Assembly: GCF_002113885.1 (NCBI RefSeq)
Contig: NW_018408787.1
Span: 247,185 to 311,184 of the forward strand
Length of the DNA stretch: 64,000 nt
Direction of reading: 5' to 3'
Origin: Mizuhopecten yessoensis
Taxonomy: Eukaryota
The notes beneath the pieces were generated by a model. That model had not been told where the DNA came from and made no database searches. It was given only the letters and a program-made list of their open reading frames with translations. Positions 1 through 64,000 of the stretch are shown one piece after another. Position numbers and translations under genes: made by a program. Positions within the stretch are counted from its first letter, which is position 1; each line of letters begins with the position of its first letter.

Positions 1-1864
1 TTTTGCTTGAGTAAAAAGTGGATGTGATATTAATCATTATTAAAAATTAACATTTTGAAAGAAATCTTTGTAAGAAATTTTGTAGGATCCTAGAAGAATA
101 CGGCATGTAATCAACTGAATTATTCATAGGTCGTTATAAAATTTTGTATTTCTTGTATCAAACTTTGTTAGCTAAATGAAGCATTAATGCGATACTTTCA
201 TAACTATAAAAAAAAAATTTAAACTGATTTGGGATTTAAAATGATTGCTTTGAGATAATGTACAGAAAAAAGTCATATTTCTTGGACGAATTTTTCAAAA
301 AGTTAAACCGACTTAATGCTTGATTTAGCTGCAGTGTGATTAATACAACATGAACAAGGGAATGTCCTTAACCTGTTCCTATGGACAGTCCATATGACAG
401 GTATAGTGTGTATTTTACATTTGTAATCTCTTTAGTAGGACCAAGGAATTAGATTAGCTATTTAAGTCCGTGGTAGGACCTGTATTTTGTAGTTTTCAGT
501 TATGTGTATATGAGAATATGAGAAACAAGCCTCATTCTCTTGACTTTTATTCGGTTCGTAAGAGGACAGGTACATGAACCTAGGTTTTATTGATTTTGTA
601 AAGCTCTGTGGAGGTATCTGTGTTCACAATAATGATCGACAAGTAAACATAACATGTAAAAGCGTTCTCATTGATGATGAATGCAAGATTTAATTTACTA
701 TACAATCAAACAGGTGTCGTTTTTGTCCCATGGTTTTCACTCGTAAATTTAAGTCATGGAACATAAATATATACCCCTTTCTGTTTAATATTGTTTATAG
801 TGTATATCGTGTCATCCTGTTCAACATTATCATTAGATATTCTCAATGTTTTCAATAAAAGGTTATTTTTGGTGACGTAGCCAACTGAATCAATTGAAAT
901 GTTTTCGTTCTCTTTCATCCTCAAAAGAAACACCATACTAATGCCGTGGAGAACTGTAAATCTTATTGATAGGAATAAAGGTAAACAGTAGAAACAGTGA
1001 ATTAGTGTACCACGGTGTGAAAATAGAATAGGATAGCTATTTAAGGCCAAACAGAAAGACAAAACTAAGGAATAAAACAATATCATTGGAACGACATAAT
1101 ATCTCAAAACTCACCCCACATGATCCCCCCACCAAATATCTCCCAAATCCCCCACAAACACATATACCCCCCCCCTCCCCCTTACAAAATACACCTCGAC
1201 ACATACTGCTAATATTTTCATTGTTGTAGGGCGTCAAACACATTCAAAACATTTTTATTTTTATGACAATTTATTTATAAATTCTTAGGTTTTGATATAG
1301 TGAATAAAATTAAGTACATTTCCAAAATTCAACTCTAAATGTCTGAACGACCTTGTTCTGTGATATGTACAGGTTAATGCTAGTTTTAAAACATGAAACA
1401 CAGAGTGGCCACTGTTTCCTCTGATGAAGCATACGTTTTTGTGACACATTTCTCAGAATTTTGAAACATGTGAAGATTTGAAACCAAAGAAGACCGACTT
1501 TACCTTAAGTCTAGCACAAAAACTAATCTATACCTACGTCGTCTTTGTGAAACAAACACCCTTTATATCATTAAGTCACATTCAGACCCGAGTGTCATTT
1601 ATGTTTTGTGGCAAAATAGAATAAGATACTTCAGTATTAAGGAGCGATTCTATAGATCCATATGTCATGACATGAACTCAGCATCAGAATAGTAGACAAA
1701 GAGAACAATTAAGACCACAAGAGGAAGTACGGGTAAATCTTGGTTCCTTTCCTGGATTGCACGGGGCACATACCGAAAAAAATACCAATGTGTCAAAAAA
1801 ACCACAAATCGAATTCGAAAATGTGAACAAAGAAAATATGTTCACGGAGACATCTTAAAAACTA

Positions 1865-2530
1865 GTAGGAGAATACGACCAGGTGTTCCGGAAGGGCAGG
1901 TGTCTTCTGCTTCATCTATTACATCCCCATTGTAAATTTAAGTCAAAATTCAAGTAATGTCACGTCTTCATAGCGAGCACTGGGTCAGCGACCAAAATAT
2001 AACGTGGCACACTAATGTGCATAATAAAAAATATCGACCTTCATATCACGAATTATTAGCATAAACCCTTTGACATCATGTTGCGTTCATAAAATATGTC
2101 CGTTGTTTGCATCAACCTATACTTGGAAATCCTGTGGTTCAGGAGTCGACAGTCGAAATCTACCATGAAAGTCATAAGGAGCAAGCCCTTGAATACTGAT
2201 TCAACCGTGACATTATCTGTGTTAAGCTAGGTTCGAGATTTTCCAGCAGACTGTAGGCATATATGTATAGGGACCTACTTATCCTCTGTTGGTAACCAAG
2301 TCCTTCAATTTCACATCCAGATACAGACGATGATCTGTCGATAAATACCGAAACACTGTATTGACCACATTGATCACAAATAGCCTCCTTAGCATGAAAT
2401 CAAGGACACTACGGACGGACTTTTACTTAGACGCTTTTCTGGATCTTTGCCTTAAACATGGTCAGGAGGCTGTGCAATAAACGGAATGACTCCGACTTTC
2501 CTATCGTGAACTTTACCTTTCTTGATTGTT
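1865..2530. mobile_element. Decayed Penelope-like retroelement (RT remnant) with an inverted 5' part
   Basis: The + strand at ~2310-2530 gives frameshifted FTSRY.DD.LSIN / EIKDTTD / FLDL / NKRNDSDFPIVNFTFL, resembling PLE RT motifs (YIDD ... YDKRDDFNFPIVNFPFL). The - strand at ~2215-1865 gives the downstream motif (QYSRACS..DF..R) and a GAAGCAG..ACCTGCCCTTCCGGAACACCTGGTC 3' motif. Recognised by eye only. Confidence 0.6.
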
Positions 2531-3986
2531 GCGATTTTGTCTTCCCTACATACAGATTTGCATGTCATTATACAATTGTATATCGCTTTTGATGCACGTT
2601 TCCTACCTTTTTATGGAATCATAAATTTGATTATCAAATGAAACAGTTCTGTATATTTCTTCAGTAGACATATGAAAAGTGGGATCCAACTCTGTTGACC
2701 TGGATAACGGGCTAGTCGTACATGTGACCTGTCGCTCCTTTTCTTGAGTTGTTAGTATGAGCTGTATTATGCACGTATTATACTTTGCTTCAGTTGATAC
2801 AGAGGAAACGTAACTCCCTTGGTATGGATTGAGAGCTGGTCGTACATAAATGTAAATGTAATCTTTCGATCTTCGTCTTGAGTTGTTATTGTGAGCTGTA
2901 TAATTTCTCGACCACCGATGTTTGTTTTGTTGGTTGATTTTTTTAAAAAGAAGAAATAAATGAATTTTGGATATCTTTCTGTTTATCGTACGAACAGCTC
3001 GGTAGAACCATTTCATTGTCTTGGCCATTTAAGCGTTCGGATAGCCAGGAGTTAGTTTTAGTCGTTATTGCATCGTGCTTCCCTATCTGGACAGTACTTC
3101 TGTACGGTTTGTGCGAGCAGCGAAGTAACTAGCCGACATTGATCGTTGTGTACCTCAAGGTGCATTACTTACTATAGACCCTCGTCATTGCATTTCTGTT
3201 TTTTCTACATCTTCCTTTTTCTGTCATACAGCGTTTCATGCGTCTGTGTAAAATGTGATCATGATTAGCTAGGATTTACGGTAGCTAACTATGTTAATGG
3301 CATGTACTAACTTACACTCAACACCTGTGATATGTGCGCTAGGAATAACAATTTCAGGATCTTATTTACCATCCATGTATAATAATTCATATCCACCTGT
3401 TATCAATGCTTGCGTTCTTACGCCTATTTAATGTCTATCATTAATTGATATATCACGCCCAGAACGTCATCAAATGCACTTTATAACAGTTGTTGTTGAA
3501 CTGGTTGGAATTCTCTAGGAAAATAAATGCCTGCCACAGGAAGGCAACGCATTTCATAATAATGAATATTAGTTTATCAGTCAGCCAATCAATCAGGAAG
3601 TCAGTGGCTTAAGTTACGGGAATGTGTTAAATTTTCTTGGAAATATGTTCGGACAAGTGCATGCATATATGATGCAATAGTGGACCGATGACCTGGACAC
3701 ATAGGATAATGTGGTTAGCTTAGCAATAATTACGTTAACATTATTTATTCGAAACTTTGGACGACCATAGGTAAATCTACGTGTTTTTGGATTCAGAAAA
3801 TAGAAACGTATTTGACGTTTTTGTGTTATATCGATAGAATTGAGTTTTAAAATTTGACGTCAATAAATGCAATACTGTTAAGCTTTTAAAGCTCTTAACA
3901 AATCTAAACCTCACAAACAATGCTATCTAGACAGCAGTGATGAGACCGATACAGCAGGGCAATACTGTAGATATACAGGTCGATAA

Positions 3987-3996
3987 GGGACTCCCC
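3987..3996 (+). promoter_or_regulatory. Candidate NF-kB site upstream of TNFSF gene 1
   Basis: GGGACTCCCC fits GGGRNWYYCC and lies about 120 nt before the ATG at 4118. Confidence 0.35.
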
Positions 3997-4117
3997 CGGC
4001 TAATCGACAGGTATGTAAATATGTAATTAACTTGATCAAGCCATCATAACAATGTTTTACACTGGTAGGACACTATATCTATGAAACACCGCAGGACAAA
4101 TCTTTTGGGGACAGCTG

Positions 4118-7100
4118 ATGTTTAACACTATGTCAACTTTGAAAGTTGAACCTGTTTCTATGATAGCGTCACCAAACGTTGGTCAGTGCATGTGTGGACT
4201 GGTGTCCGAATCCAGAAAAGGTCACAATGCTGGTCGTCGAACTGTTAGTATTAGTCGGATGGAAAGAACCGCCCTGTGGTCATTCGTGAGTCTTGGGAGC
4301 TTTCTTGTTATTTGCTGTTTTATAATGGAGGTCTTTACCAGATATAAGCTGGAGGTGATCGCTGGGAAATGTTTGTTGCATCAAGACGTCATACCTACTC
4401 CTAGAACAAATCATGATGACGTCATAATACCCACACAAAGATCATCCACTGAGGGAGAAAAGGTAAGGGAACTGGATCATTGCTACATATGAAACAGGCC
4501 GTTGTTGTTCCTTAAACTTATAATAAAATATCGAAAATTGGTTAGTCTTCAGAAAAGTCTATACCAAATGTAATTCAGGGTTCCAGGATACTAACTGCAC
4601 ACAGTAGTGTTTGAGTATGTATTAGTTATTAAAAAAAGTTGTAAAACAATTAAGCTATTTATTGTATCAATTTCTCCGTTTTCAAATCGATGCGTCTGTT
4701 TTACAGATAAACGAAGACTTGATGTCAAGGGATGATGCAGTCTCCACACCTAGCGTAGTGAAACGACGGCCCCATAAAAAACGTAAGGAATGGATTAAAT
4801 ATGAATCACTCTAATGCTTTACAGAGCGTAATGTTGTCAAGTACAAACAAAACAGTCCCTAATTGGAAGCCTACTTTTCAATCAGCATTTCTTTAGTTTT
4901 TAAAAGGGAACAAAGTAACAGTTTTGACATGTTATCGCATTGTGTGTATTGTTGCTTTGCTTTGCAAACGTTCATAATTCAATAATTCAATAACGCAAAG
5001 TCAACTATGTTTTTCTCACCATGGAGCTGCGGCAGAGCATCGATACTGTATCATCCCCAGTTAGCGATAGGTAAATATCATGTGACGCAAACACGTGGTC
5101 AGGAGCTGGTGATAGATTACCTTATCCCTAGAGAAAATCTGATCAGCAGATTAAAATCTTCTCAAAGGACTAAAACTATTACCTCTAAAGTCAATGACCA
5201 GAACATACAGCTACGCAGTCTATGTTCCACATCGGACCAACGGTTATTCTAAGTTGGTCCTACTCGTTCAAGTTAATAAACAGAACAGCAGCACAGCCTC
5301 TTGTGACAAGAAGACAAAATCAGTTGTTAGTTAAAACTTGGAGATCCTGGTAGTTCACTTCCATTTCCTGACCACATGTGATGATACCCGTCACATTAGA
5401 GTTGACCACCGCTTATTATATAAGTATTTAGTCTCCATGGTCGAGAAAAAGAAAATGACGAGAAAAGCGTTTATTGTTTGGTTTGCGTTATGGAACCGCC
5501 GTCATAAGATAAATATAGTAAGCGTCTGTGGGATCAGGTCTTGCGTACATTAAATCTCATTCCACATTGCAGGCAACGAGATTTTGACGTGTTTAACTTT
5601 TGATAGAATTTTGAACCCCAAATAAACAATGACTTGATTGAATCCATTATAAATTTGATATATTTGCCTCCACAAGAAAAAATATATAAATAAAAAACTT
5701 TACGCTACTTTTTGTTGATAATGATAAATTCTAAACAAATGTGAATTGTTTGACATTTTTGTTATAACTTTTTTAAATTTAGACAAATTTGATAGCTAAA
5801 TCGTATCTCAAAGCGGTCATTATCTTGATAATCTCACATCAACAAACAGTCCATTAGGATATCAGTGCGGAAGTAGAGTAGGTCAATGATACGGTGTTGT
5901 CTGTTATTGTCCCTTACCTAGATCAGCTTACAGGGGTCGGGAAATCATCGCCTGATCGGACCTAGTATCAGTATCAGGAAGCCTGCTATCTCAATCAAAA
6001 TAACAACAAAACACTTCTTAACCAGTAAAGTTGGGTCTTTTTTTATTTCTTTTGAAATTTTTTTATCTGCATCCCGACCTATGGCCTAGTTTCAATCAGC
6101 ACTTAGTATAAAGTTGAAAGAACAACACCTACCTTTTATGATAAGTATTTTACATCTATATGATATTTGTGTAAATATAATTTTAGGTTCACGGGCTGTG
6201 AGGACACTATCCAATCAGGTGAGTAACACCATACCATAGTAACACACGACAGTATGATACGTTGATCCGAACTATACCATATGTGTACATGGTATAATGA
6301 CATATTTATCAACATCATACTCTAATGATATAAAGTGTAAGGAATTTGGGTAAAACCATATTTAAATGATAATAATACATTCATTAGATGTTATAATGAT
6401 ACATTAAGGTTCAACAAGCCCCCTAAAAGATGACGTAGTCAACTAAAATTTCAACCCCCTGGTAAGTCATGTTCAAAGACCTCAATTACAAATCGGTACT
6501 CACATATGTTATTTATATATATTGAACTTGTACATTGGCCATACAAAAAATACATAGCCAGGTTAACGTAGTCAAAAAAAGGCATTAAGGCTGATGTCTT
6601 TATAAAAATAGTTCACCGGACTTATAACATGTCAATCTCTTTTGCAACCCAACTGAGTGCTGGGAAATGACTCATAATCTAAAGTTTATTTATATACCTA
6701 GGTCATGCGGAGCTTTATTTCTCTTCTACTAACTGCTGAGAGGAATTTCGACCACAAATAAAGATAGATGTTGCCATGCGAAACCACTAAAATCATAATA
6801 AAATCTCCTGGTAATACATTTTAGCAAATTTTAAATAAGAAAACAATGGCTAAGTAACCTTGATCGATAAATGAACTTGAGATGATGTGACATTTGATAA
6901 CATTATGTGCTTATATGAATGCGCTAGACATGTTATAAACATTGAAGCTGAAAAGTACAATAATGTTTACAACAAGTCTAGCTCTTTTATTACAATATTG
7001 AATGTTAAGGAAGGACATTTTATATGAAGTTTAAGTAGTATTTATGGTCAAATGTCTATGGTTATACACATATATACCGTTAAAATATGTTACTCTGACG

Positions 7101-9686
7101 TTTTACTATGATTTTTGTACATTCCCATAGCAACAATCATCTACTTGTGAGGCCGGTATGCCTCTCCACACATAGTTAAAGAGAAATAAAGCCCCGCTTG
7201 ACCTAGGTATATAAATGATCTTCAAATAACATGTAATTTCGAAACATTCAGTTGGGTCACTTAGGAGATTGACATGTTATAAATCTGGTGAGCAACTTTT
7301 ATCATTACATCAGCCTTAATGCCGTATTTTTGACTTCGTTGACCTGGTTATATTCCTTTTTAATAGCTCATGTAAAAGTTCAGTGTATTTAAATTACATA
7401 TATATATTCCGATTTGTGATAAGAATATTTGAATATGACTTGCCATGGGGTTGAAATTTAGGGTGACTATTACCTCTTTTAGGGGGCTTGTTGAACCTTA
7501 AGCAATCAATATACATAATTCATACAAATGATACAATTAGTAGCGCCGTATATATTTTTCATAATAATATATCGGTATAATGAAACAAGGTTTTTTCGTT
7601 GGAACATAAGTCTAATAGGTCAAATACATACAAATAATGCCATGATAAATTTCAAACTGCACGGATATTTTTCTTTCATACTAAAATTAATTGAAAAACT
7701 TGACAAATAAAAGAAAACACAATGAAATCTAATGACATCTATACAATTAATCAACCTGTATAACTCGCATATCCATGAGTATCCCGTTGTACAAAATCTA
7801 ATTTACAACCTAATTTTTTATCCGTTAATGAAGTGATAATTGGTCAGTCACACAGTTTGTGGTGCGAGTTAAAATTAGGGCATAGTTCGACAATTTGTAG
7901 TATCACATATGTGTAATTATATTTTCAATGCTTTAGGTCTCTACGCGCGCCTCTCATTTCGTGGCTAACAGCGATGGATCCGTGGACTTTCAGTATTCAG
8001 ACGGTATGCTCCTTATTATTTAGATCAGAACCCCGTTAATGTTATCGTAATAACTTCAGGTGACAGTCAATCAAAATAACATCGACCAGAGAAAGGTAAA
8101 ATCAATACTTAGGTATTTCTTGCTGTTTTTTCATCAATCTTCACTTGCTATACATCCTTATCAATTAATGTCACCAAAACCATTGACAAATCAGTAGAAA
8201 AAAAGAAAAAAAAACCAAAGTAATTAGCTAGTATTTTGCTTTTTGTCAATGCAGGATCATGCCGACACATCATCAAAGTGAAATAGTGTTAGCTTTACCT
8301 CTTGTTTGTTTTCCAGCGACTTGCATACCGAAGTGGGACGGCATGTTCTGTAGAAACGGGACTTTCTGGAGTAACCGTACGTGATACAGTAGCATCTGGA
8401 AAAGCTTAAACATATTGTGTCTCCAATCATTATCCATACACCACAACATCCAAGTCATATCAAAATGAACGCTTCCTCGTGTTAAATGATAACAACATGG
8501 GTGACATTTCATACAATAATATCAAAATATTGTTTGCTATGAATATCACAATTTCCTATAAATAAAGAAAATACTAACGATTGTTATAATCAGGCATCAC
8601 ACTTTTTCACACATGTCCGATATAATAAAATGATTTAAATTATAAATAACAAATTTGTTTTGACATTATGTACTGATATACATGCGAAATATACTTACAT
8701 CAGATATAACATTATATATACATGTTTTTGCATGAAATCGTAATTGGTACAAAGGATCAACCTACACTGCATACGTATGTAAACTAGTTGAGCGCATCGA
8801 AAATTAAGATGTTTGTTTGTTTCAGACACGGCGCAAGTTATGAAATTCTTCGTTGGTGCTGAATGGACTAAGCAAGGAGATGGTGGTATCCAGCCGGCTC
8901 TTGTCCAATCAACGCCTGGCATGTTTACCGTGCAAAGTGGGGGTCTTTACCTCATCTATATTAACGTGAGTTGAGCTCTTAAATATCGCCTCTTTATAGG
9001 TTTTATATGTGTAATTGGAGTAAATTGTTTACGTCATAAAACGCTCGCATTACATCCCTCTATTACAATTTGAATTTTAGCTGGTAAAAAGATGATCAGC
9101 AGAAGTTAAATAGTCCACTCAAGATCAGTTTAACTAGTACATTTTAGGTTTACATATTAACGTAGACATTGAAATTTGATAAGTTAGTCTGAATGCGGTA
9201 TGCTGCATATAACGCATATCTTCAGATATCATTTATGACAAAGGGTATAACAAAGATGGGAATCAACATTCCCCTGTGAGTGATAACAAGAAAGCAAAAT
9301 GTAATAAAACATACAGAGTATTCAAATTAGAACCACTAAACATAATCTGTTAGATAGCACTGGGTTCACTTATGTTTGTAACCGTCTAGGTGATAATCCG
9401 AACTACAGAGGACAAACATGACATCGAAGTGTACAGTGACCAGACACGCCTATTACGATGTCGACAAGGACTGGACTATGTCCGGCAGACGGACGACAGG
9501 TTCCTGTACTCGAAGACACGCACGTGCAGTGTCATGGGTCTTTTCTACTTGGAGGATGGCGCTGTAGTGACGTCAAGGGTTCTACAGGCAAGGACTACAC
9601 TGTCTCTTGGACCGGACAGCACTAACTTTGGCGCTATCCATTATAATACGCGCCCGCAACTCCGTGATATCAGTTTTGTTGGTTAG
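4118..9686 (+). CDS. TNF superfamily ligand gene 1 (type II membrane protein, no collagen, ~338 aa, 7 coding exons)
   Basis: Exons: 4118-4462 (TM ALWSFVSLGSFLVICCFIM); 4707-4782 (VVKRRPHKK); 6187-6218 (RSRAVR, furin-type); 7937-8003 (strand A, ASHF); 8317-8376 (CIPKWDGMFC); 8826-8965 (FTVQSGGLYLIYIN); 9390-9686 (RC...TC...TNFGAI). All junctions are GT-AG and phase-compatible. Confidence 0.88.
6408..7497. mobile_element. Non-autonomous DNA transposon (MITE) with ~400-bp imperfect TIRs and TTAA target duplication, Kolobok-like
   Basis: TTAA|GGTTCAACAAGCCCCCTAAAA ... TTTTAGGGGGCTTGTTGAACC|TTAA. Inverted similarity continues over ~6408-6805 versus ~7100-7497. No ORF. Confidence 0.85.
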
Positions 9687-9879
9687 AAGTGTACATATGA
9701 TCAATATCAAAAGTGTAGTTACTTGCAAGTTTTTATACATATGATAATGTAAAATTTAAGATATTACTCATAATAATGACATAACAGGGAAAATGATTTC
9801 AAAGTATGACACTCTTACTTCAGTGTTTGCCCCAACTTCAATATGTATAAGATCGGACAAGTTAGGGGGAGGGGACGAA

Positions 9880-10050
9880 AGGTTACAGCAGGAATAATGG
9901 TCACAGCTAGAATGATGGTTACAGCAGGGATGATGGTTACAGCGAGAATGATGGTTACAGCAAGGATGATGGTCACAGCGAGAATGATGGTTACAGCAGG
10001 GATGATGGTCACAGCGAGAATGATGGTTACAGCAGCGATGATGGTTATGA
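9880..10050. repeat. 18-bp minisatellite (ATGATGGTTACAGCRAGA), ~9 copies, downstream of the gene 1 stop
   Basis: Directly visible; explains the spurious MMVTAR and AVTIIL ORFs. Confidence 0.9.
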
Positions 10051-12045
10051 TGACTGTTGTTTTAGTTCATCTGTCGAATACGTATACCTACAAACAATGA
10101 TAAATATCTCCAGCTACAGATATGAATGTCATGGAACATATATATATATGTGGATATATGTGTTATGTCAATTGTGTTTCATATGTGTTTTAGCAATAAA
10201 AAATTGTGTTATAATTATATGAAAATTTATATTATGTTGTTTATTATTTCAAAACTGCCAAGGAATGTCGAATTATATACTCGAATTGAATTAGATCAAA
10301 AACTTTATTATTTACAAACAGCAGTTAATCTGTGGTAGAAACAGTAGTCATATTAAGGTGACATTAAATTGGTTAAAGTATTACTTGTTTTAAGTTTGGA
10401 ACTTAATATAAAATTGCAAATGCTGATAGATACGATTTGACCTAAACGATATACTACATAAAAAGAGATCAGCTTTGATTCGAGCAGTTTACCCTTCCTG
10501 AAAGTTGTCAGTGCTAAGTCGTATTGTTTACCCTTTCCTAATAGTGCCTGTAGTTATTCGAGATTATTGCTCTCTGTTAACGTTGTTTCTATTATTTTGC
10601 TCTTTCAGATAATATTTTAGTGTTGACTCTTGCATTTGCTCTTTCCGGAAAGCAGTCATTGCTGGTTCGAGCAACTTTGTACTGTCACTAGAATATAATG
10701 CACGTTTGAACGCTTAAGATTCTGCAGAAGAGATGCAAGCACATCCTTAATTAGCACATTTAATTGAAGTTAATATATATTGAAAATCAGGGCTATACGC
10801 TCATGCATTAGTTTCGAGTAAGAAACCATGAGAGAGAGATGATCGCTCCACTTGTTAATGAGTTCACATTTACTATCCTGTTATCTGAAATTTGTTTTAT
10901 ACCACAGTCCAGACAAGATACAATATTCGTTATGGCTTCAGTGTATTAAAATACTTTGAAATAAATCGTGGTTTTTAGATATTTTTACAATATAGTAATC
11001 CATATATAAAATACCTCTTTTTTTACACATATATATCCCAAACCTTATGTACTATATAAAGTAAAATCAATGTAGATTTTTGACAGATATTATAAACTGT
11101 ATTAATAAAAACAACATATGTTCATAATTGCCTCCCTAGTGCTATATTTTCATATTTTGTTTCTTAATAATGATAATGTATTGTTGTCTAATAAATATAT
11201 ATATATTTGATCTTACTTTTACAGTTGGTCAAGTGTAAATTTCTGCTGAATTAACGATATCAAATGCCACAAAAATATCGGTATACCAAGAATCCTTTTG
11301 TCACACAATAACCCTAATATTTGGAAGTTACACCTAAATAGCATTTCACCCGGACGAGGAAGTATCTTGTTAGTAACCTAACGACCTAACTGTAAAACGA
11401 AACTAGCACTTTTGTAGGTATTGTAGACCTGTAGCACTCATACAGGTTGTTACTGAACATTTCAAATCATTATGTAGTCATCACACGCATTTAGTTGTTT
11501 AATGAGGTATAATCACGTAAATAAATTATTCACAATTTAAACTAAATAACCATTGAATTTATTGGAGACTTGTTTTTTGTTTATTCTAAATATCTATTAG
11601 GATCCGTTAAATAAGGACGTCGGTTTACCTTCGTTTACAGCTATATTACTGGTTACCGTAACATGTATTACATAAACATATCTCACAACCACAATATAGT
11701 TCGTGTTATCTGTATTTTTGATACACCTAATTAGACAGAATGAGACCACAGTTATAAGCATCGATTTGGCGTGGTGCGGTGACATATTAAGCTCCGTGAA
11801 TGTGAACATTAAGGACGGCGTGTTGTCTCAGTTGCAGTTTGACCTTGTTACTGAGAACTACTAGGTCATTCTTCGAATCACAGACTACATTGTCAGGTAC
11901 TGTCTGAAGTACACCAGTCGTACTCGAGGTCTGTTACCAGCCGGTCACTCTTATCGCCGAATATTACCGGAAGTACATACCCCCTATCAACTACGTCGGA
12001 TTTGGCTGGAGTCTGGACCCTGATTTTATCGACAACAGAAGAAAA

Positions 12046-15000
12046 ATGAAAACGAAAGTTGTTTTTGACGGAAATCACCATGGGCCTTGCATAGAGGCAG
12101 ATCAACATACAGGTTGTTGGCCTCTATGCCTGGCCAGGTGTACTTTTTACGGGGTGGTATGTATATATATGTTATGGTCAGCGCGGGAAATCGCCATCCT
12201 AAAACAGTATCAAGAAACATGCAAACAGGAAGAAGGGCGAATGAGTGTACCTGCACAAAAGGTAAACAAACATGGCAGGCTAAGCTTTACTTTCGTATAT
12301 CTTACAAAGCGAAAGGACAAATGTGTATGATGCATACTTATAAATTGATTATATATATTATAAAGTCATGTTGAATAGGTTTATGGATATGACTGGTTTA
12401 AAATAGATTGTGCAAATAATTTCCGAGACGGTAGCATCAACACATTTAAGTAATTTTATTGTTGATTTACACATCTAATCTTGAGAGTCGTTATCTGATA
12501 ATGGCTCGTTTTCAAGTATTTAGCATCTGTATTCTCGGTAACTCATCTTAAAGATAAAAAAAATGGTGCAAAGGTTTCCACGAAAAAAAAGAGTTTTTAA
12601 TGTTTGTTATTTTGGCGGTGAGTGTTTTTACATAATACTTGGCGTAAGGATTTATTCTTTGTGTGTTTTGCAAATAGAGGGAAGATGGATTCTTGCAAGA
12701 TATCGACGCACCTGTTTTGTTGGATGTTGGAGCATCTGACAACGTTGACCAATCATTAAATGAAAAAAACAATCTTCATCGCATTGCAAGGGCCGCTGAT
12801 CCTGGTAAAAGGAAAAAGAAATCGGGTATATAAGGCTACTAACCTTTTACATCACTGCATGTAACCGTCACGCGTGTAACATTAAATACAGACTCATTTA
12901 TCTAATATGTACATGCACTAAGTGGTCATACACGTAGAGTCGTGATTAACAAAAAGGGCTTTTCCTTAAAATAAAAAAATAACGTTGTGACTCCAATAGG
13001 GAAATTAATATATAATTGCATTAGTGCACATAACTTAAGCTGGCCTAGCTTCCACTTACGACTTTATTCTTTAAGACGATGTAAATACTATTTCATGTAA
13101 TTAATGATGAGGGTCTATAATTGCATTAGTGCACATAACTTAAGCTGGCCTAGTTTCCACTTACGACTTTATTCTTTAAGACGATGAAAATACTATTTCA
13201 TGTAATTAATGATGAGGGTCTACACGCATACATTGTATTGATGGCCAATGTTTTGGTAAACAGTGTGTTGACAGCCAATGTTTTGGTATATCTGGTATTG
13301 CTACATATACTCCTGTGTTTTGATATACATGGTATTAATAGCTAGTGTTTTTGTATACACTGTATTGTATTGATAGCTAGCGGTTTGGTATACATGGTAT
13401 TGGTAGCCAGTGTTTTGTATACACTGTATTGTATTGGTAGCTAGCGTTTTGGTATACATGGGATTGGTAGCTAGTGTTTTGTATACACTGTATTGTATTG
13501 TTAGCTAGTGTTTTTGTATACACTGTATTGTCTTGGTAGCTAGTGTTTTTGTATACACTGTATTGTAGTGTTAGCTAGTGTTTTTGTATACACTGTATTG
13601 TATTGATAGATAGCGTTTTTGTATACACTGTATTGTATTGTTAGCTAGTGTTTTTGTATACAATGTATTGTATTGATAGCTAGCGTTTTGGTATACATGG
13701 TATTGGTAGCTAGTGTTTTGTATACACTGTATTGTATTGATTGCTAGCGTTTTGGTATACATGGTATTGATATCCAGTGTTTTTGGTAAACATTGTATTG
13801 ATAGCATACATTTTTCATACATGCTATTGTTTGGTATATTAATTAGTTATAGTTATTGATCTGTCGCATTTTAACATGATTCACAGGTAAACGATCCAGA
13901 TGCCCAAAGAAGTGTCGAAAAGGTGGTAGGGGCCCAAGAGGTCCAAGGGGTCCGAAAGGTCCACCCGGAGGGCCGACAGGACCACCAGGCCCACCTGGTA
14001 GCCCAGGTCAACCAGGAACAATAGGATTACCTGGCACACATGGACCGCCAGGGAACCTTGGACTTCCGGGTAAGTGCGCATATTGTTAATGCTGCTTAAA
14101 CATTTTAGGTATGTAACGGTACTGACAAATCTAAATGTTCCTATTTATGCACTAGTTATTGTATGTTAGAGTAAATAATAAAATGTTTCATTATATTGGC
14201 ATTACAGTTAAAACAGGATCGTTGGTTGCAATATAAAAGACAGCAGTTTATCACAAAAGGATTACCAGCCTTTGTGTCCTTGTTAGTTACTAAATATACG
14301 ATGCATTTATATTACATTTCTACGTCCTTCTCCCCAATTATTCTCAAATTATACACTTCTTCAGTGTCATATTTTAGCATATGTATGGATATGTATTCAT
14401 ATCAAACTAGATATATAGATTTATATTAAACGATACACTAAGTTAATTAGGGAGAATTTTGAAATATGAATAAATTAGATAAATTACAAATTTACATTAA
14501 TAAATTCGACAATTGGATATTTTGTATGCAGAAGTTATGAATAATGAAACCAATACTACTGATATAAGGCATTATTGATTATTGTTCTCACATACAACCG
14601 TATAGTCATGGACGATCGATATGAACACGTAAAGCATATGACTCTACCCAACTACATTTATTTATATATATCGAAACCGTCTGAAAAGTGTAGAGAACCT
14701 TTTGATCAATGTTGTATTAAGGGGTCACTGACTTTATTCAAATAAAGTTAAATATGTGTCTCAAGTGTAGGGAAATGCACTTTGCTTTATCATTTATATA
14801 CACGTACTAAACAGCCCCATACACGTACTAAACAGTCCCATACACGTACTAAACAGCCCCCACACACGTACTAAACAGCCCCCATACACGTCCTAAACAG
14901 CCCCCATACACGTACTAAACAGCCCCATACACGAACTAAACAGTCCCATACACGTACTAAACAGCCCCCATACACGAACTAAACAGCCCCCATACACGTA

Positions 15001-18000
15001 CTAAACAGCCCCATACACGAACTAAACAGTCCCATACACGTACTAAACAGCCCCCACACACGTACTAAACAGCCCCCATACACGTACTAACCAGTCCCAT
15101 ACACGTACTAAACAGCCCCCATACACGCACTAAACAGCCCCCATACACGTACTAAACAGCCCCAATACACGTACTAAACAGCCCCATACACGTACTAAAC
15201 AGCCCCATACACGAACTAAACAGTCCCATACACGTACTAAACAGCCCCCATACCCGTACTAAACAGTCCCATACACGTACTAAACAGCCCCCATACCCGT
15301 ACTAAACAGCCCCATACACGTACTAAACAGGCCCATACACGTACTAAACAGCCCCCATACACGTACTAACCAGTCCCATACACGTACTAAACAGCCCCCA
15401 TACACGTCCTAAACAGCCCCCATACACGTACTAAACAGCCCCCATACACGTACTAAACAGCCCCATACACGTACTAATCAGCCCCCTGTCTGCTTAATAA
15501 ACCCACTTGGAATACATAGAAACGCATTGCTTATTTTATATTTTGTCTGACGTTGTTTGTGAAAAAGTATATTAGTTCGTAAAAATCATTAGCCAATATA
15601 AATTTACCGTTAAAATACATTTCATTATTTATGTAGCAATATTTGATTCTCATTATTTAGGATTATACTGTAAGCAAACGATTTTTCCCTTACTCCAATT
15701 CAATAGATTTGGACTGTTAAGATTTATGTTAATATAAATATAATATCTACCAGTAAATATTTGATATCAATTAACTTTATACGGATAAACAAATGTCAAT
15801 ATAATATATATCAAACCACTGTCTTTCATTGCAATATATATCAAAACGTTGTATGTTAATACAATGTATACCAAAACATTGTCTACGAATACAATATATA
15901 CAAATACACTGGCTACCAATACAATATATACCAAAACACTGGGTACCAATACAATATATACCAAAACACTGGCTACCAATAACATTTATATGCCAAAACA
16001 CTGGCTACCAATACAATGGATATATCATGACATTGGCTATCAAAACAATATATACCAAAACACTGGCTAACAATACAATATATATATCATGACAATGGCT
16101 ATCAATACAATATATACCAAAACACTGGCTACCAATACAATGGATATATCATGACAATGGCTATCAATACAATATCTACCAAAACACTGGCTAACAATAC
16201 AATATATACCAAAACACTGGCTACCAATACATTATATACCAAAACACTGGCTACCTATACAATATATACCAAAACACTGGCTACCAATAACATTTATATG
16301 CCAAAACACTGGCTACCAATACAATGGATATATCATGACATTGGCTATCAATACAATATACCAAAACGCTGGCTATATAATGTATATATCATGACACTGA
16401 CGATCAATACACTATATACAGTATACGAGTCGACCGAATACCAATACACTGGCTATCCATAAACTGAATGCTTATACACTGGAAATTAATACACTGAGAA
16501 TGATACAATGATAATCAATACACCTGTTAAATACACTGGACATACATTCACTGAAAATCATTACATTTGGAATAAAAACACTAAATACTAATGCGCAAAC
16601 CTTGTGTTCTGTAGGTGTGAAGGGTGACAAGGGGGAACCAGGAAAGTCGGTAAGTCTGCTATCAACATTGTCTCAGATTATCACTAAGATGTTTGTTGAC
16701 AAGTCGTTATTTACCACAGAAAAGAGTAATATTCAGATTTAACGATTACGAATCACACACTGATGTATAATCACCAAAACCATAGTAACACAGAGAATGG
16801 AACAACGTATTTGAACAATTTATATGTAAATGCAGATTGAAAATATAATTTTATGAATGACACACTCATTAAACAGCTTTTTGGAACATACATAAACAAA
16901 AGGTATTAAAAACTATTATATACTTCAACTAGTATTCCATGTTCACCTCGTCAGAATTACCTCCAGCACCAAGATTACGACCGACCTCGTAGACTGATAG
17001 TCTACCAGCAGTGTCTATTTAGTCACCTGTATGCGTAAGATAATCATTAGAAATATGAAGAAAATATCAACTTTATTTATTTTACAACAATTATGAAACA
17101 AGTTATTTCAACTTATATTAATCACTCTTGGTGGCCCGGGTGTTAGCGCGTGGGAGGTCTTAGTGTGGGAGGAAACCGGAATACCCGGAGAAAACCCACT
17201 TTGTCGGGCAGGTGACCCCAACCTTTTCACGTCCGATCGGGGAATCGAACCCCGGCCGCCTTAGTGAAAGGCAAGTGCGCTATCCATTGCACCACTCGAC
17301 CACCCTTCAAATATGAAGAACGGAAGCACCTATCAGTCAGGAAGTTAAACATAGAAAACAACCTATTTGTCAATACACTTACATTGTAGATGAAGTTATT
17401 AAGACACACACTCAGATATTATTAAACTCAATCAGAAACATCTACATATTATCAGAAATTCAAACTGATATTTCCATAACACAATAGCATTGTCAATGTT
17501 CTTTTGACTTTCTAAGGTGACGACTTTTGCTGCCCATTTTATTCCCGAGAGACCTCATCGAATACCCAAAAGTGTAGACTCAGGTAGGTGGACACTATTC
17601 AGCAGTTAGTAGGGGGTTTATGTGTTGGACACCTATACTGTAGCGTGCGTTACCTCATGGGTACCTATCTCCTGCTTGCACTTTTGTTAAAAGCATAAGC
17701 TGTTAAATGGAAAACGTTGATATACACTTTTTAAACGAAGAAAAAGATAAAAATGAAACCTTAACGTAAACACATAAAAAAGAACGGAACTCAAGGTTGA
17801 CCGGGAAGGATAAGAATATGGATAAAAGTGACGCCGAAACAAAAGGAAAGCAATTATTAACACTCACAAAACAATGAAAAAAAACCCCAAAAAAACTAAA
17901 CAACTGCAGGAAGTAACCGGCCCAGTTATTTTCTATGAAGCTTACGATACCAAGAAGAAGCAAAAACCCTCCTGGGTAGTAAATACCTTATATGTCAGTA

Positions 18001-21000
18001 CGTGCTCCCGATTACATAAGATTCTATATTTATATTGTGTATTGATAGTTAAATGGCCAAAAACTCATACCATGCTTGCAAGAAAATATGTAAAGTATTG
18101 CAAGCTTCATGGCAGTTTTAGGTGAATTTTAAATCAGATATTTTGATAATTTACAAAACTAAAAGCACAATTTGTTTGTGATGGGATTCCAAATAAATAC
18201 CCAGAGTTGGTAAGCACAACTATCTCGTGTATTTCTGTACACAAACGAATTGAATTAGATATTTTGTTTACCAGTAAGTTGATTTATCTTGATTTGACTG
18301 GGTATATATGTATATAAATGTATGCATTGAAAACGTGATATTGTGCAGCCATGTCGACGTAATGATATGCAGTCATTTGTGTTACGGTGGAGTGCAAAGT
18401 CATGCTATATCTGATAACCTGTCTGCTCTCAGTGTTTGTAAACAGCTTCCAGCTGGCGTGAAGGTCATTTTACCTTGACAGGTTATTCAATTTACAAAGT
18501 ATATATAGTGTTCAGAAGCTTCGTAAGCTATTTAACACACAAGGGTATTTTTGAATTTGTTAGGTTGAATTATTTTATTGCAGGAAGGTTTTAAATGGTA
18601 TCTTCAGAAAATAGACATGTCAAATACTGATTCTTATCCCAATGCAATAGGCTTTTACGTATTGACAGTAACCTCCCTTTATTTCATTTGAGATGTTACT
18701 GTAGTACAGTTTGGCAAACACACGTCCGTTACCAGGTATCGCAGTCCGTCAGAGCGATGTAAAACAATATACACTCCAGGGTCCGAATCCAGGTCTAGCC
18801 CTGCAAAATGAGACACATTTTCACGAAACTTTTGAGAGGAAAGATAGAAAGTTGAATTCGAGTCACATCTGAGTATTGCTTTTTACACAATACAAATTAC
18901 CTCTTGCAACTTACAATGAAAGAATATCAGAATGTTTCAGATCGATTTGAAAATGGTGTTGTATAACCGATGCTTAGGAAATGCATTGGCCTATACATTA
19001 TAATACATCCATACTGGAAATATCTTTATCAATCTGAGATATCAAGATTATTCAGTGGACGCTTTAGTATGAATATGTTAACGTTTGACTTTACTACATA
19101 TGTTTCGTTTTGTTCTGTTTGACCTTACTACACGTGTTTCGTTTTGTTCTGTTTGATATTACTGCACGTGTTTCGTCTTGTTATTGTTTGACCTTACTTC
19201 ACATGTTTCGTTTTGTTACTGTTTGACCTTACTACACGTGTTTCGTTTTGTTCTGTTTGACTTTACTGCATGTGTTTCGTTTTGTTACTGTTTGACCTGT
19301 TACTGTCTGACTTTACTACACGTGTTTCGTTTTGTTCTGTTTGACTTTACTGCACGTGTTTCGTTTTGTTACTGTTTGGCCTTACTACACGTGTTTCGTT
19401 TTGTTACTGTTTGGCCTTACTACACGTGTTTCGTTTTGTTCTGTTTGACTTTACTGCACGTGTTTCGTTTCGTTTTTTTACTGTTTGACCATGCTACACG
19501 TGTTTCGTTTTTTTACTGTTTGACCATGCTACGCGTGTTTCGTTTTGTTACTTTTTGACCTTACTACACGTGTTTCATTTTGTTACTCTCTGACCTTACT
19601 ACACGTGTTTCATTTTGTAACTGTCTGACTTTACTACACGTGTTTCGTTTTTTTACTGTTTGACCTTACTACACGTGTTTCGTTTTTTTACTGTTTGACC
19701 ACGCTACACGTGTTTCGTTTTTTTACTGTTTGACCATGCTACACGTGTTTCGATTTGTTACTGTTTGACCTTACTACGCGTGTTTCGTTTTGTTACTTTT
19801 TGACCTTTCTACACGTGTTTCATTTTGTTACTGTCTGATTTACTACACGTGTTTCGTTTTGTTCTGTTTGACTTTACTGCATGTGTTTCGTTTTGTTACT
19901 GTTTGACCTTACTACTCGTGTTTCATTTTGTTACTGTCTGACTTTACTACACGTGTTTCGTTTTTTTACTGTTTGACCATGCTACGCGTGTTTCGTTTTG
20001 TTCCTTTTTGACCTTACTACCCGTGTTTCATTTTGTTACTGTCTGATTTACTACACGTGTTTCGTTTTGTTCTGTTTGACTTTACTGCACGTGTTTCGTT
20101 TCGTTTTTTTACTGTTTGACCATGCTACACGTGTTTCGATTTGTTACTGTTTGACCTTACTACGCGTGTTTCGTTTTGTTACTTTTTGACCTTTCTACAC
20201 GTGTTTCATTTTGTTACTGTTTGACCTTACTACACGTGTTTCATTTTGTTACTCTCTGACCTTACTACACGTGTTTCATTTTGTAACTGTCTGACTTTAC
20301 TACACGTGTTTCGTTTTGTTCTGTTTGACCTTACTACACGTGTTTCATTTTGTAACTGTCTGACTTTACTACACGTGTTTCGTTTTGTTCTGTTTGACCT
20401 TGCTACACGTGTTTCGTTTTTTTACTGTTTGACCTTACTACACGTGTTTCGTTTTGTTACTGTTTGGCCTTCCTACACGTGTTTCGTTTTGTTCTGTTTG
20501 ACCTTACTAAACGTGTTTCGTTTTTTTACTGTTTGACCATGCTACCCGTGTTTCGTTTTGTTACTGTTTGACCTTACTACGCGTGTTTCGTTTTGTTACT
20601 GTTTGACCTTACTATGCGTGTTTCGTTTTGTTACTTTTTGACCTTACTACACGTGTTTCATTTTGTTACTGGCTGATTTACTACACGTGTTTCGTTTTTT
20701 TACTGTTTGACCATGCTACCCGTGTTTCGTTTTGTTACTGTTTGACCTTACTATGCGTGTTTCGTTTTGTTACTTTTTGCCCTTACTACACGTGTTTCAT
20801 TTTGTTACTGTCTGATTTACTACACGTGTTTCGTTTTTTTACTGTTTGACCATGCTACACGTGTTTCGTTTTGTTACTGTTTGACCTTACTATGCGTGTT
20901 TCGTTTTGTTACTTTTTGACCTTACTACACGTGTTTCGTTTTGTTACTGTTTGACCTTACTACAAGTGTTTCATTTTGTTACTGTCTGATTTACTACACG

Positions 21001-23384
21001 TGTTTCGTTTTTTTACTGTTTGACCATGCTACACGTGTTTCGTTTTGTTACTGTTTGACCTTACTACACATGTTTCATTTTGTTACTGTCTGATCTAACT
21101 ACATGTGTTTCGTTTTGTTCTGTTTGACTTTACTGCACGTGTTTCGTTTTGTTACTGTTTGACTTTACTACACATGTTTCGTTTTGTTACTATTTGAACT
21201 TACTACACATGTTTCATTTTGTTACTGTCTGACCTAACTTCACGTGTTTCGCTTTGTTCTGTTTGATATTACTGCACGTGTTTCGTTTTGTTACTGTTTG
21301 ACCTTACTACACATGTTTGGTTTTGTTACTGTTTGAACTTACTACACATGTTTCATTTTGTTACTGTCTGATCTAACTACACGTGTTTCGTTTTGTTCTG
21401 TTTGACTTTACTGCACGTGTTTCGTTTTGTTACTGTTTGACCTTACTACACGTGTTTCGTTTTGTTACTGTTTGAACTTACTACACATGTTTCATTTTGT
21501 TACTGTCTGACCTAACTTCACGTGTTTCGCTTTGTTCTGTTTGATATTACTGTACGTGTTTCGTTTTGTAACTGTTTGACCTTAATACACGTGTTTCGTT
21601 TTGTTACTGTTTGAACTTATTACACATGTTTCATTTTGTTATTGTCTGACATTACTACATGTTTTTTGTTTTGTTATTGTTTGACCTAACTACACGTGCT
21701 TCGTTTTGCTCTCTTTGACTTTACCACACGTGTTTCGTTTTGTTTCTGTTTGACCTTACTACACGTGGTTCGTTTTCAGCTCGGGCGACGTGTGAAGAGA
21801 GATGGGGTGGGCGATATTGTTACGGCTCAGACACATTTTTCAGTAAGAGTAAGTATATATAACAAGTGATTGCGGTAATAATACAATTCTTCAAACAATG
21901 CTTATTCTTTTTCCGGTTTGAGCGTTTAAAAAATTATTAATGTTTCAGGCCACATATATCTTCCACTTTTCAACTTTCACCAAGGAGGCAATGCAAACAT
22001 TACCTTTTTCAACTAAAATTGCATTTTTGAAATGGTTTGCTTGTTATTATTGACAATATATTTATTTCATTATACTTATGAATAGAAAGCATAATTGAAG
22101 ATTACAAACTTAATGCAGTAACAACCCACCATAGCTAATAAACCATTAGTACACAGGAAACCTTGGTCAGATGAAGGTGCAGTATACAAGTTTATATCAT
22201 GTTTTTACTAATTGTCAGAAACTAACCAGATCATGGAGTTTCTGTCGGATCAGTCCCTCGGCAAGTGGACAGAGTCACCATTAGATCGACTTCACGACGG
22301 CAAATTCAAAGTCAAATACGACGGCATCTACCTCGTCTATCTAAACGTATGTTAATTATGTCATTTTTTTAACGTATTACAAAGGTACGTGTATTTTCTA
22401 TTAGACTAGATATATGTATTATATAAAGATGCCACATTAAATGCAAGTACAAATAAAGTATTTTTTTCTTGATTAAATATAACCCATAATATTCGATTAC
22501 CTGTGTGATCCAGACATTTGATTTTTACCATTGCAGACACTTCTTTGAAAGTTGAACCTGTATTATTAAACATAATCTGTCTATTCAGAACGGGGAAATT
22601 AAACCCATTGGTATTATCTTCATGGTACATTCTGAATAGTCATGTAGAACCTTCATCGATTGTCGCAGACTATCAGGATCTTTAAATGAAAAACGAAAAT
22701 ACACAGTAATTTGTTTAAAAACACAAATGAAAAACAATAATCATTAATATAAAAAGTAACCCACCAGAACGTGTTTTCTTCAATAACTATGGTCTCATAC
22801 ATTCAACAAATATGCAGTCACAAAATTAAATGCAACATGATTGAGATAGCACGGTATAAATAATGAATGGAAGCAAAGAATAGATGTCAGGTATATAAAT
22901 TAGCAGAAAACCAACAGAAGATTATTCCAAGAATATATTGATTTAGTTCATTTGATTACTGAAAAAAACATTATCAACAAGATATATTTTGCACATATCA
23001 AAAGATGATAAAGTGTATTTGTAAAACAATATAAGATCTATTTAACATACGCGATTGAAATATCCTTTCTGAAATAATGATCTTGACTTTATCAACGTTT
23101 TACAGGCCCAGCTGTATGTTTATGATGTTCACTACGCTGTGGCGTTGTACATCGGCAAAATCGACTCCGACCCTGACCTCATGTGTACGGTTGCTACGGA
23201 AAAAATTTCATCCCACACAATGAATACGAAATATGATAACGCCAGGACAAAATCATGTGCGACAGTAGGTACATTCTACATGGAAGCTGGTCAACATATC
23301 TCGGTCGTCATGCAGGAACCGAACAGGGCCATACGTATCAAGGACGGCACAAATTTTGGCGCCATTTTACTGAATTCTGGCTGA
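12046..23384 (+). CDS. TNF superfamily ligand gene 2, ectodysplasin-like architecture (TM, furin site, collagen, THD; ~374 aa, 8 coding exons)
   Basis: Exons: 12046-12261 (TM); 12678-12825 (RIAR|AA, KRKKK); 13887-14069 (CPKKC + Gly-X-Y); 16615-16649 ([12 protein letters not shown]); 17517-17583 (AAHF); 21780-21848 ([10 protein letters not shown]); 22219-22346 ([16 protein letters not shown]); 23106-23384 (TNFGAILL). Frame is intact throughout. Confidence 0.92.
13011..13220. repeat. Tandem duplication, 2 x 105 bp
   Basis: TATAATTGCATTAGTGCAC...GATGAGGGTC starts at both 13011 and 13116. Confidence 0.9.
13231..13830 (-). repeat. 30-36-bp satellite array; reverse complement of the array at 15800-16470
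   Basis: Units like TATTGGTAGCTAGTGTTTTGTATACACTG(TATTG). Confidence 0.85.
14797..15486. repeat. 22-23-bp minisatellite ATACACGTACTAAACAGCCCC(C), ~30 copies
   Basis: Directly visible head-to-tail array with no spacers. Confidence 0.95.
15800..16470 (+). repeat. 30-bp satellite array (ACAATATATACCAAAACACTGGCTACCAAT)
   Basis: Directly visible; gives the [10 protein letters not shown] spurious ORFs. Confidence 0.9.
17124..17306 (-). mobile_element. tRNA-derived V-domain SINE
   Basis: On the - strand: A box TGGTGCAATGG, B box GGTTCGATTCC, then V-domain GGGTTTTCTCCGGGTATTCCGGTTTCCTCCCAC. Confidence 0.8.
19083..21779. repeat. ~35-bp minisatellite (GTTTGACCTTACTACACGTGTTTCGTTTTGTTACT), ~2.7 kb, in gene 2 intron 5
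   Basis: Directly visible. The last unit ends ...CGTTTTCAG at the exon 6 acceptor. Confidence 0.95.
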
Positions 23385-23704
23385 ACGGAATATCTTCGTC
23401 CTTCAGTGTTGATTTATTTATCTTATCATAAAATATATTTCAGTACAAATGTAAAAGTGTCATTACCTAGTGGACTATAGATTCACAGGCGTTATGACAC
23501 GGCTAGTCCAATAGTGACATGTTGACAATTAAATAAACAACCGTTGCTTCACTAGGTGGAACGCGTTGTGCTAGCGGAACACATCCGATGTGTAAAAATA
23601 AGAATCTCAATTAAAAATTCAAAGTTTATTCCTTACAGTCCTTCACGTGTTGCATTGAATGTGAATGAATAAAAGACAGTTTTGTGTTGTTCAACACGAA
23701 TGTC

Positions 23705-23882
23705 ACGAGGAATTAACGTTACGAAGTCATTACAATGTGGCCTGCAGTCATTCAACATTAATTGTCTAATGTATTGTGATAAATCTGTTAAATCATTACG
23801 AGGAATTAACGTTAAGAAGTCATTACAATGTGGCCTGCAGTCATTCAACATTAATTGTCTAATGTGTTGTGATAAATCTGTT
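23705..23882. repeat. Tandem duplication, ~2 x 93 bp, downstream of gene 2
   Basis: ACGAGGAATTAACGTTA... at 23705 and 23798. Confidence 0.9.
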
Positions 23883-24639
23883 TAAGCAATACGTATTGTA
23901 TATGTTTTACATGTAGTGTAATGTTTCCTAGATTTAAACTATTGTGTGTGGTTTAAATGTGAAAAATGAAGTTTTTATTCTTTTATTGTTAAAGATTACA
24001 CCTTATGTTATTTTTCCACACATCAAACTAAGCTGAATTTACCGTATAATTTTAATAAAGTCTCGTGTTTTATTGTTGATTCATAACAAAATGGCCTGGT
24101 ACATAATTTGTTGTGGCATTGGCGATGGGTTTTGTGTCCTCAGTTTTTATATTCATATGCTTTAGAAAAAATGTGTTGTCTTGCGGTGATGGCCAGTTAC
24201 ATTCTAACTCTTAGTATGAATGCGTTGCCGATGTGAACAGTATTGATACATTCATCCCAGTCGATGACATGTAGTTGATATTCATTACGAAACATGAACT
24301 ATCCTGTAGGTAATATTTATGTTATTATACGTGTATGTGCCTAATGTGGATTAACAGAGGTACACGTGAAAACTCTACTCGATAAATTACAGAGTAAATA
24401 GACGTCATGCATGCTATATTTATATAGAGATATACTGACTATCCAATGCGATACTCCTTAAGCTGATAAGTCAGGAAGCTGAACCACTTTCTTTATGTGT
24501 GCGATTTCACTCAATCAAATACAGATAGGTACACAATCAGTGTTAATTGAGCTTTCTCTATCAGGTCACGTGTAAGAAATTCTATTTTATTTAGTTTAAA
24601 CGTTAAGAATCACCTAGAGGATATTTTACGGTAAGAGAC

Positions 24640-25125
24640 TACTAAAGCTGAAATACATGTTGAAAACGCCCAGAGACGAGCTACCAAGATCCTACCTGGA
24701 TTTAGTAATATGACGTATACAGAGTGTGTGCAGAGATTTAATCTTCCAACCTTAAAGCACCGTCGGATGCGAGGAGACCTAATAAACGTCTTTAAGACTG
24801 TGATTTGTTTATGACCCTATCTAGTGACTGAAAGCATGTTTCAGTGGGATATTAGTAGTACAACAAGAGGGCATTTTTACAAACTTTTTAAAAACCACTG
24901 TCACCTTGATATAAGATAAAAAATCTTTACTTTCCGTGTTGTTAATATATGGAACAGTCATGCAGTTTGACATTGGTTTAGATGAGTACTTTAAACGTGA
25001 AAATATAATTTTTAATTTTAAAAACTGTTTAATTGACACTTAATGTAAATTTTGTTGTATGTACTGGTATGGATATAGTGGCTTGTAGCCTGTGTCCATA
25101 ATGTATCATATTAAATCATATTAAA
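24640..25125 (+). mobile_element. 5'-truncated CR1-type LINE 3' fragment
   Basis: Translates to VENAQRRATKILPG...LPTLKHRRMRGDLINVFK...TTRGH...RVVNIWNS (CR1 ORF2 C-terminus) and ends in a short tandem tail (TCATATTAAA)2. Confidence 0.8.
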
Positions 25126-27214
25126 ACAGGCACATCATTGTTAAACCTCTCGTGTTAACATTTACAACATCACGTTAACATCCCATTTTGCGAAAATGTC
25201 TTTATGTTTCCCTTTATCGTAATTACAAATCTCTTTCGCAAACAGCCCCTCTTCCCGGAATTTTTTCCTTTCGCTATAACTTCCTTCTCGTACAGTAGAC
25301 AGGGTATTGCACAGTCTATAATACATCGTCATTGTACATACATTATACGATGCAAATTTATACATATTAGGCGTAGCGGAACGTTAACAGTTTGCTAAAT
25401 TTGACCTCATTTTAAGACAATTTGTATAATGAAATGCTAACTTCATATTTCTGTATTCAATTACACGAACAGTAGTGTACCATTTGTACTTTACCCCCTA
25501 AACTAATATTTATGTTTTTAAAGTCGGGCGTAGAACAAATCTATATCAAGCAAAGGACCTTGGACTATAAATAGACTACTGCATTGCGGTAGTGATACTG
25601 AATTGGGGTTCAATCTTGAAGCAGGTCAAGCGTCTACACCTAAATATAATAACTTGTCATATGATTTGTTGTTACATTTAAACTCTAATGTAAGACTATC
25701 AAGCCTTGTAACAAGTGTTACTCAGGTGCACGTACATTTCTAAACAATAAAAAAAATGTAAATATTTGCAAATTCATGTCAAAATCATGATACTCTCGGA
25801 TATGCTGCTTGACCTGAATACTTTTTGGCCTGTAACTCTTCCTAAGTATATATCTGTGCAAAACGAAAACTAGTATAACAATTCTTTTTATTTTTTAACG
25901 GTTGTTATCTTCACTTGAGAACAGATACACAAAAGATAAAGATAATTTGTAGAATGTGATTGCTATATTGTGACCGGTATGACACACTCCAATACCAAAC
26001 GGAAGAAAAAAAGTAATGTTTAGGAAAATACAACGAGAGTAGGAAAATACCAACACTCAGGGTCAAAACCCAGAACCAGGAAATATTTGTGTCATATGTA
26101 ACATTACGAAATTCCAGGAAAGACGTGTGTCACATTTTGACCCCGTTATGATATCACTCGCCAAATGCAGAATGGGGTTGTATCATCTGTTGGCCCAATA
26201 AGGTGATAAAAGCATGTTTGTTTCAGTTGTAATGACAAAGAAAACAATCACTTGTTACCATAAGGTATCATTTAGCTTATAAAAACCCAATATAAATGAA
26301 TTGCCTGATAAGATATTGGCCTCAGCGATCTAAGTAATATTGAACGTACACTTCATATCACATGTATCATAATTGACAAATCCTATAGCTGGAAACAGGT
26401 CACTGATGACAACTGTAAACATAATCAGAAACTGAATAGCCAAGGATAGAAAACCATGTTTAGTTAAATTTCAGTTTTAAACAATATTACTTCATTATCA
26501 AGGTTATTTTTATTACGATGAACATATGAACAAAACTCAGAGTACATACAAGTTACCTCCAATTACCTCCCCTATCCTGAATGTACATACTTTCCTGGGA
26601 AAGATGTGATTATATCTTCGCGATACAAGAAGGTTTAAAAACAAAACGACTTTATAACAGCTTCACAAAAATCACTGAATAATTATTTTTGTAACACGAC
26701 GAAGGTATATACACCCTCATATCAATCAAGTTGTACTATTTTATTTGTATAGAAATACACTTAAATGAGGAACTATAGTAATGCAGCGTGCATACATGTC
26801 TGTACTGTTGTAACAGTCTGTGCTAATTTTCAAGTCAATACACCTGATAGGCGTTGTTTGTTATGATTTATTTCGTATGCATATGAAACGAACTACTTAT
26901 CTTTGCGATTTTTAGATTTAGTTTGCATTCGTTTTTAATATTCACGTTATATCTGTATTTTAGGTCTCGATTAACGACACACAATTGGTTGATGAATCAT
27001 AGACTGATGTTGAGGAATATATATTCCTACAAAGTCCCGCCTGTATTGAGGTCAAGCAAGTTTTTCCCCGAATCGCTCAGAATATATTGGCCCAATATAA
27101 GGGTCGGTTGTTACAGACGCGAGTAAGTTGCTGACAAGAAGGACGTCGGTACCACACGATAGTCTGTATATAGGTCATTGTGTCACTAGCCGTATGCTAT
27201 ATTATAATAACAAA

Positions 27215-30200
27215 ATGAAAGTAGTTTTGGATGGAAAGAAATATAGACTAAGCAAGGAGACAGATCGACTTTGCAGTTGTTGGCCCGAAAGCTTTGTCAG
27301 ACATACCTTCTGCGTCTTTGTTTGTGTATATATACTTTGGTCAGCGTATGAGATTGTCAACTTGAAAAAGGAGATACACCTACTAAAAGATGGTCATGGT
27401 TCAAAATCGGCTGAATACAAGGTAAACAAACCCACGACGGATATGGTCTCTCGTCCCGATACATCGCATACGTATGCAAACTGTAAACGTTTTATTGTGC
27501 ATTTTCTGTTTACTATCATGCATATGGACATTGATTTTAATTAGATGATTTTATCTAAAAGTTATTCTGATGATTAATTTTCGATTTCTATTAACATCAC
27601 AATAAATGTTTAATTTTTAAAGACATTTATTATTAAACATATTAATAAACACTGCACACGTGGATACATTTGCTTACAGATAAGTTCAGTATCTTATTAA
27701 TTTTAATTTTCTATTCCTGCATGTCGGGACATTTAAAATATCGTTTAATATTATTCAAATTATCCGGATCATTTTCTATTTTGGTTTAATAATCCTTTCA
27801 TTTTAATAATAATTGTATGCCTTTCGGTTCGTTGCCATTTGAAATTACATCAACGTTTTTTTTCTCAGTTCAAGTGTGAATGCAAATGTATTACTTACGT
27901 TTTTTTCAAAGCATTTAATTGAATTTATTACATACTTTATATAACATATATTGGTCACAGAGGAGTTCATTGAGTTCTAAAACCAGTCATCTATAAGTGG
28001 TGGAAGGGGAACACCACAACATCCCACAGGAACATTCACTTGACGACACAGGTTTCATATAACTTTAAAGGAATTTATTTCTTGGAAAATATCACTTTAG
28101 AAATTTACGGGTTTTCTATGCTTAGAAATCCCATATTCTGATAGATTATGTATTTTTTATTAGATTCTTGGAAATACCTTTGAACACGTGACAACTGATA
28201 ACATACCCTTGACCTTGGATGACACGTACGACGGAACCCATAATGTGTTTGAAGAACCTGTATTTCATCGTGTTGAACGGGCAGTTCATACAAAGGGTAA
28301 AAGAAAACGAAAACAAAAATCTGGTACTTATTTTTACTAACACTTTCATTGGTAATGCTACCTAGCCCTTAAATTGTATCTAAATTGATGCTTACCTTTA
28401 TAATAGAATTGGTAACATTATATATATGTATGTATTATTTGAAAATTCACACTTACAGCATTCTAACACGGAAATACATTATAATTTATAATGCATGGGT
28501 GTGGTTGCGAAACATTTGATAACTAAATGCTGTATTTTTTTCTGGTTGAGTTCGTATTCTATCCTTGTGTATTTAAATGAAAGAATGGTATCTTTTTACC
28601 ACATTGTCATTATTACAAACATCGTGTTCTGTGGAACAGGATGGCAAAAGCTAACGTCATAACAAGATTTTTACACATTTATTAGTGTAGTATATTTATA
28701 TGACTGGTGTTGTAGTTTGTTAACATTTTGACACGCTTGAAATGCACAAACACGTAAATGATTTAAGTGTGCTTCAAGTTATCATCCTTTTGTGTGTGTG
28801 TGTGTGATAAACTAATTTAACGGCATGTGTCGGTTTAACAAGTTACATGTATAACATAGATATACAGATCATCACATGCAGCTGATGACTAGCAATATAT
28901 TCATGATATTGTAGCCAGCACAACTCTTATGGAGATATATTACTTTGTGAAATGCCTGATTGTATACTTTGTCCAAACACTTAATCTTCTAAATCCGATT
29001 CATGCTATACCTTGCAGGTCACTGGCATAGCTTTACGCTTTGTCAGATACATAATTACAGCAAACCCACTTATTACTAAACCACACTATGCCTGACTGAT
29101 CAGCGATATGATAAAATATAATACATACTAAATAAAATATTTCAGCAATATCTATGATCTGTTTTATTGAAATTCGTTAAGCTATACTCACGATAATTTC
29201 TGATCGATACAAAATAACGGTGACCGTGATTACTATAACGAGTAATCATGACACGTTTCAGCTTTTCATTACACTAAATAAAGGCATACTCAAACCATTT
29301 TATTGAGCTTGTTATTCATTTTGATATAGTTGTTTCGCACAAAAAATGTCTTCTTTTAATAGAAAGCTGAAAATATTTTTATTTATCATTTATGTATACT
29401 AACGGTACAAAGTTATTAAGGTCCTGAATATTGCTTTCCAATTACCACTAAAGAAAAAAAGCGGAAATGTCCAAAGAAATGTAGAGGCCCTCGTGGTTTT
29501 CGGGGATTGAACGGCAAACCTGGAGTTAACGGCACGAAGGGTGTTCAAGGGAGTCCCGGGATAAGCGGACCGCCAGGGGAACGAGGACTCACGGGTCCCA
29601 TGGCGCCACCGGGACAGCCTGGACTTCCTGGTAAGACTACACGCCATCCCTTCAGATGCTTAACATTTATTACATATACACACAAAATATAGCTTTTTCG
29701 CCTAATATATATTTTTGAAAGAGATTCACATCAAACATTAAAAATAAATTTAAATTTGATTCGTGATAAACAGTCACACAACTTTCTTCAGAAATATTTC
29801 AAACTGTAAATATAATGATTTTTTTAGCTTTGCTTAAAATCTCCATTTTTTTTTTTGTTGCATACGTTTTCAGAAATTGCTGTATTCAACAATTTCATTA
29901 CTCAATGTAGACTACTTAATTGCAGAATAAACCTTATGTAACATCAACACTTTAATGGTATAGTGAATTATATCCGATTTTCAAAATTTCTGTTTCAGGA
30001 ATACAAGGAGCGAAAGGAGAGTCGGTAGGTCATTACGTTTATCGAATTATCCGCATTCACCAGAAACTGCATATTTAAACTTGTAAATTAAAGCAAAAGG
30101 GAAATACAAGAACCTCAGCTAATCGAAAGTTTATGGTATTTGTTGGTTAGAATTATTGTCATATTAAATTTGTAACCTGAATAGCCAGTTACATAAAGGG

Positions 30201-31761
30201 TTCTAGTTCCTTCAACTTGTTCATATCTCAGTATCGTATCACAAGTCAGTGGTATGTCTGTATACTTTCCTCAAGAACAACAGTTAACCCACCAGTTTCT
30301 AAAACGTGTTTTACCTGACAGATCAGCGTCATGGCGGCACATTTCATCCCAGGTTTACCATCTAAACAAGACATGACCAGCGTTGACTCGCGAACAGGTA
30401 AGCTTCTTAGATTTTGAATGATTGAAATACTATCTACACAATTAACATTTCTGATTTTGAAAAACAACAATAAAATACAATTTTTAAGCATTTGACGGTA
30501 ATTGATAGTGTAGTATTGTCTCGTGTTGGACATATGGTATAAAGTACATGTCTTCCAGGATTTCGCAACAGACATACCATGTAAGTATACCAAATGTTAT
30601 ACAGACTGCTGTTATACTGTTTGTTCATTTGTAGATTCAATGGAATGTGTGAAGATGTGGGGAGGGGACTATTGTGCATCAGATAACACTTTCCACAGCA
30701 AAGGTAGGCAACATTACCGTGCACTGTAAAAAGGAAGGGCACATGTGTTTTTCATCTTAGAAGGCCGTGTATGCGTTTAATCAATAATTAATCAGATGTT
30801 AATCAGAAGACGTCACATTCAACATCGACTAATATATATTTAACAAGTGATGGTAGAAAAATACTTACACCTGACACCTGTAAGTAAAGTCGTGAACAAA
30901 TACTGAATGATATTTCAGGTAGCTGCTTATCATTTCATACCGCTGCTGAAATATTATATTTTAAACTTTAAACCTTTAAAAAAATCATATAAGTGTAATA
31001 AACGAATATATATTTTATCAAAACTTTTATGGGTAAAATTGTGTCATACCTTTTATCTCCAGTTGATAACCATGTTATGGAGTTCCTGACGATCCAATCC
31101 TTGATAAATGACGTGAAACATCCCATTGAGAGGCTGTTGAATGGGAGATTCAATGTCCTGTACACCGGCCTCTACCTGTTGTATATAAACGTAAGTGATT
31201 AATTAAAATGCCAATCATTCTTTGAATGCATACTGTAACCTTTCGTTAATTTTCCATGTATCATTGACGCCAGCAAGTAAATAATGAGATATTGCATATT
31301 ATACCATGTATACAACTAATATTTTGTGAAAAGATAGCTAAACAATAATTCTTACAAAGAAAGCCCATAAAACATATTTTCTCTAAAACTAAGCTGTACT
31401 ATTATTTGACGTTTTAGGCGGTAAAACCTAAAACAAAAATTAATACAGCATGTTTTCTATCATCTAGTCTCAGTCTCTGGTCCGGGATCTACACCACGAA
31501 ATGGGTCTGTTTATTGGTGATATCAACTGGAAGAGAACAGATATGGAGCTGTCATGTATTGTGGCGACCGACCACTTTCACGAAAGCATGACCAACAGGC
31601 GGATCAAATACAAGGGAGCTAGGACAAAGTCGTGTGGAAACGTTGGCATGTTCTACATTCAAAAGGGTCAAACGATATCTGTTGTCATCACCAGCTCCGA
31701 CAGGGCTATACTGCTTAATAAGCACACAAACTTTGGAGCCGTGTTACTATCACAGGGCTGA
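27215..31761 (+). CDS. TNF superfamily ligand gene 3, ectodysplasin-like, closest paralog of gene 2 (~378 aa, 8 coding exons)
   Basis: Exons: 27215-27421 (TM; alternative ATG at 27194); 28164-28323 (RVER|AV, KRKRK); 29454-29630 (CPKKC + collagen); 29999-30024; 30322-30397 (AAHF); 30635-30703 ([10 protein letters not shown]); 31063-31190 (TGLYLLYIN); 31468-31761 (TNFGAVLL). The 69- and 128-nt exons match gene 2 in size. Confidence 0.92.
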
Positions 31762-33289
31762 ACGACATTCAACAAACATAAACACATAGTCATAGATGCA
31801 CAATGCGAAAAAAACTTCAGACTGCCAGGTTAATTCCCTGAGGTCATTCTACCATTAACTGGTCTCAAACAGGAAGATATTCATTAACCCCATACCATTA
31901 ATCGTTCAGTCATTTTTTGCTTAATAAAGTTTAAATGGTTTTCTCGAAGCATCGTAATATAACTTAATTTAAAGCAAAGAGTTCGAAATTGTTTCATATC
32001 TGCAGTGCGCAAAGATAACATGAAAGACTATTGTTTATGCCTTTGATTAAGGTTTCAATTTGAATAGCATTATTTTGATTTCTAAATAAACAATTTAACA
32101 TTGTAATCATGTACTATTAGGATATAAGAGCATGAAGTGTATGCTTTTCAGATGATACGTTTTCGTATATGCACTCTGCTGAGGTTTATTGTAAAAACAT
32201 CATCATCAAACACTAAAAGGCAATATGATGACTTTGCCTAAATTTGTGTGCGAAATTGTCCGATCCCACTTAGATATGGAAAGTGTCATATTTCCTGTTA
32301 TTGTTAAACAATAATTTGTTTTTTATTACGTCGTTCTTTATAGTTTTGGATCTCATTCATTGGATGACTTTTGACGTCATTGTAAAAGAGTATATATGTA
32401 TATTTCTGTAAATTTATTTTATTATGATTTTTATTTTATATGTTGTAATATACAATTAAGTTTTGCATTGTATTAATAAAATGATAACATTGTATTTTGA
32501 TTTAATTTGTTTTGTTATTTTGATATGTTGTCGGATTCTTTATTTACAATTGCTTCCTCATCCAAACCAGTTACTGTTAATGCATGATGTCAGATAAATC
32601 TGAAATGCTCAAGTCGAACAACGCAAACTTTTCATTGAATGGGCAACATTGATTGTTTTTGAGAAACACCCAGAACTAGCTCGGTGCTTATATCATATAG
32701 CTTATACTTAAGAATATAAATCTACTTATTAGGTCATTTTGTATTTCGGTGACATCGTTTAAAGTCTTCCTTATCTAGAAGCATTTCTAAAGAGCAAACA
32801 TGAGCATTAACATGCAAGGACAAACTACAAGTGACATTTAAACAAATCAAAGGGAAATTACGTTCTTTAGAGGAGAATTAATTCCCGAAATACATGTTTG
32901 AGGCTAACTAAAGTTCAAATAGTAGTCGATTATCCCCATTCTTTTTCAATAGGGGTTTAAACCAATTTGGGTCCCAGCCTTTTTACCCTTAGCGTCACTG
33001 GGAAGTATTTAAATAATGATAAAGCTGTAAGATGCAGAGTAATTTATTTTGGCATACTGTATCAAATACCCATTACATCATTCAACAACATAAGCCATTG
33101 TGATCATATCCCTAACCACTGACATATGTAGTTAGTCATATTTGCTTTATAGTTTAGAATCTAGTCTCTTAGCGTACGAAGTACACAGACAGCAAAACTA
33201 GTGTCACTATATCAATTCAATACGGCAATTTAGGAGGAGAGATAATCGGAACCTAACCAACCCATTTCTCTTTGCCCCTTTGCCTTGTT

Positions 33290-36192
33290 TCAAACATCAA
33301 ATATTGTACCCATCATCATGTTTCCTATTAAATGCAGGAACATGTGTTACAATACATACATCATGTAGTGATCATTGTGCTATTAGTACCACAATTTCAT
33401 TTAAGACACTTAAGAAAAATACTTTTAAAAAAGCTTCGATATATTTTAATAATGCATACTTTGCCAGTGCTAATACTTATTTATCAACAATTGATCCGGA
33501 TGAAGAGCTGAGTAATATTGATGATATTGAAATCTTAAACTAAAATTGTATCCAATAAGCTAATGACTTGTATTGACAGATTTGTACCAAACAGGACAGT
33601 GACAATTAGACCTAATGATAAAATATGAATGAATAATGAAATCCGGCTGAAAATGAGGAAGAGAAATAGGCAACATTATAAGGCTAAGCAAATAAATCCT
33701 GCCACCTCGTGGGATAAATACAGACAATTACGTAATTCAGTTATTTCAATGATTAGAGATGCGAAATAAAATATCTTAGCAAATTACAAAATTCTCTTAT
33801 TGACAAAAATATCCCTCTGGGTAAATGGTGGAGAATTGCCAAATCTGTTCTTCCCTCTAAAAAGAAAAAAATGATACAGATCAATATCAATATTACTGAG
33901 CAAGATGTTTATGACCAACTTCAACTCATTATTCCAAAATAGCCAGCAGGTCCTGATGCAATTCATCCTAGGTTTATCAAAGGTGTATCTGAATCTCGTG
34001 TAAAGTAATTACATATTCTTCTTAATAAATCAGTGGAATCCGGTCAATTACCTAAAGTCTGGAAAAATGCCAATGTCACAGCTGTATATAAGGGCGAAGG
34101 TGAGAGAAGTGACCCATCAAACTACAGACATACAGACATATGTCTATCACTCTTCTGTTTAATTAAATGCTTGAAAGAATTATGTTCAAATATTTGTTTA
34201 ACTATCTTTCAGTAAATCAGATAACTTCTAAGAACCAATCTGGATTCCTCCCCAAAGATTCTACAGTTAACCAGCTATAAGCAATATATGATTCAATTCT
34301 TAAGCAACTTGATAGAAGAAAAGAGGCCAGAATTGTGTTTTGTGATATAAGTAAAGTATTGATAGGGTCTGACATGATGGACTTGTGTACAAATTGAAAA
34401 AATATGGTATTGAAACCATTTTTCTAAATTGGCTTTCTAATTATTTAAGTGATAGACAGCAAAGAGTAATAATTGATGGGTACAAGTCTTCTTGGCGTAC
34501 ACTTACAGCCGGTGTTCCACAGGGCTCAGTCCTCGGGCCATATTTATTTCTGTTATATATAAATGACATAGAAAAATAAATTGAGTCAAATCTGATTTTT
34601 TTTTGCAGATGATATCTCACTATTTGTACTTATAGAAAATGATAACAAGGCTGCTGCTGACATTTTAAACAATGATCTCAATAGGATATCTATCTGGGCT
34701 CATAGATGGGGTATACTATTTAATCCTAGTAAAACAGAAGTTTTCTTGTATCAAATAAATTAAATGCAGATGAAATGCATCCTGATCTCACATTTCTTAA
34801 CAATTTTGTGGTGAAAAAGCATAAACATCTCTGTATTTTTTTTAACAGCCATGGTTTGTTGTCTGATCACATCAATTTCTTATATAATGATACATGTACA
34901 TTAATAAGATGCATTCAATTAGGTCACTCAAACACAAACTTGATAGGAAATCTCTAGAAATGATATAAAAGTCATATCTTGAGTATGCTAGTGTTGTATG
35001 GAATAATTGTAATCAAACTGAATCAGATCTTCTTGAATCTATCCAGCTAGATGCTGCTAGAATAGTTACTGGTCTCCGAAGAGGTACTAGTCATGAAATC
35101 ATCTATAATGAAACTGGATGGGATACTCTTAAGAAACGTAGAAAGGATCAGCAGCATTTATTGTTTTTAAAAATAATTAACCATGTTAGTCCTAATTATC
35201 CTTTTGGAATTGTTGAACCTTACATAGTCAGCAATGAAGCTATGACCCATCATGTGCGACATCAACGCATATTTAATCACCAATTTGTAGATCTAATGCA
35301 TATTTCAACAGTTTCGTTCCTAGCACAATGTCTTGGTTGAATAGACCTGAATGTAACTATTATCATTTGAGATCTATTAGTGAACTAAAAAAACAACAAC
35401 TTGTTCTTCATGCCATACCCCAAAATAATGAAGATATATGTACTAAGATTTTTAAATATGAAGGGACTAGATCTTTTAACATAATATTATGTCAACTTCG
35501 AAATCGTGCAAGTCAGTTGAACCCTGATCTCTTCAGAGACCATCTTAATGATAATCCCTCCTGTATATGTGGTTACAATAATGAAGATATGAGTCACTTC
35601 TTTTTGCATTGCCCTAGATATATGACTCAAAGACAAAATATGATAATATCTCTGTCTCATTTACAGCTTGACACAAATCTAAATTTACACTTTAACTTGA
35701 CCTTAACATTTATGAACATCTAATGTTTAATATTAATATATTGATTAAAGGAAGCAGTTTCCTTAGTGAAAATCTTAACTCAGCTATTCGTGTTTGTGTT
35801 CAGAGATATATAGAATCGACNNNNNNNNNNNNNNNNNNNNNNNNNNNNNNNNNNNNNNNNNNNNNNNNNNNNNNNNNNNNNNNNNNNNNNNNNNNNNNNN
35901 NNNNNNNNNNNNNNNNNNNNNNNNNNNNNNNNNNNNNNNNNNNNNNNNNNNNNNNNNNNNNNNNNNNNNNNNNNNNNNNNNNNNNNNNNNNNNNNNNNNN
36001 NNNNNNNNNNNNNNNNNNNNNNNNTGGCACTGATCTAAGTCTTATGTTCCTAAAGCATGTATGTAAATATTCATAGTTCATTATATTGCTATTGTTTGAG
36101 ATGTACCTCCTGGGAGAGGGCTTGCATAGGCTTTGCCTGTTGCCCAATTCCAATTAAATCTGATTGATTTAATAAAATATTTTGAAATGAAA
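33290..36192 (+). mobile_element. Degenerate non-LTR retrotransposon (CR1/L2-group LINE ORF2) with stops and frameshifts
   Basis: Motifs SDHCAI (end of APE endonuclease), WKNANVTAVYKG..DPSNYR, GVPQGSVLGPYLFLLYINDI, FADD, and a C-terminal C-x-C..E...HFFLHC knuckle. The 3' end AATAAAATATTTTGAAATGAAA lies beyond the assembly gap. Confidence 0.88.
35821..36024. other. Assembly gap (204 N)
   Basis: Run of N. Confidence 0.99.
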
Positions 36193-36517
36193 CAATACAT
36201 ACATGCTCAGCACTAAATCGACACAGAAGCTCGCGCATTGTAAATGTATTAAGAGTAGAGTTCTCTGCAGGGTTTTAAGTTATATCAGTGCCCAAGTCCG
36301 AGTATATGATAGATAGTTGGAAAATAATCAATTATTTACTTCGAACAGTAATGCCTTTATAAGGGTTTCTGAGAACCGCCTACATTATAAATAGATCACG
36401 TTTTACTCTGGTCCCAGATAATATGTACAGTATATATTTGCTTATTCAGAACTGTATGTGACCTATTTTGATTAGTCATGTGCTCCTTAGAGTCAAAACG
36501 AAAGTAGAAATGTTAAA

Positions 36518-39500
36518 ATGAAAACTAACGGAGAACCCAGACAACTCGAAGGGTACAGGAACATAGGAAAGGGCAGTGCGTGTGTATGTGGACATTGGTT
36601 TGCAGTGTTAGCATGTGTTATCTCAACAGGAAGTTGTTTGTGTACAGTCGTCCTTTATCTTGAGGTACGGACTCTACGTGGGGAAGCAGAAAGACAACAT
36701 GTACAGTCACCGGCCTTCAAAACAAGTCATGAAATAAAATCGTCTACTGAGGTAACCACCGTACTCTCCGATGTGCTTGTATGCATTTTTCATGTAATGA
36801 GTCCTTGCGTTTTACATTAGTTGAAGTTAATCGCTTGCTCGTTTGTTAAACATTTCCAATTGATTTTCTCTCATATGATTGTTCTTTTGCAGTACTGATT
36901 CTATTGATATCGCAGCTGTATAGTTATCAAGTAATGCTAATTTTGTAATTATTTTCAGAATACAACGTTAGACCTTCGGACTCAACTGTTAAATAGACAC
37001 GTACACAGCCATACCTATAACAACGGTCACAAAGGCGAAACAAGTGTAACTGGCCTCGCGAGTTACCGTGAGAAACGAAAAACGGGGGAACGAAACAGTA
37101 AATATCATTACAATTTCATTTATTTGTCGAGATTATTTCAAGCTGTAGTTCGTTAGCTATATCCATGTTACTGATATATTAAACATTTATAGAGTCGCTG
37201 GACTGGGCCAGTCGCCAATAAGTAAATAGCTAACATATCATGTTCATCTTGAGTTCGTCATCCTAGTCTGGTCATGCTTAACACTTGTTTGTTACATTTG
37301 CCCACTCATTTTATATGCACAAAAGACTTGTGCAAATTTAACGTTTTTAATTACAGAACAATCCTGTTCATGTCAGAAAGGTGCGAAAGGTTCCAGAGGT
37401 CGAAATGGCAAGAAAGGTAAGCGAGGAAAGAATGGGAAAAGGGGAAAAAAAGGACCAAAAGGCGATAAAGGAGAGACAGCAGTGATAGGGGATATAAATT
37501 TACCAATCGGTAAGTAAACAGCGTCTGTATTACACACGTCTTTATCTAGGCAAACAACAACATTTTATGTTACAAATTTGAGGTAAAATTGTCTCATGGT
37601 TAATCTGAAATTTTATCAGAAGGAAAGTAACGTAACGTACATAATCTACCTAAAGTTCATTATACGGACAATGGTAACCTCTACAATTTCACACGGTATC
37701 TGAAAATTTGCACATATAACCTTTAAATGTTTCCTAAAGTTTACATATTGTAAAGCTGTCCATTACTACATAGTAAACCTGAATTTTACATAATGTAAAC
37801 GTGATTTTCATAACATAGTAAACGCAAAGGTTTTACATTGTAAAGCTAAAGTTTAACATAAGAAATACCTAACGTGTATCTGGGTAAAACGTAGATTTAT
37901 CATATAATAAATTTCAAGTTATAGTGAATGTAAAAAAATAGTAAAATTAAAGTTTTGTTTATCCTATTTGACGGTCAGATAAAGCATGATTTTTTTTATC
38001 CTTTTATACAGTAAGATACACTTTATTTTTCATTTATACCTTTTGAAGGTTAAATAAAGCATTCATTGTTGGTAACTACTTCAGAGTTAGATACAAATGG
38101 CCTAGACTTTAACTTATATGTGATGTATCTTTATTAAAGGAATACCGAGTGGTAATGGTGGGCTACAACCGATAAATGTACGTAATTCTTACTTAAAAAT
38201 CCTAGCATGATATTTTTATAAGCGTATGGAAAACACTATATAACGCATATAATGTGCTGAAATCCTCAAAAATGACAGCAATCAAAAATTGAGCATAAGA
38301 TTATCAAAGACGTGTTAACAGTGTCTTAAATGTATCAAGTGTCCCAACGCTTAAACTTCCGGAACACCATGAATCGCTTGCGGTTTCTGAGGAGCTTGAA
38401 TAATATATATTTAATTTGGAATATTATCGCATTCTTTTGTCTGTTAAAATGCGAACTGTTGAAGGTGTAATTAAGAAAGTCAGTATGTTCCCCTACCTTC
38501 TCTATGAATAAATTAGATGCTATTATGTTCTTCAGGGACATCGCCATGTCCACTTCATCAGTGATTATGACAAAGATGTACCATGGGATGAATTTAAAGG
38601 TAGGTTATTTGGTAAATAGTAGGTTAAATGTTGGCTAGATAGTCCGTTAAACGTTATAGTCACTTTCTCACACATCATTTAGACAATGTCTCCCGTTTTA
38701 CCAGTTTAGGACCTCTCTGAAACCGCTTTGTTTACTTCTATCATTCCCTACTAAATGACAGATAGCCCTTAGAAACAAAACAAATACGCTGATGTCACGA
38801 GAACAATAACATATGACATCAAGATAAGCTTTTGAAAAGAGAAGTCACGTGGACATAAGGATAATAAACATATTACGAATGCTGATTTTCATTGTCTGCA
38901 AACATATCATTGATAGAATGAAAGGAAAAAAATCATCTCCTGCGGTGAGGATAAGTCAGAGAAATTGCAACCATGTGAAATTCTTGAATGTTCAACCCCC
39001 AACTTAATCAAGCCTCTGGTCATATAACCAAGACTTTTACCTCTCAGGTTGTGATTTCTCTGTCACACCATCAAAGTGGTAAACATTCAAACAAACTGTA
39101 GATATGATATTTAGGACGAGCAGCAATTAGTTTAAAGTTTACCTTGGATAGCGTTGCGAACTATCTTTGCTTGACAGCAAACAAAGTAGTAACGTAGTGT
39201 ATTTTAACCATGTTTTGATTTAGCAACTTCTTTTCGGGAAAATTTACGTCTGAACAAATAATGTCATACAGTATATTATAGACATTTTGAACCAGTGTCT
39301 CACACATAAAACATTGGTTTTACAGGTAGAGGGTGTCGTTCACTGTTCGATGGCGAGGTGTGTAGAAATAGAAGGTTTTCTACTACAGGTAAATATACAC
39401 AATGTACCCAAAGAACTGTACCTCAATATGAACATTTAATGACCTTCGATATAACATTTCTGGTCACCGTCTATAACATTTGTATATATATGAATTCGTT

Positions 39501-40410
39501 TCATATTGTTTTGTTAAGGGTTTTAAAGAAAATATTCTTGTTAGGGATTACATGAAATCAGCAGATATTTTGATTTTTGTAATCAACATTGTAAAATCAA
39601 TTTCCTTTATAGCTTCGAAGATATTTTGACCGATTCCGTCATTTTTATTGTAGAGGTACCGAACATATTCCGTTTTCTAAAGGACAGAGAACCACACAGT
39701 GATGTTACGTCACTTCCGGTATCCCAATCGGATGACGGCATTTATCACATTCACCAGACTGGAACATACCTTGTCTACCTTCACGTAAGTGAATTTGTGC
39801 CAGTATCACGGACATAAAGAAATTCTTAGTGTGGCCACAAAATGAGTATACATTAAAATGTAAGATGTGTTATAAATGGAAGATGCGTCTCACGTCCTTT
39901 TGAGTTGATAAACTTAACCTATCTGTTAAAGAACGAAAAGACTCGCTATCGTATATAGAAATGTTATCGCTATGGCATATTAACGGTTTTCGCTGGGTAC
40001 TCCAGTTTCCTTCCATATCCAGATTCCGTGCGAGCTACCATACAGCCAAAGTTATACCTATAAATTGATAGAACTTATTTCACAGTTGTTGTAAAATAAA
40101 TGAAGTTTAATTTAGTTACAAAATTTAATTGTAGGCTGCCATGTGGTCGGTTAACAATACTGGTACGGACGTATTTGCAGTTGTCTTGGACAGACGATCG
40201 AACGGTCGCCCTAGTACAGTTTTCAACTGTCAACCTCTGAACAATACATGGACTGGAAACCATTATGATACTTTGCTTCAGACTTGCATATCTGCTCGAA
40301 CGCTATATCTAAGAAAGAATGACGTCCTCAGCATTTATCTTCTGTCACCTGATGCTGAAATTGATTTGTCAACAGGAGAGACATATTTTGGTGTTCTACG
40401 ACTGATATGA
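36518..40410 (+). CDS. TNF superfamily ligand gene 4 with a Lys/Arg-rich collagen segment (~364 aa, probably 8 coding exons)
   Basis: Exons: 36518-36751 (TM); 36959-37097 (REKR furin site); 37357-37509 (CSC + 11 Gly-X-Y); tentative micro-exon 38085-38119 (needed for phase 1->0; weak donor); 38536-38599 (HVHFIS); 39326-39388 (CRSLFDGEVC); 39654-39784 (IHQTGTYLVYLH); 40135-40410 (TYFGVLRL). Confidence 0.85.
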
Positions 40411-43400
40411 CGTCACATCAAGCTGTCTAAACATATATCAGAGCTATCGTCGTTATCAAACCGTATCTGACTCTCAAACGGGATTGAAAATTCTATAATA
40501 TGGAAAACTTGACCATAGATACGATTTGTTTTGTTTTTACACCTCAGCAACATGCGAGATATTAAACAAATTAATATAAACATAAGGGAAGCACCTTAGC
40601 GTCAAATATTTAATACAGTGACGTAGGACCACCTCTATTTAACAACTAGACATTCCTGGTCGGCTTCATACATAATTGCATGTTCCATTTTCTAACTCAT
40701 ATGGTTTTGATATCCTATTTTTATCTAACAACATGTTTATGACTCGTTATTGCTTTCTTTATAGAATGGACAACTTATTGTTTCGTCGTTCAAACAACAA
40801 AGTGAATACCATTGTTGTTGGTTGTGTATTTGGAGCATCCCACATTACAGTATATTGTCATTGGTTTCTGAACTCCGGGAGTTATTACATGTGCATACCC
40901 TTTATGGAACGGCAAGCTATGTTCTCAACATCTGATAAGAAATCCTCACCAACTGTTATTTATGAGTTGTGTTCTTTAATTATCTCTCATATTTGCTTAA
41001 GAGAAGAGTGAATTGTCGTCTTATATAATGTTATATGAACTTCTTGCAAATATATATGCAATAGCTTCAGACAGTATTTTTCCCATATCATAAAACATAT
41101 TCATTTTTTGTTTGTTTTTGTTTTTGTGTTTATTGTTAAAGTTTGTATGTCACCGCAAGGTGGTGCCTGGGAGAACATCATTGATAAAAGGTAGTAAGGA
41201 GAGAAAAGCAAACATGTTGTTGATCATTTGTCTATTGTGAATTCCAGTACTTGTTTATAATCATGATGGCACAAACATGACCTCCTGTTGAACTACTCAC
41301 ATTTCTACATTAATTCTGATTTACGGAACTGAATGTTTACTCGAACCTCTGCAGAATTCGAGAAAAAGTACATAAATAAAATGCAAACTTCTTCCTGATT
41401 GACCGTAACGCGCGGGGTCCTGATTGGCTGGTACGTTTTCTATCGGTATAATAAACGCCGTTGAATACGTGTATACATACATGTTATCCGTATATATTGG
41501 TGACATACTGACCTTAATCCTGATGTATGAAGTGTTACGTGTTTGCTACTTAAAGTGTATTTTATATAGCGAGAGTCAGCGTTTAGTTATATTCCCAAAT
41601 AAGGTGATTAAAATTAATGTTGCGAACAAGCAGATGTTTAGTGAAAGTAGATATTGCTTTTGACTGTTTAGTGAAAGCAGATAGTGCTTTTAACTGTTTA
41701 GTAAGAATACCAATTGATGTGTTACTAATTATCTGTCTGAATTATTATTTTAAAACTTAACAGTCGTTGATTTCAGTTTAACACCTGTGAGTTTTTGAAG
41801 TATGACTTAAATCGCAACAAAGAGCTGCATTGTTATCTTTGATCCCTAAATAAACCAAAATGGAGTCAGGCAAATAAGTTAGTTGTAGCAAAATATATTA
41901 ATAAAACAAAACAAAAAAACAAAAAAAAAAGAAACATGAAATGTCATCGGAATGTCGAATTTTCTCGACGATTACTTAGAATATTTAATCATTAAGGTGT
42001 TTGGCATTTGTACAAAATACTTTTTTCATGAATAGACAAATTAAGATGAGGTGTAAATCGCACAAGTTCTAACCAGATTGGTGTCTGTTCCAAAAAAATG
42101 CGATCATGTCGGAAAATAATAGATGTATTTGTTATATTAACTTCCTAAATCAAGTTGTGTAAAACGCAAAATGTCCAATACATTCAAATTAGAAACCTGT
42201 ATACAAAATGATCTTTCACTAAATCAAAATTCATAGTTTGCTTTATAGGAAGACATGCTTCATTAAAACAGCCTTGATTACTTGCCCCTGTGGTATTTGA
42301 TCACGACATGAGGACATTAATCTGTAGCGACTATGCTGATTTAATTATAAAAACATTAATACATGTCGTCTTCTCCCTAACATATTTTGAACTTGTAATA
42401 ATAGTTAAAAGTCCATACAATGAATATCTCGAAGTCGAGTTTAGATTGATATACATTTTGTTATACCTATGCATGTAACATCGACTTATTCATCAAAAAT
42501 GAACGTATTATTAAAATTATGATAACACCAGTTTTGTGTTATTTAATACTGCATCACAGTCATGTCACATGTGATTAAATATCATATCACAGATGCTTAT
42601 TCGCGTCATTGTCGATACAGCCATTCTCATGATATATTTGTTAGACTACAATTTCAACAATACTTACACTAGTGATGTCCTGATATGACAGGATCTTCAC
42701 CTTACCGCTTAGTCGTCCTCATTGACGTGTACATGTACTAGCCACCCCTCTTTGTTCAACCCCTCTTTCTGTCGACCGACCTCGGGTTTACCATCTGATC
42801 TAAATGGTACAACGTTTTACAAAACCACCAACAAGCGTATCAACGGAGGATTGAGTAGGATCTATATTTAGACGTTTTGGAATTTCGGAGCTATTAATAG
42901 CTGTAATAGGGATTTTCAGAGTTTACTATCTGATGACTATGCTGTTGTCTGGTATTTCCACTCTCAACACAGGTGATTGGTCAACGTCATTAGACACTTC
43001 CTTATAACTCAGGTCGAAGAGATTCTGGCTTATAAGTGGGCGCCACACAGAAGCAAATATGGGGTAAGTTAACTATGTTTAAAACAGTATATCATAAGTA
43101 TGCTTATGCTTATTAACACTTAAAGTTGAACACTACTTCACTACTAAAGTTGATTTAGAACATTATTTAAAATTATTTTTTCTGAAAGAAATACCATAAA
43201 ACATAATTTTGATCTGTATAAATCGTTTTATTTAGACATACGTACATGGTTATAATAATGAAATTCGTACGTATTCGCTTTACGAGAAAGATTTTACTCG
43301 ACCTCCTTTCACCTGTTGATTAAATCCTATCTAGGTTTGATAGTAAGATGATGGTGTTGTTATTAACGGAACAAGAGTTCCGATGGACATTGTAATTTTT

Positions 43401-46400
43401 ATCTACAATTAATAAAACCATCAAAAAAATGTTTTTTTGAATGCGATATGAAATCGTTATTATTACTGTTTCGAAAACGAGAGTAAGCTACATAATTATT
43501 GCTAACAACATAGTCATTTTCACCCCAAGTATTTACAAACATGTATCTATATCATATGGATTGACCCCCATAACGTACAAATTTCAAATCCACAAAGGAA
43601 AGAATTAAAGCAATATGAAAACTTTTACACATCATTTCTTAGTAATATCTATGATGAATTTTAAATATTTGCACCTTTTTGATAAAGTTTAAACACATTC
43701 TTTTTGTTAAAACAGTGTCATCTGAAATAAGTTGCTTTTATTTATCACTGTATCGCGAAATTAGGTACAATGAGTCTTTTTTCTATTTGTTCAGTAAATA
43801 ATGACTTCTTAATTACTAGTCTATATATCATTAAGTATTAGATTTTCAGTGTAACTGTTGTCTGGGTTAGAATTCTACAACGGGCATTGTTCAAACACTA
43901 TTTTGTGTTCTGATATCATGACCCTGCTTTAGTAATTCAGATAAACATTTCAATTATAAAAATTGACAATGAGAAATAACATCAAAATGGAGAGAAAGTA
44001 AGACTTATGTACTGATGATAGAAAACCCAAACAAAACTACTTCATGGAGATGACGGATGTTGAAATTTTCGAAAACTTTAACTTTTGAAAATTATGTCAC
44101 ATCAATTAGAAGAATTAATGTCTAACCATGTAACAAACCATTATTTTTTCATACCTATCCGAAACAATCATATGAATATAATTAAAACATGTAAAGAATT
44201 ATATTGAAGGTGGGTGATCTGGAGTCGTGTCGAAGATCTTGGCACACAACAACAGAGCGGAGAGTATTGGAACCGTCAACCGTGGCTCGACTACGGCGGA
44301 AGCTTTGTATGGCCTCTGGTTTACAAGGGCTATGGTAGGTATAGAGTCGCTGGGTAGGTGTGGGTATTAACATGTGTATACCCTGACACCCAGCTATCGT
44401 AGCCTCTACACACTTCGGTACATAACTGTACGTATGCTGGGACACTTGATCGACCTCAATATCAAACCCGAGTAAAGACCCGGAGCGCTGGTTTAACAAT
44501 CACGTGTCACTCTAATAGGGGTTAAGACGTATGTGCACACATCGAGGGGTTTCAAGTATCCATATTAACTTCAGTCAACTTCTTTTATGGCTTGAACGTG
44601 TCGTTGTGAGGACACCTTAGTATGTGTATGAATATAATTTTTTAATAAAAAGTAACTTGTATGTCCCTCCTCAAAAGACATGAAAATACACTGTCAATGA
44701 ATGTCACATAGAAAGTTGGCTTATATACATGTAGAAATTAGAAATAAAATGAACAAAATAGCACTACTGTTTTCAATATCAATAACTGATGCTTATATTT
44801 TCATTTGTTGTGTTCAATAATGTCGGAAAGTCGTTATGAAGTTGGTGATGCTGTAGGCTACATACCTAGTTGATATTTTTAACTTTAACTCACATTTTCA
44901 TGTTCTTCAGCAATGAATTGTTAACAGACTTATAGTATAACAATGAACCACGTTTAATTGGTTGATGTAGAATCCAAACCTTTAGCTGTCTAGTACTTAA
45001 AAGTCATAGTAATATATATTATTACATATATATTATGGTTTCCAGTTGAGCACATCACTGATGCGTTTAATTTGGGTTATTAGCAATGCTATATATTGTA
45101 ACCATAATTGTGTTCCATGTTAGATATTGATATTTCATTTTTATATTGATAGGATGATCCACAGCAGTGATGATCCATATTGTTCCAAAGGGACACCACG
45201 TGGTCTGTACATAGATGTAAGAAATACTCATTAAGTGTGTGTAACCTACTGTGACATATATACCCATATATATAAACATGGTTGGCGCCGGTAAAGCTCT
45301 TCTTAATTTGTTTTTATAAACAACTTGTCTGTGGTATTGGCAATATATCAAATACATTATTTTTTATACACAAAGCTTGATACATAATTAAATTCTTATT
45401 AGTTCAAGTAGAATTGAACATTTTATAGATGTGGCAGAATACATATAATTTGATGTTGATTTACTATCCCGTTGTGATAGGTTTAGCCGACAGATAGACG
45501 TGTGTACATTATACAGCAGTTATCGGTCAAATTTCGAACAGATTTATTGCCAAAAAATCAGCAAAGCAAACGAAGAGTTCTGCACATTATAAAGCTGTAC
45601 TAATTGTTTTGTAAGTTAAATTTATATTTTATATAGCATTGCCAAATGTAACAAGTCATGTGTATTACATTAAAGTTCTTTTATAGGTGTTATTTACAGG
45701 ATGATATTCAAGGGAGGTCACTCCAATTCATACACTCAAAGTACACACCAACTTTTATGTCTCACATGTCTTGTACCCGCAGCAGGAGGTCTACCCCTCT
45801 GACCGCACGTGGAGCTCTCGTGATTATCATACCAAGTACGAGGTCACAGATTCACTGTCAATCAAGCAAGTACTATTTATAGAACTAATCCGGTGTCTTT
45901 TGTGTTCATTGTTCACATTAAAAACATATACACTTTAAATACTGACCTCTTTTACATACCACTACTATGTAGGTATCACAGGTGGGTTTACAATAGACCA
46001 GGTTATTTGCCCCGAGGTTCTGAAAATAACTGTGTCATTCCCAGTGCTCAGGGGCCAATACACAGGTCCGTCGTACAACAGTCCAGTAATTAAATGTTTT
46101 CTTTCCCAACTATTGTTTCTTCGTAATCCATGAACAATAGTGTTATTTCGAATATGTAGATAATATTCAGAAATCAGGATTCGTTTGGAATGTTTGTTGG
46201 AACTATAAGAAAGTTTGTATATTTTTTTTATAGAAATAGTCGGGACTGTGTGTTAGGGTAAGAAGAACATAAATAAACAATTTGAAGCATTTTATAATCT
46301 CAGGAACACGAATATGCAAAAAAATATCCAATTAAAGGTCAAACAAAGCTTTATGGGAATAATAATTTTCGCATCTAACGAACCTGCCTGATTGAATTGT

Positions 46401-46959
46401 GTCAAATAGGTCAGAAACCAAGGTCTGCAGTACAAAACAAGATTCTAGTGCAGTCTATTTATATCTACAGTTACTGTCAGGGTCTGTAACAAACAAATAT
46501 ATCACATACCCTCGCTGGTTGGCAGCTGAATTATTTTACCGAGAATTATATCAAGATTACTCAACCAAATATGGCATGACAGCTTTCTATCAAATGTATA
46601 GCCCGCCCCTTTTCCAGGTACACGGCATAGACCTGAGAACACTTTCTGGAAATGTCATGTAGGACATGATATTTCTAAGAATCGACTCAGCATCATTTTC
46701 TCTTTCTATCATATTTGTGGGTCACGTTCCATCTATAGTTTACTCATAAGGGACAAATACATATGAAAGAGTTCACATTCCGAGAATATACCTATGTTCA
46801 CCTCATTCGTACACTTCAAACAATCTGTCTATAAATAAAATTTGAGCTGTCCTTGTATCACATCCAGTACACTGAATTGTATAGTACTTGTGGACCCTGT
46901 GTATATGTTTGTATTTGTGGTTTGTAGGGGAACCGCGGCTAGACTGCAGCACTACGAGA

Positions 46960-46969
46960 GGGAAACCCC
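46960..46969 (+). promoter_or_regulatory. Candidate NF-kB site at the 5' end of gene 5
   Basis: GGGAAACCCC, about 37 nt before the ATG at 47006. Confidence 0.4.
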
Positions 46970-47005
46970 CGTTTGTTAAAACAGCATGTGGTAACTATTA
47001 CCAAA

Positions 47006-50000
47006 ATGGAAATACTACCTGAAAATCACCTTAGCAACGAACGTGCACTGTGTAGCTCCATGTCAAAGGACAATGGTGGACACGATCGCGAGGATGTAGA
47101 AATGCAGTCAGTGGAAAATTGTAGTAGCTGTGCAAACTGCAGGCGTAGGTACAGGAACCATATTTTCACCTCGTGTTGTGTGTGTGTCGTCATCGTGGCG
47201 ATGTGCTGCATCATTATGGGTTACAACAATCACGCATGCGCACTGACAATGGACAGTTTGAATACTAGATTTCTAAATATTGACAAACAAATCAGCAGAC
47301 TTCAGAAAAAGTATTTTATCGCAAAAGTTTCAAAAGTAATGGCAGATCGTTCCTCCTTCATTAGTCGACAAGAAATGGTAAGATGGTCTAATGATTGTGG
47401 AAATAAAACTGTGTTTAATTGTTTTTATAGGAACATCAATATCCATCAATCAAAATTGTCAAGGGAGGTTATTCCCCATTTCTCAGACAAATGGAGATAA
47501 ACTCTATTTAAAGAAATTGTCAATTTTATTTTATTATTTTTTCCATATGCTTTTACTTTATTCATTAATTTTATCTTATTTTGCAAAGGAGGATAACGAA
47601 AATGTTAATGGGGACAAAATGCAACCACAAGACAAGGCTTTGGAAACAGATAACCCTGGTGAAGTGAACATTGTCAAAAGGTCTGCAAACAAATGTCAAA
47701 ATGTACAAAAAGGGAAAAAGAGGAAGAGGTGCTTGCGAAAACAAGAAAAACAGCAAAAACGCAGGCATACCGGACAATCTTTGGTAAGACTGGTGCAAAA
47801 GACTGTACACAAAACCGTGGAGCAGGCTGTAACAAAAGCTATGAAAAAGGTAGACCGTAGATTTTAAAATCTGTACAGAATCCTAGCTGAAAGATGAAAA
47901 AAGAATAAGAAATCATAAAATCTTTTTGCGTTTTGCAAACAATAGCATGCCTATTTGAGACAACCCGTCTGTAAATATACTGATACTTGATTATATTTCT
48001 ACTTTAGCTAGAAATACATCTAAGAAATATTTTTAATGACGTCACGATTGAATGATATTATTTCAAAGAAAATCAGCTTCCGGTTTCATGCCGATAGATT
48101 TAAGAGTATGTACTTAGCTACTGATCCCCTTTTGAAACATGTTTGGCTCATAAGTAATACTATTGGTAGCATACATGGTCTGATAAAGGGAGGTAAGACT
48201 CGAGCAAATTGAATAACTGTCCAGAAGCACGGTGTCCAATTCGCTGAAGGATCATTTCCCTTCACCAAGACATTCAAGGTAACAAAGTAACTTCGATCTC
48301 TGGTTTTTAGCTCACCTGGTCCAAAGGACCATGGTGAGCTTATGCCATACCGCAGCGTCCGTCGTCCGTCGGCCGTCCGTCAGCTTTTCCTTTAAATCAC
48401 TACTTGTCATGAACGATTGAGCTGATTTTGACCAAATTTGGTCAGAAGTATCATTAAGGAGACGGGGAATATATTTTGTATAAATGGTGGGTCTGGCCAC
48501 CTGGGGGTTAAAGGGCTGGGCCCAAAAGGGGAAATATAGCAAATTCTTTAAAATCCTTCTTCTTCTATAGGAATGAAAGGATTTGTTCCATATTTTGTCT
48601 GAAGCATCCTTGGGTGAAGGGACACCAATTTTCTATGAACGGTGGGTCTGGCCCCAAGGGGTCTGAGGGGCGGGGCCCAATAGGGGAAACATAGCAAATT
48701 CTTTAAAATCCTTCTTATTCTGTAGGAATGAAAGGATTTAGTCCATATTTGGTATGAAGCACCGTGGGTCAAGGGACTCAATTGTATATAAGCAGTGGTT
48801 GTGGTCTCCAAGGAGGCAGAAAGGTGGGGCCCAATAGGGGAAATAGAGGTACACCTTTAAAATCCTTCTTCTACCATAGGGATGAAGGGATTTCTTCCAA
48901 ATTCGGTCTGGATGATCTTATGCAAAAGGGACTCAAAATAAACAGTGAGTGTGGCCTCCCTTGGGGCAGAAGGGCAGGGACCAATAGGTAAAACCTAGCA
49001 AATTCTTCAAATACATTCTTCTTCTGTACGAATGACAGGATTTTGTCCAAATTTGGTATGAAGCATCCTTAGGTAAAGGGGAACCAATTTTTTGAAAAAC
49101 GATGTGTCTAACCCCCCTGGGGGCCGCGAGGCGGGTCCCAATAGGGGAAATAGAGGTAAAACATTTAAAATCCTTCTTCGACCATTGGGATTAAGGATTT
49201 TATCTTATTTAGTCTGGAGCATCCTTGAGCCAAAGGGACTCAATTTTTTTTTTTTATATAAACGGTGGGTATGACCCCTCTAGTGGTGTAGGGGTGGGGC
49301 TCTGTTTGAAGTTTGTTCTCGCTATTTCTCAAGTACTGGATGGATCTTTCTGAAATTTCATATGTGTTTACAGCACCTACCATTGAGTGCTATATGTTTA
49401 CTTCATACCAATTATTTTAAATATATTCAGGTGAGCGATACAGGCCCTCTTGGCCTCTTTGTCCTTTTTCTTTTCTATTCTGAATTTACGTCTATTCCCC
49501 CCCAAATGCGACCTTAGTAATGAACGTGATAAATCGTAATAAAAATAGGGAATTAAAATAACAACGGTACCTTATGTGTTGTATACTGTTGTTATAATTA
49601 TAATAAATAATAGAATAACTTGACTATAAATTCAGTTTTACCGTTTATTCTGAAACACAATATTTTAAAGTAATGACATCTCAATTTTAATCCATTTGTA
49701 GTGAAACATGATTTGTTTGTCATGTTGTTGTTTTTCATTTTGTTGCACATATGTAAAATATAAGTTTGAGAGAAGACAAGACACAATTTGAAAATTGATA
49801 GAAACAGATTCATGTCAAACCCACCTTATCTTATGTTGGAAATTAACGCATAAAATCGGATGCCTTTTGTAACAAACCTGGTTGTTTGGAGTTTGTTAAA
49901 GTTTAATTATTTAAAATTCCTTATTTATCCGATATAGCATTGTTAAGCAGGAAAACAAAGCCTTTTTCTGCACTTACAATATTTTTTTTATTATATGCAC

Positions 50001-53000
50001 AGACTTATGAAACGATATTATTGAAAAAAAGCCTAATTAGTAAATAGAATCATATCGATAACATTTATAAACTTTTGATCAGAGAACGACTTTGCTGTCT
50101 TGTGTCAAACAGTTGATTTGTAGATCGGGGTTTCAGGTCCTATTTATGCATATCTAGAGTAAGATAATTGGTCCAAATAGATTACAATATTTGGCAGAAT
50201 ACCACAAACAGTATATTGACACGTTTGAAGATAAAATGTGTCAGTTAATGTACAATCAATGACATCTTTTAACTATGTATTGTCTACCTATTTTGAACAA
50301 GATTACAAGAAACAGAAAATATAGCAATGTATCAAGATAACCCGACATCATCAGCTGATCAAACCTGCTTGTTTAATTACGAATATAAAAAATGGCACCG
50401 CCTATTTATATTTACGAAAGGTAGACAAATAGAACAATTCAGATTAAACAATACCTTTCAAAATAACTATTTATGGACACGATGGATCCTTTTTTTGTGA
50501 AGTTTCTTAAACCACTGAAACAATACAGTTAGTGACAATGTTATCGTCAATGTCTTCTAGATAGCTTCGACACCGCAGTCGAATCCGTGTCAGGATGCCT
50601 TTAAATGTGTGCACACATAAATGATAAGATCTCTGAATTAACGATATGGACACTCGTTAGTTATCACGGTGTCGTCCTTCATATGACTAGTGCCTGGTTG
50701 TACTTTAATAGGCAAAGGCAGCTCGCCATCTGATTGGGGGGAATGAGGTTATACATAAGGAGGAGATTAAGTGATGAAGCAGTTGAGCTGAATGAAAACC
50801 GATGATATTTATATTTCCCTATTTGTAGAAGACATAAGTTGCGAACGCAGAAGTAACCTCAATTTAATTATCAACTTGATGATTCTGTTCTATTGGAAAT
50901 TCTTAATCGAAATAGATGTTTGTAACCATATTTAAAAAAAATGTAATATAGCTGTTAGCATTGAACAAAAATGTATATAGTTTTATCAAAAATCATCAAG
51001 CCGTATAAAAATAAAGCGTAATGGATAAAAAGAAAACAACATAGTATAACATTTCTTATTTTAACCATAAAAATAATATCAATGTTTCTATACTTAAAGA
51101 AAAAAACACATTTCCCATATTTCCATAAAATAAAGATGTACACTCAGACCTCCAAGGATTTTTTTCCCAAATCTAGGCCATGCCTTTATAGATCGCCCAA
51201 AGTTTTAGAAGTATCTGGCCACTTTTACATTAAAACACTATGCCTATTTTGTTTCGGAACTTTCCACAACATCGGGTTACGTCCATGCCGTTTTAGATCG
51301 CCCAAAGTTTTAGAAGCATCTGGCCACTTTTACATTATAATACTATGGTGTTTCGGACCTTTTCACAACATCGGGTTACGTCAGGTGTGTGAAATGTCCA
51401 TGATGTGTCTTTCTCTTTCTTCTAATTTCTCCTGAATTCCTGTTCGAATCATCTTATGTAACGGCATAAAAAATATTTAAAATAAAATTCATAATAAAAA
51501 CACACACACCAACAGCCGTTGTGTTATTGGTATCATGATCAATTTGGCACGGTGACACAAATTTATCACAAACATGAGCTAATCATCTTTATAGTTGTGC
51601 TATTTCTCTTGTTTATTTTAAAAATCAGGACTTAAATCGATTTTTTTTCGAAAACTTGTCGGGAATCTTTTATATAGTTACGAAAATGTACATAATATAT
51701 GTATATATTATCGATATGTCAAACACGATATAAAGATTAGATACGTGCGAATAAGTAGAACGCCGGCCACCTATGTACACGAAATCAATCACCTACATAC
51801 CGTTCAATGCTTAGTATGCTAAGGGGGCAGACACATAAAATTTGATGTAGACTATCCAATTGTTACTGACTTTAACAAGTACACGGGTATGGGGTGGCCA
51901 TGCAGCCTTGAACTAATTCGAGATGGTCGTACCTAAAACCAGCCACGCTTCGTTGAATTTTAAACAAAATAAACTACACATGTATAGGTTTCCGAGGGGC
52001 TTTACAGCCTTAACATGTTAGATCGCTGATTGGATTATGGGTCGGCCAATCACTACAACTTCCTGGTCCTCAATCATGACTCATCAGCTACTCTGGGTGA
52101 ATACATAAATAGAAATACAGCGAACGCCTCTCAATAAATTCAAGATATACTAAAGCAGTAAGCGTTAAATAGAATAGCGCACATGTGCACGTTTTGAACA
52201 TTAACTTTTGTCATAATTAAGAAGAAAAAAAACATGTAACCGAATTCGGTGTAATATTTGTGTGTTTTATTGAGTAATTTAAAAAAAAAAAAAAAAAGAA
52301 TTCCGGGCAGATTTTCAATAAATTGTAAAGCCAACAGCTATCCCTAACGATGTGGGTATAACGTCACAATTGCAATGATGTCATGATTTATAATCTAGAC
52401 TTATGATTTCATAGCTCACAGCTGACGTTGATAAAGTGGCAATTGAGAGCAAATGTATATTTCGTAACGTAGACTTAAACTTAACAGGTTATCGTTGTCC
52501 TTGTTACTTAAGTTTTAAGTTAGAACTGTGTCCTTTTCTATTGGTTAATAAACGCCAGCGTGTGTTATTGCCGAGAATATTCGTTTGTTGTAGTAATACA
52601 CCGTTTGTCGATCAATTCACTCAGCATCCATACTCTCATAAGGGAACAATGAACAATTATATACCAATACCTTTCTACCTGTAACTAACAGTTTACCCAT
52701 CTCTGAAACATCACGGAAACAAAGGCATTAATCCAAAGGAATAAAATCACATGTCACAATTTCCACGTCATTGTGGAATTCAACCATTTGAATGTGAAAC
52801 TGTATGACAAAGGAAAAAAACGTTGTCCGCTCGTCCATCCACGCCCTTCAGCCATACGATTAGAATGATATACCTGAAATCTCAATGTATAATGCAGACA
52901 TTCTCCTCTTTTCCCGTTCCAGGAACACGTCATTACCATTTCTACGTATTTCATGAATGCCTGTAGTTCATGTTATTACACCGAATATATACCGGGGAGA

Positions 53001-56000
53001 TTTAGGCAGTTCACACAAAATAGTCCACAAAAGACAAAGGACGCAATAGCTGATATCTGAAAGAGACAGACAGGTTCCGGTTGTGTAGGTGTTAATACCT
53101 AACACGTGTATCATTCTGGAACACAACTTTCGACTGCATTCTCTTATAAAGGCTTTCATAATGACGTCCCATTTTCTTTGATCTCTCCTCACATGTTTCC
53201 TATCGGTTTCAGTTTTTGGCTGTGAACGCTGGTTTAAAACACCTTACTTTTGAATTTACTTTGTAGCAGGTTTTTTTTCTGTTGAAGCCATTCATGGGTG
53301 TGAAGTTGTCATACAGCATTTTTTCCATTTTAACTTAGTTGGGTTTTTATATTTTACTATCATTTTCCAATTAAACCTTACAATACATGGACGTTGACGC
53401 TGTTCTATATCTTTTCTTCGCAAAGAGACTTGGGAGGTTCTTTATTGTGTACTATTTTCTGTTTTACCTTTCTTTGAAACTGTTTTACCTTATCACATAA
53501 CCCTGAATGTTTGCGATAACTCATGCTAAAATCTCCCCATCACCGTCAAATATTCAACGTCGGTATCATAGCTCAGTATTTGTTATCTTCAGCAGAACAT
53601 CACAGTGTCATAAAGATAGAGATTGTTTTTCATGCGACAATTTCCAAGAAACTGGGAGTTCATTGCATAATGATAGCATGCATAATCATTCTTTACAAGC
53701 GGGACAACTTCTTAATTCCTTACAGCATATGATTGATACCGATTACATAATGTTACAAGCAAAGGGACAACATGTATTTATGGCAGTCTTTAAATATATG
53801 CAATGGCTAAAAAGCTAGCAAACGTATAACAGCTACAGGAAACATAAGAAAAGGAGGAGGATGTAGCAAAATTAAGCTGATAAGCATTTTATGGACATGA
53901 TAAGTTAACTGGAGGGCTAAGCTTAGAGATTATCGTTTCAGTAATAGGGAACACATCTCACTTCTCCAAATGGTTAGATACAGATCCTGGTAGGTCATTT
54001 ATGTACCCGTTTGTAAACTGATAGTTTAACACTTATATATTTGTTAAACCATGTTACTCTTATATTTTACAAAGAACATATTCGTGTTGATATAACTCAA
54101 TAATCAAAGCAAGGTTTTCATTGAAATAACAACATTGATTGTGACGTCATAATTAAGTTCTTTGCCTCTCGATATTCTATGTACCTTTAACACAGCATGA
54201 TGTTTGCCTTTTGTGAATGCTATAAATGGAATTTCATGTTTTTCTTGTGACGAATGCCATTGATGTTTCAATTTATAAAATGTCTTATTTTCACTTTTCT
54301 ATTTATGAATATAAACAACAGGTTGTCACTAGAAATACAGATTAAAGAACAAATAAGAACGATAAATTTAAATGAACGTAATTAAGAAATTCAAACACAA
54401 TATCCGTTATACTGCACCATATCGTAAATTCGTGTATCTACGACTTAGCAGTGGTAATAAAAGTAAACAGATAAATAACCATAGGTCTGAAGTGTCCCTA
54501 AATATGTGTAGAAAATAGCAAATAAGGCGTATGCTTACACAGTCATTGATCTAGAAACTTGCTGTGTTGATAATATATTACTGATTATAGTGTGCACATT
54601 ATAAGGTAGTATTACACGATTACACATAATTACTTTCTGCCTTATATTTTTTCACGTATAGGATATGTTAGTTGCTATTATGTCAACTTTAAAGCATTGC
54701 TACCTTTTAGTTTTTATTTTGATGTTAATCGAAACATATGTGTGTTCTGTGCTTAAAAAATGCCATGCGATTCCTAGCGATGACATACAACTGGTGTTCA
54801 TAGGGGAAAAGGAGATACACTCTTAATTTATTTTAACTTTTGTTTTCTCAGGAGAAATACATCTTTATAATATCTGGTGCATAGAGCGACATAGACTTAC
54901 GTCACAAACACAGCGCTGCTATATAGGCTATTTGTGTAATCACGTTCTGGGAAATAACTGTGTTTATGTTATAAATAGGCTTTTCTCCTATCGGAAATAT
55001 GACTAATACCAGTTATAACACGTTATATGCGCGCGCTTATATACAAATATATTAAGTGGAATGCAGGTCATGTTCGATTTGTTATGGGTACTAGGAATAC
55101 GATATCAAATGCAATGAGTAGTTTTGTAAAAATATAAAGTTATGTTTGTCTTAAAACCACGAAATGTTTGACCGAACAAAATCCAAAATATTCATTAAAA
55201 TATCCATATATTGTTTAATGGTCTAATTTAAAGTCAAATATATTAAACTTGTGTGGTTTTGTATGTTTAGCATTCGGTACTGTTGGTGCATTTCGAAGGT
55301 GATGGGAATGAACATTATCCCCAGGGTAAAACCACTTACTGTCACTATTAGTTTTGCTGTGCTGTGTGGTAGATTACAGGTTTATAAAGACAGACATTCA
55401 ACACGAACCAGTAGTTAAAGTAGATAGACAGGTAGTTAATAATGTGGTCAAAATAAACAGGTGGTCACTATCGAAAGAGGTGATATCTCAGACAATTAAA
55501 CTTGAGTAATAGAAAGTTGGGTTGTAACAGTGTTTTACTTGAGTTTCAGAAAGGTGATCTGAATAGACAGGTGGGCTGTAAGACTATCTAACTTGACTTA
55601 TAGATAGATGGTATGTACGACTATTTAACTTGAGGTTCAGATAACTGGTCTGTAAGACTATTTAACTTCAGTAATAGACAGCTGGTATCAGGAAGTATTT
55701 AACTTGAGTTTCAGTTAAGTGGTCTGTCAGACGACTTTACTTTAGTAATAGACAGGTGGTATAAACAATATTTAACTTGAGTAATAGACAGGTGGTATAC
55801 AACAATATTTAACTCGAGTAATAGACAGGTGGTATACAACAATATTTAACTTGAGTAATAGACAGCTGGTATACAACAATATTTTACTTGAGTAATAGAC
55901 AGGTGGTATACAACAATATTTAACTCGAGTAATAGACATGTGGTATACAACAATATTTAACTTGAGTAATAGACAGGTGGTATACAACAATATTTAACTT

Positions 56001-59000
56001 GAGTTTCAAACAAGTGGTCAGTAGAACTAAGTAGTTTTTGATACCACCTTTCTATTACTCAAGTTACAGGTGGTCTCTACCACTGTTATTCCTTGAGTAC
56101 GAGACAGGTCGTCTGTAAGACGAGTTAACTTGAGTAAGAGACAGGTCGTCTGTAAGACGATTTAACTTGAGTAATAGACAGGTTGTCTCACGACTTTCTC
56201 ACTTTAGTTTTATACAGGTGGTCTTTAAGACTATCTCACTTGAGGTTCAGATAAGTTGTCTGTAAGACTATTAAACTTGTGGTTCAAATAAGTGGTCTGT
56301 AAGACTATTTAATTTGAGGTTCAGATAAGTGATCAGTAGGACTATTTAACTTGATGTTAAGATAAATGATCAGTAGGACTATTTAACTTGAGTAATAGTC
56401 AGGTGGTAATAAGAATATTTAACTTGAGGTTCAGATAAGTGGTCTGTAAGACGATTTTAGACAAGTGGTCTCTACGACTATTTAACTTGAGTCATAGACA
56501 GGTGGTCTGTTAGACTTTTTCACTTGAGTTTTAGACAGGTGATCTATCAGATTTGTTAACTTGAGTTATAGACAGGTGGTATCTCAGTAATTTTTTGTTG
56601 TTTCTATAGGACATTGTTTTAGTCTCTACGGATGGCTGAACGTTAGCTATGGACAGGTGGTTGAATTAGACAACTGATCGCTTAGACAGGGTATATATAT
56701 ACTAGTATAAATAAGTTAGGTTTTAAAGGACAGATAATTAGGCAATCACGACAGACAAATAGAGTATAAGGCTGATTTTACTGGACGCATATGCGGTTGT
56801 CTCTAAAGAGAAGTTGTCTCTGTATCTGAATAGGACATGACATTACGTAGGCTATAAGTCACGGGTTAGACTGGATATTTATTACAGCAAGGTATTAAGC
56901 CTCACTCTGTTGACGGATGCAATTTTAAGTTTGGTTTTATTTTGTTTAACGTCCTTTTAACAGGTATAATCATTTAAGAACGTGCGTCCGTACGTATTGT
57001 GGATGCAATATCAGAACTATTACCGGATCACATATTTTAAGTATCCTCATCAGACTGGATACTTCACATTCCGATCATTTTCAGTAAATAACTGTTTTCG
57101 GAAAAAAGAATAACAAACCAAAATAAAAGTAATGATGGGTTATTGAAAAATACTATAAATATCCGATTTAAAGAATTCCCTAGTATTACCGGGATCAGGA
57201 TTTAGGAGGTTCCACAAGACCTGGCACAATATTGGCTATACAATATTGACAAAGACCGTGATGCTTATTGCAAAAGTAATTTTGATACGACTTTTATTTT
57301 TATTATGTGATCAAGTGTTTCAATATGTCGAAATTGTGTCAGTAGTTTATTATTTGTTTTAGCAGTCTCTGCTGTCAATGCATTTTGAAGGCGATGGTAA
57401 CGAACACCGCCCACGTGGTAATGGTCTGTCAGAAGCACCTGTTTATATTTATATTTATATGGTACCGTATCACACTTCCTGTTGAGTCTTCTTCATCCGA
57501 GATCCAAATAAGCGGAAAGCGTCCCTCTTAAATATGTTCAATTTTTAATAAAAGCAATGTTTTACAGTTAAACGACAAGCTAAATTGAAGTGTCAATTAG
57601 TTGGGAAAATTACCGATAGTTAGTTTCTAGCAAGTTGTAACATTTCCTTTCATTTTTTTGTTTTTGTTTTTGAACACCAACGTTTCCAGTTTTGCTACTT
57701 AGGTGTATTACGCTGATACAAAATAATATACACAGAACATGAAGTGTGATACAGGATAACAGCACTAAACTGCTCATAGTCTATATCCATCCATGCTTGC
57801 TTATGTTTTACCATCTTTGTATTTAGTGATATTCACGACTTCAATGCCTTTGCCAAATCAACTAAACCCATAATTGCAAAATGGTTACATATCAATAAAA
57901 AGTAAAACCGGTACACTATCAGAAAGCTGAACTAAGGCAAAACACTGGCATACTCTTATGTCTGTTGCTTTTTCTTCTAGGGGAGAGGGATGTCGTTCAT
58001 GCATTTTAAGGCGGATGATAACGAGGAACCACCCAACGGTAAATTTTATACCACTATACCAAATATAAATTAAAATATATACTATGCAAACGGCAAATAA
58101 AAAGCAACAACATGGAGTGTACCTCCTTTGTAGAGAAGGTAGTCGCAGTAGTGCAGGACTCACCCATCCAACTGTCTGTAGACATTGCTTAGGTACAAGA
58201 TGAACTCACGATAGTTTACAATGTACTCTGGTAACAATCACTTCACGTGGCAAGATTATAGTGGTCATTTGTCAAAGGTTAAAGGTCTAAGGTCACAATT
58301 GACAACATTTCGGTTTGGTTAGGTTTAACTTTGTTTAACGGCTAGTTTTATTTAAGGACGTGCGTCCATATGTTTAGTGCATGCGTGCTTGCGTGTGTAT
58401 ATGCAGAGGACAGGGTATGTTGGAGTGCTTGCCTTCTTGTGATAGCGCGGATCTGATGCCGACTTTATAGTGCCATCTCACTGAAATACAATGCCGAAAG
58501 CACCCAGCACAGCATTCCTGCCGGTCACATTATACTGACAACGGTTGAACCAGTTGTTGCCATTCCCCTAAATGCTGAATGTCAAGCCGGGAATAGAAAC
58601 TACCATTTTAATGACTTTGGTATGTCGCGGCCTGTGGACAGAACCCATTGCCTTCCTCACCTGGGTGAACGCTCAACATAAAGGCCAAACGTGAGGAGTT
58701 GCCAAGCATGGCGCTAGGAAATAAAAAGTAGTTGGAAGTAAAAAAACAATTAAAGATCCCAAATATTACAATGGGTGCAAGTCTTGAAGTAATCCATGAA
58801 TATATTCATAGCAGTCCTTACAATCAGATAGGTAAAACATAGAGATTAATATTGATTATAGTAAAATACACATCAAAACCACCAAACAATACAAAAGCAA
58901 TTAATCAGACTCAAGTATATTATATTCCATTAGTGAAACCATACCACATTTAGGTATTAAATGTTGTAAATGTAAAATACCGATGGATGTAAACTTTAGG

Positions 59001-60880
59001 GTCAGAAGTTATAATGCTGAACTTGTGCACTTTTAACTTAAATCTAGCCTATGGTATTTTGAATCCAACAATAACTATGAAACATTGTTAAATAAGGACA
59101 GATTAATAAGGTCAGAAAAGCATGACTGTCATCAAAACATTTACAGCAGGGAAGGAAGTACAGTTGTATCTGATGTCACGTATCACATTAAAATAATGTA
59201 TTTCAGAAAATCACAGGAAACATACAATTCTGAACACAAACTATTTGTTTCGTCCGCATTATGATCAGCATTCCGACCACGCAGGTCCAGTCTAGTAGTC
59301 AATGAGTGCGATCGTTTAGGACCCATACATCCTTAACGAGTCCGCATGGGATAGGTGTGTCTTTTAATGTGTAGAAAATATATATTTATGCTGAAAAATT
59401 AAATTGCAGATGAAATGATTACGAATTCGCTCGCCATTCTTAACAACGAAATCTAAAAATATGCCATATGCACAAACGGCAATGCTATCTTCATGCATGT
59501 CTTTCATTAGAATAAAAAATATCTTTCCTATACAATGATATTATCATTCACTATAATATGACATTTACTTTTATCACTTGCCGTACAAGCACAATTGGTG
59601 ACCATTATGTAATTATGTTGCTTTGCTTTATAAGAACCAAACCTTTTGACCCACGTAATGTAGCTTGTAGGCTGTCACACAATCATTAACATTGCCTTGA
59701 TATGGCACAAAGTCATCACTAACCAAATATTTGTAGAATTCATATGCACCTCATAACTTTGCTTTGAGATCCAATTCTATCTGAAAGAAAAATGTTATCA
59801 TTATTTTATTTGGTTTGAATAATTTCCACTGTCCATCTATTCGTGTGAATTCAGTTTGTAGCAGTATCTTAAACAAGAAGTTTAAGTAAATCAATAGAAA
59901 AATGTTATCTTATTTAATTCTCTTTCTGCAGAGAAAAGTTTAAAGCCTTTTGTCTCGAAACACGTAAAAAGTTCAAATATCAATACTGAGTAGCAGTTTG
60001 CTGTATATTTTGCAATTTATTTAAATTTAAATTCAAATTCCTGTATCTTGTTGTCACATGATGTAGCTATTCGGTTGTGTAAAACAGGTACGGTTATGCA
60101 AGTATATCGCACATTTTATTGCTTATTTCCGCGGTTATTAATTTACAGAGGATTTTGCAGGGAGATTCCACAAATGGCAGTATTCCGATTGGGCTTTTAA
60201 GAAAAAGGACCTGAAGGAAAAATTTAAGTTGATACACTCGACTGGAGATGTCATAATCAGTGAAGGGGGAATATACATGCTGTACGCTCAGGTAAAACAT
60301 GGTCAATTATACCTCCAATAAACATCAACATGTCAGAGCATGCATATTTTAATGACACAAAATGCTGACTTCTTTTTGAGGAACTATTGCATAATTATGA
60401 TGATCAAATTATAAATCCAAATTTCTATTGTAGAATCGTAAATAACAGCATAATAATTAAATGAAAATTGTTTACTTATATGATAAAACCTTTTATCTTA
60501 TAAAACATATGTAAGACTATTCCGGCGTTGATCAGCGAGGGGAGATAACTCCTTAGTTATGAAATATTGTGTTCCTTTTTATTGAATTGTAGGTAACGCT
60601 GATGGGAAAACCAGATCAAGGTTTTAAGGTGGTTGTTCAGCGCCAAAATAAACAAAAAGATATTTTGTCGAAATGTATGATGAACTTCGAACCCGACACA
60701 CAGGAAACTCCCATACAATCACGTCAGGAGGACGGGTATATCACGTGCTCTTCTGTTGGTGTGTTTAAACTAGAAAAAGGAGATAGTGTCTTTCTACAGC
60801 ATACCAAGGACACAAATGTGAAAGCTGACTTTCGGGGAAACGCGTCTTTCTTTGGCTTTGTGAAGTTGGGAGATTTGTAA
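47006..60880 (+). CDS. TNF superfamily ligand gene 5, Eiger-like THD, no collagen (~372 aa; exon 3 has three alternatives)
   Basis: Exons: 47006-47377 (TM CCVCVVIVAMCCIIMGY); 47589-47849 (IVKR|SA, basic stalk; alternative donor at 47783); one of 55271-55325, 57363-57417 or 57981-58038; 60149-60291 (WQYSDW..GDVIISEGGIYMLYAQ); 60593-60880 (KC...TCSSVGVFKLEKGD...SFFGFVKL). Confidence 0.9.
48304..49462. mobile_element. Non-autonomous Helentron/HINE-like element with an internal ~156-bp tandem array
   Basis: Starts TTTTTAGCTCACCTG followed by a GTCC microsatellite, contains 5-6 units of ~156 bp, and ends with the sub-terminal inverted repeat CAGGTGAGC plus a 3' hairpin AGGCC-CTCTT-GGCCT. Confidence 0.8.
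51178..51382. repeat. Tandem duplication, ~2 x 105 bp
   Basis: CCATGCC..TAGATCGCCCAAAGTTTTAGAAG at 51178 and 51283. Confidence 0.85.
55271..55325 (+). CDS. Gene 5 alternative exon 3a (HSVLLVHFEGDGNEHYPQ)
   Basis: TTTAG|...CAGG|GTAAAA; 55 nt, phase 0->1. Confidence 0.8.
55420..56690. repeat. ~37-bp satellite (AACTTGAGTAATAGACAGGTGGTATACAACAATATTT) between exons 3a and 3b
   Basis: Homogeneous core at 55740-56000 with degenerate flanks. Confidence 0.85.
57363..57417 (+). CDS. Gene 5 alternative exon 3b (QSLLSMHFEGDGNEHRPR)
   Basis: TTTTAG|...CGTG|GTAATG; 55 nt, phase 0->1. Confidence 0.8.
57981..58038 (+). CDS. Gene 5 alternative exon 3c (GRGMSFMHFKADDNEEPPN)
   Basis: TTTTTCTTCTAG|...AACG|GTAAAT; 58 nt, phase 0->1. 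Confidence 0.72.
58308..58700 (-). mobile_element. Meta-domain SINE; a decayed 3' fragment of the same family lies at ~56930-57060
   Basis: The - strand has ACTGGTTCAACCGTTGTCAGTATAATGTGACC (Meta-domain-like) and an AAAC-rich tail. Confidence 0.65.
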
Positions 60881-61090
60881 CTGTGCACACATTTTATCCA
60901 TAACACTTATAGGTTCCATGTTTGAAGTGATAAAACTGTTGTAAAGAGATGGAGTTTTTCTACAGCATACCATGGACACAAATGTGAAAGCTGACTTTCG
61001 GGGAAGCGCGTCCTTTTTGGCTCTGTGAAGTGGGGAGAGTTGTAATTGTGCACATAACACTTTACTATTCGATGTTCGAAGTGATGAAAC
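60781..61090 (+). repeat. Tandem duplication (~165 bp) of the end of the gene 5 CDS into the 3' UTR
   Basis: CTACAGCATACCA.GGACACAAATGTGAAAGCTGACTTTCGGGGAA occurs at ~60794 and ~60960. Confidence 0.9.
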
Positions 61091-63277
61091 AGATGTTCTT
61101 GACCTCGAACCTAACACGTTATCATATAAGAAGATAACAGTTTCAATGTAACAGCAGAGCGTTGTATTTGTATTTATAATGATATCGTTTCTTGATCTTT
61201 AAATATCCGTTTAATACCTTTAAACATGTGTAACAGTAGACTGTTGTGTGTTACTTAGCAGTAATATGTCCAATGCCTACATGGGATTTTAAAAGGAATA
61301 AAAATGTACGATGCCGTAAAATGTCACCTCAGGTTATTCTCATTGGACATCAATATTGAGTCGTGTTGACATTATTTTAACACAACGCTGTATTTTTTTC
61401 TGAATATGTTACCGCAGACAGCTTTTCAACTATTATAAAACTAATGTTGATTGCTCTACTATATATAGGATTATGTGTACATAATGAATACCATAAGTTA
61501 GGAATGGTACAAGTTGAACTCATTGTATTAGTGTGTGTGCAGACATATATAAATGGTACGAATAGTGTGGTATATATCTGCTGTTGGCAAATAATGTTTA
61601 GTTCTTATAAAAACGTTAAAAATGAATTCATCTTTGTTTATGTTTTATAAGGTGTACTTATCAAAGTGGCAATTGAGTCAAACCGATAGAGGGTTTGCTT
61701 CCTGGAATAATGCTGTTTTTATTTGTATAGGAGAGGAGTTACAACCGGAGTAATTAGGTTTTGCTGTCAATACTTGTTAATGTGTCGCCCTCACAAACAA
61801 AGGTTGGTAGACTGTAGATGAGCCAAAGAATCAATGCAGCTGTAGATAAAATACAGAAAAATGACAAGAAAAAAAATGTAGATCTCATGTATAACGATGG
61901 GGGTATCACATTTATGTTCGTGTCTCTCCATACGTTGACACAGAGAAACATCATTCACAACGCAAGGTGACGGGCTGACTGATTCTCAGGGATTTTAGTA
62001 CAAGTACTTGTAGAATTATAGCAAGATTGTATAAAACATTTTAACTGAGCACATTTATGAGTGAGGTGATATCCTAATGTTATCATCACACCATACTGTA
62101 GCCCCGTAATAGACACTAAAGCTATGGGTTAAGTAGGTTACAGAGTGTTGTAACGTGCGTTGATCCATACAGATAAAGTGTAAACAACTATTTAATGAAG
62201 TTGATTAAACTGATAAAACTCTTGTAACATCGCGTTTAGGTATATTTTTTTATATAATACAACCTTTTTAAGTCGGGAACCAATAGATCTTTCGGTTCAC
62301 ACAGGTCTCATAGTCGAATGAGAGCTATAAGTGATACAGTTCTCGGATTGAGAATATATACAGCTTGACTGTGAGAAAAAGGTCACAGCCTAACTGATAA
62401 TAGTTGACCTACTTAAAACACTGACGTGAAACATTTTAGGCAGATATTCACCCATGTGTTCTTTTAAATAAATAATTCACGTTAATTTAACAAAAAAAAA
62501 TTTATGGATATATCTTTTTGTAAACCTGATTCACGTTTAAAGACATTTATGTCTAACAAGTATATAAACTGAGGGACAAACAAATTATCAATATACATGT
62601 AAGAGGGCAAGTGTTAGCGTGGATTGTTTTCCTCATACACCAAGTGTTGTGCTCGTATGACTTGACACTTTCGGGCAGACATCTACTGTTGTCCTGTTGG
62701 TAAACATCGTCCTTAACCTATTACGATAGCAAAAATAGCCATACAAACTATTTTTATACATGCTTGCTGCGCATAACATATGTATTAGAACTATTTTTAG
62801 ATATAAAACGTACCTGATCACAAAACAGACTCCTTCATGTTATAACACCCTTTTGTGACAAATAATGGCGATTTTTAACGCTTATCAAAGTACAGATGCA
62901 GTTATATTATAGCTGTGAATTACAAGAATAGGGAATGTAACACACTATAATACCTTAAACCTAAGACAATCATTGGTGACCCCTTTAATCACCTCGTGTT
63001 GTAATTGTATTAACATTGGCAACTGTTGTTATTCAGATGTCTTAAACACGAGAACTTTGTACCCGTGTTTACATGCCGGCATTAGGTGAAAAATAAGTTT
63101 GATATTCCTGGAATCATGCCCTTTTAAGGATTCGCCATGGCCAAGTTGCCCCGCCCATACACATATAGACGCCGCCTTTGGCCAAAACCACAACACTATC
63201 GTAACCGGGTGCTTGGTACTGCCACTAGATTTACTGGGTACCGAAACTCTGGGAATGACATCCGCGGGTTTTCAATA

Positions 63278-63287
63278 GGGAATTCCC
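63278..63287 (+). promoter_or_regulatory. Palindromic NF-kB site at the 5' end of gene 6
   Basis: GGGAATTCCC, about 24 nt before the ATG at 63311. Confidence 0.5.
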
Positions 63288-63310
63288 GTAAGTGAACCTT
63301 TTGCTTAAAA

Positions 63311-63643
63311 ATGGAGTGCAAAGTGCAAAAACATCCAGTCATCGTCTTTGACAAGGAAGGCGGATCTTCCACTGGGGATGGGAATTGCACCTCTTGCAGC
63401 CGTTGTGGCTTAAAGTTCGTAAGTTGGACGAATCTCACTCTTCTCTTCGTATTATTTCTGTCAAACATTTTTCTTCATTATAAGTGTATGACAATTTCAA
63501 ACGAACTGTCAGAATTACAGCAATCTCAGAAAAGAGGTGTTCCAGCCCAGGCTAGCTATCTTACTTCGTCAGTTCAGGATCTCGCAAGTGACTCCAAACC
63601 CCACAACAATGAGAAAACTCTGAGCAGAAGAAACAACCGCCAG
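63311..63643 (+). CDS. First coding exon of a probable sixth TNFSF ligand; the gene continues beyond the window
   Basis: Type II TM (LTLLFVLFLSNIFLHY) followed by a coiled-coil-like stalk. NCxSCxxC motif shared with gene 5, and a phase-0 donor CAG|GTAAAG as in all paralogs. No THD is visible in the window. Confidence 0.7.
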
Positions 63644-64000
63644 GTAAAGTTATCAAAATACAACATAAATAATATAAAGTTATCGATGCATATAATTATG
63701 GACGTTTAACAAAAGAATCTATAATGTATATCACTGAACAAAATTTACTCCACTGAAACAGGAATAAGTTAAACAGGTATGATAATTATTCATAAAATAT
63801 TACGCTAATTTGGTAGTCCCATATGGAAAAATACACATATTTGAAATGTTAAAATGAAGATTTTGAAACTGTTTTATTAGTTTAATTACAATGCAAATAA
63901 GGTCAGATGTTGTTTCCTTTCTATGACAGCCATTCATGTATTTGTACAATTGACCTTCTTTAATAGCTCGCAGTTACATACCGGCTTATTTTAGTCTTTT

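Follow-up and report, generated by a model that had tools for sequence, protein, structure and literature searches.

Vertebrate EDA (EDA-A1/EDA-A2; PDB 1RJ7, 1RJ8) has the same layout as three genes (genes 2-4) of a cluster in the scallop Mizuhopecten yessoensis described here, i.e. a type II protein with a basic cleavage-type site, a collagen segment and a TNF domain. EDA is the best Foldseek match (VIA Z 15.8-15.9), and a phase-0 intron follows strand C both in EDA, where it is marked by the c.924 donor (PMC5015951), and in the genes with the hairpin exon that is the subject of this work. Splicing inside the TNF domain of EDA switches the receptor (PMC4731439; papers with PMC numbers are cited from excerpts). 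EDA differs, however, in having no hairpin between strands A and A' and in an identity of only ~20%, and its switch consists of two residues elsewhere, whereas the mollusc exon is a cassette of 20-24 residues.

Arthropod Eiger (PDB 6I50, 6ZT0), the top VIA match (Z 17.0, rmsd 2.0, 143 aligned), likewise has a long region after strand A and a disulfide between strands E and F. In contrast to the scallop proteins, this E to F bond is its single disulfide, and the excerpted structural report describes no Cys-closed hairpin (PMC6684607). RANKL and TRAIL also possess an enlarged loop after strand A, linked in RANKL to receptor binding (PMC8781899, PMC2684955). Both differ in their lower structural scores (Z 12.7-13.6). 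Neither is known to have a Cys pair in this loop or a separate skippable exon for it.

The TNF superfamily is expanded in molluscs, as exemplified by oyster MgTNF-3, abalone AbTNF-alpha and 23 Crassostrea gigas TNFSF genes (PMC7674686, PMC12843592). A Cys-closed loop of this kind is not described in the excerpts searched, which come from the openly accessible main texts of the TNF literature. We regard the hairpin-bearing ligands as an old, newly recognised molluscan variant of EDA-like TNF ligands.

A scallop cluster with four hairpin exons

The window, i.e. the whole 64 kb stretch of M. yessoensis DNA analysed, holds a cluster of EDA/Eiger-type TNF genes (Table 1). The first exon of each gene contains a hydrophobic stretch near the N terminus, read by eye as a type II transmembrane segment, and R-x-x-R or basic runs in the gene models provide a basic cleavage-type site before the domain. 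The TNF domain (PF00229) exceeds the Pfam cut-off in genes 2, 4 and 5 and in the Pecten orthologue of gene 1, and stays below it in gene 3 (19.8 vs 23 bits); collagen (PF01391) is over the cut-off in genes 2, 3 and 4 and absent from genes 1 and 5. The EDA/Eiger-type cysteines of strands E and F, predicted to be bonded, are invariant in a 29-row alignment. Gene 1 is 65-68% identical to its Pecten, Argopecten and Ylistrum orthologues. The split domain of the cluster genes differs from the 18 other TNF-domain loci detected in the genome, where the Pfam match spans most of the domain in one open frame.

Table 1. Positions of the TNF genes and hairpin exons within the window
Feature	Position	Strand	Description	Basis
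Gene 1	4118..9686	+	collagen-free type II TNF ligand, 7 exons, 338 aa	splice-site model
Gene 1 exons	4118-4462, 4707-4782, 6187-6218, 7937-8003, 8317-8376, 8826-8965, 9390-9686	+		
Gene 1 hairpin exon	8317..8376	+	60 nt, phase 1-1; Cys-x8-Cys, then N-G-T glycosylation sequon	
Gene 2 (P0001, OWF40528.1)	12046..23384	+	transmembrane segment, basic cleavage-type site, collagen, TNF domain	model, RNA joints
Gene 2 hairpin exon	21780..21848	+	69 nt, phase 1-1	
Gene 3 (P0002, P0022)	27194..31761	+	RefSeq 'ectodysplasin-A-like'; collagen, TNF domain	model, RNA joints
Gene 3 hairpin exon	30635..30703	+	69 nt, phase 1-1	
Gene 4 (P0005, P0038)	36518..40410	+	collagen-like segment, TNF domain; mini-exon 38140-38177	model, RNA
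Gene 4 hairpin exon	39326..39388	+	63 nt, phase 1-1	both flanking joints in RNA
Gene 5 (LOC110463616)	47006..60880	+	TNF ligand without hairpin exon	isoform sequences
Gene 5 alternative strand-A exons	~57363-57424, ~57981-58038			

A sequence-only reading of the window had placed phase 1-1 exons in genes 1-4, and all four lie at the positions it gave: in the full gene models, each has an AG acceptor and a GT donor and is entered and left in phase 1. The peptides given at that stage belong to the right exons but are slightly shorter than the full exon reads. The motif C-x3-[WF]-[DG]-G-x2-C occurs four times in the six frames of the window, once per hairpin exon, whereas 200 block shuffles averaged 0.03 matches and never gave more than one, a lenient test because the motif was derived from these same four exons. 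In gene 1, 15-16 of the 19 residues are kept in the three orthologues. Gene 5, in which no such exon had been found, indeed lacks it: its two clusters comprise 20 sequences, and none of the 17 M. yessoensis isoforms read among them contains it. Gene 5 does have a candidate exon with two Cys (54852-54935), which was rejected, being present in none of these 17 and, read by hand, leading from its GT donor to a stop at the next exon; an apparent Cys pair in gene 6 was likewise dropped, as the exon contains no Cys.

Transcripts contain the exon in genes 2-4. Four M. yessoensis RNA runs, two of them nearly uncovered, were evaluated at a threshold of three reads and about five reads per joint. Supported joints are 21848>22219 in gene 2 (five reads in X24, one in X23), 30703>31063 in gene 3 (four in X24, one in X22), and 38599>39326 (five in X24, one in X23) and 39388>39654 (five in X24) in gene 4. 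The upstream joints of the hairpin exons of genes 2 and 3 are not listed, lying outside the stretch examined or having fewer than three reads. Gene 1 has no spliced reads in any of the four runs, the contigs there being unspliced and shallow, and inclusion of its exon is based on the orthologue models P0007, P0009 and P0010 together with Logan P0060-62; the database protein P0065 is by eye identical to gene 1 over the 3' junction of the exon. For genes 3 and 4, both RefSeq isoforms of each include it.

The exon had also been proposed to be skippable in frame, a claim supported by annotated isoforms of five gastropod species but not by scallop reads, as the four M. yessoensis runs contain no skip joint at their shallow depth. 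The gene 3/4 models of M. yessoensis and Argopecten include no skip isoform either; the Ylistrum gene 2 orthologue model P0006 is missing precisely the hairpin exon. Automatically annotated RefSeq models both with and without exactly this exon exist in three Haliotis species, Gigantopelta and Patella. All seven include/skip pairs tested differ by a single block of 23-24 aa with a fused junction codon, and since only phase 1 accounts for such a codon, the skipped block is the phase-1 exon.

Distribution, composition and predicted structure

The hairpin exon type is common to three mollusc classes. Using a full HMMER search with a profile built from loop-bearing proteins, the Cys pair was recovered in bivalves (Mytilus, Saccostrea, Potamilus, Solemya and four scallop genera), gastropods (Gigantopelta, Patella, Haliotis, Candidula and Physella, the last seen by eye after script labelling had missed it) and the chiton Liolophura, which rules out a scallop-only subfamily. 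Word-index searches with scallop profiles gave Pectinidae alone, and the ESM Atlas only generic TNF clusters. In a quick tree (82 rows, 134 columns, no vertebrate EDA row; anchor-less or too-short matches dropped by script), all 27 rows with the Cys pair fall in one 47-row branch with SH-aLRT 87, and gene 5 lies outside it. The suggestion that the exon defines a subfamily thus survives on this tree, for a group far broader than first supposed. Since 19 of the 47 rows have no Cys in the region, the loop is either dispensable or often missed. Mercenaria and two further sequences form one branch in which both cysteines are lost together and the remaining segment is kept.

Thirty of 33 hand-picked loops could be parsed. 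Their Cys spacing ranges from x7 to x12, with Cys-x8-Cys commonest (18/30) and x9-x12 found in the chiton and most gastropods. An N-glycosylation sequon is present in 23 of the 30 and has been lost in genes 2, 3 and 4 of the window. The loop had been thought specially variable between paralogs, yet their identity is 23-45% in the loop and 20-47% in the remaining domain, which excludes hypervariability.

A likeness to the last loop of EGF repeats and to class B GPCR ectodomains had been pointed out as well. The aromatic and the Gly position of the proposed motif each match in 23/30 loops. The last EGF loop belongs to a six-Cys module and combines a Gly before the aromatic residue with a fixed Cys-x8-Cys; the mollusc loops have two cysteines, and that Gly occurs in one of 30. 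The gene 2 exon matches Pfam JAG1-like_EGF2 below threshold (E 0.011, 16.2 bits, cut-off 27) and the remaining three exons have no Pfam match; none of the four matches a GPCR hormone domain at E<=10, a search with little power for 20-residue queries. The class B W-D-G element resembles ours in its hairpin turn alone; it sits in a three-disulfide hormone-binding domain where its two cysteines bond other cysteines and not one another.

The AlphaFold model of the gene 2 domain predicts strands 27-30/33-36 with Cys27 and Cys36 at the ends (pLDDT 69-88); a second model, without strand A, has strands 8-11/16-19 with Cys8 and Cys19 (pLDDT 94). Both agree with the Cys-closed hairpin anticipated from the sequence: between strands A and A', two short strands are predicted to form a hairpin with a Cys at either end, the two facing each other. 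Their paired position and paired loss suggest a disulfide, and the F-strand Cys of EDA/Eiger-type ligands has its own E-strand partner (PMC6684607). The 3' part of the exon encodes the strand following strand A, hence the exon is more than a pure add-on. Superposition on EDA starts past the hairpin (model 21 = EDA 257), and that on RANKL at model 13 = RANKL 172, which places some of the hairpin on the A-A'' loop of RANKL (170-193; PMC8781899).

Origin and possible role of the hairpin

We consider it probable that all four exons descend from a single old molluscan EDA-like TNF exon, which adds a predicted A-A' disulfide hairpin, often with a likely N-linked sugar, is optional in snail models and included in scallop transcripts, and likely forms a surface attachment altering how the ligand meets its partners rather than the core fold. 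The exon would have arisen once, early in Mollusca, through enlargement of the A-A' loop and gain of a new intron, with later tandem duplication in scallops. By analogy to the RANKL A-A'' loop and the EDA-A1/A2 splice switch, the loop may alter receptor affinity or choice; since loop-in and loop-out forms both appear in the gene models of five snail species, the exon may be an old splice switch that perhaps tunes receptor binding. Counting against such a role, models of how single-CRD receptors engage Eiger/BAFF/APRIL-type ligands place the contacts on strand D and the CD and GH loops rather than the A-A' loop (PMC6684607).

The same receptor models favour the chief alternative, a tentative one, in which the hairpin serves folding, stability, secretion or protease resistance as a structural or glycan-bearing appendage, with skipping as tolerated noise and receptor choice unaffected. 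It is in line with the frequent sequon, with a loop kept between orthologues about as well as the remaining domain and without excess divergence among paralogs, and with the fact that skipping a symmetric exon always preserves the frame. However, annotations for three gastropod genera skip this very exon, the hairpin partly overlays a RANKL loop linked to receptor binding, and EDA and gene 5 fold without it. Somewhat more speculative is a stronger version of the splice-switch reading, also drawn from the EDA analogy: before the split of chitons, snails and bivalves, molluscs would have gained a second EDA-style switch, a cassette exon toggling hairpin and N-glycan and thereby changing the receptor, with snails splicing it and scallops having fixed diverged versions in tandem paralogs beside a gene that lacks the loop and has alternative strand-A exons.

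A role of the loop in ligand-ligand contacts or inter-chain disulfides, for higher-order assembly like that of the BAFF flap, is improbable. The 60-mers of BAFF and the lattice contacts of Eiger do depend on extended loops (PMC6684607), and the cysteines are predicted to be surface-exposed in a protruding element; yet they are gained and lost as a pair and opposed in the models, and collagen segments are already available for clustering. Least credible is exon shuffling, in which a piece of an EGF repeat or of a class B GPCR ectodomain would have landed in a TNF gene's phase-1 intron: the loop statistics and Pfam results above speak against it, as does the match between the exon's 3' half and a strand native to the TNF domain. 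Phase 1-1 is frequent among EGF exons, but that symmetry lends no support because the host intron forces it.

Mollusc TNF families are large, and hardly any of their ligand-receptor pairings have been described. An effect confined to protein stability would make the loop a modest structural curiosity, whereas a receptor switch would parallel EDA-A1/A2 independently. The loop marks one branch of molluscan EDA-like ligands at the sequence level, and natural isoforms with and without it offer a ready paired comparison for receptor choice by invertebrate TNF ligands.

TNF-ligand genes and their additional exon

Database proteins of M. yessoensis align exon by exon to the window, which holds five tandem TNF-ligand genes on its plus strand (genes 1-5) and the start of a sixth; a Pfam search of the genome detects 18 further TNF-domain loci, with the match confined to one open frame in each. 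The domain model of gene 2 best matches Eiger and EDA (VIA Z 17.0 and 15.9), with a Foldseek E of 2.8e-10 against EDA-A1. Downstream in gene 6, strand-A-like and strand-B-like frames are present and a hairpin exon is not evident.

Features of the TNF-ligand cluster, in window coordinates
Feature	Position	Description
Gene 1, hairpin exon	8317-8376	Gene without collagen
Gene 2, hairpin exon	21780-21848	Membrane anchor, basic sites, collagen segment, TNF domain
Gene 3, hairpin exon	30635-30703	Architecture as gene 2
Gene 4, hairpin exon	39326-39388	Architecture as gene 2
Gene 5 (LOC110463616), alternative strand-A exons	57363-57424; 57981-58038	Gene without collagen
Gene 5, shifted acceptors	near 60149/60161	Donors also shifted; 20 RefSeq isoforms result
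Gene 6, 5' start	63300-64000	Divergent domain about 10 kb past the window (locus L021:1560-4435)
Minus-strand spliced joint	10085-12710	Located between genes 1 and 2; CT..AC ends, supported by 3 reads from a single run; possibly an antisense transcript
35-bp repeat array	19076-21776	2.7 kb; abuts the acceptor of the gene 2 hairpin exon
Broken frames	about 33200-35800	Between genes 3 and 4; by eye, resemble LINE-type reverse transcriptase

The sequence-only reading had placed an extra exon, encoding a Cys-closed loop, between strands A and A' of the TNF domain in genes 1-4. This observation is confirmed, while its interpretation is partly supported. Each of the exons is bounded by AG and GT and is of phase 1-1, and the motif C-x3-[WF]-[DG]-G-x2-C, derived from these same exons, occurs four times in the window versus a shuffle mean of 0.03. 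In gene 5, strand A joins the next exon directly in 17 of 17 isoform sequences, in agreement with the exon's reported absence there. RNA reads bear out inclusion for genes 2-4, each joint being covered by 4-5 reads in the best run: genes 2 and 3 show the joint to the following exon, and gene 4 shows the joints on both sides. Gene 1 lacks spliced reads in all four runs; its segment is present in orthologue models of Pecten, Argopecten and Ylistrum (15-16 of 19 residues kept) and in Argopecten-cluster Logan proteins.

Predicted hairpin and its likely origin

As proposed, structure prediction yields a two-strand hairpin with Cys at its ends. For the gene 2 domain, AlphaFold (8 sequences, mean pLDDT 83) predicts strands 27-30 and 33-36, followed by 41-43, and places Cys27 and Cys36 at the outer ends of the first two. 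A homologue without strand A, modelled from 29 sequences (pLDDT 89), is predicted to form strands 8-11, 16-19 and then 23-26, with Cys8 and Cys19 at a local pLDDT of 94. From the register of the two Cys in the predicted strands, we infer a disulfide bond. Both Cys are lost together, in a single event, in Mercenaria and two other proteins of one branch. In 23 of 30 loops, the second Cys is followed by an N-x-S/T sequon; within the window, this holds for gene 1 only. The loop of the Saccostrea protein P0071 contains four Cys, suggesting that a second disulfide may lie beside the hairpin.

A graft from an EGF repeat or a class B GPCR ectodomain, to which the loop had been likened, is not supported. 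Cys-x8-Cys is the most frequent spacing (18 of 30 loops), with a range of x7-x12, the EGF glycine occurs in one of 30, and Pfam returns a single sub-threshold EGF match (E 0.011) and no GPCR hormone domain for any of the four exons, which are short queries. We read the likeness as a common hairpin-turn preference. Superposition of the strand-A-less model on EDA starts at residue 21, equivalent to EDA 257, just past EDA strand A (start 247-248), so that the hairpin would be extra relative to EDA and the 3' part of the exon would encode the domain's own next strand. Hence, loop enlargement along with a new intron appears the simplest origin, rather than import of a module.

Distribution and splicing

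A full HMMER search gave 108 matches, 103 of them new; 20 of these were looked up, and 15 could be assigned to species, namely 14 molluscs and one hemichordate, the latter without the Cys pair. Among the 15 Cys-pair proteins looked up, all 11 with an assigned species are molluscan; restriction to molluscs is not proven, as the other four have no species assigned. The pair is found in Mytilus, Saccostrea, Potamilus, Solemya, Gigantopelta, Patella, Physella, Candidula, the chiton Liolophura and also Haliotis. A quick tree of 82 rows, built from domain cores trimmed to the part downstream of the loop, places all 27 rows with the Cys pair in a single branch of 47 (SH-aLRT 87), with gene 5 outside; 19 rows of that branch have no Cys in the loop region. 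The Cys pair marks a branch, as anticipated, but is not limited to scallops, extending over bivalves, gastropods and a chiton.

The proposed in-frame skipping is seen as exact skips in gastropod annotation, but not in M. yessoensis. For Haliotis cracherodii, H. asinina, H. rubra, Gigantopelta aegis and Patella vulgata, RefSeq, whose models are usually based on RNA alignments, annotates isoforms that carry the segment as well as isoforms that lack it. All seven include/skip pairs compared differ by a single block of 23-24 residues plus a fused junction residue, for which a phase-1 split codon is the sole explanation. The Ylistrum gene 2 model lacks exactly the segment, with the junction residue predicted for skipping of that exon. 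No skip joint is listed among the scallop reads at the above depth, and both listed isoforms include the segment in M. yessoensis genes 3 and 4, Argopecten genes 3 and 4, and Liolophura. The exon is annotated as optional in snails and is included in scallop transcripts.

Isoform models list other splice choices in the same domain. The two strand-A exons of gene 5 also appear in Pecten and Argopecten models, and, judged from isoform models, represent a conserved choice within the TNF domain. Isoforms of Patella (P0205/P0080), Liolophura (P0197/P0095) and Haliotis (P0199/P0078) differ by 2-5 residues where the strand-C exon ends, the site of the EDA-A1/A2 switch.

Implications for receptor binding

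The loop had been described as variable between paralogs but is no more so than the rest of the domain: identity is 23-45%, versus 20-47% there. Between orthologues, it is conserved at least as well as the remaining domain, except in gene 4 (7/20 versus 107/157). On RANKL, the strand-A-less model superposes from residue 13, equivalent to RANKL 172, within the A-A'' loop, which is linked to RANK binding (PMC8781899). Splicing within the TNF domain is able to switch receptors in EDA (PMC4731439). In contrast, PMC6684607 models the receptor site of Eiger, the nearest solved structure, on strand D together with the CD and GH loops. An effect of the hairpin on receptor binding seems slightly favoured, whereas a role as a true receptor switch seems rather unlikely.

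The loop is undescribed in the accessible portions of PMC7674686, PMC12843592, PMC6684607, PMC2684955, PMC8781899, PMC11869874, PMC3308963, PMC4731439, PMC5015951 and PMC6001812, although alignments or supplements, e.g. of Gao 2015 and Xing 2016, could already show it. The predicted disulfide hairpin, encoded by an old molluscan exon, would represent a new variant of the EDA/Eiger-type TNF ligands.

What the first reader, a model, noticed from the sequence alone, without database searches (positions are those of the whole stretch)
55271..58038. Three tandem mutually exclusive exons encode alternative strand-A/AA' loops of a TNF ligand
Seen: three homologous exons of 55, 55 and 58 nt (HSVLLVHFEGDGNEHYPQ, QSLLSMHFEGDGNEHRPR, GRGMSFMHFKADDNEEPPN), each with intact AG/GT sites and all phase 0->1. 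Exon 2 ends in phase 0 and the next exon (60149) starts in phase 1, so exactly one must be included; zero, two or three shift the frame (3a+3b reaches TGA inside 3b). In 3a versus 3b the HFEGDGNEH core differs only at synonymous positions, implying purifying selection. The introns (~2 kb and 563 nt) are too long for steric exclusion. Known: the AA' loop region of THDs contributes to receptor contact, and splicing switches receptor choice in EDA-A1/A2. Inference: a small Dscam-style cassette gives three ligands with differently charged loop ends (YPQ, RPR, EEPPN), and possibly heterotrimers. I know of no described MXE cassette in a TNF ligand, but could not search.
Basis: partly seen in the sequence, partly recalled or inferred. 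Interest (0 to 1): 0.92.

Follow-up and report, generated by a model that had tools for sequence, protein, structure and literature searches.

The report
Swappable receptor-binding exon in bivalve TNF
A scallop TNF-type signalling gene carries three alternative copies of one short exon, and its oyster counterpart four; each message uses one copy, swapping the stretch that in the human relative EDA helps grip the receptor, so one gene probably makes several differently tuned signals.

Summary
The gene is Mizuhopecten yessoensis LOC110463616, an Eiger/EDA-like TNF ligand in a tandem TNF cluster. Exons 3b and 3c are mutually exclusive: RefSeq isoforms of three scallop genera always carry exactly one, and Logan contigs show 3b-to-4 and 3c-to-4 joins but no 3b-to-3c join. 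Exon 3a is old and under purifying selection (intact in Pecten, decayed in Ylistrum, not found in Argopecten), but no isoform seen uses it and I could not lay reads on it. The probable oyster orthologue has four such exons, used singly in five species; an unidentified animal has at least three. The swapped peptide aligns to EDA 252-264, part of its EDAR-binding patch. The Eiger-Grindelwald interface appears not to use this segment, so receptor switching is inferred, not shown. Conserved long-range intron pairings and a 28-nt intron in oysters suggest how exclusion works. RefSeq holds the 3b/3c and oyster isoforms unremarked; I found no paper on such a cassette in any TNF ligand. The scan noted other such cassettes in this genome, none in a TNF ligand.

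The parts
47006..47377 (+). Coding exon 1: cytoplasmic tail, hydrophobic Cys-rich membrane anchor (type II), start of stalk
   Evidence: Matches N-terminus of RefSeq proteins P0001/P0012; orthologous in three scallops
47589..47849 (+). Exon 2: basic stalk; ends in phase 0; alternative donor after 47783 removes 22 aa
   Evidence: exon 2-to-3c loose end in run X1
52018..52085 (.). Conserved intron element (paired CCAAT-like boxes, ETS-like ACTTCCTG, AP-1-like TGACTCA); probable enhancer or internal promoter
   Evidence: Conserved in four scallop genera; CCAAT-like pair plus ACTTCCTG also in both oyster loci; function untested
55271..55325 (+). Cassette exon 3a (HSVLLVHFEGDGNEHYPQ); the type shared with the first oyster exon; use not shown
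55480..56661 (.). 37-nt tandem repeat array in intron 3a-3b with one inverted copy at 56028-56083
57363..57417 (+). Cassette exon 3b (QSLLSMHFEGDGNEHRPR); NAGNAG acceptor (57366) and conserved +6 donor adding GN
   Evidence: RefSeq isoforms; 3b-to-4 joint in runs X1 and X2
57465..57483 (+). Stem 1, 5' arm (48 nt after 3b)
57737..57755 (+). Stem 1, 3' arm
57851..57889 (+). Stem 2, 5' arm (selector-like, between 3b and 3c)
   Evidence: holds in Mizuhopecten, Pecten and Argopecten, not Ylistrum
57981..58038 (+). Cassette exon 3c (GRGMSFMHFKADDNEEPPN)
   Evidence: RefSeq isoforms; 3c-to-4 joint and exon 2-to-3c loose end in run X1
59597..59627 (+). Stem 2, 3' arm (docking-like element D, about 520 nt before exon 4)
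   Evidence: Conserved in four scallops; pairing
60149..60291 (+). Exon 4 (starts in phase 1); second acceptor at 60161 drops four residues (EDFA) at the position of EDA D265-S267
60593..60880 (+). Exon 5: C-terminal part of the TNF homology domain and stop
   Evidence: Pfam TNF E 1.5e-05, above cut-off; 100% to XP_021374059.1

Best explanation
An old mutually exclusive exon cassette in a bivalve Eiger/EDA-like TNF ligand. Each mature mRNA joins the stalk exon to one strand-A/AA' exon and then to exon 4 (shown for 3b and 3c; inferred for 3a). The protein keeps one jelly-roll core but swaps strand A and the surface segment after it, and a 12-nt tandem acceptor adds or removes four more residues at the same surface. 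By homology to EDA, whose residues 256-265 form the central EDAR-binding patch, the isoforms most likely differ in receptor affinity or receptor choice (inferred). Exclusion most likely comes from three layers: long-range intron pairing that loops out downstream alternatives (stems 1 and 2 bring the 3b donor toward exon 4; an oyster stem does the same for its first exon), steric clash across a 28-nt intron in oysters, and frameshift with probable NMD for zero or double inclusion (pairing and frames computed; their effect on splicing inferred). The set of exons turns over by birth and death: 3a and 3b arose from one exon within scallops, and 3a has since been lost in some genera.
For: Exactly one alternative in every RefSeq isoform read from Mizuhopecten, Pecten and Argopecten and from five oyster species. 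Joints 3b-4 (depth 22.9) and 3c-4 (23.8) in one run, no 3b-3c joint listed. pN/pS Mizuhopecten-Pecten: 3b 0.07/0.59, 3c 0.02/0.31, 3a 0.18/0.48, and 0.04/0.53 for the last 11 codons of 3a; oyster exon 1 0.03/0.58. Four phase 0-1 exons in the same order in Crassostrea angulata and Ostrea edulis, with a 28-nt intron in both; three more in unidentified locus L009. 3a, oyster exon 1 and L009 exon 1 share VHxEGxGxExYP and are first in order. Four upstream paralogues show one such exon each. The profile aligns the cassette to EDA H252-N264 and the tandem-acceptor piece to D265-S267; EDA Q256, S258, A259, Q261 and D265 contact EDAR, and A259E or D265G abolish binding (PMC9918506). Stem 1 has 15 consensus pairs, two with both-sided changes. 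Stem 2 has shuffle p of 0.007 or less in three of four scallops. The oyster stem is the best partner in the whole interval in both genera, p 0.002.
Against: No binding data; the receptor is unknown. The Eiger residues named at the Grindelwald interface are N333, D337, D377, H388, R391, R396 and R401 (PMC8024323), none in the N-terminal segment, so a Grindelwald-type receptor might not sense the swap. Read evidence is two contig sets with RNA only guessed; two raw RNA runs had no coverage of the gene. Stem 2 fails in Ylistrum and ranks only second or third among partners of D in two species. No conserved competing selector for 3a or 3c was found. The last-exon tree puts scallop and oyster genes on one side of the upstream paralogues but does not resolve them from the downstream ones. 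Model confidence over the swapped loop is modest (pLDDT about 59-71).
Confidence: 0.62

Rival explanations
1. The cassette is real, but it tunes folding, trimer stability, shedding or heterotrimer assembly and not receptor recognition.
For: Strand A is a core strand of the fold (established TNF-fold knowledge). The named Eiger-Grindelwald contacts lie elsewhere. An unchecked scan note reports Grindelwald-type receptor genes in this genome (s1-554170).
Against: Alternatives differ most in the exposed segment after the HF/QI motif, in length (16-24 aa) and charge, and each type is separately conserved across genera. That segment is a proven receptor contact in EDA.
Confidence: 0.2
2. In scallops only 3b and 3c work; 3a is a dying exon that is no longer spliced in (this concerns 3a only and is compatible with the best explanation for the rest).
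For: 3a is in none of the RefSeq isoforms read from any scallop. It has lost its acceptor and carries an 8-nt deletion in Ylistrum and is not found in Argopecten. Its first seven codons diverge fast.
Against: Splice sites, frame and length are intact in both Mizuhopecten and Pecten; the last 11 codons show 3 synonymous against 1 replacement change; flanking intron does not align. It is the exon type shared with oysters and L009.
Confidence: 0.4
3. The scallop, oyster and L009 cassettes arose independently by repeated duplication of one ancestral exon and were not inherited as a cassette.
For: 3a and 3b are closer to each other (score 70) than to any oyster exon (46 at best); 3c has no clear oyster counterpart. 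The paired elements do not align between scallops and oysters.
Against: The same exon of the same gene is multiplied in all three lineages with enough sequence to tell, while four neighbouring paralogues show one copy each. The tandem acceptor and the upstream intron element are shared.
Confidence: 0.3
4. Assembly artefact, or remnants of partial gene duplicates in a tandem cluster.
For: The gene sits in a tandem TNF cluster, and its 3' UTR holds a partial copy of exon 5.
Against: Same order in four scallop and two oyster assemblies; spliced joints; purifying selection; no duplicated exon 2 or exon 4 beside the copies.
Confidence: 0.01

Closest known systems
Vertebrate ectodysplasin EDA-A1/A2
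   Same: Among the closest solved folds (Foldseek E 7e-9, VIA Z 15.8). Splicing alters the TNF domain, and in EDA it switches receptor (own knowledge; EDAR against XEDAR discussed in PMC9918506). The swapped segment is homologous to the EDAR patch II.
   Different: EDA-A1/A2 differ by two residues elsewhere in the domain through an alternative splice site (own knowledge), not by exon exchange. The scallop protein has no collagen segment.
Insect Eiger
   Same: Top structural match (6i50, Z 17.1). RefSeq names the Saccostrea orthologue 'protein eiger-like'.
   Different: No such cassette is known to me in Eiger; the named Grindelwald contacts avoid this segment.
Downstream-docking MXE clusters (Drosophila 14-3-3zeta, Mhc, MRP1, Dscam exons 4, 9 and 17)
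   Same: Tandem duplicated same-phase exons; a conserved element in the downstream intron pairs with an element after an alternative exon (PMC6071210).
   Different: Only one well-supported partner per downstream element; three to four variants, not dozens; stochastic choice not shown; found in a mollusc cytokine.
FGFR IIIb/IIIc and Drosophila baboon a/b/c
   Same: Mutually exclusive exons that exchange a ligand-receptor contact surface (own knowledge; baboon is listed as a three-exon cluster in PMC6071210).
   Different: Those are on the receptor side; here the ligand is switched.

Membership tests
TNF superfamily ligand | C-terminal TNF homology domain | tested here: met
   Pfam PF00229 above cut-off on exon 5; model matches Eiger, EDA and APRIL, Z 15-17
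TNF superfamily ligand | Type II membrane topology with stalk | tested here: inconclusive
   Hydrophobic segment near the N-terminus and basic stalk seen in the alignments; no topology predictor run
TNF superfamily ligand | Trimer that binds a cysteine-rich-domain receptor | not testable with these tools
   Only monomer models available
Ectodysplasin (EDA) proper | Collagen-like segment in the stalk | tested here: not met
   No Gly-X-Y run in P0001 or its orthologues
Eiger/EDA group | Orthology by phylogeny | not tested
   Only best structural and profile matches; no tree with Eiger or EDA
Mutually exclusive exon cluster | Tandem homologous exons of similar length and identical phase | tested here: met
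Mutually exclusive exon cluster | Exactly one exon per mature transcript | tested here: met
   Met for 3b/3c and the four oyster exons in RefSeq isoforms; joints
Mutually exclusive exon cluster | Every member is spliced in (3a) | tested here: inconclusive
Docking-site/selector (Dscam-type) cluster | Conserved long-range pairing that loops out alternatives | tested here: met
   (computed pairing with conservation, not probed in vivo)
Docking-site/selector (Dscam-type) cluster | One docking site with competing selectors for each exon | tested here: inconclusive
   Candidate partners after 3a and 3c are not at homologous positions across species
Docking-site/selector (Dscam-type) cluster | Stochastic per-cell choice | not testable with these tools
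   Needs single-cell or tissue-resolved junction counts

The most novel reading that the evidence does not exclude
The first TNF-family ligand whose receptor specificity is set by a mutually exclusive exon cassette: inherited from the common ancestor of oysters and scallops, chosen by competing RNA pairings, and combined with the tandem acceptor to give six to ten binding surfaces from one gene (more in mixed trimers), each addressing different members of the expanded bivalve TNF receptor family.
Probability: 0.35. Interest if true: 0.85.

Novelty: new variant of a known kind. Interest (0 to 1): 0.72.

Why it matters
Bivalve TNF diversity is usually ascribed to gene duplication (PMC4346834). 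This gene adds a second route: exon exchange in the probable receptor-contact surface, kept in two bivalve orders that split in the Palaeozoic (own knowledge). It gives a natural panel of ligands that differ only in strand A and the AA' segment, useful for pairing orphan mollusc TNF ligands with receptors and for testing how that patch sets specificity. Gene-level expression studies and single-isoform recombinant assays in farmed oysters and scallops would miss the switch. It also offers a small, testable case of RNA-pairing-guided exon choice in a mollusc.

Tried and rejected
Artefact or separate partial genes: rejected. Further hidden cassette exons in the scallop interval: none by similarity scan or splice-site scan. 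Steric exclusion in scallops: rejected, introns are 563-2037 nt, though it fits oyster exons 2 and 3. The element at 52018-52085 as a docking site: rejected, no partner at a consistent position, and its motifs look like DNA-binding-factor sites. Selectors after 3a and 3c: not consistent across species. A profile search reached no further named taxa; the metagenome scan found nothing; L012 held only the last exon. Raw RNA runs X23 and X24 had no reads on the gene. The single-sequence fold was poor (pLDDT 58). Literature: ten searches and four topic papers read by keyword gave no description of the cassette; Gao et al. 2015 (PMID 25910814) is not held, and most subscription journals are not covered. 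Left out on purpose: searching a joined spliced model (window exons were searched singly by reference; full-length queries were database proteins by id; exons were joined only inside a local script to locate stop codons); laying reads on 3a, because the 37-nt repeat lies between 3a and 3b and the tool turns long repeats away; the N gap at 35821-36024 was left untouched.
Full report
Identity and setting. The window has 35% GC and holds a head-to-tail cluster of TNF-family genes: five last exons hit Pfam TNF, though only exon 5 of the gene in question passes the curated cut-off, and a sixth gene appears to start at about 63300. Exon 5 is 100% identical to XP_021374059.1, LOC110463616 of Mizuhopecten yessoensis. 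The coding exons are 47006-47377, 47589-47849, the cassette, 60149-60291 and 60593-60880. A model of the TNF domain (pLDDT 73) matches moth Eiger, EDA and APRIL best. There is no collagen segment, so it is Eiger/EDA-like and not EDA itself.

The observation. Coordinates, lengths, splice dinucleotides, phases and peptides are as stated. Zero, two or three inclusions give stops 77-230 nt before the last junction, which would normally trigger decay (decay is inferred). The three exons are the only such candidates in the 12.3-kb interval. Each of the four upstream paralogues shows a single phase 0-1 strand-A exon, so the exon boundary is shared by the cluster and the multiplication is special to this gene.

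Which exons are used. RefSeq has 20 protein isoforms. The 17 I could read each carry either 3b or 3c, never both and never 3a. Two exon-2 donors, times four forms of 3b plus one of 3c, times two exon-4 acceptors give exactly 20, which leaves no room for 3a. Pecten maximus and Argopecten irradians show the same 3b/3c pattern. These are automatic models, so I laid reads on 57100-60900. In contig set X1, 3b-to-4 (depth 22.9) and 3c-to-4 (23.8) both occur, and a loose end joins exon 2 directly to 3c. X2 shows 3b-to-4 only. No 3b-to-3c joint was listed. Contigs show presence and not absence, RNA status is a guess, and two raw RNA runs had no coverage. Exon 3a lay outside the stretch.

Conservation in scallops. 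3b and 3c are present with intact sites in Pecten, Argopecten and Ylistrum, with pN far below pS. 3a is intact in Pecten, with 3 synonymous and 1 replacement change in its last 11 codons but a fast-changing start. In Ylistrum it has lost the AG and 8 nt while keeping a recognisable core. In Argopecten it was not found. So 3a was functional in the scallop ancestor and may still be, at low level or in unsampled conditions.

Beyond scallops. The best oyster match lies in a TNF cluster whose upstream genes match the window's upstream paralogues; a last-exon tree is compatible with orthology but does not prove it. RefSeq isoforms of Crassostrea virginica, C. gigas, C. angulata, Saccostrea cucullata and Ostrea edulis show the same four alternative peptides at this position, one per isoform. 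In the C. angulata and O. edulis genomes these are four phase 0-1 exons in the same order, and the second and third are separated by 28 nt in both, too short to splice out (established knowledge). An unidentified low-GC animal contig (L009) has three more. Scallop 3a, oyster exon 1 and L009 exon 1 share VHxEGxGxExYP and come first (shuffle p below 0.001 for 3a against oyster exon 1). 3a and 3b are sister copies made within scallops; 3c has no clear oyster partner. A 12-nt tandem acceptor on exon 4 is present in all eight loci examined. The simplest reading is an old cassette with exon turnover, but repeated independent duplication is not excluded.

What is swapped. The family profile aligns the cassette to EDA H252-N264 and the optional four residues to D265-S267 (residue numbers from my knowledge of EDA, consistent with the chain ranges). 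In the EDA-A1/EDAR crystal structure, Q256, S258, A259, Q261 and D265 form the central contact patch, and A259E or D265G abolish binding (PMC9918506). Net charge after the HF motif is -3, -1 and -3 for 3a, 3b and 3c, and oyster exons range from 16 to 24 residues. This makes altered receptor affinity or choice the best guess. Against it, the Eiger residues named at the single-domain receptor Grindelwald lie further along the chain (PMC8024323), so the effect depends on the receptor type.

How exclusion may work. Aligning introns gave short conserved blocks. Stem 1 (57465-57483 with 57737-57755) forms in all four scallop genera: 15 consensus pairs, two with changes on both sides, shuffle p 0.003-0.01. 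Stem 2 pairs 57851-57889 with element D at 59597-59627 and brackets 3c; it holds at homologous positions in three genera (p up to 0.007) and fails in Ylistrum. Together they would bring the 3b donor toward exon 4 and hide 3c. In both oysters an element about 70 nt before exon 4 pairs best, of the whole interval, with one 48-73 nt after exon 1 (-25 kcal/mol, p 0.002), which would hide exons 2-4. This is the downstream-docking layout described for 14-3-3zeta, Mhc and MRP1 (PMC6071210). Arms were picked after looking, four related sequences give little covariation, and competing selectors for the other exons were not established, so this step is a supported hypothesis only.

Prior knowledge. The 3b/3c and oyster isoforms sit unremarked in RefSeq as uncharacterized or eiger-like proteins. 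No held paper names these loci or links mutually exclusive exons to a TNF ligand. Two recent surveys of invertebrate TNF genes do not mention splicing. Coverage of subscription journals is poor. Scan notes suggest that duplicated-exon cassettes are common in this genome (unchecked), so the splicing type is ordinary and the interest lies in its place and age.

Verdict. Real, conserved and larger than first seen. Two exons are shown in use in scallops and four in oysters; the third scallop exon is conserved but unproven. New variant of a known kind; interest 0.72.

Noticed in passing
window 52018-52085; L005 about 14100-14145; L006 about 12990-13030: Intron element with two facing CCAAT-like boxes and ACTTCCTG (ETS-like), shared by scallops and oysters; scallops add an AP-1-like site. 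Probably an old enhancer or internal promoter.
   Followed up: partly
window 60149 and 60161: 12-nt tandem acceptor on exon 4 in all eight loci, at the position of EDA D265-L-S. From memory, vertebrate EDA has isoforms lacking residues 265-267; a paper search did not confirm this.
   Followed up: partly
window 57418-60148 against 60292-60592: Contig depth in the introns around the cassette (about 18-43) is 2.5-5 times that of intron 4-5 (7-8) in both contig sets, which hints at slow or retained splicing at the cassette; contig depth is a poor measure.
   Followed up: no
window 60922-61018: Partial copy of the end of exon 5 in the 3' UTR (82% identical); it also matches exon 5 of the other scallops.
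   Followed up: no
window 55480-56661: 37-nt satellite in intron 3a-3b with one inverted copy (56028-56083) that could pair with its neighbours; a weak trace is in Pecten. It might affect 3a use.
   Followed up: no
L005 15664-15721: Some oyster models and a Logan transcript read the first cassette exon in another frame as part of an alternative 5' end joined to a later cassette exon; possibly traces of double inclusion or internal starts.
   Followed up: no
window 4085-40407 and 63296-63706: Four upstream TNF paralogues, some with collagen-like exons (for example 29420-29689, 37230-37514), and the first exon of a probable sixth gene; order is partly conserved with the oyster cluster.
   Followed up: partly
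L007 479-533: Unidentified animal contig with one strand-A exon of the QIEG type, like oyster exon 2, and the same tandem acceptor; the contig ends too soon to show more.
   Followed up: partly
window 34733-35720 and 48458-49248: ORF pieces that look like a decayed retroelement (by eye), and a 155-nt tandem repeat in intron 2.
   Followed up: no
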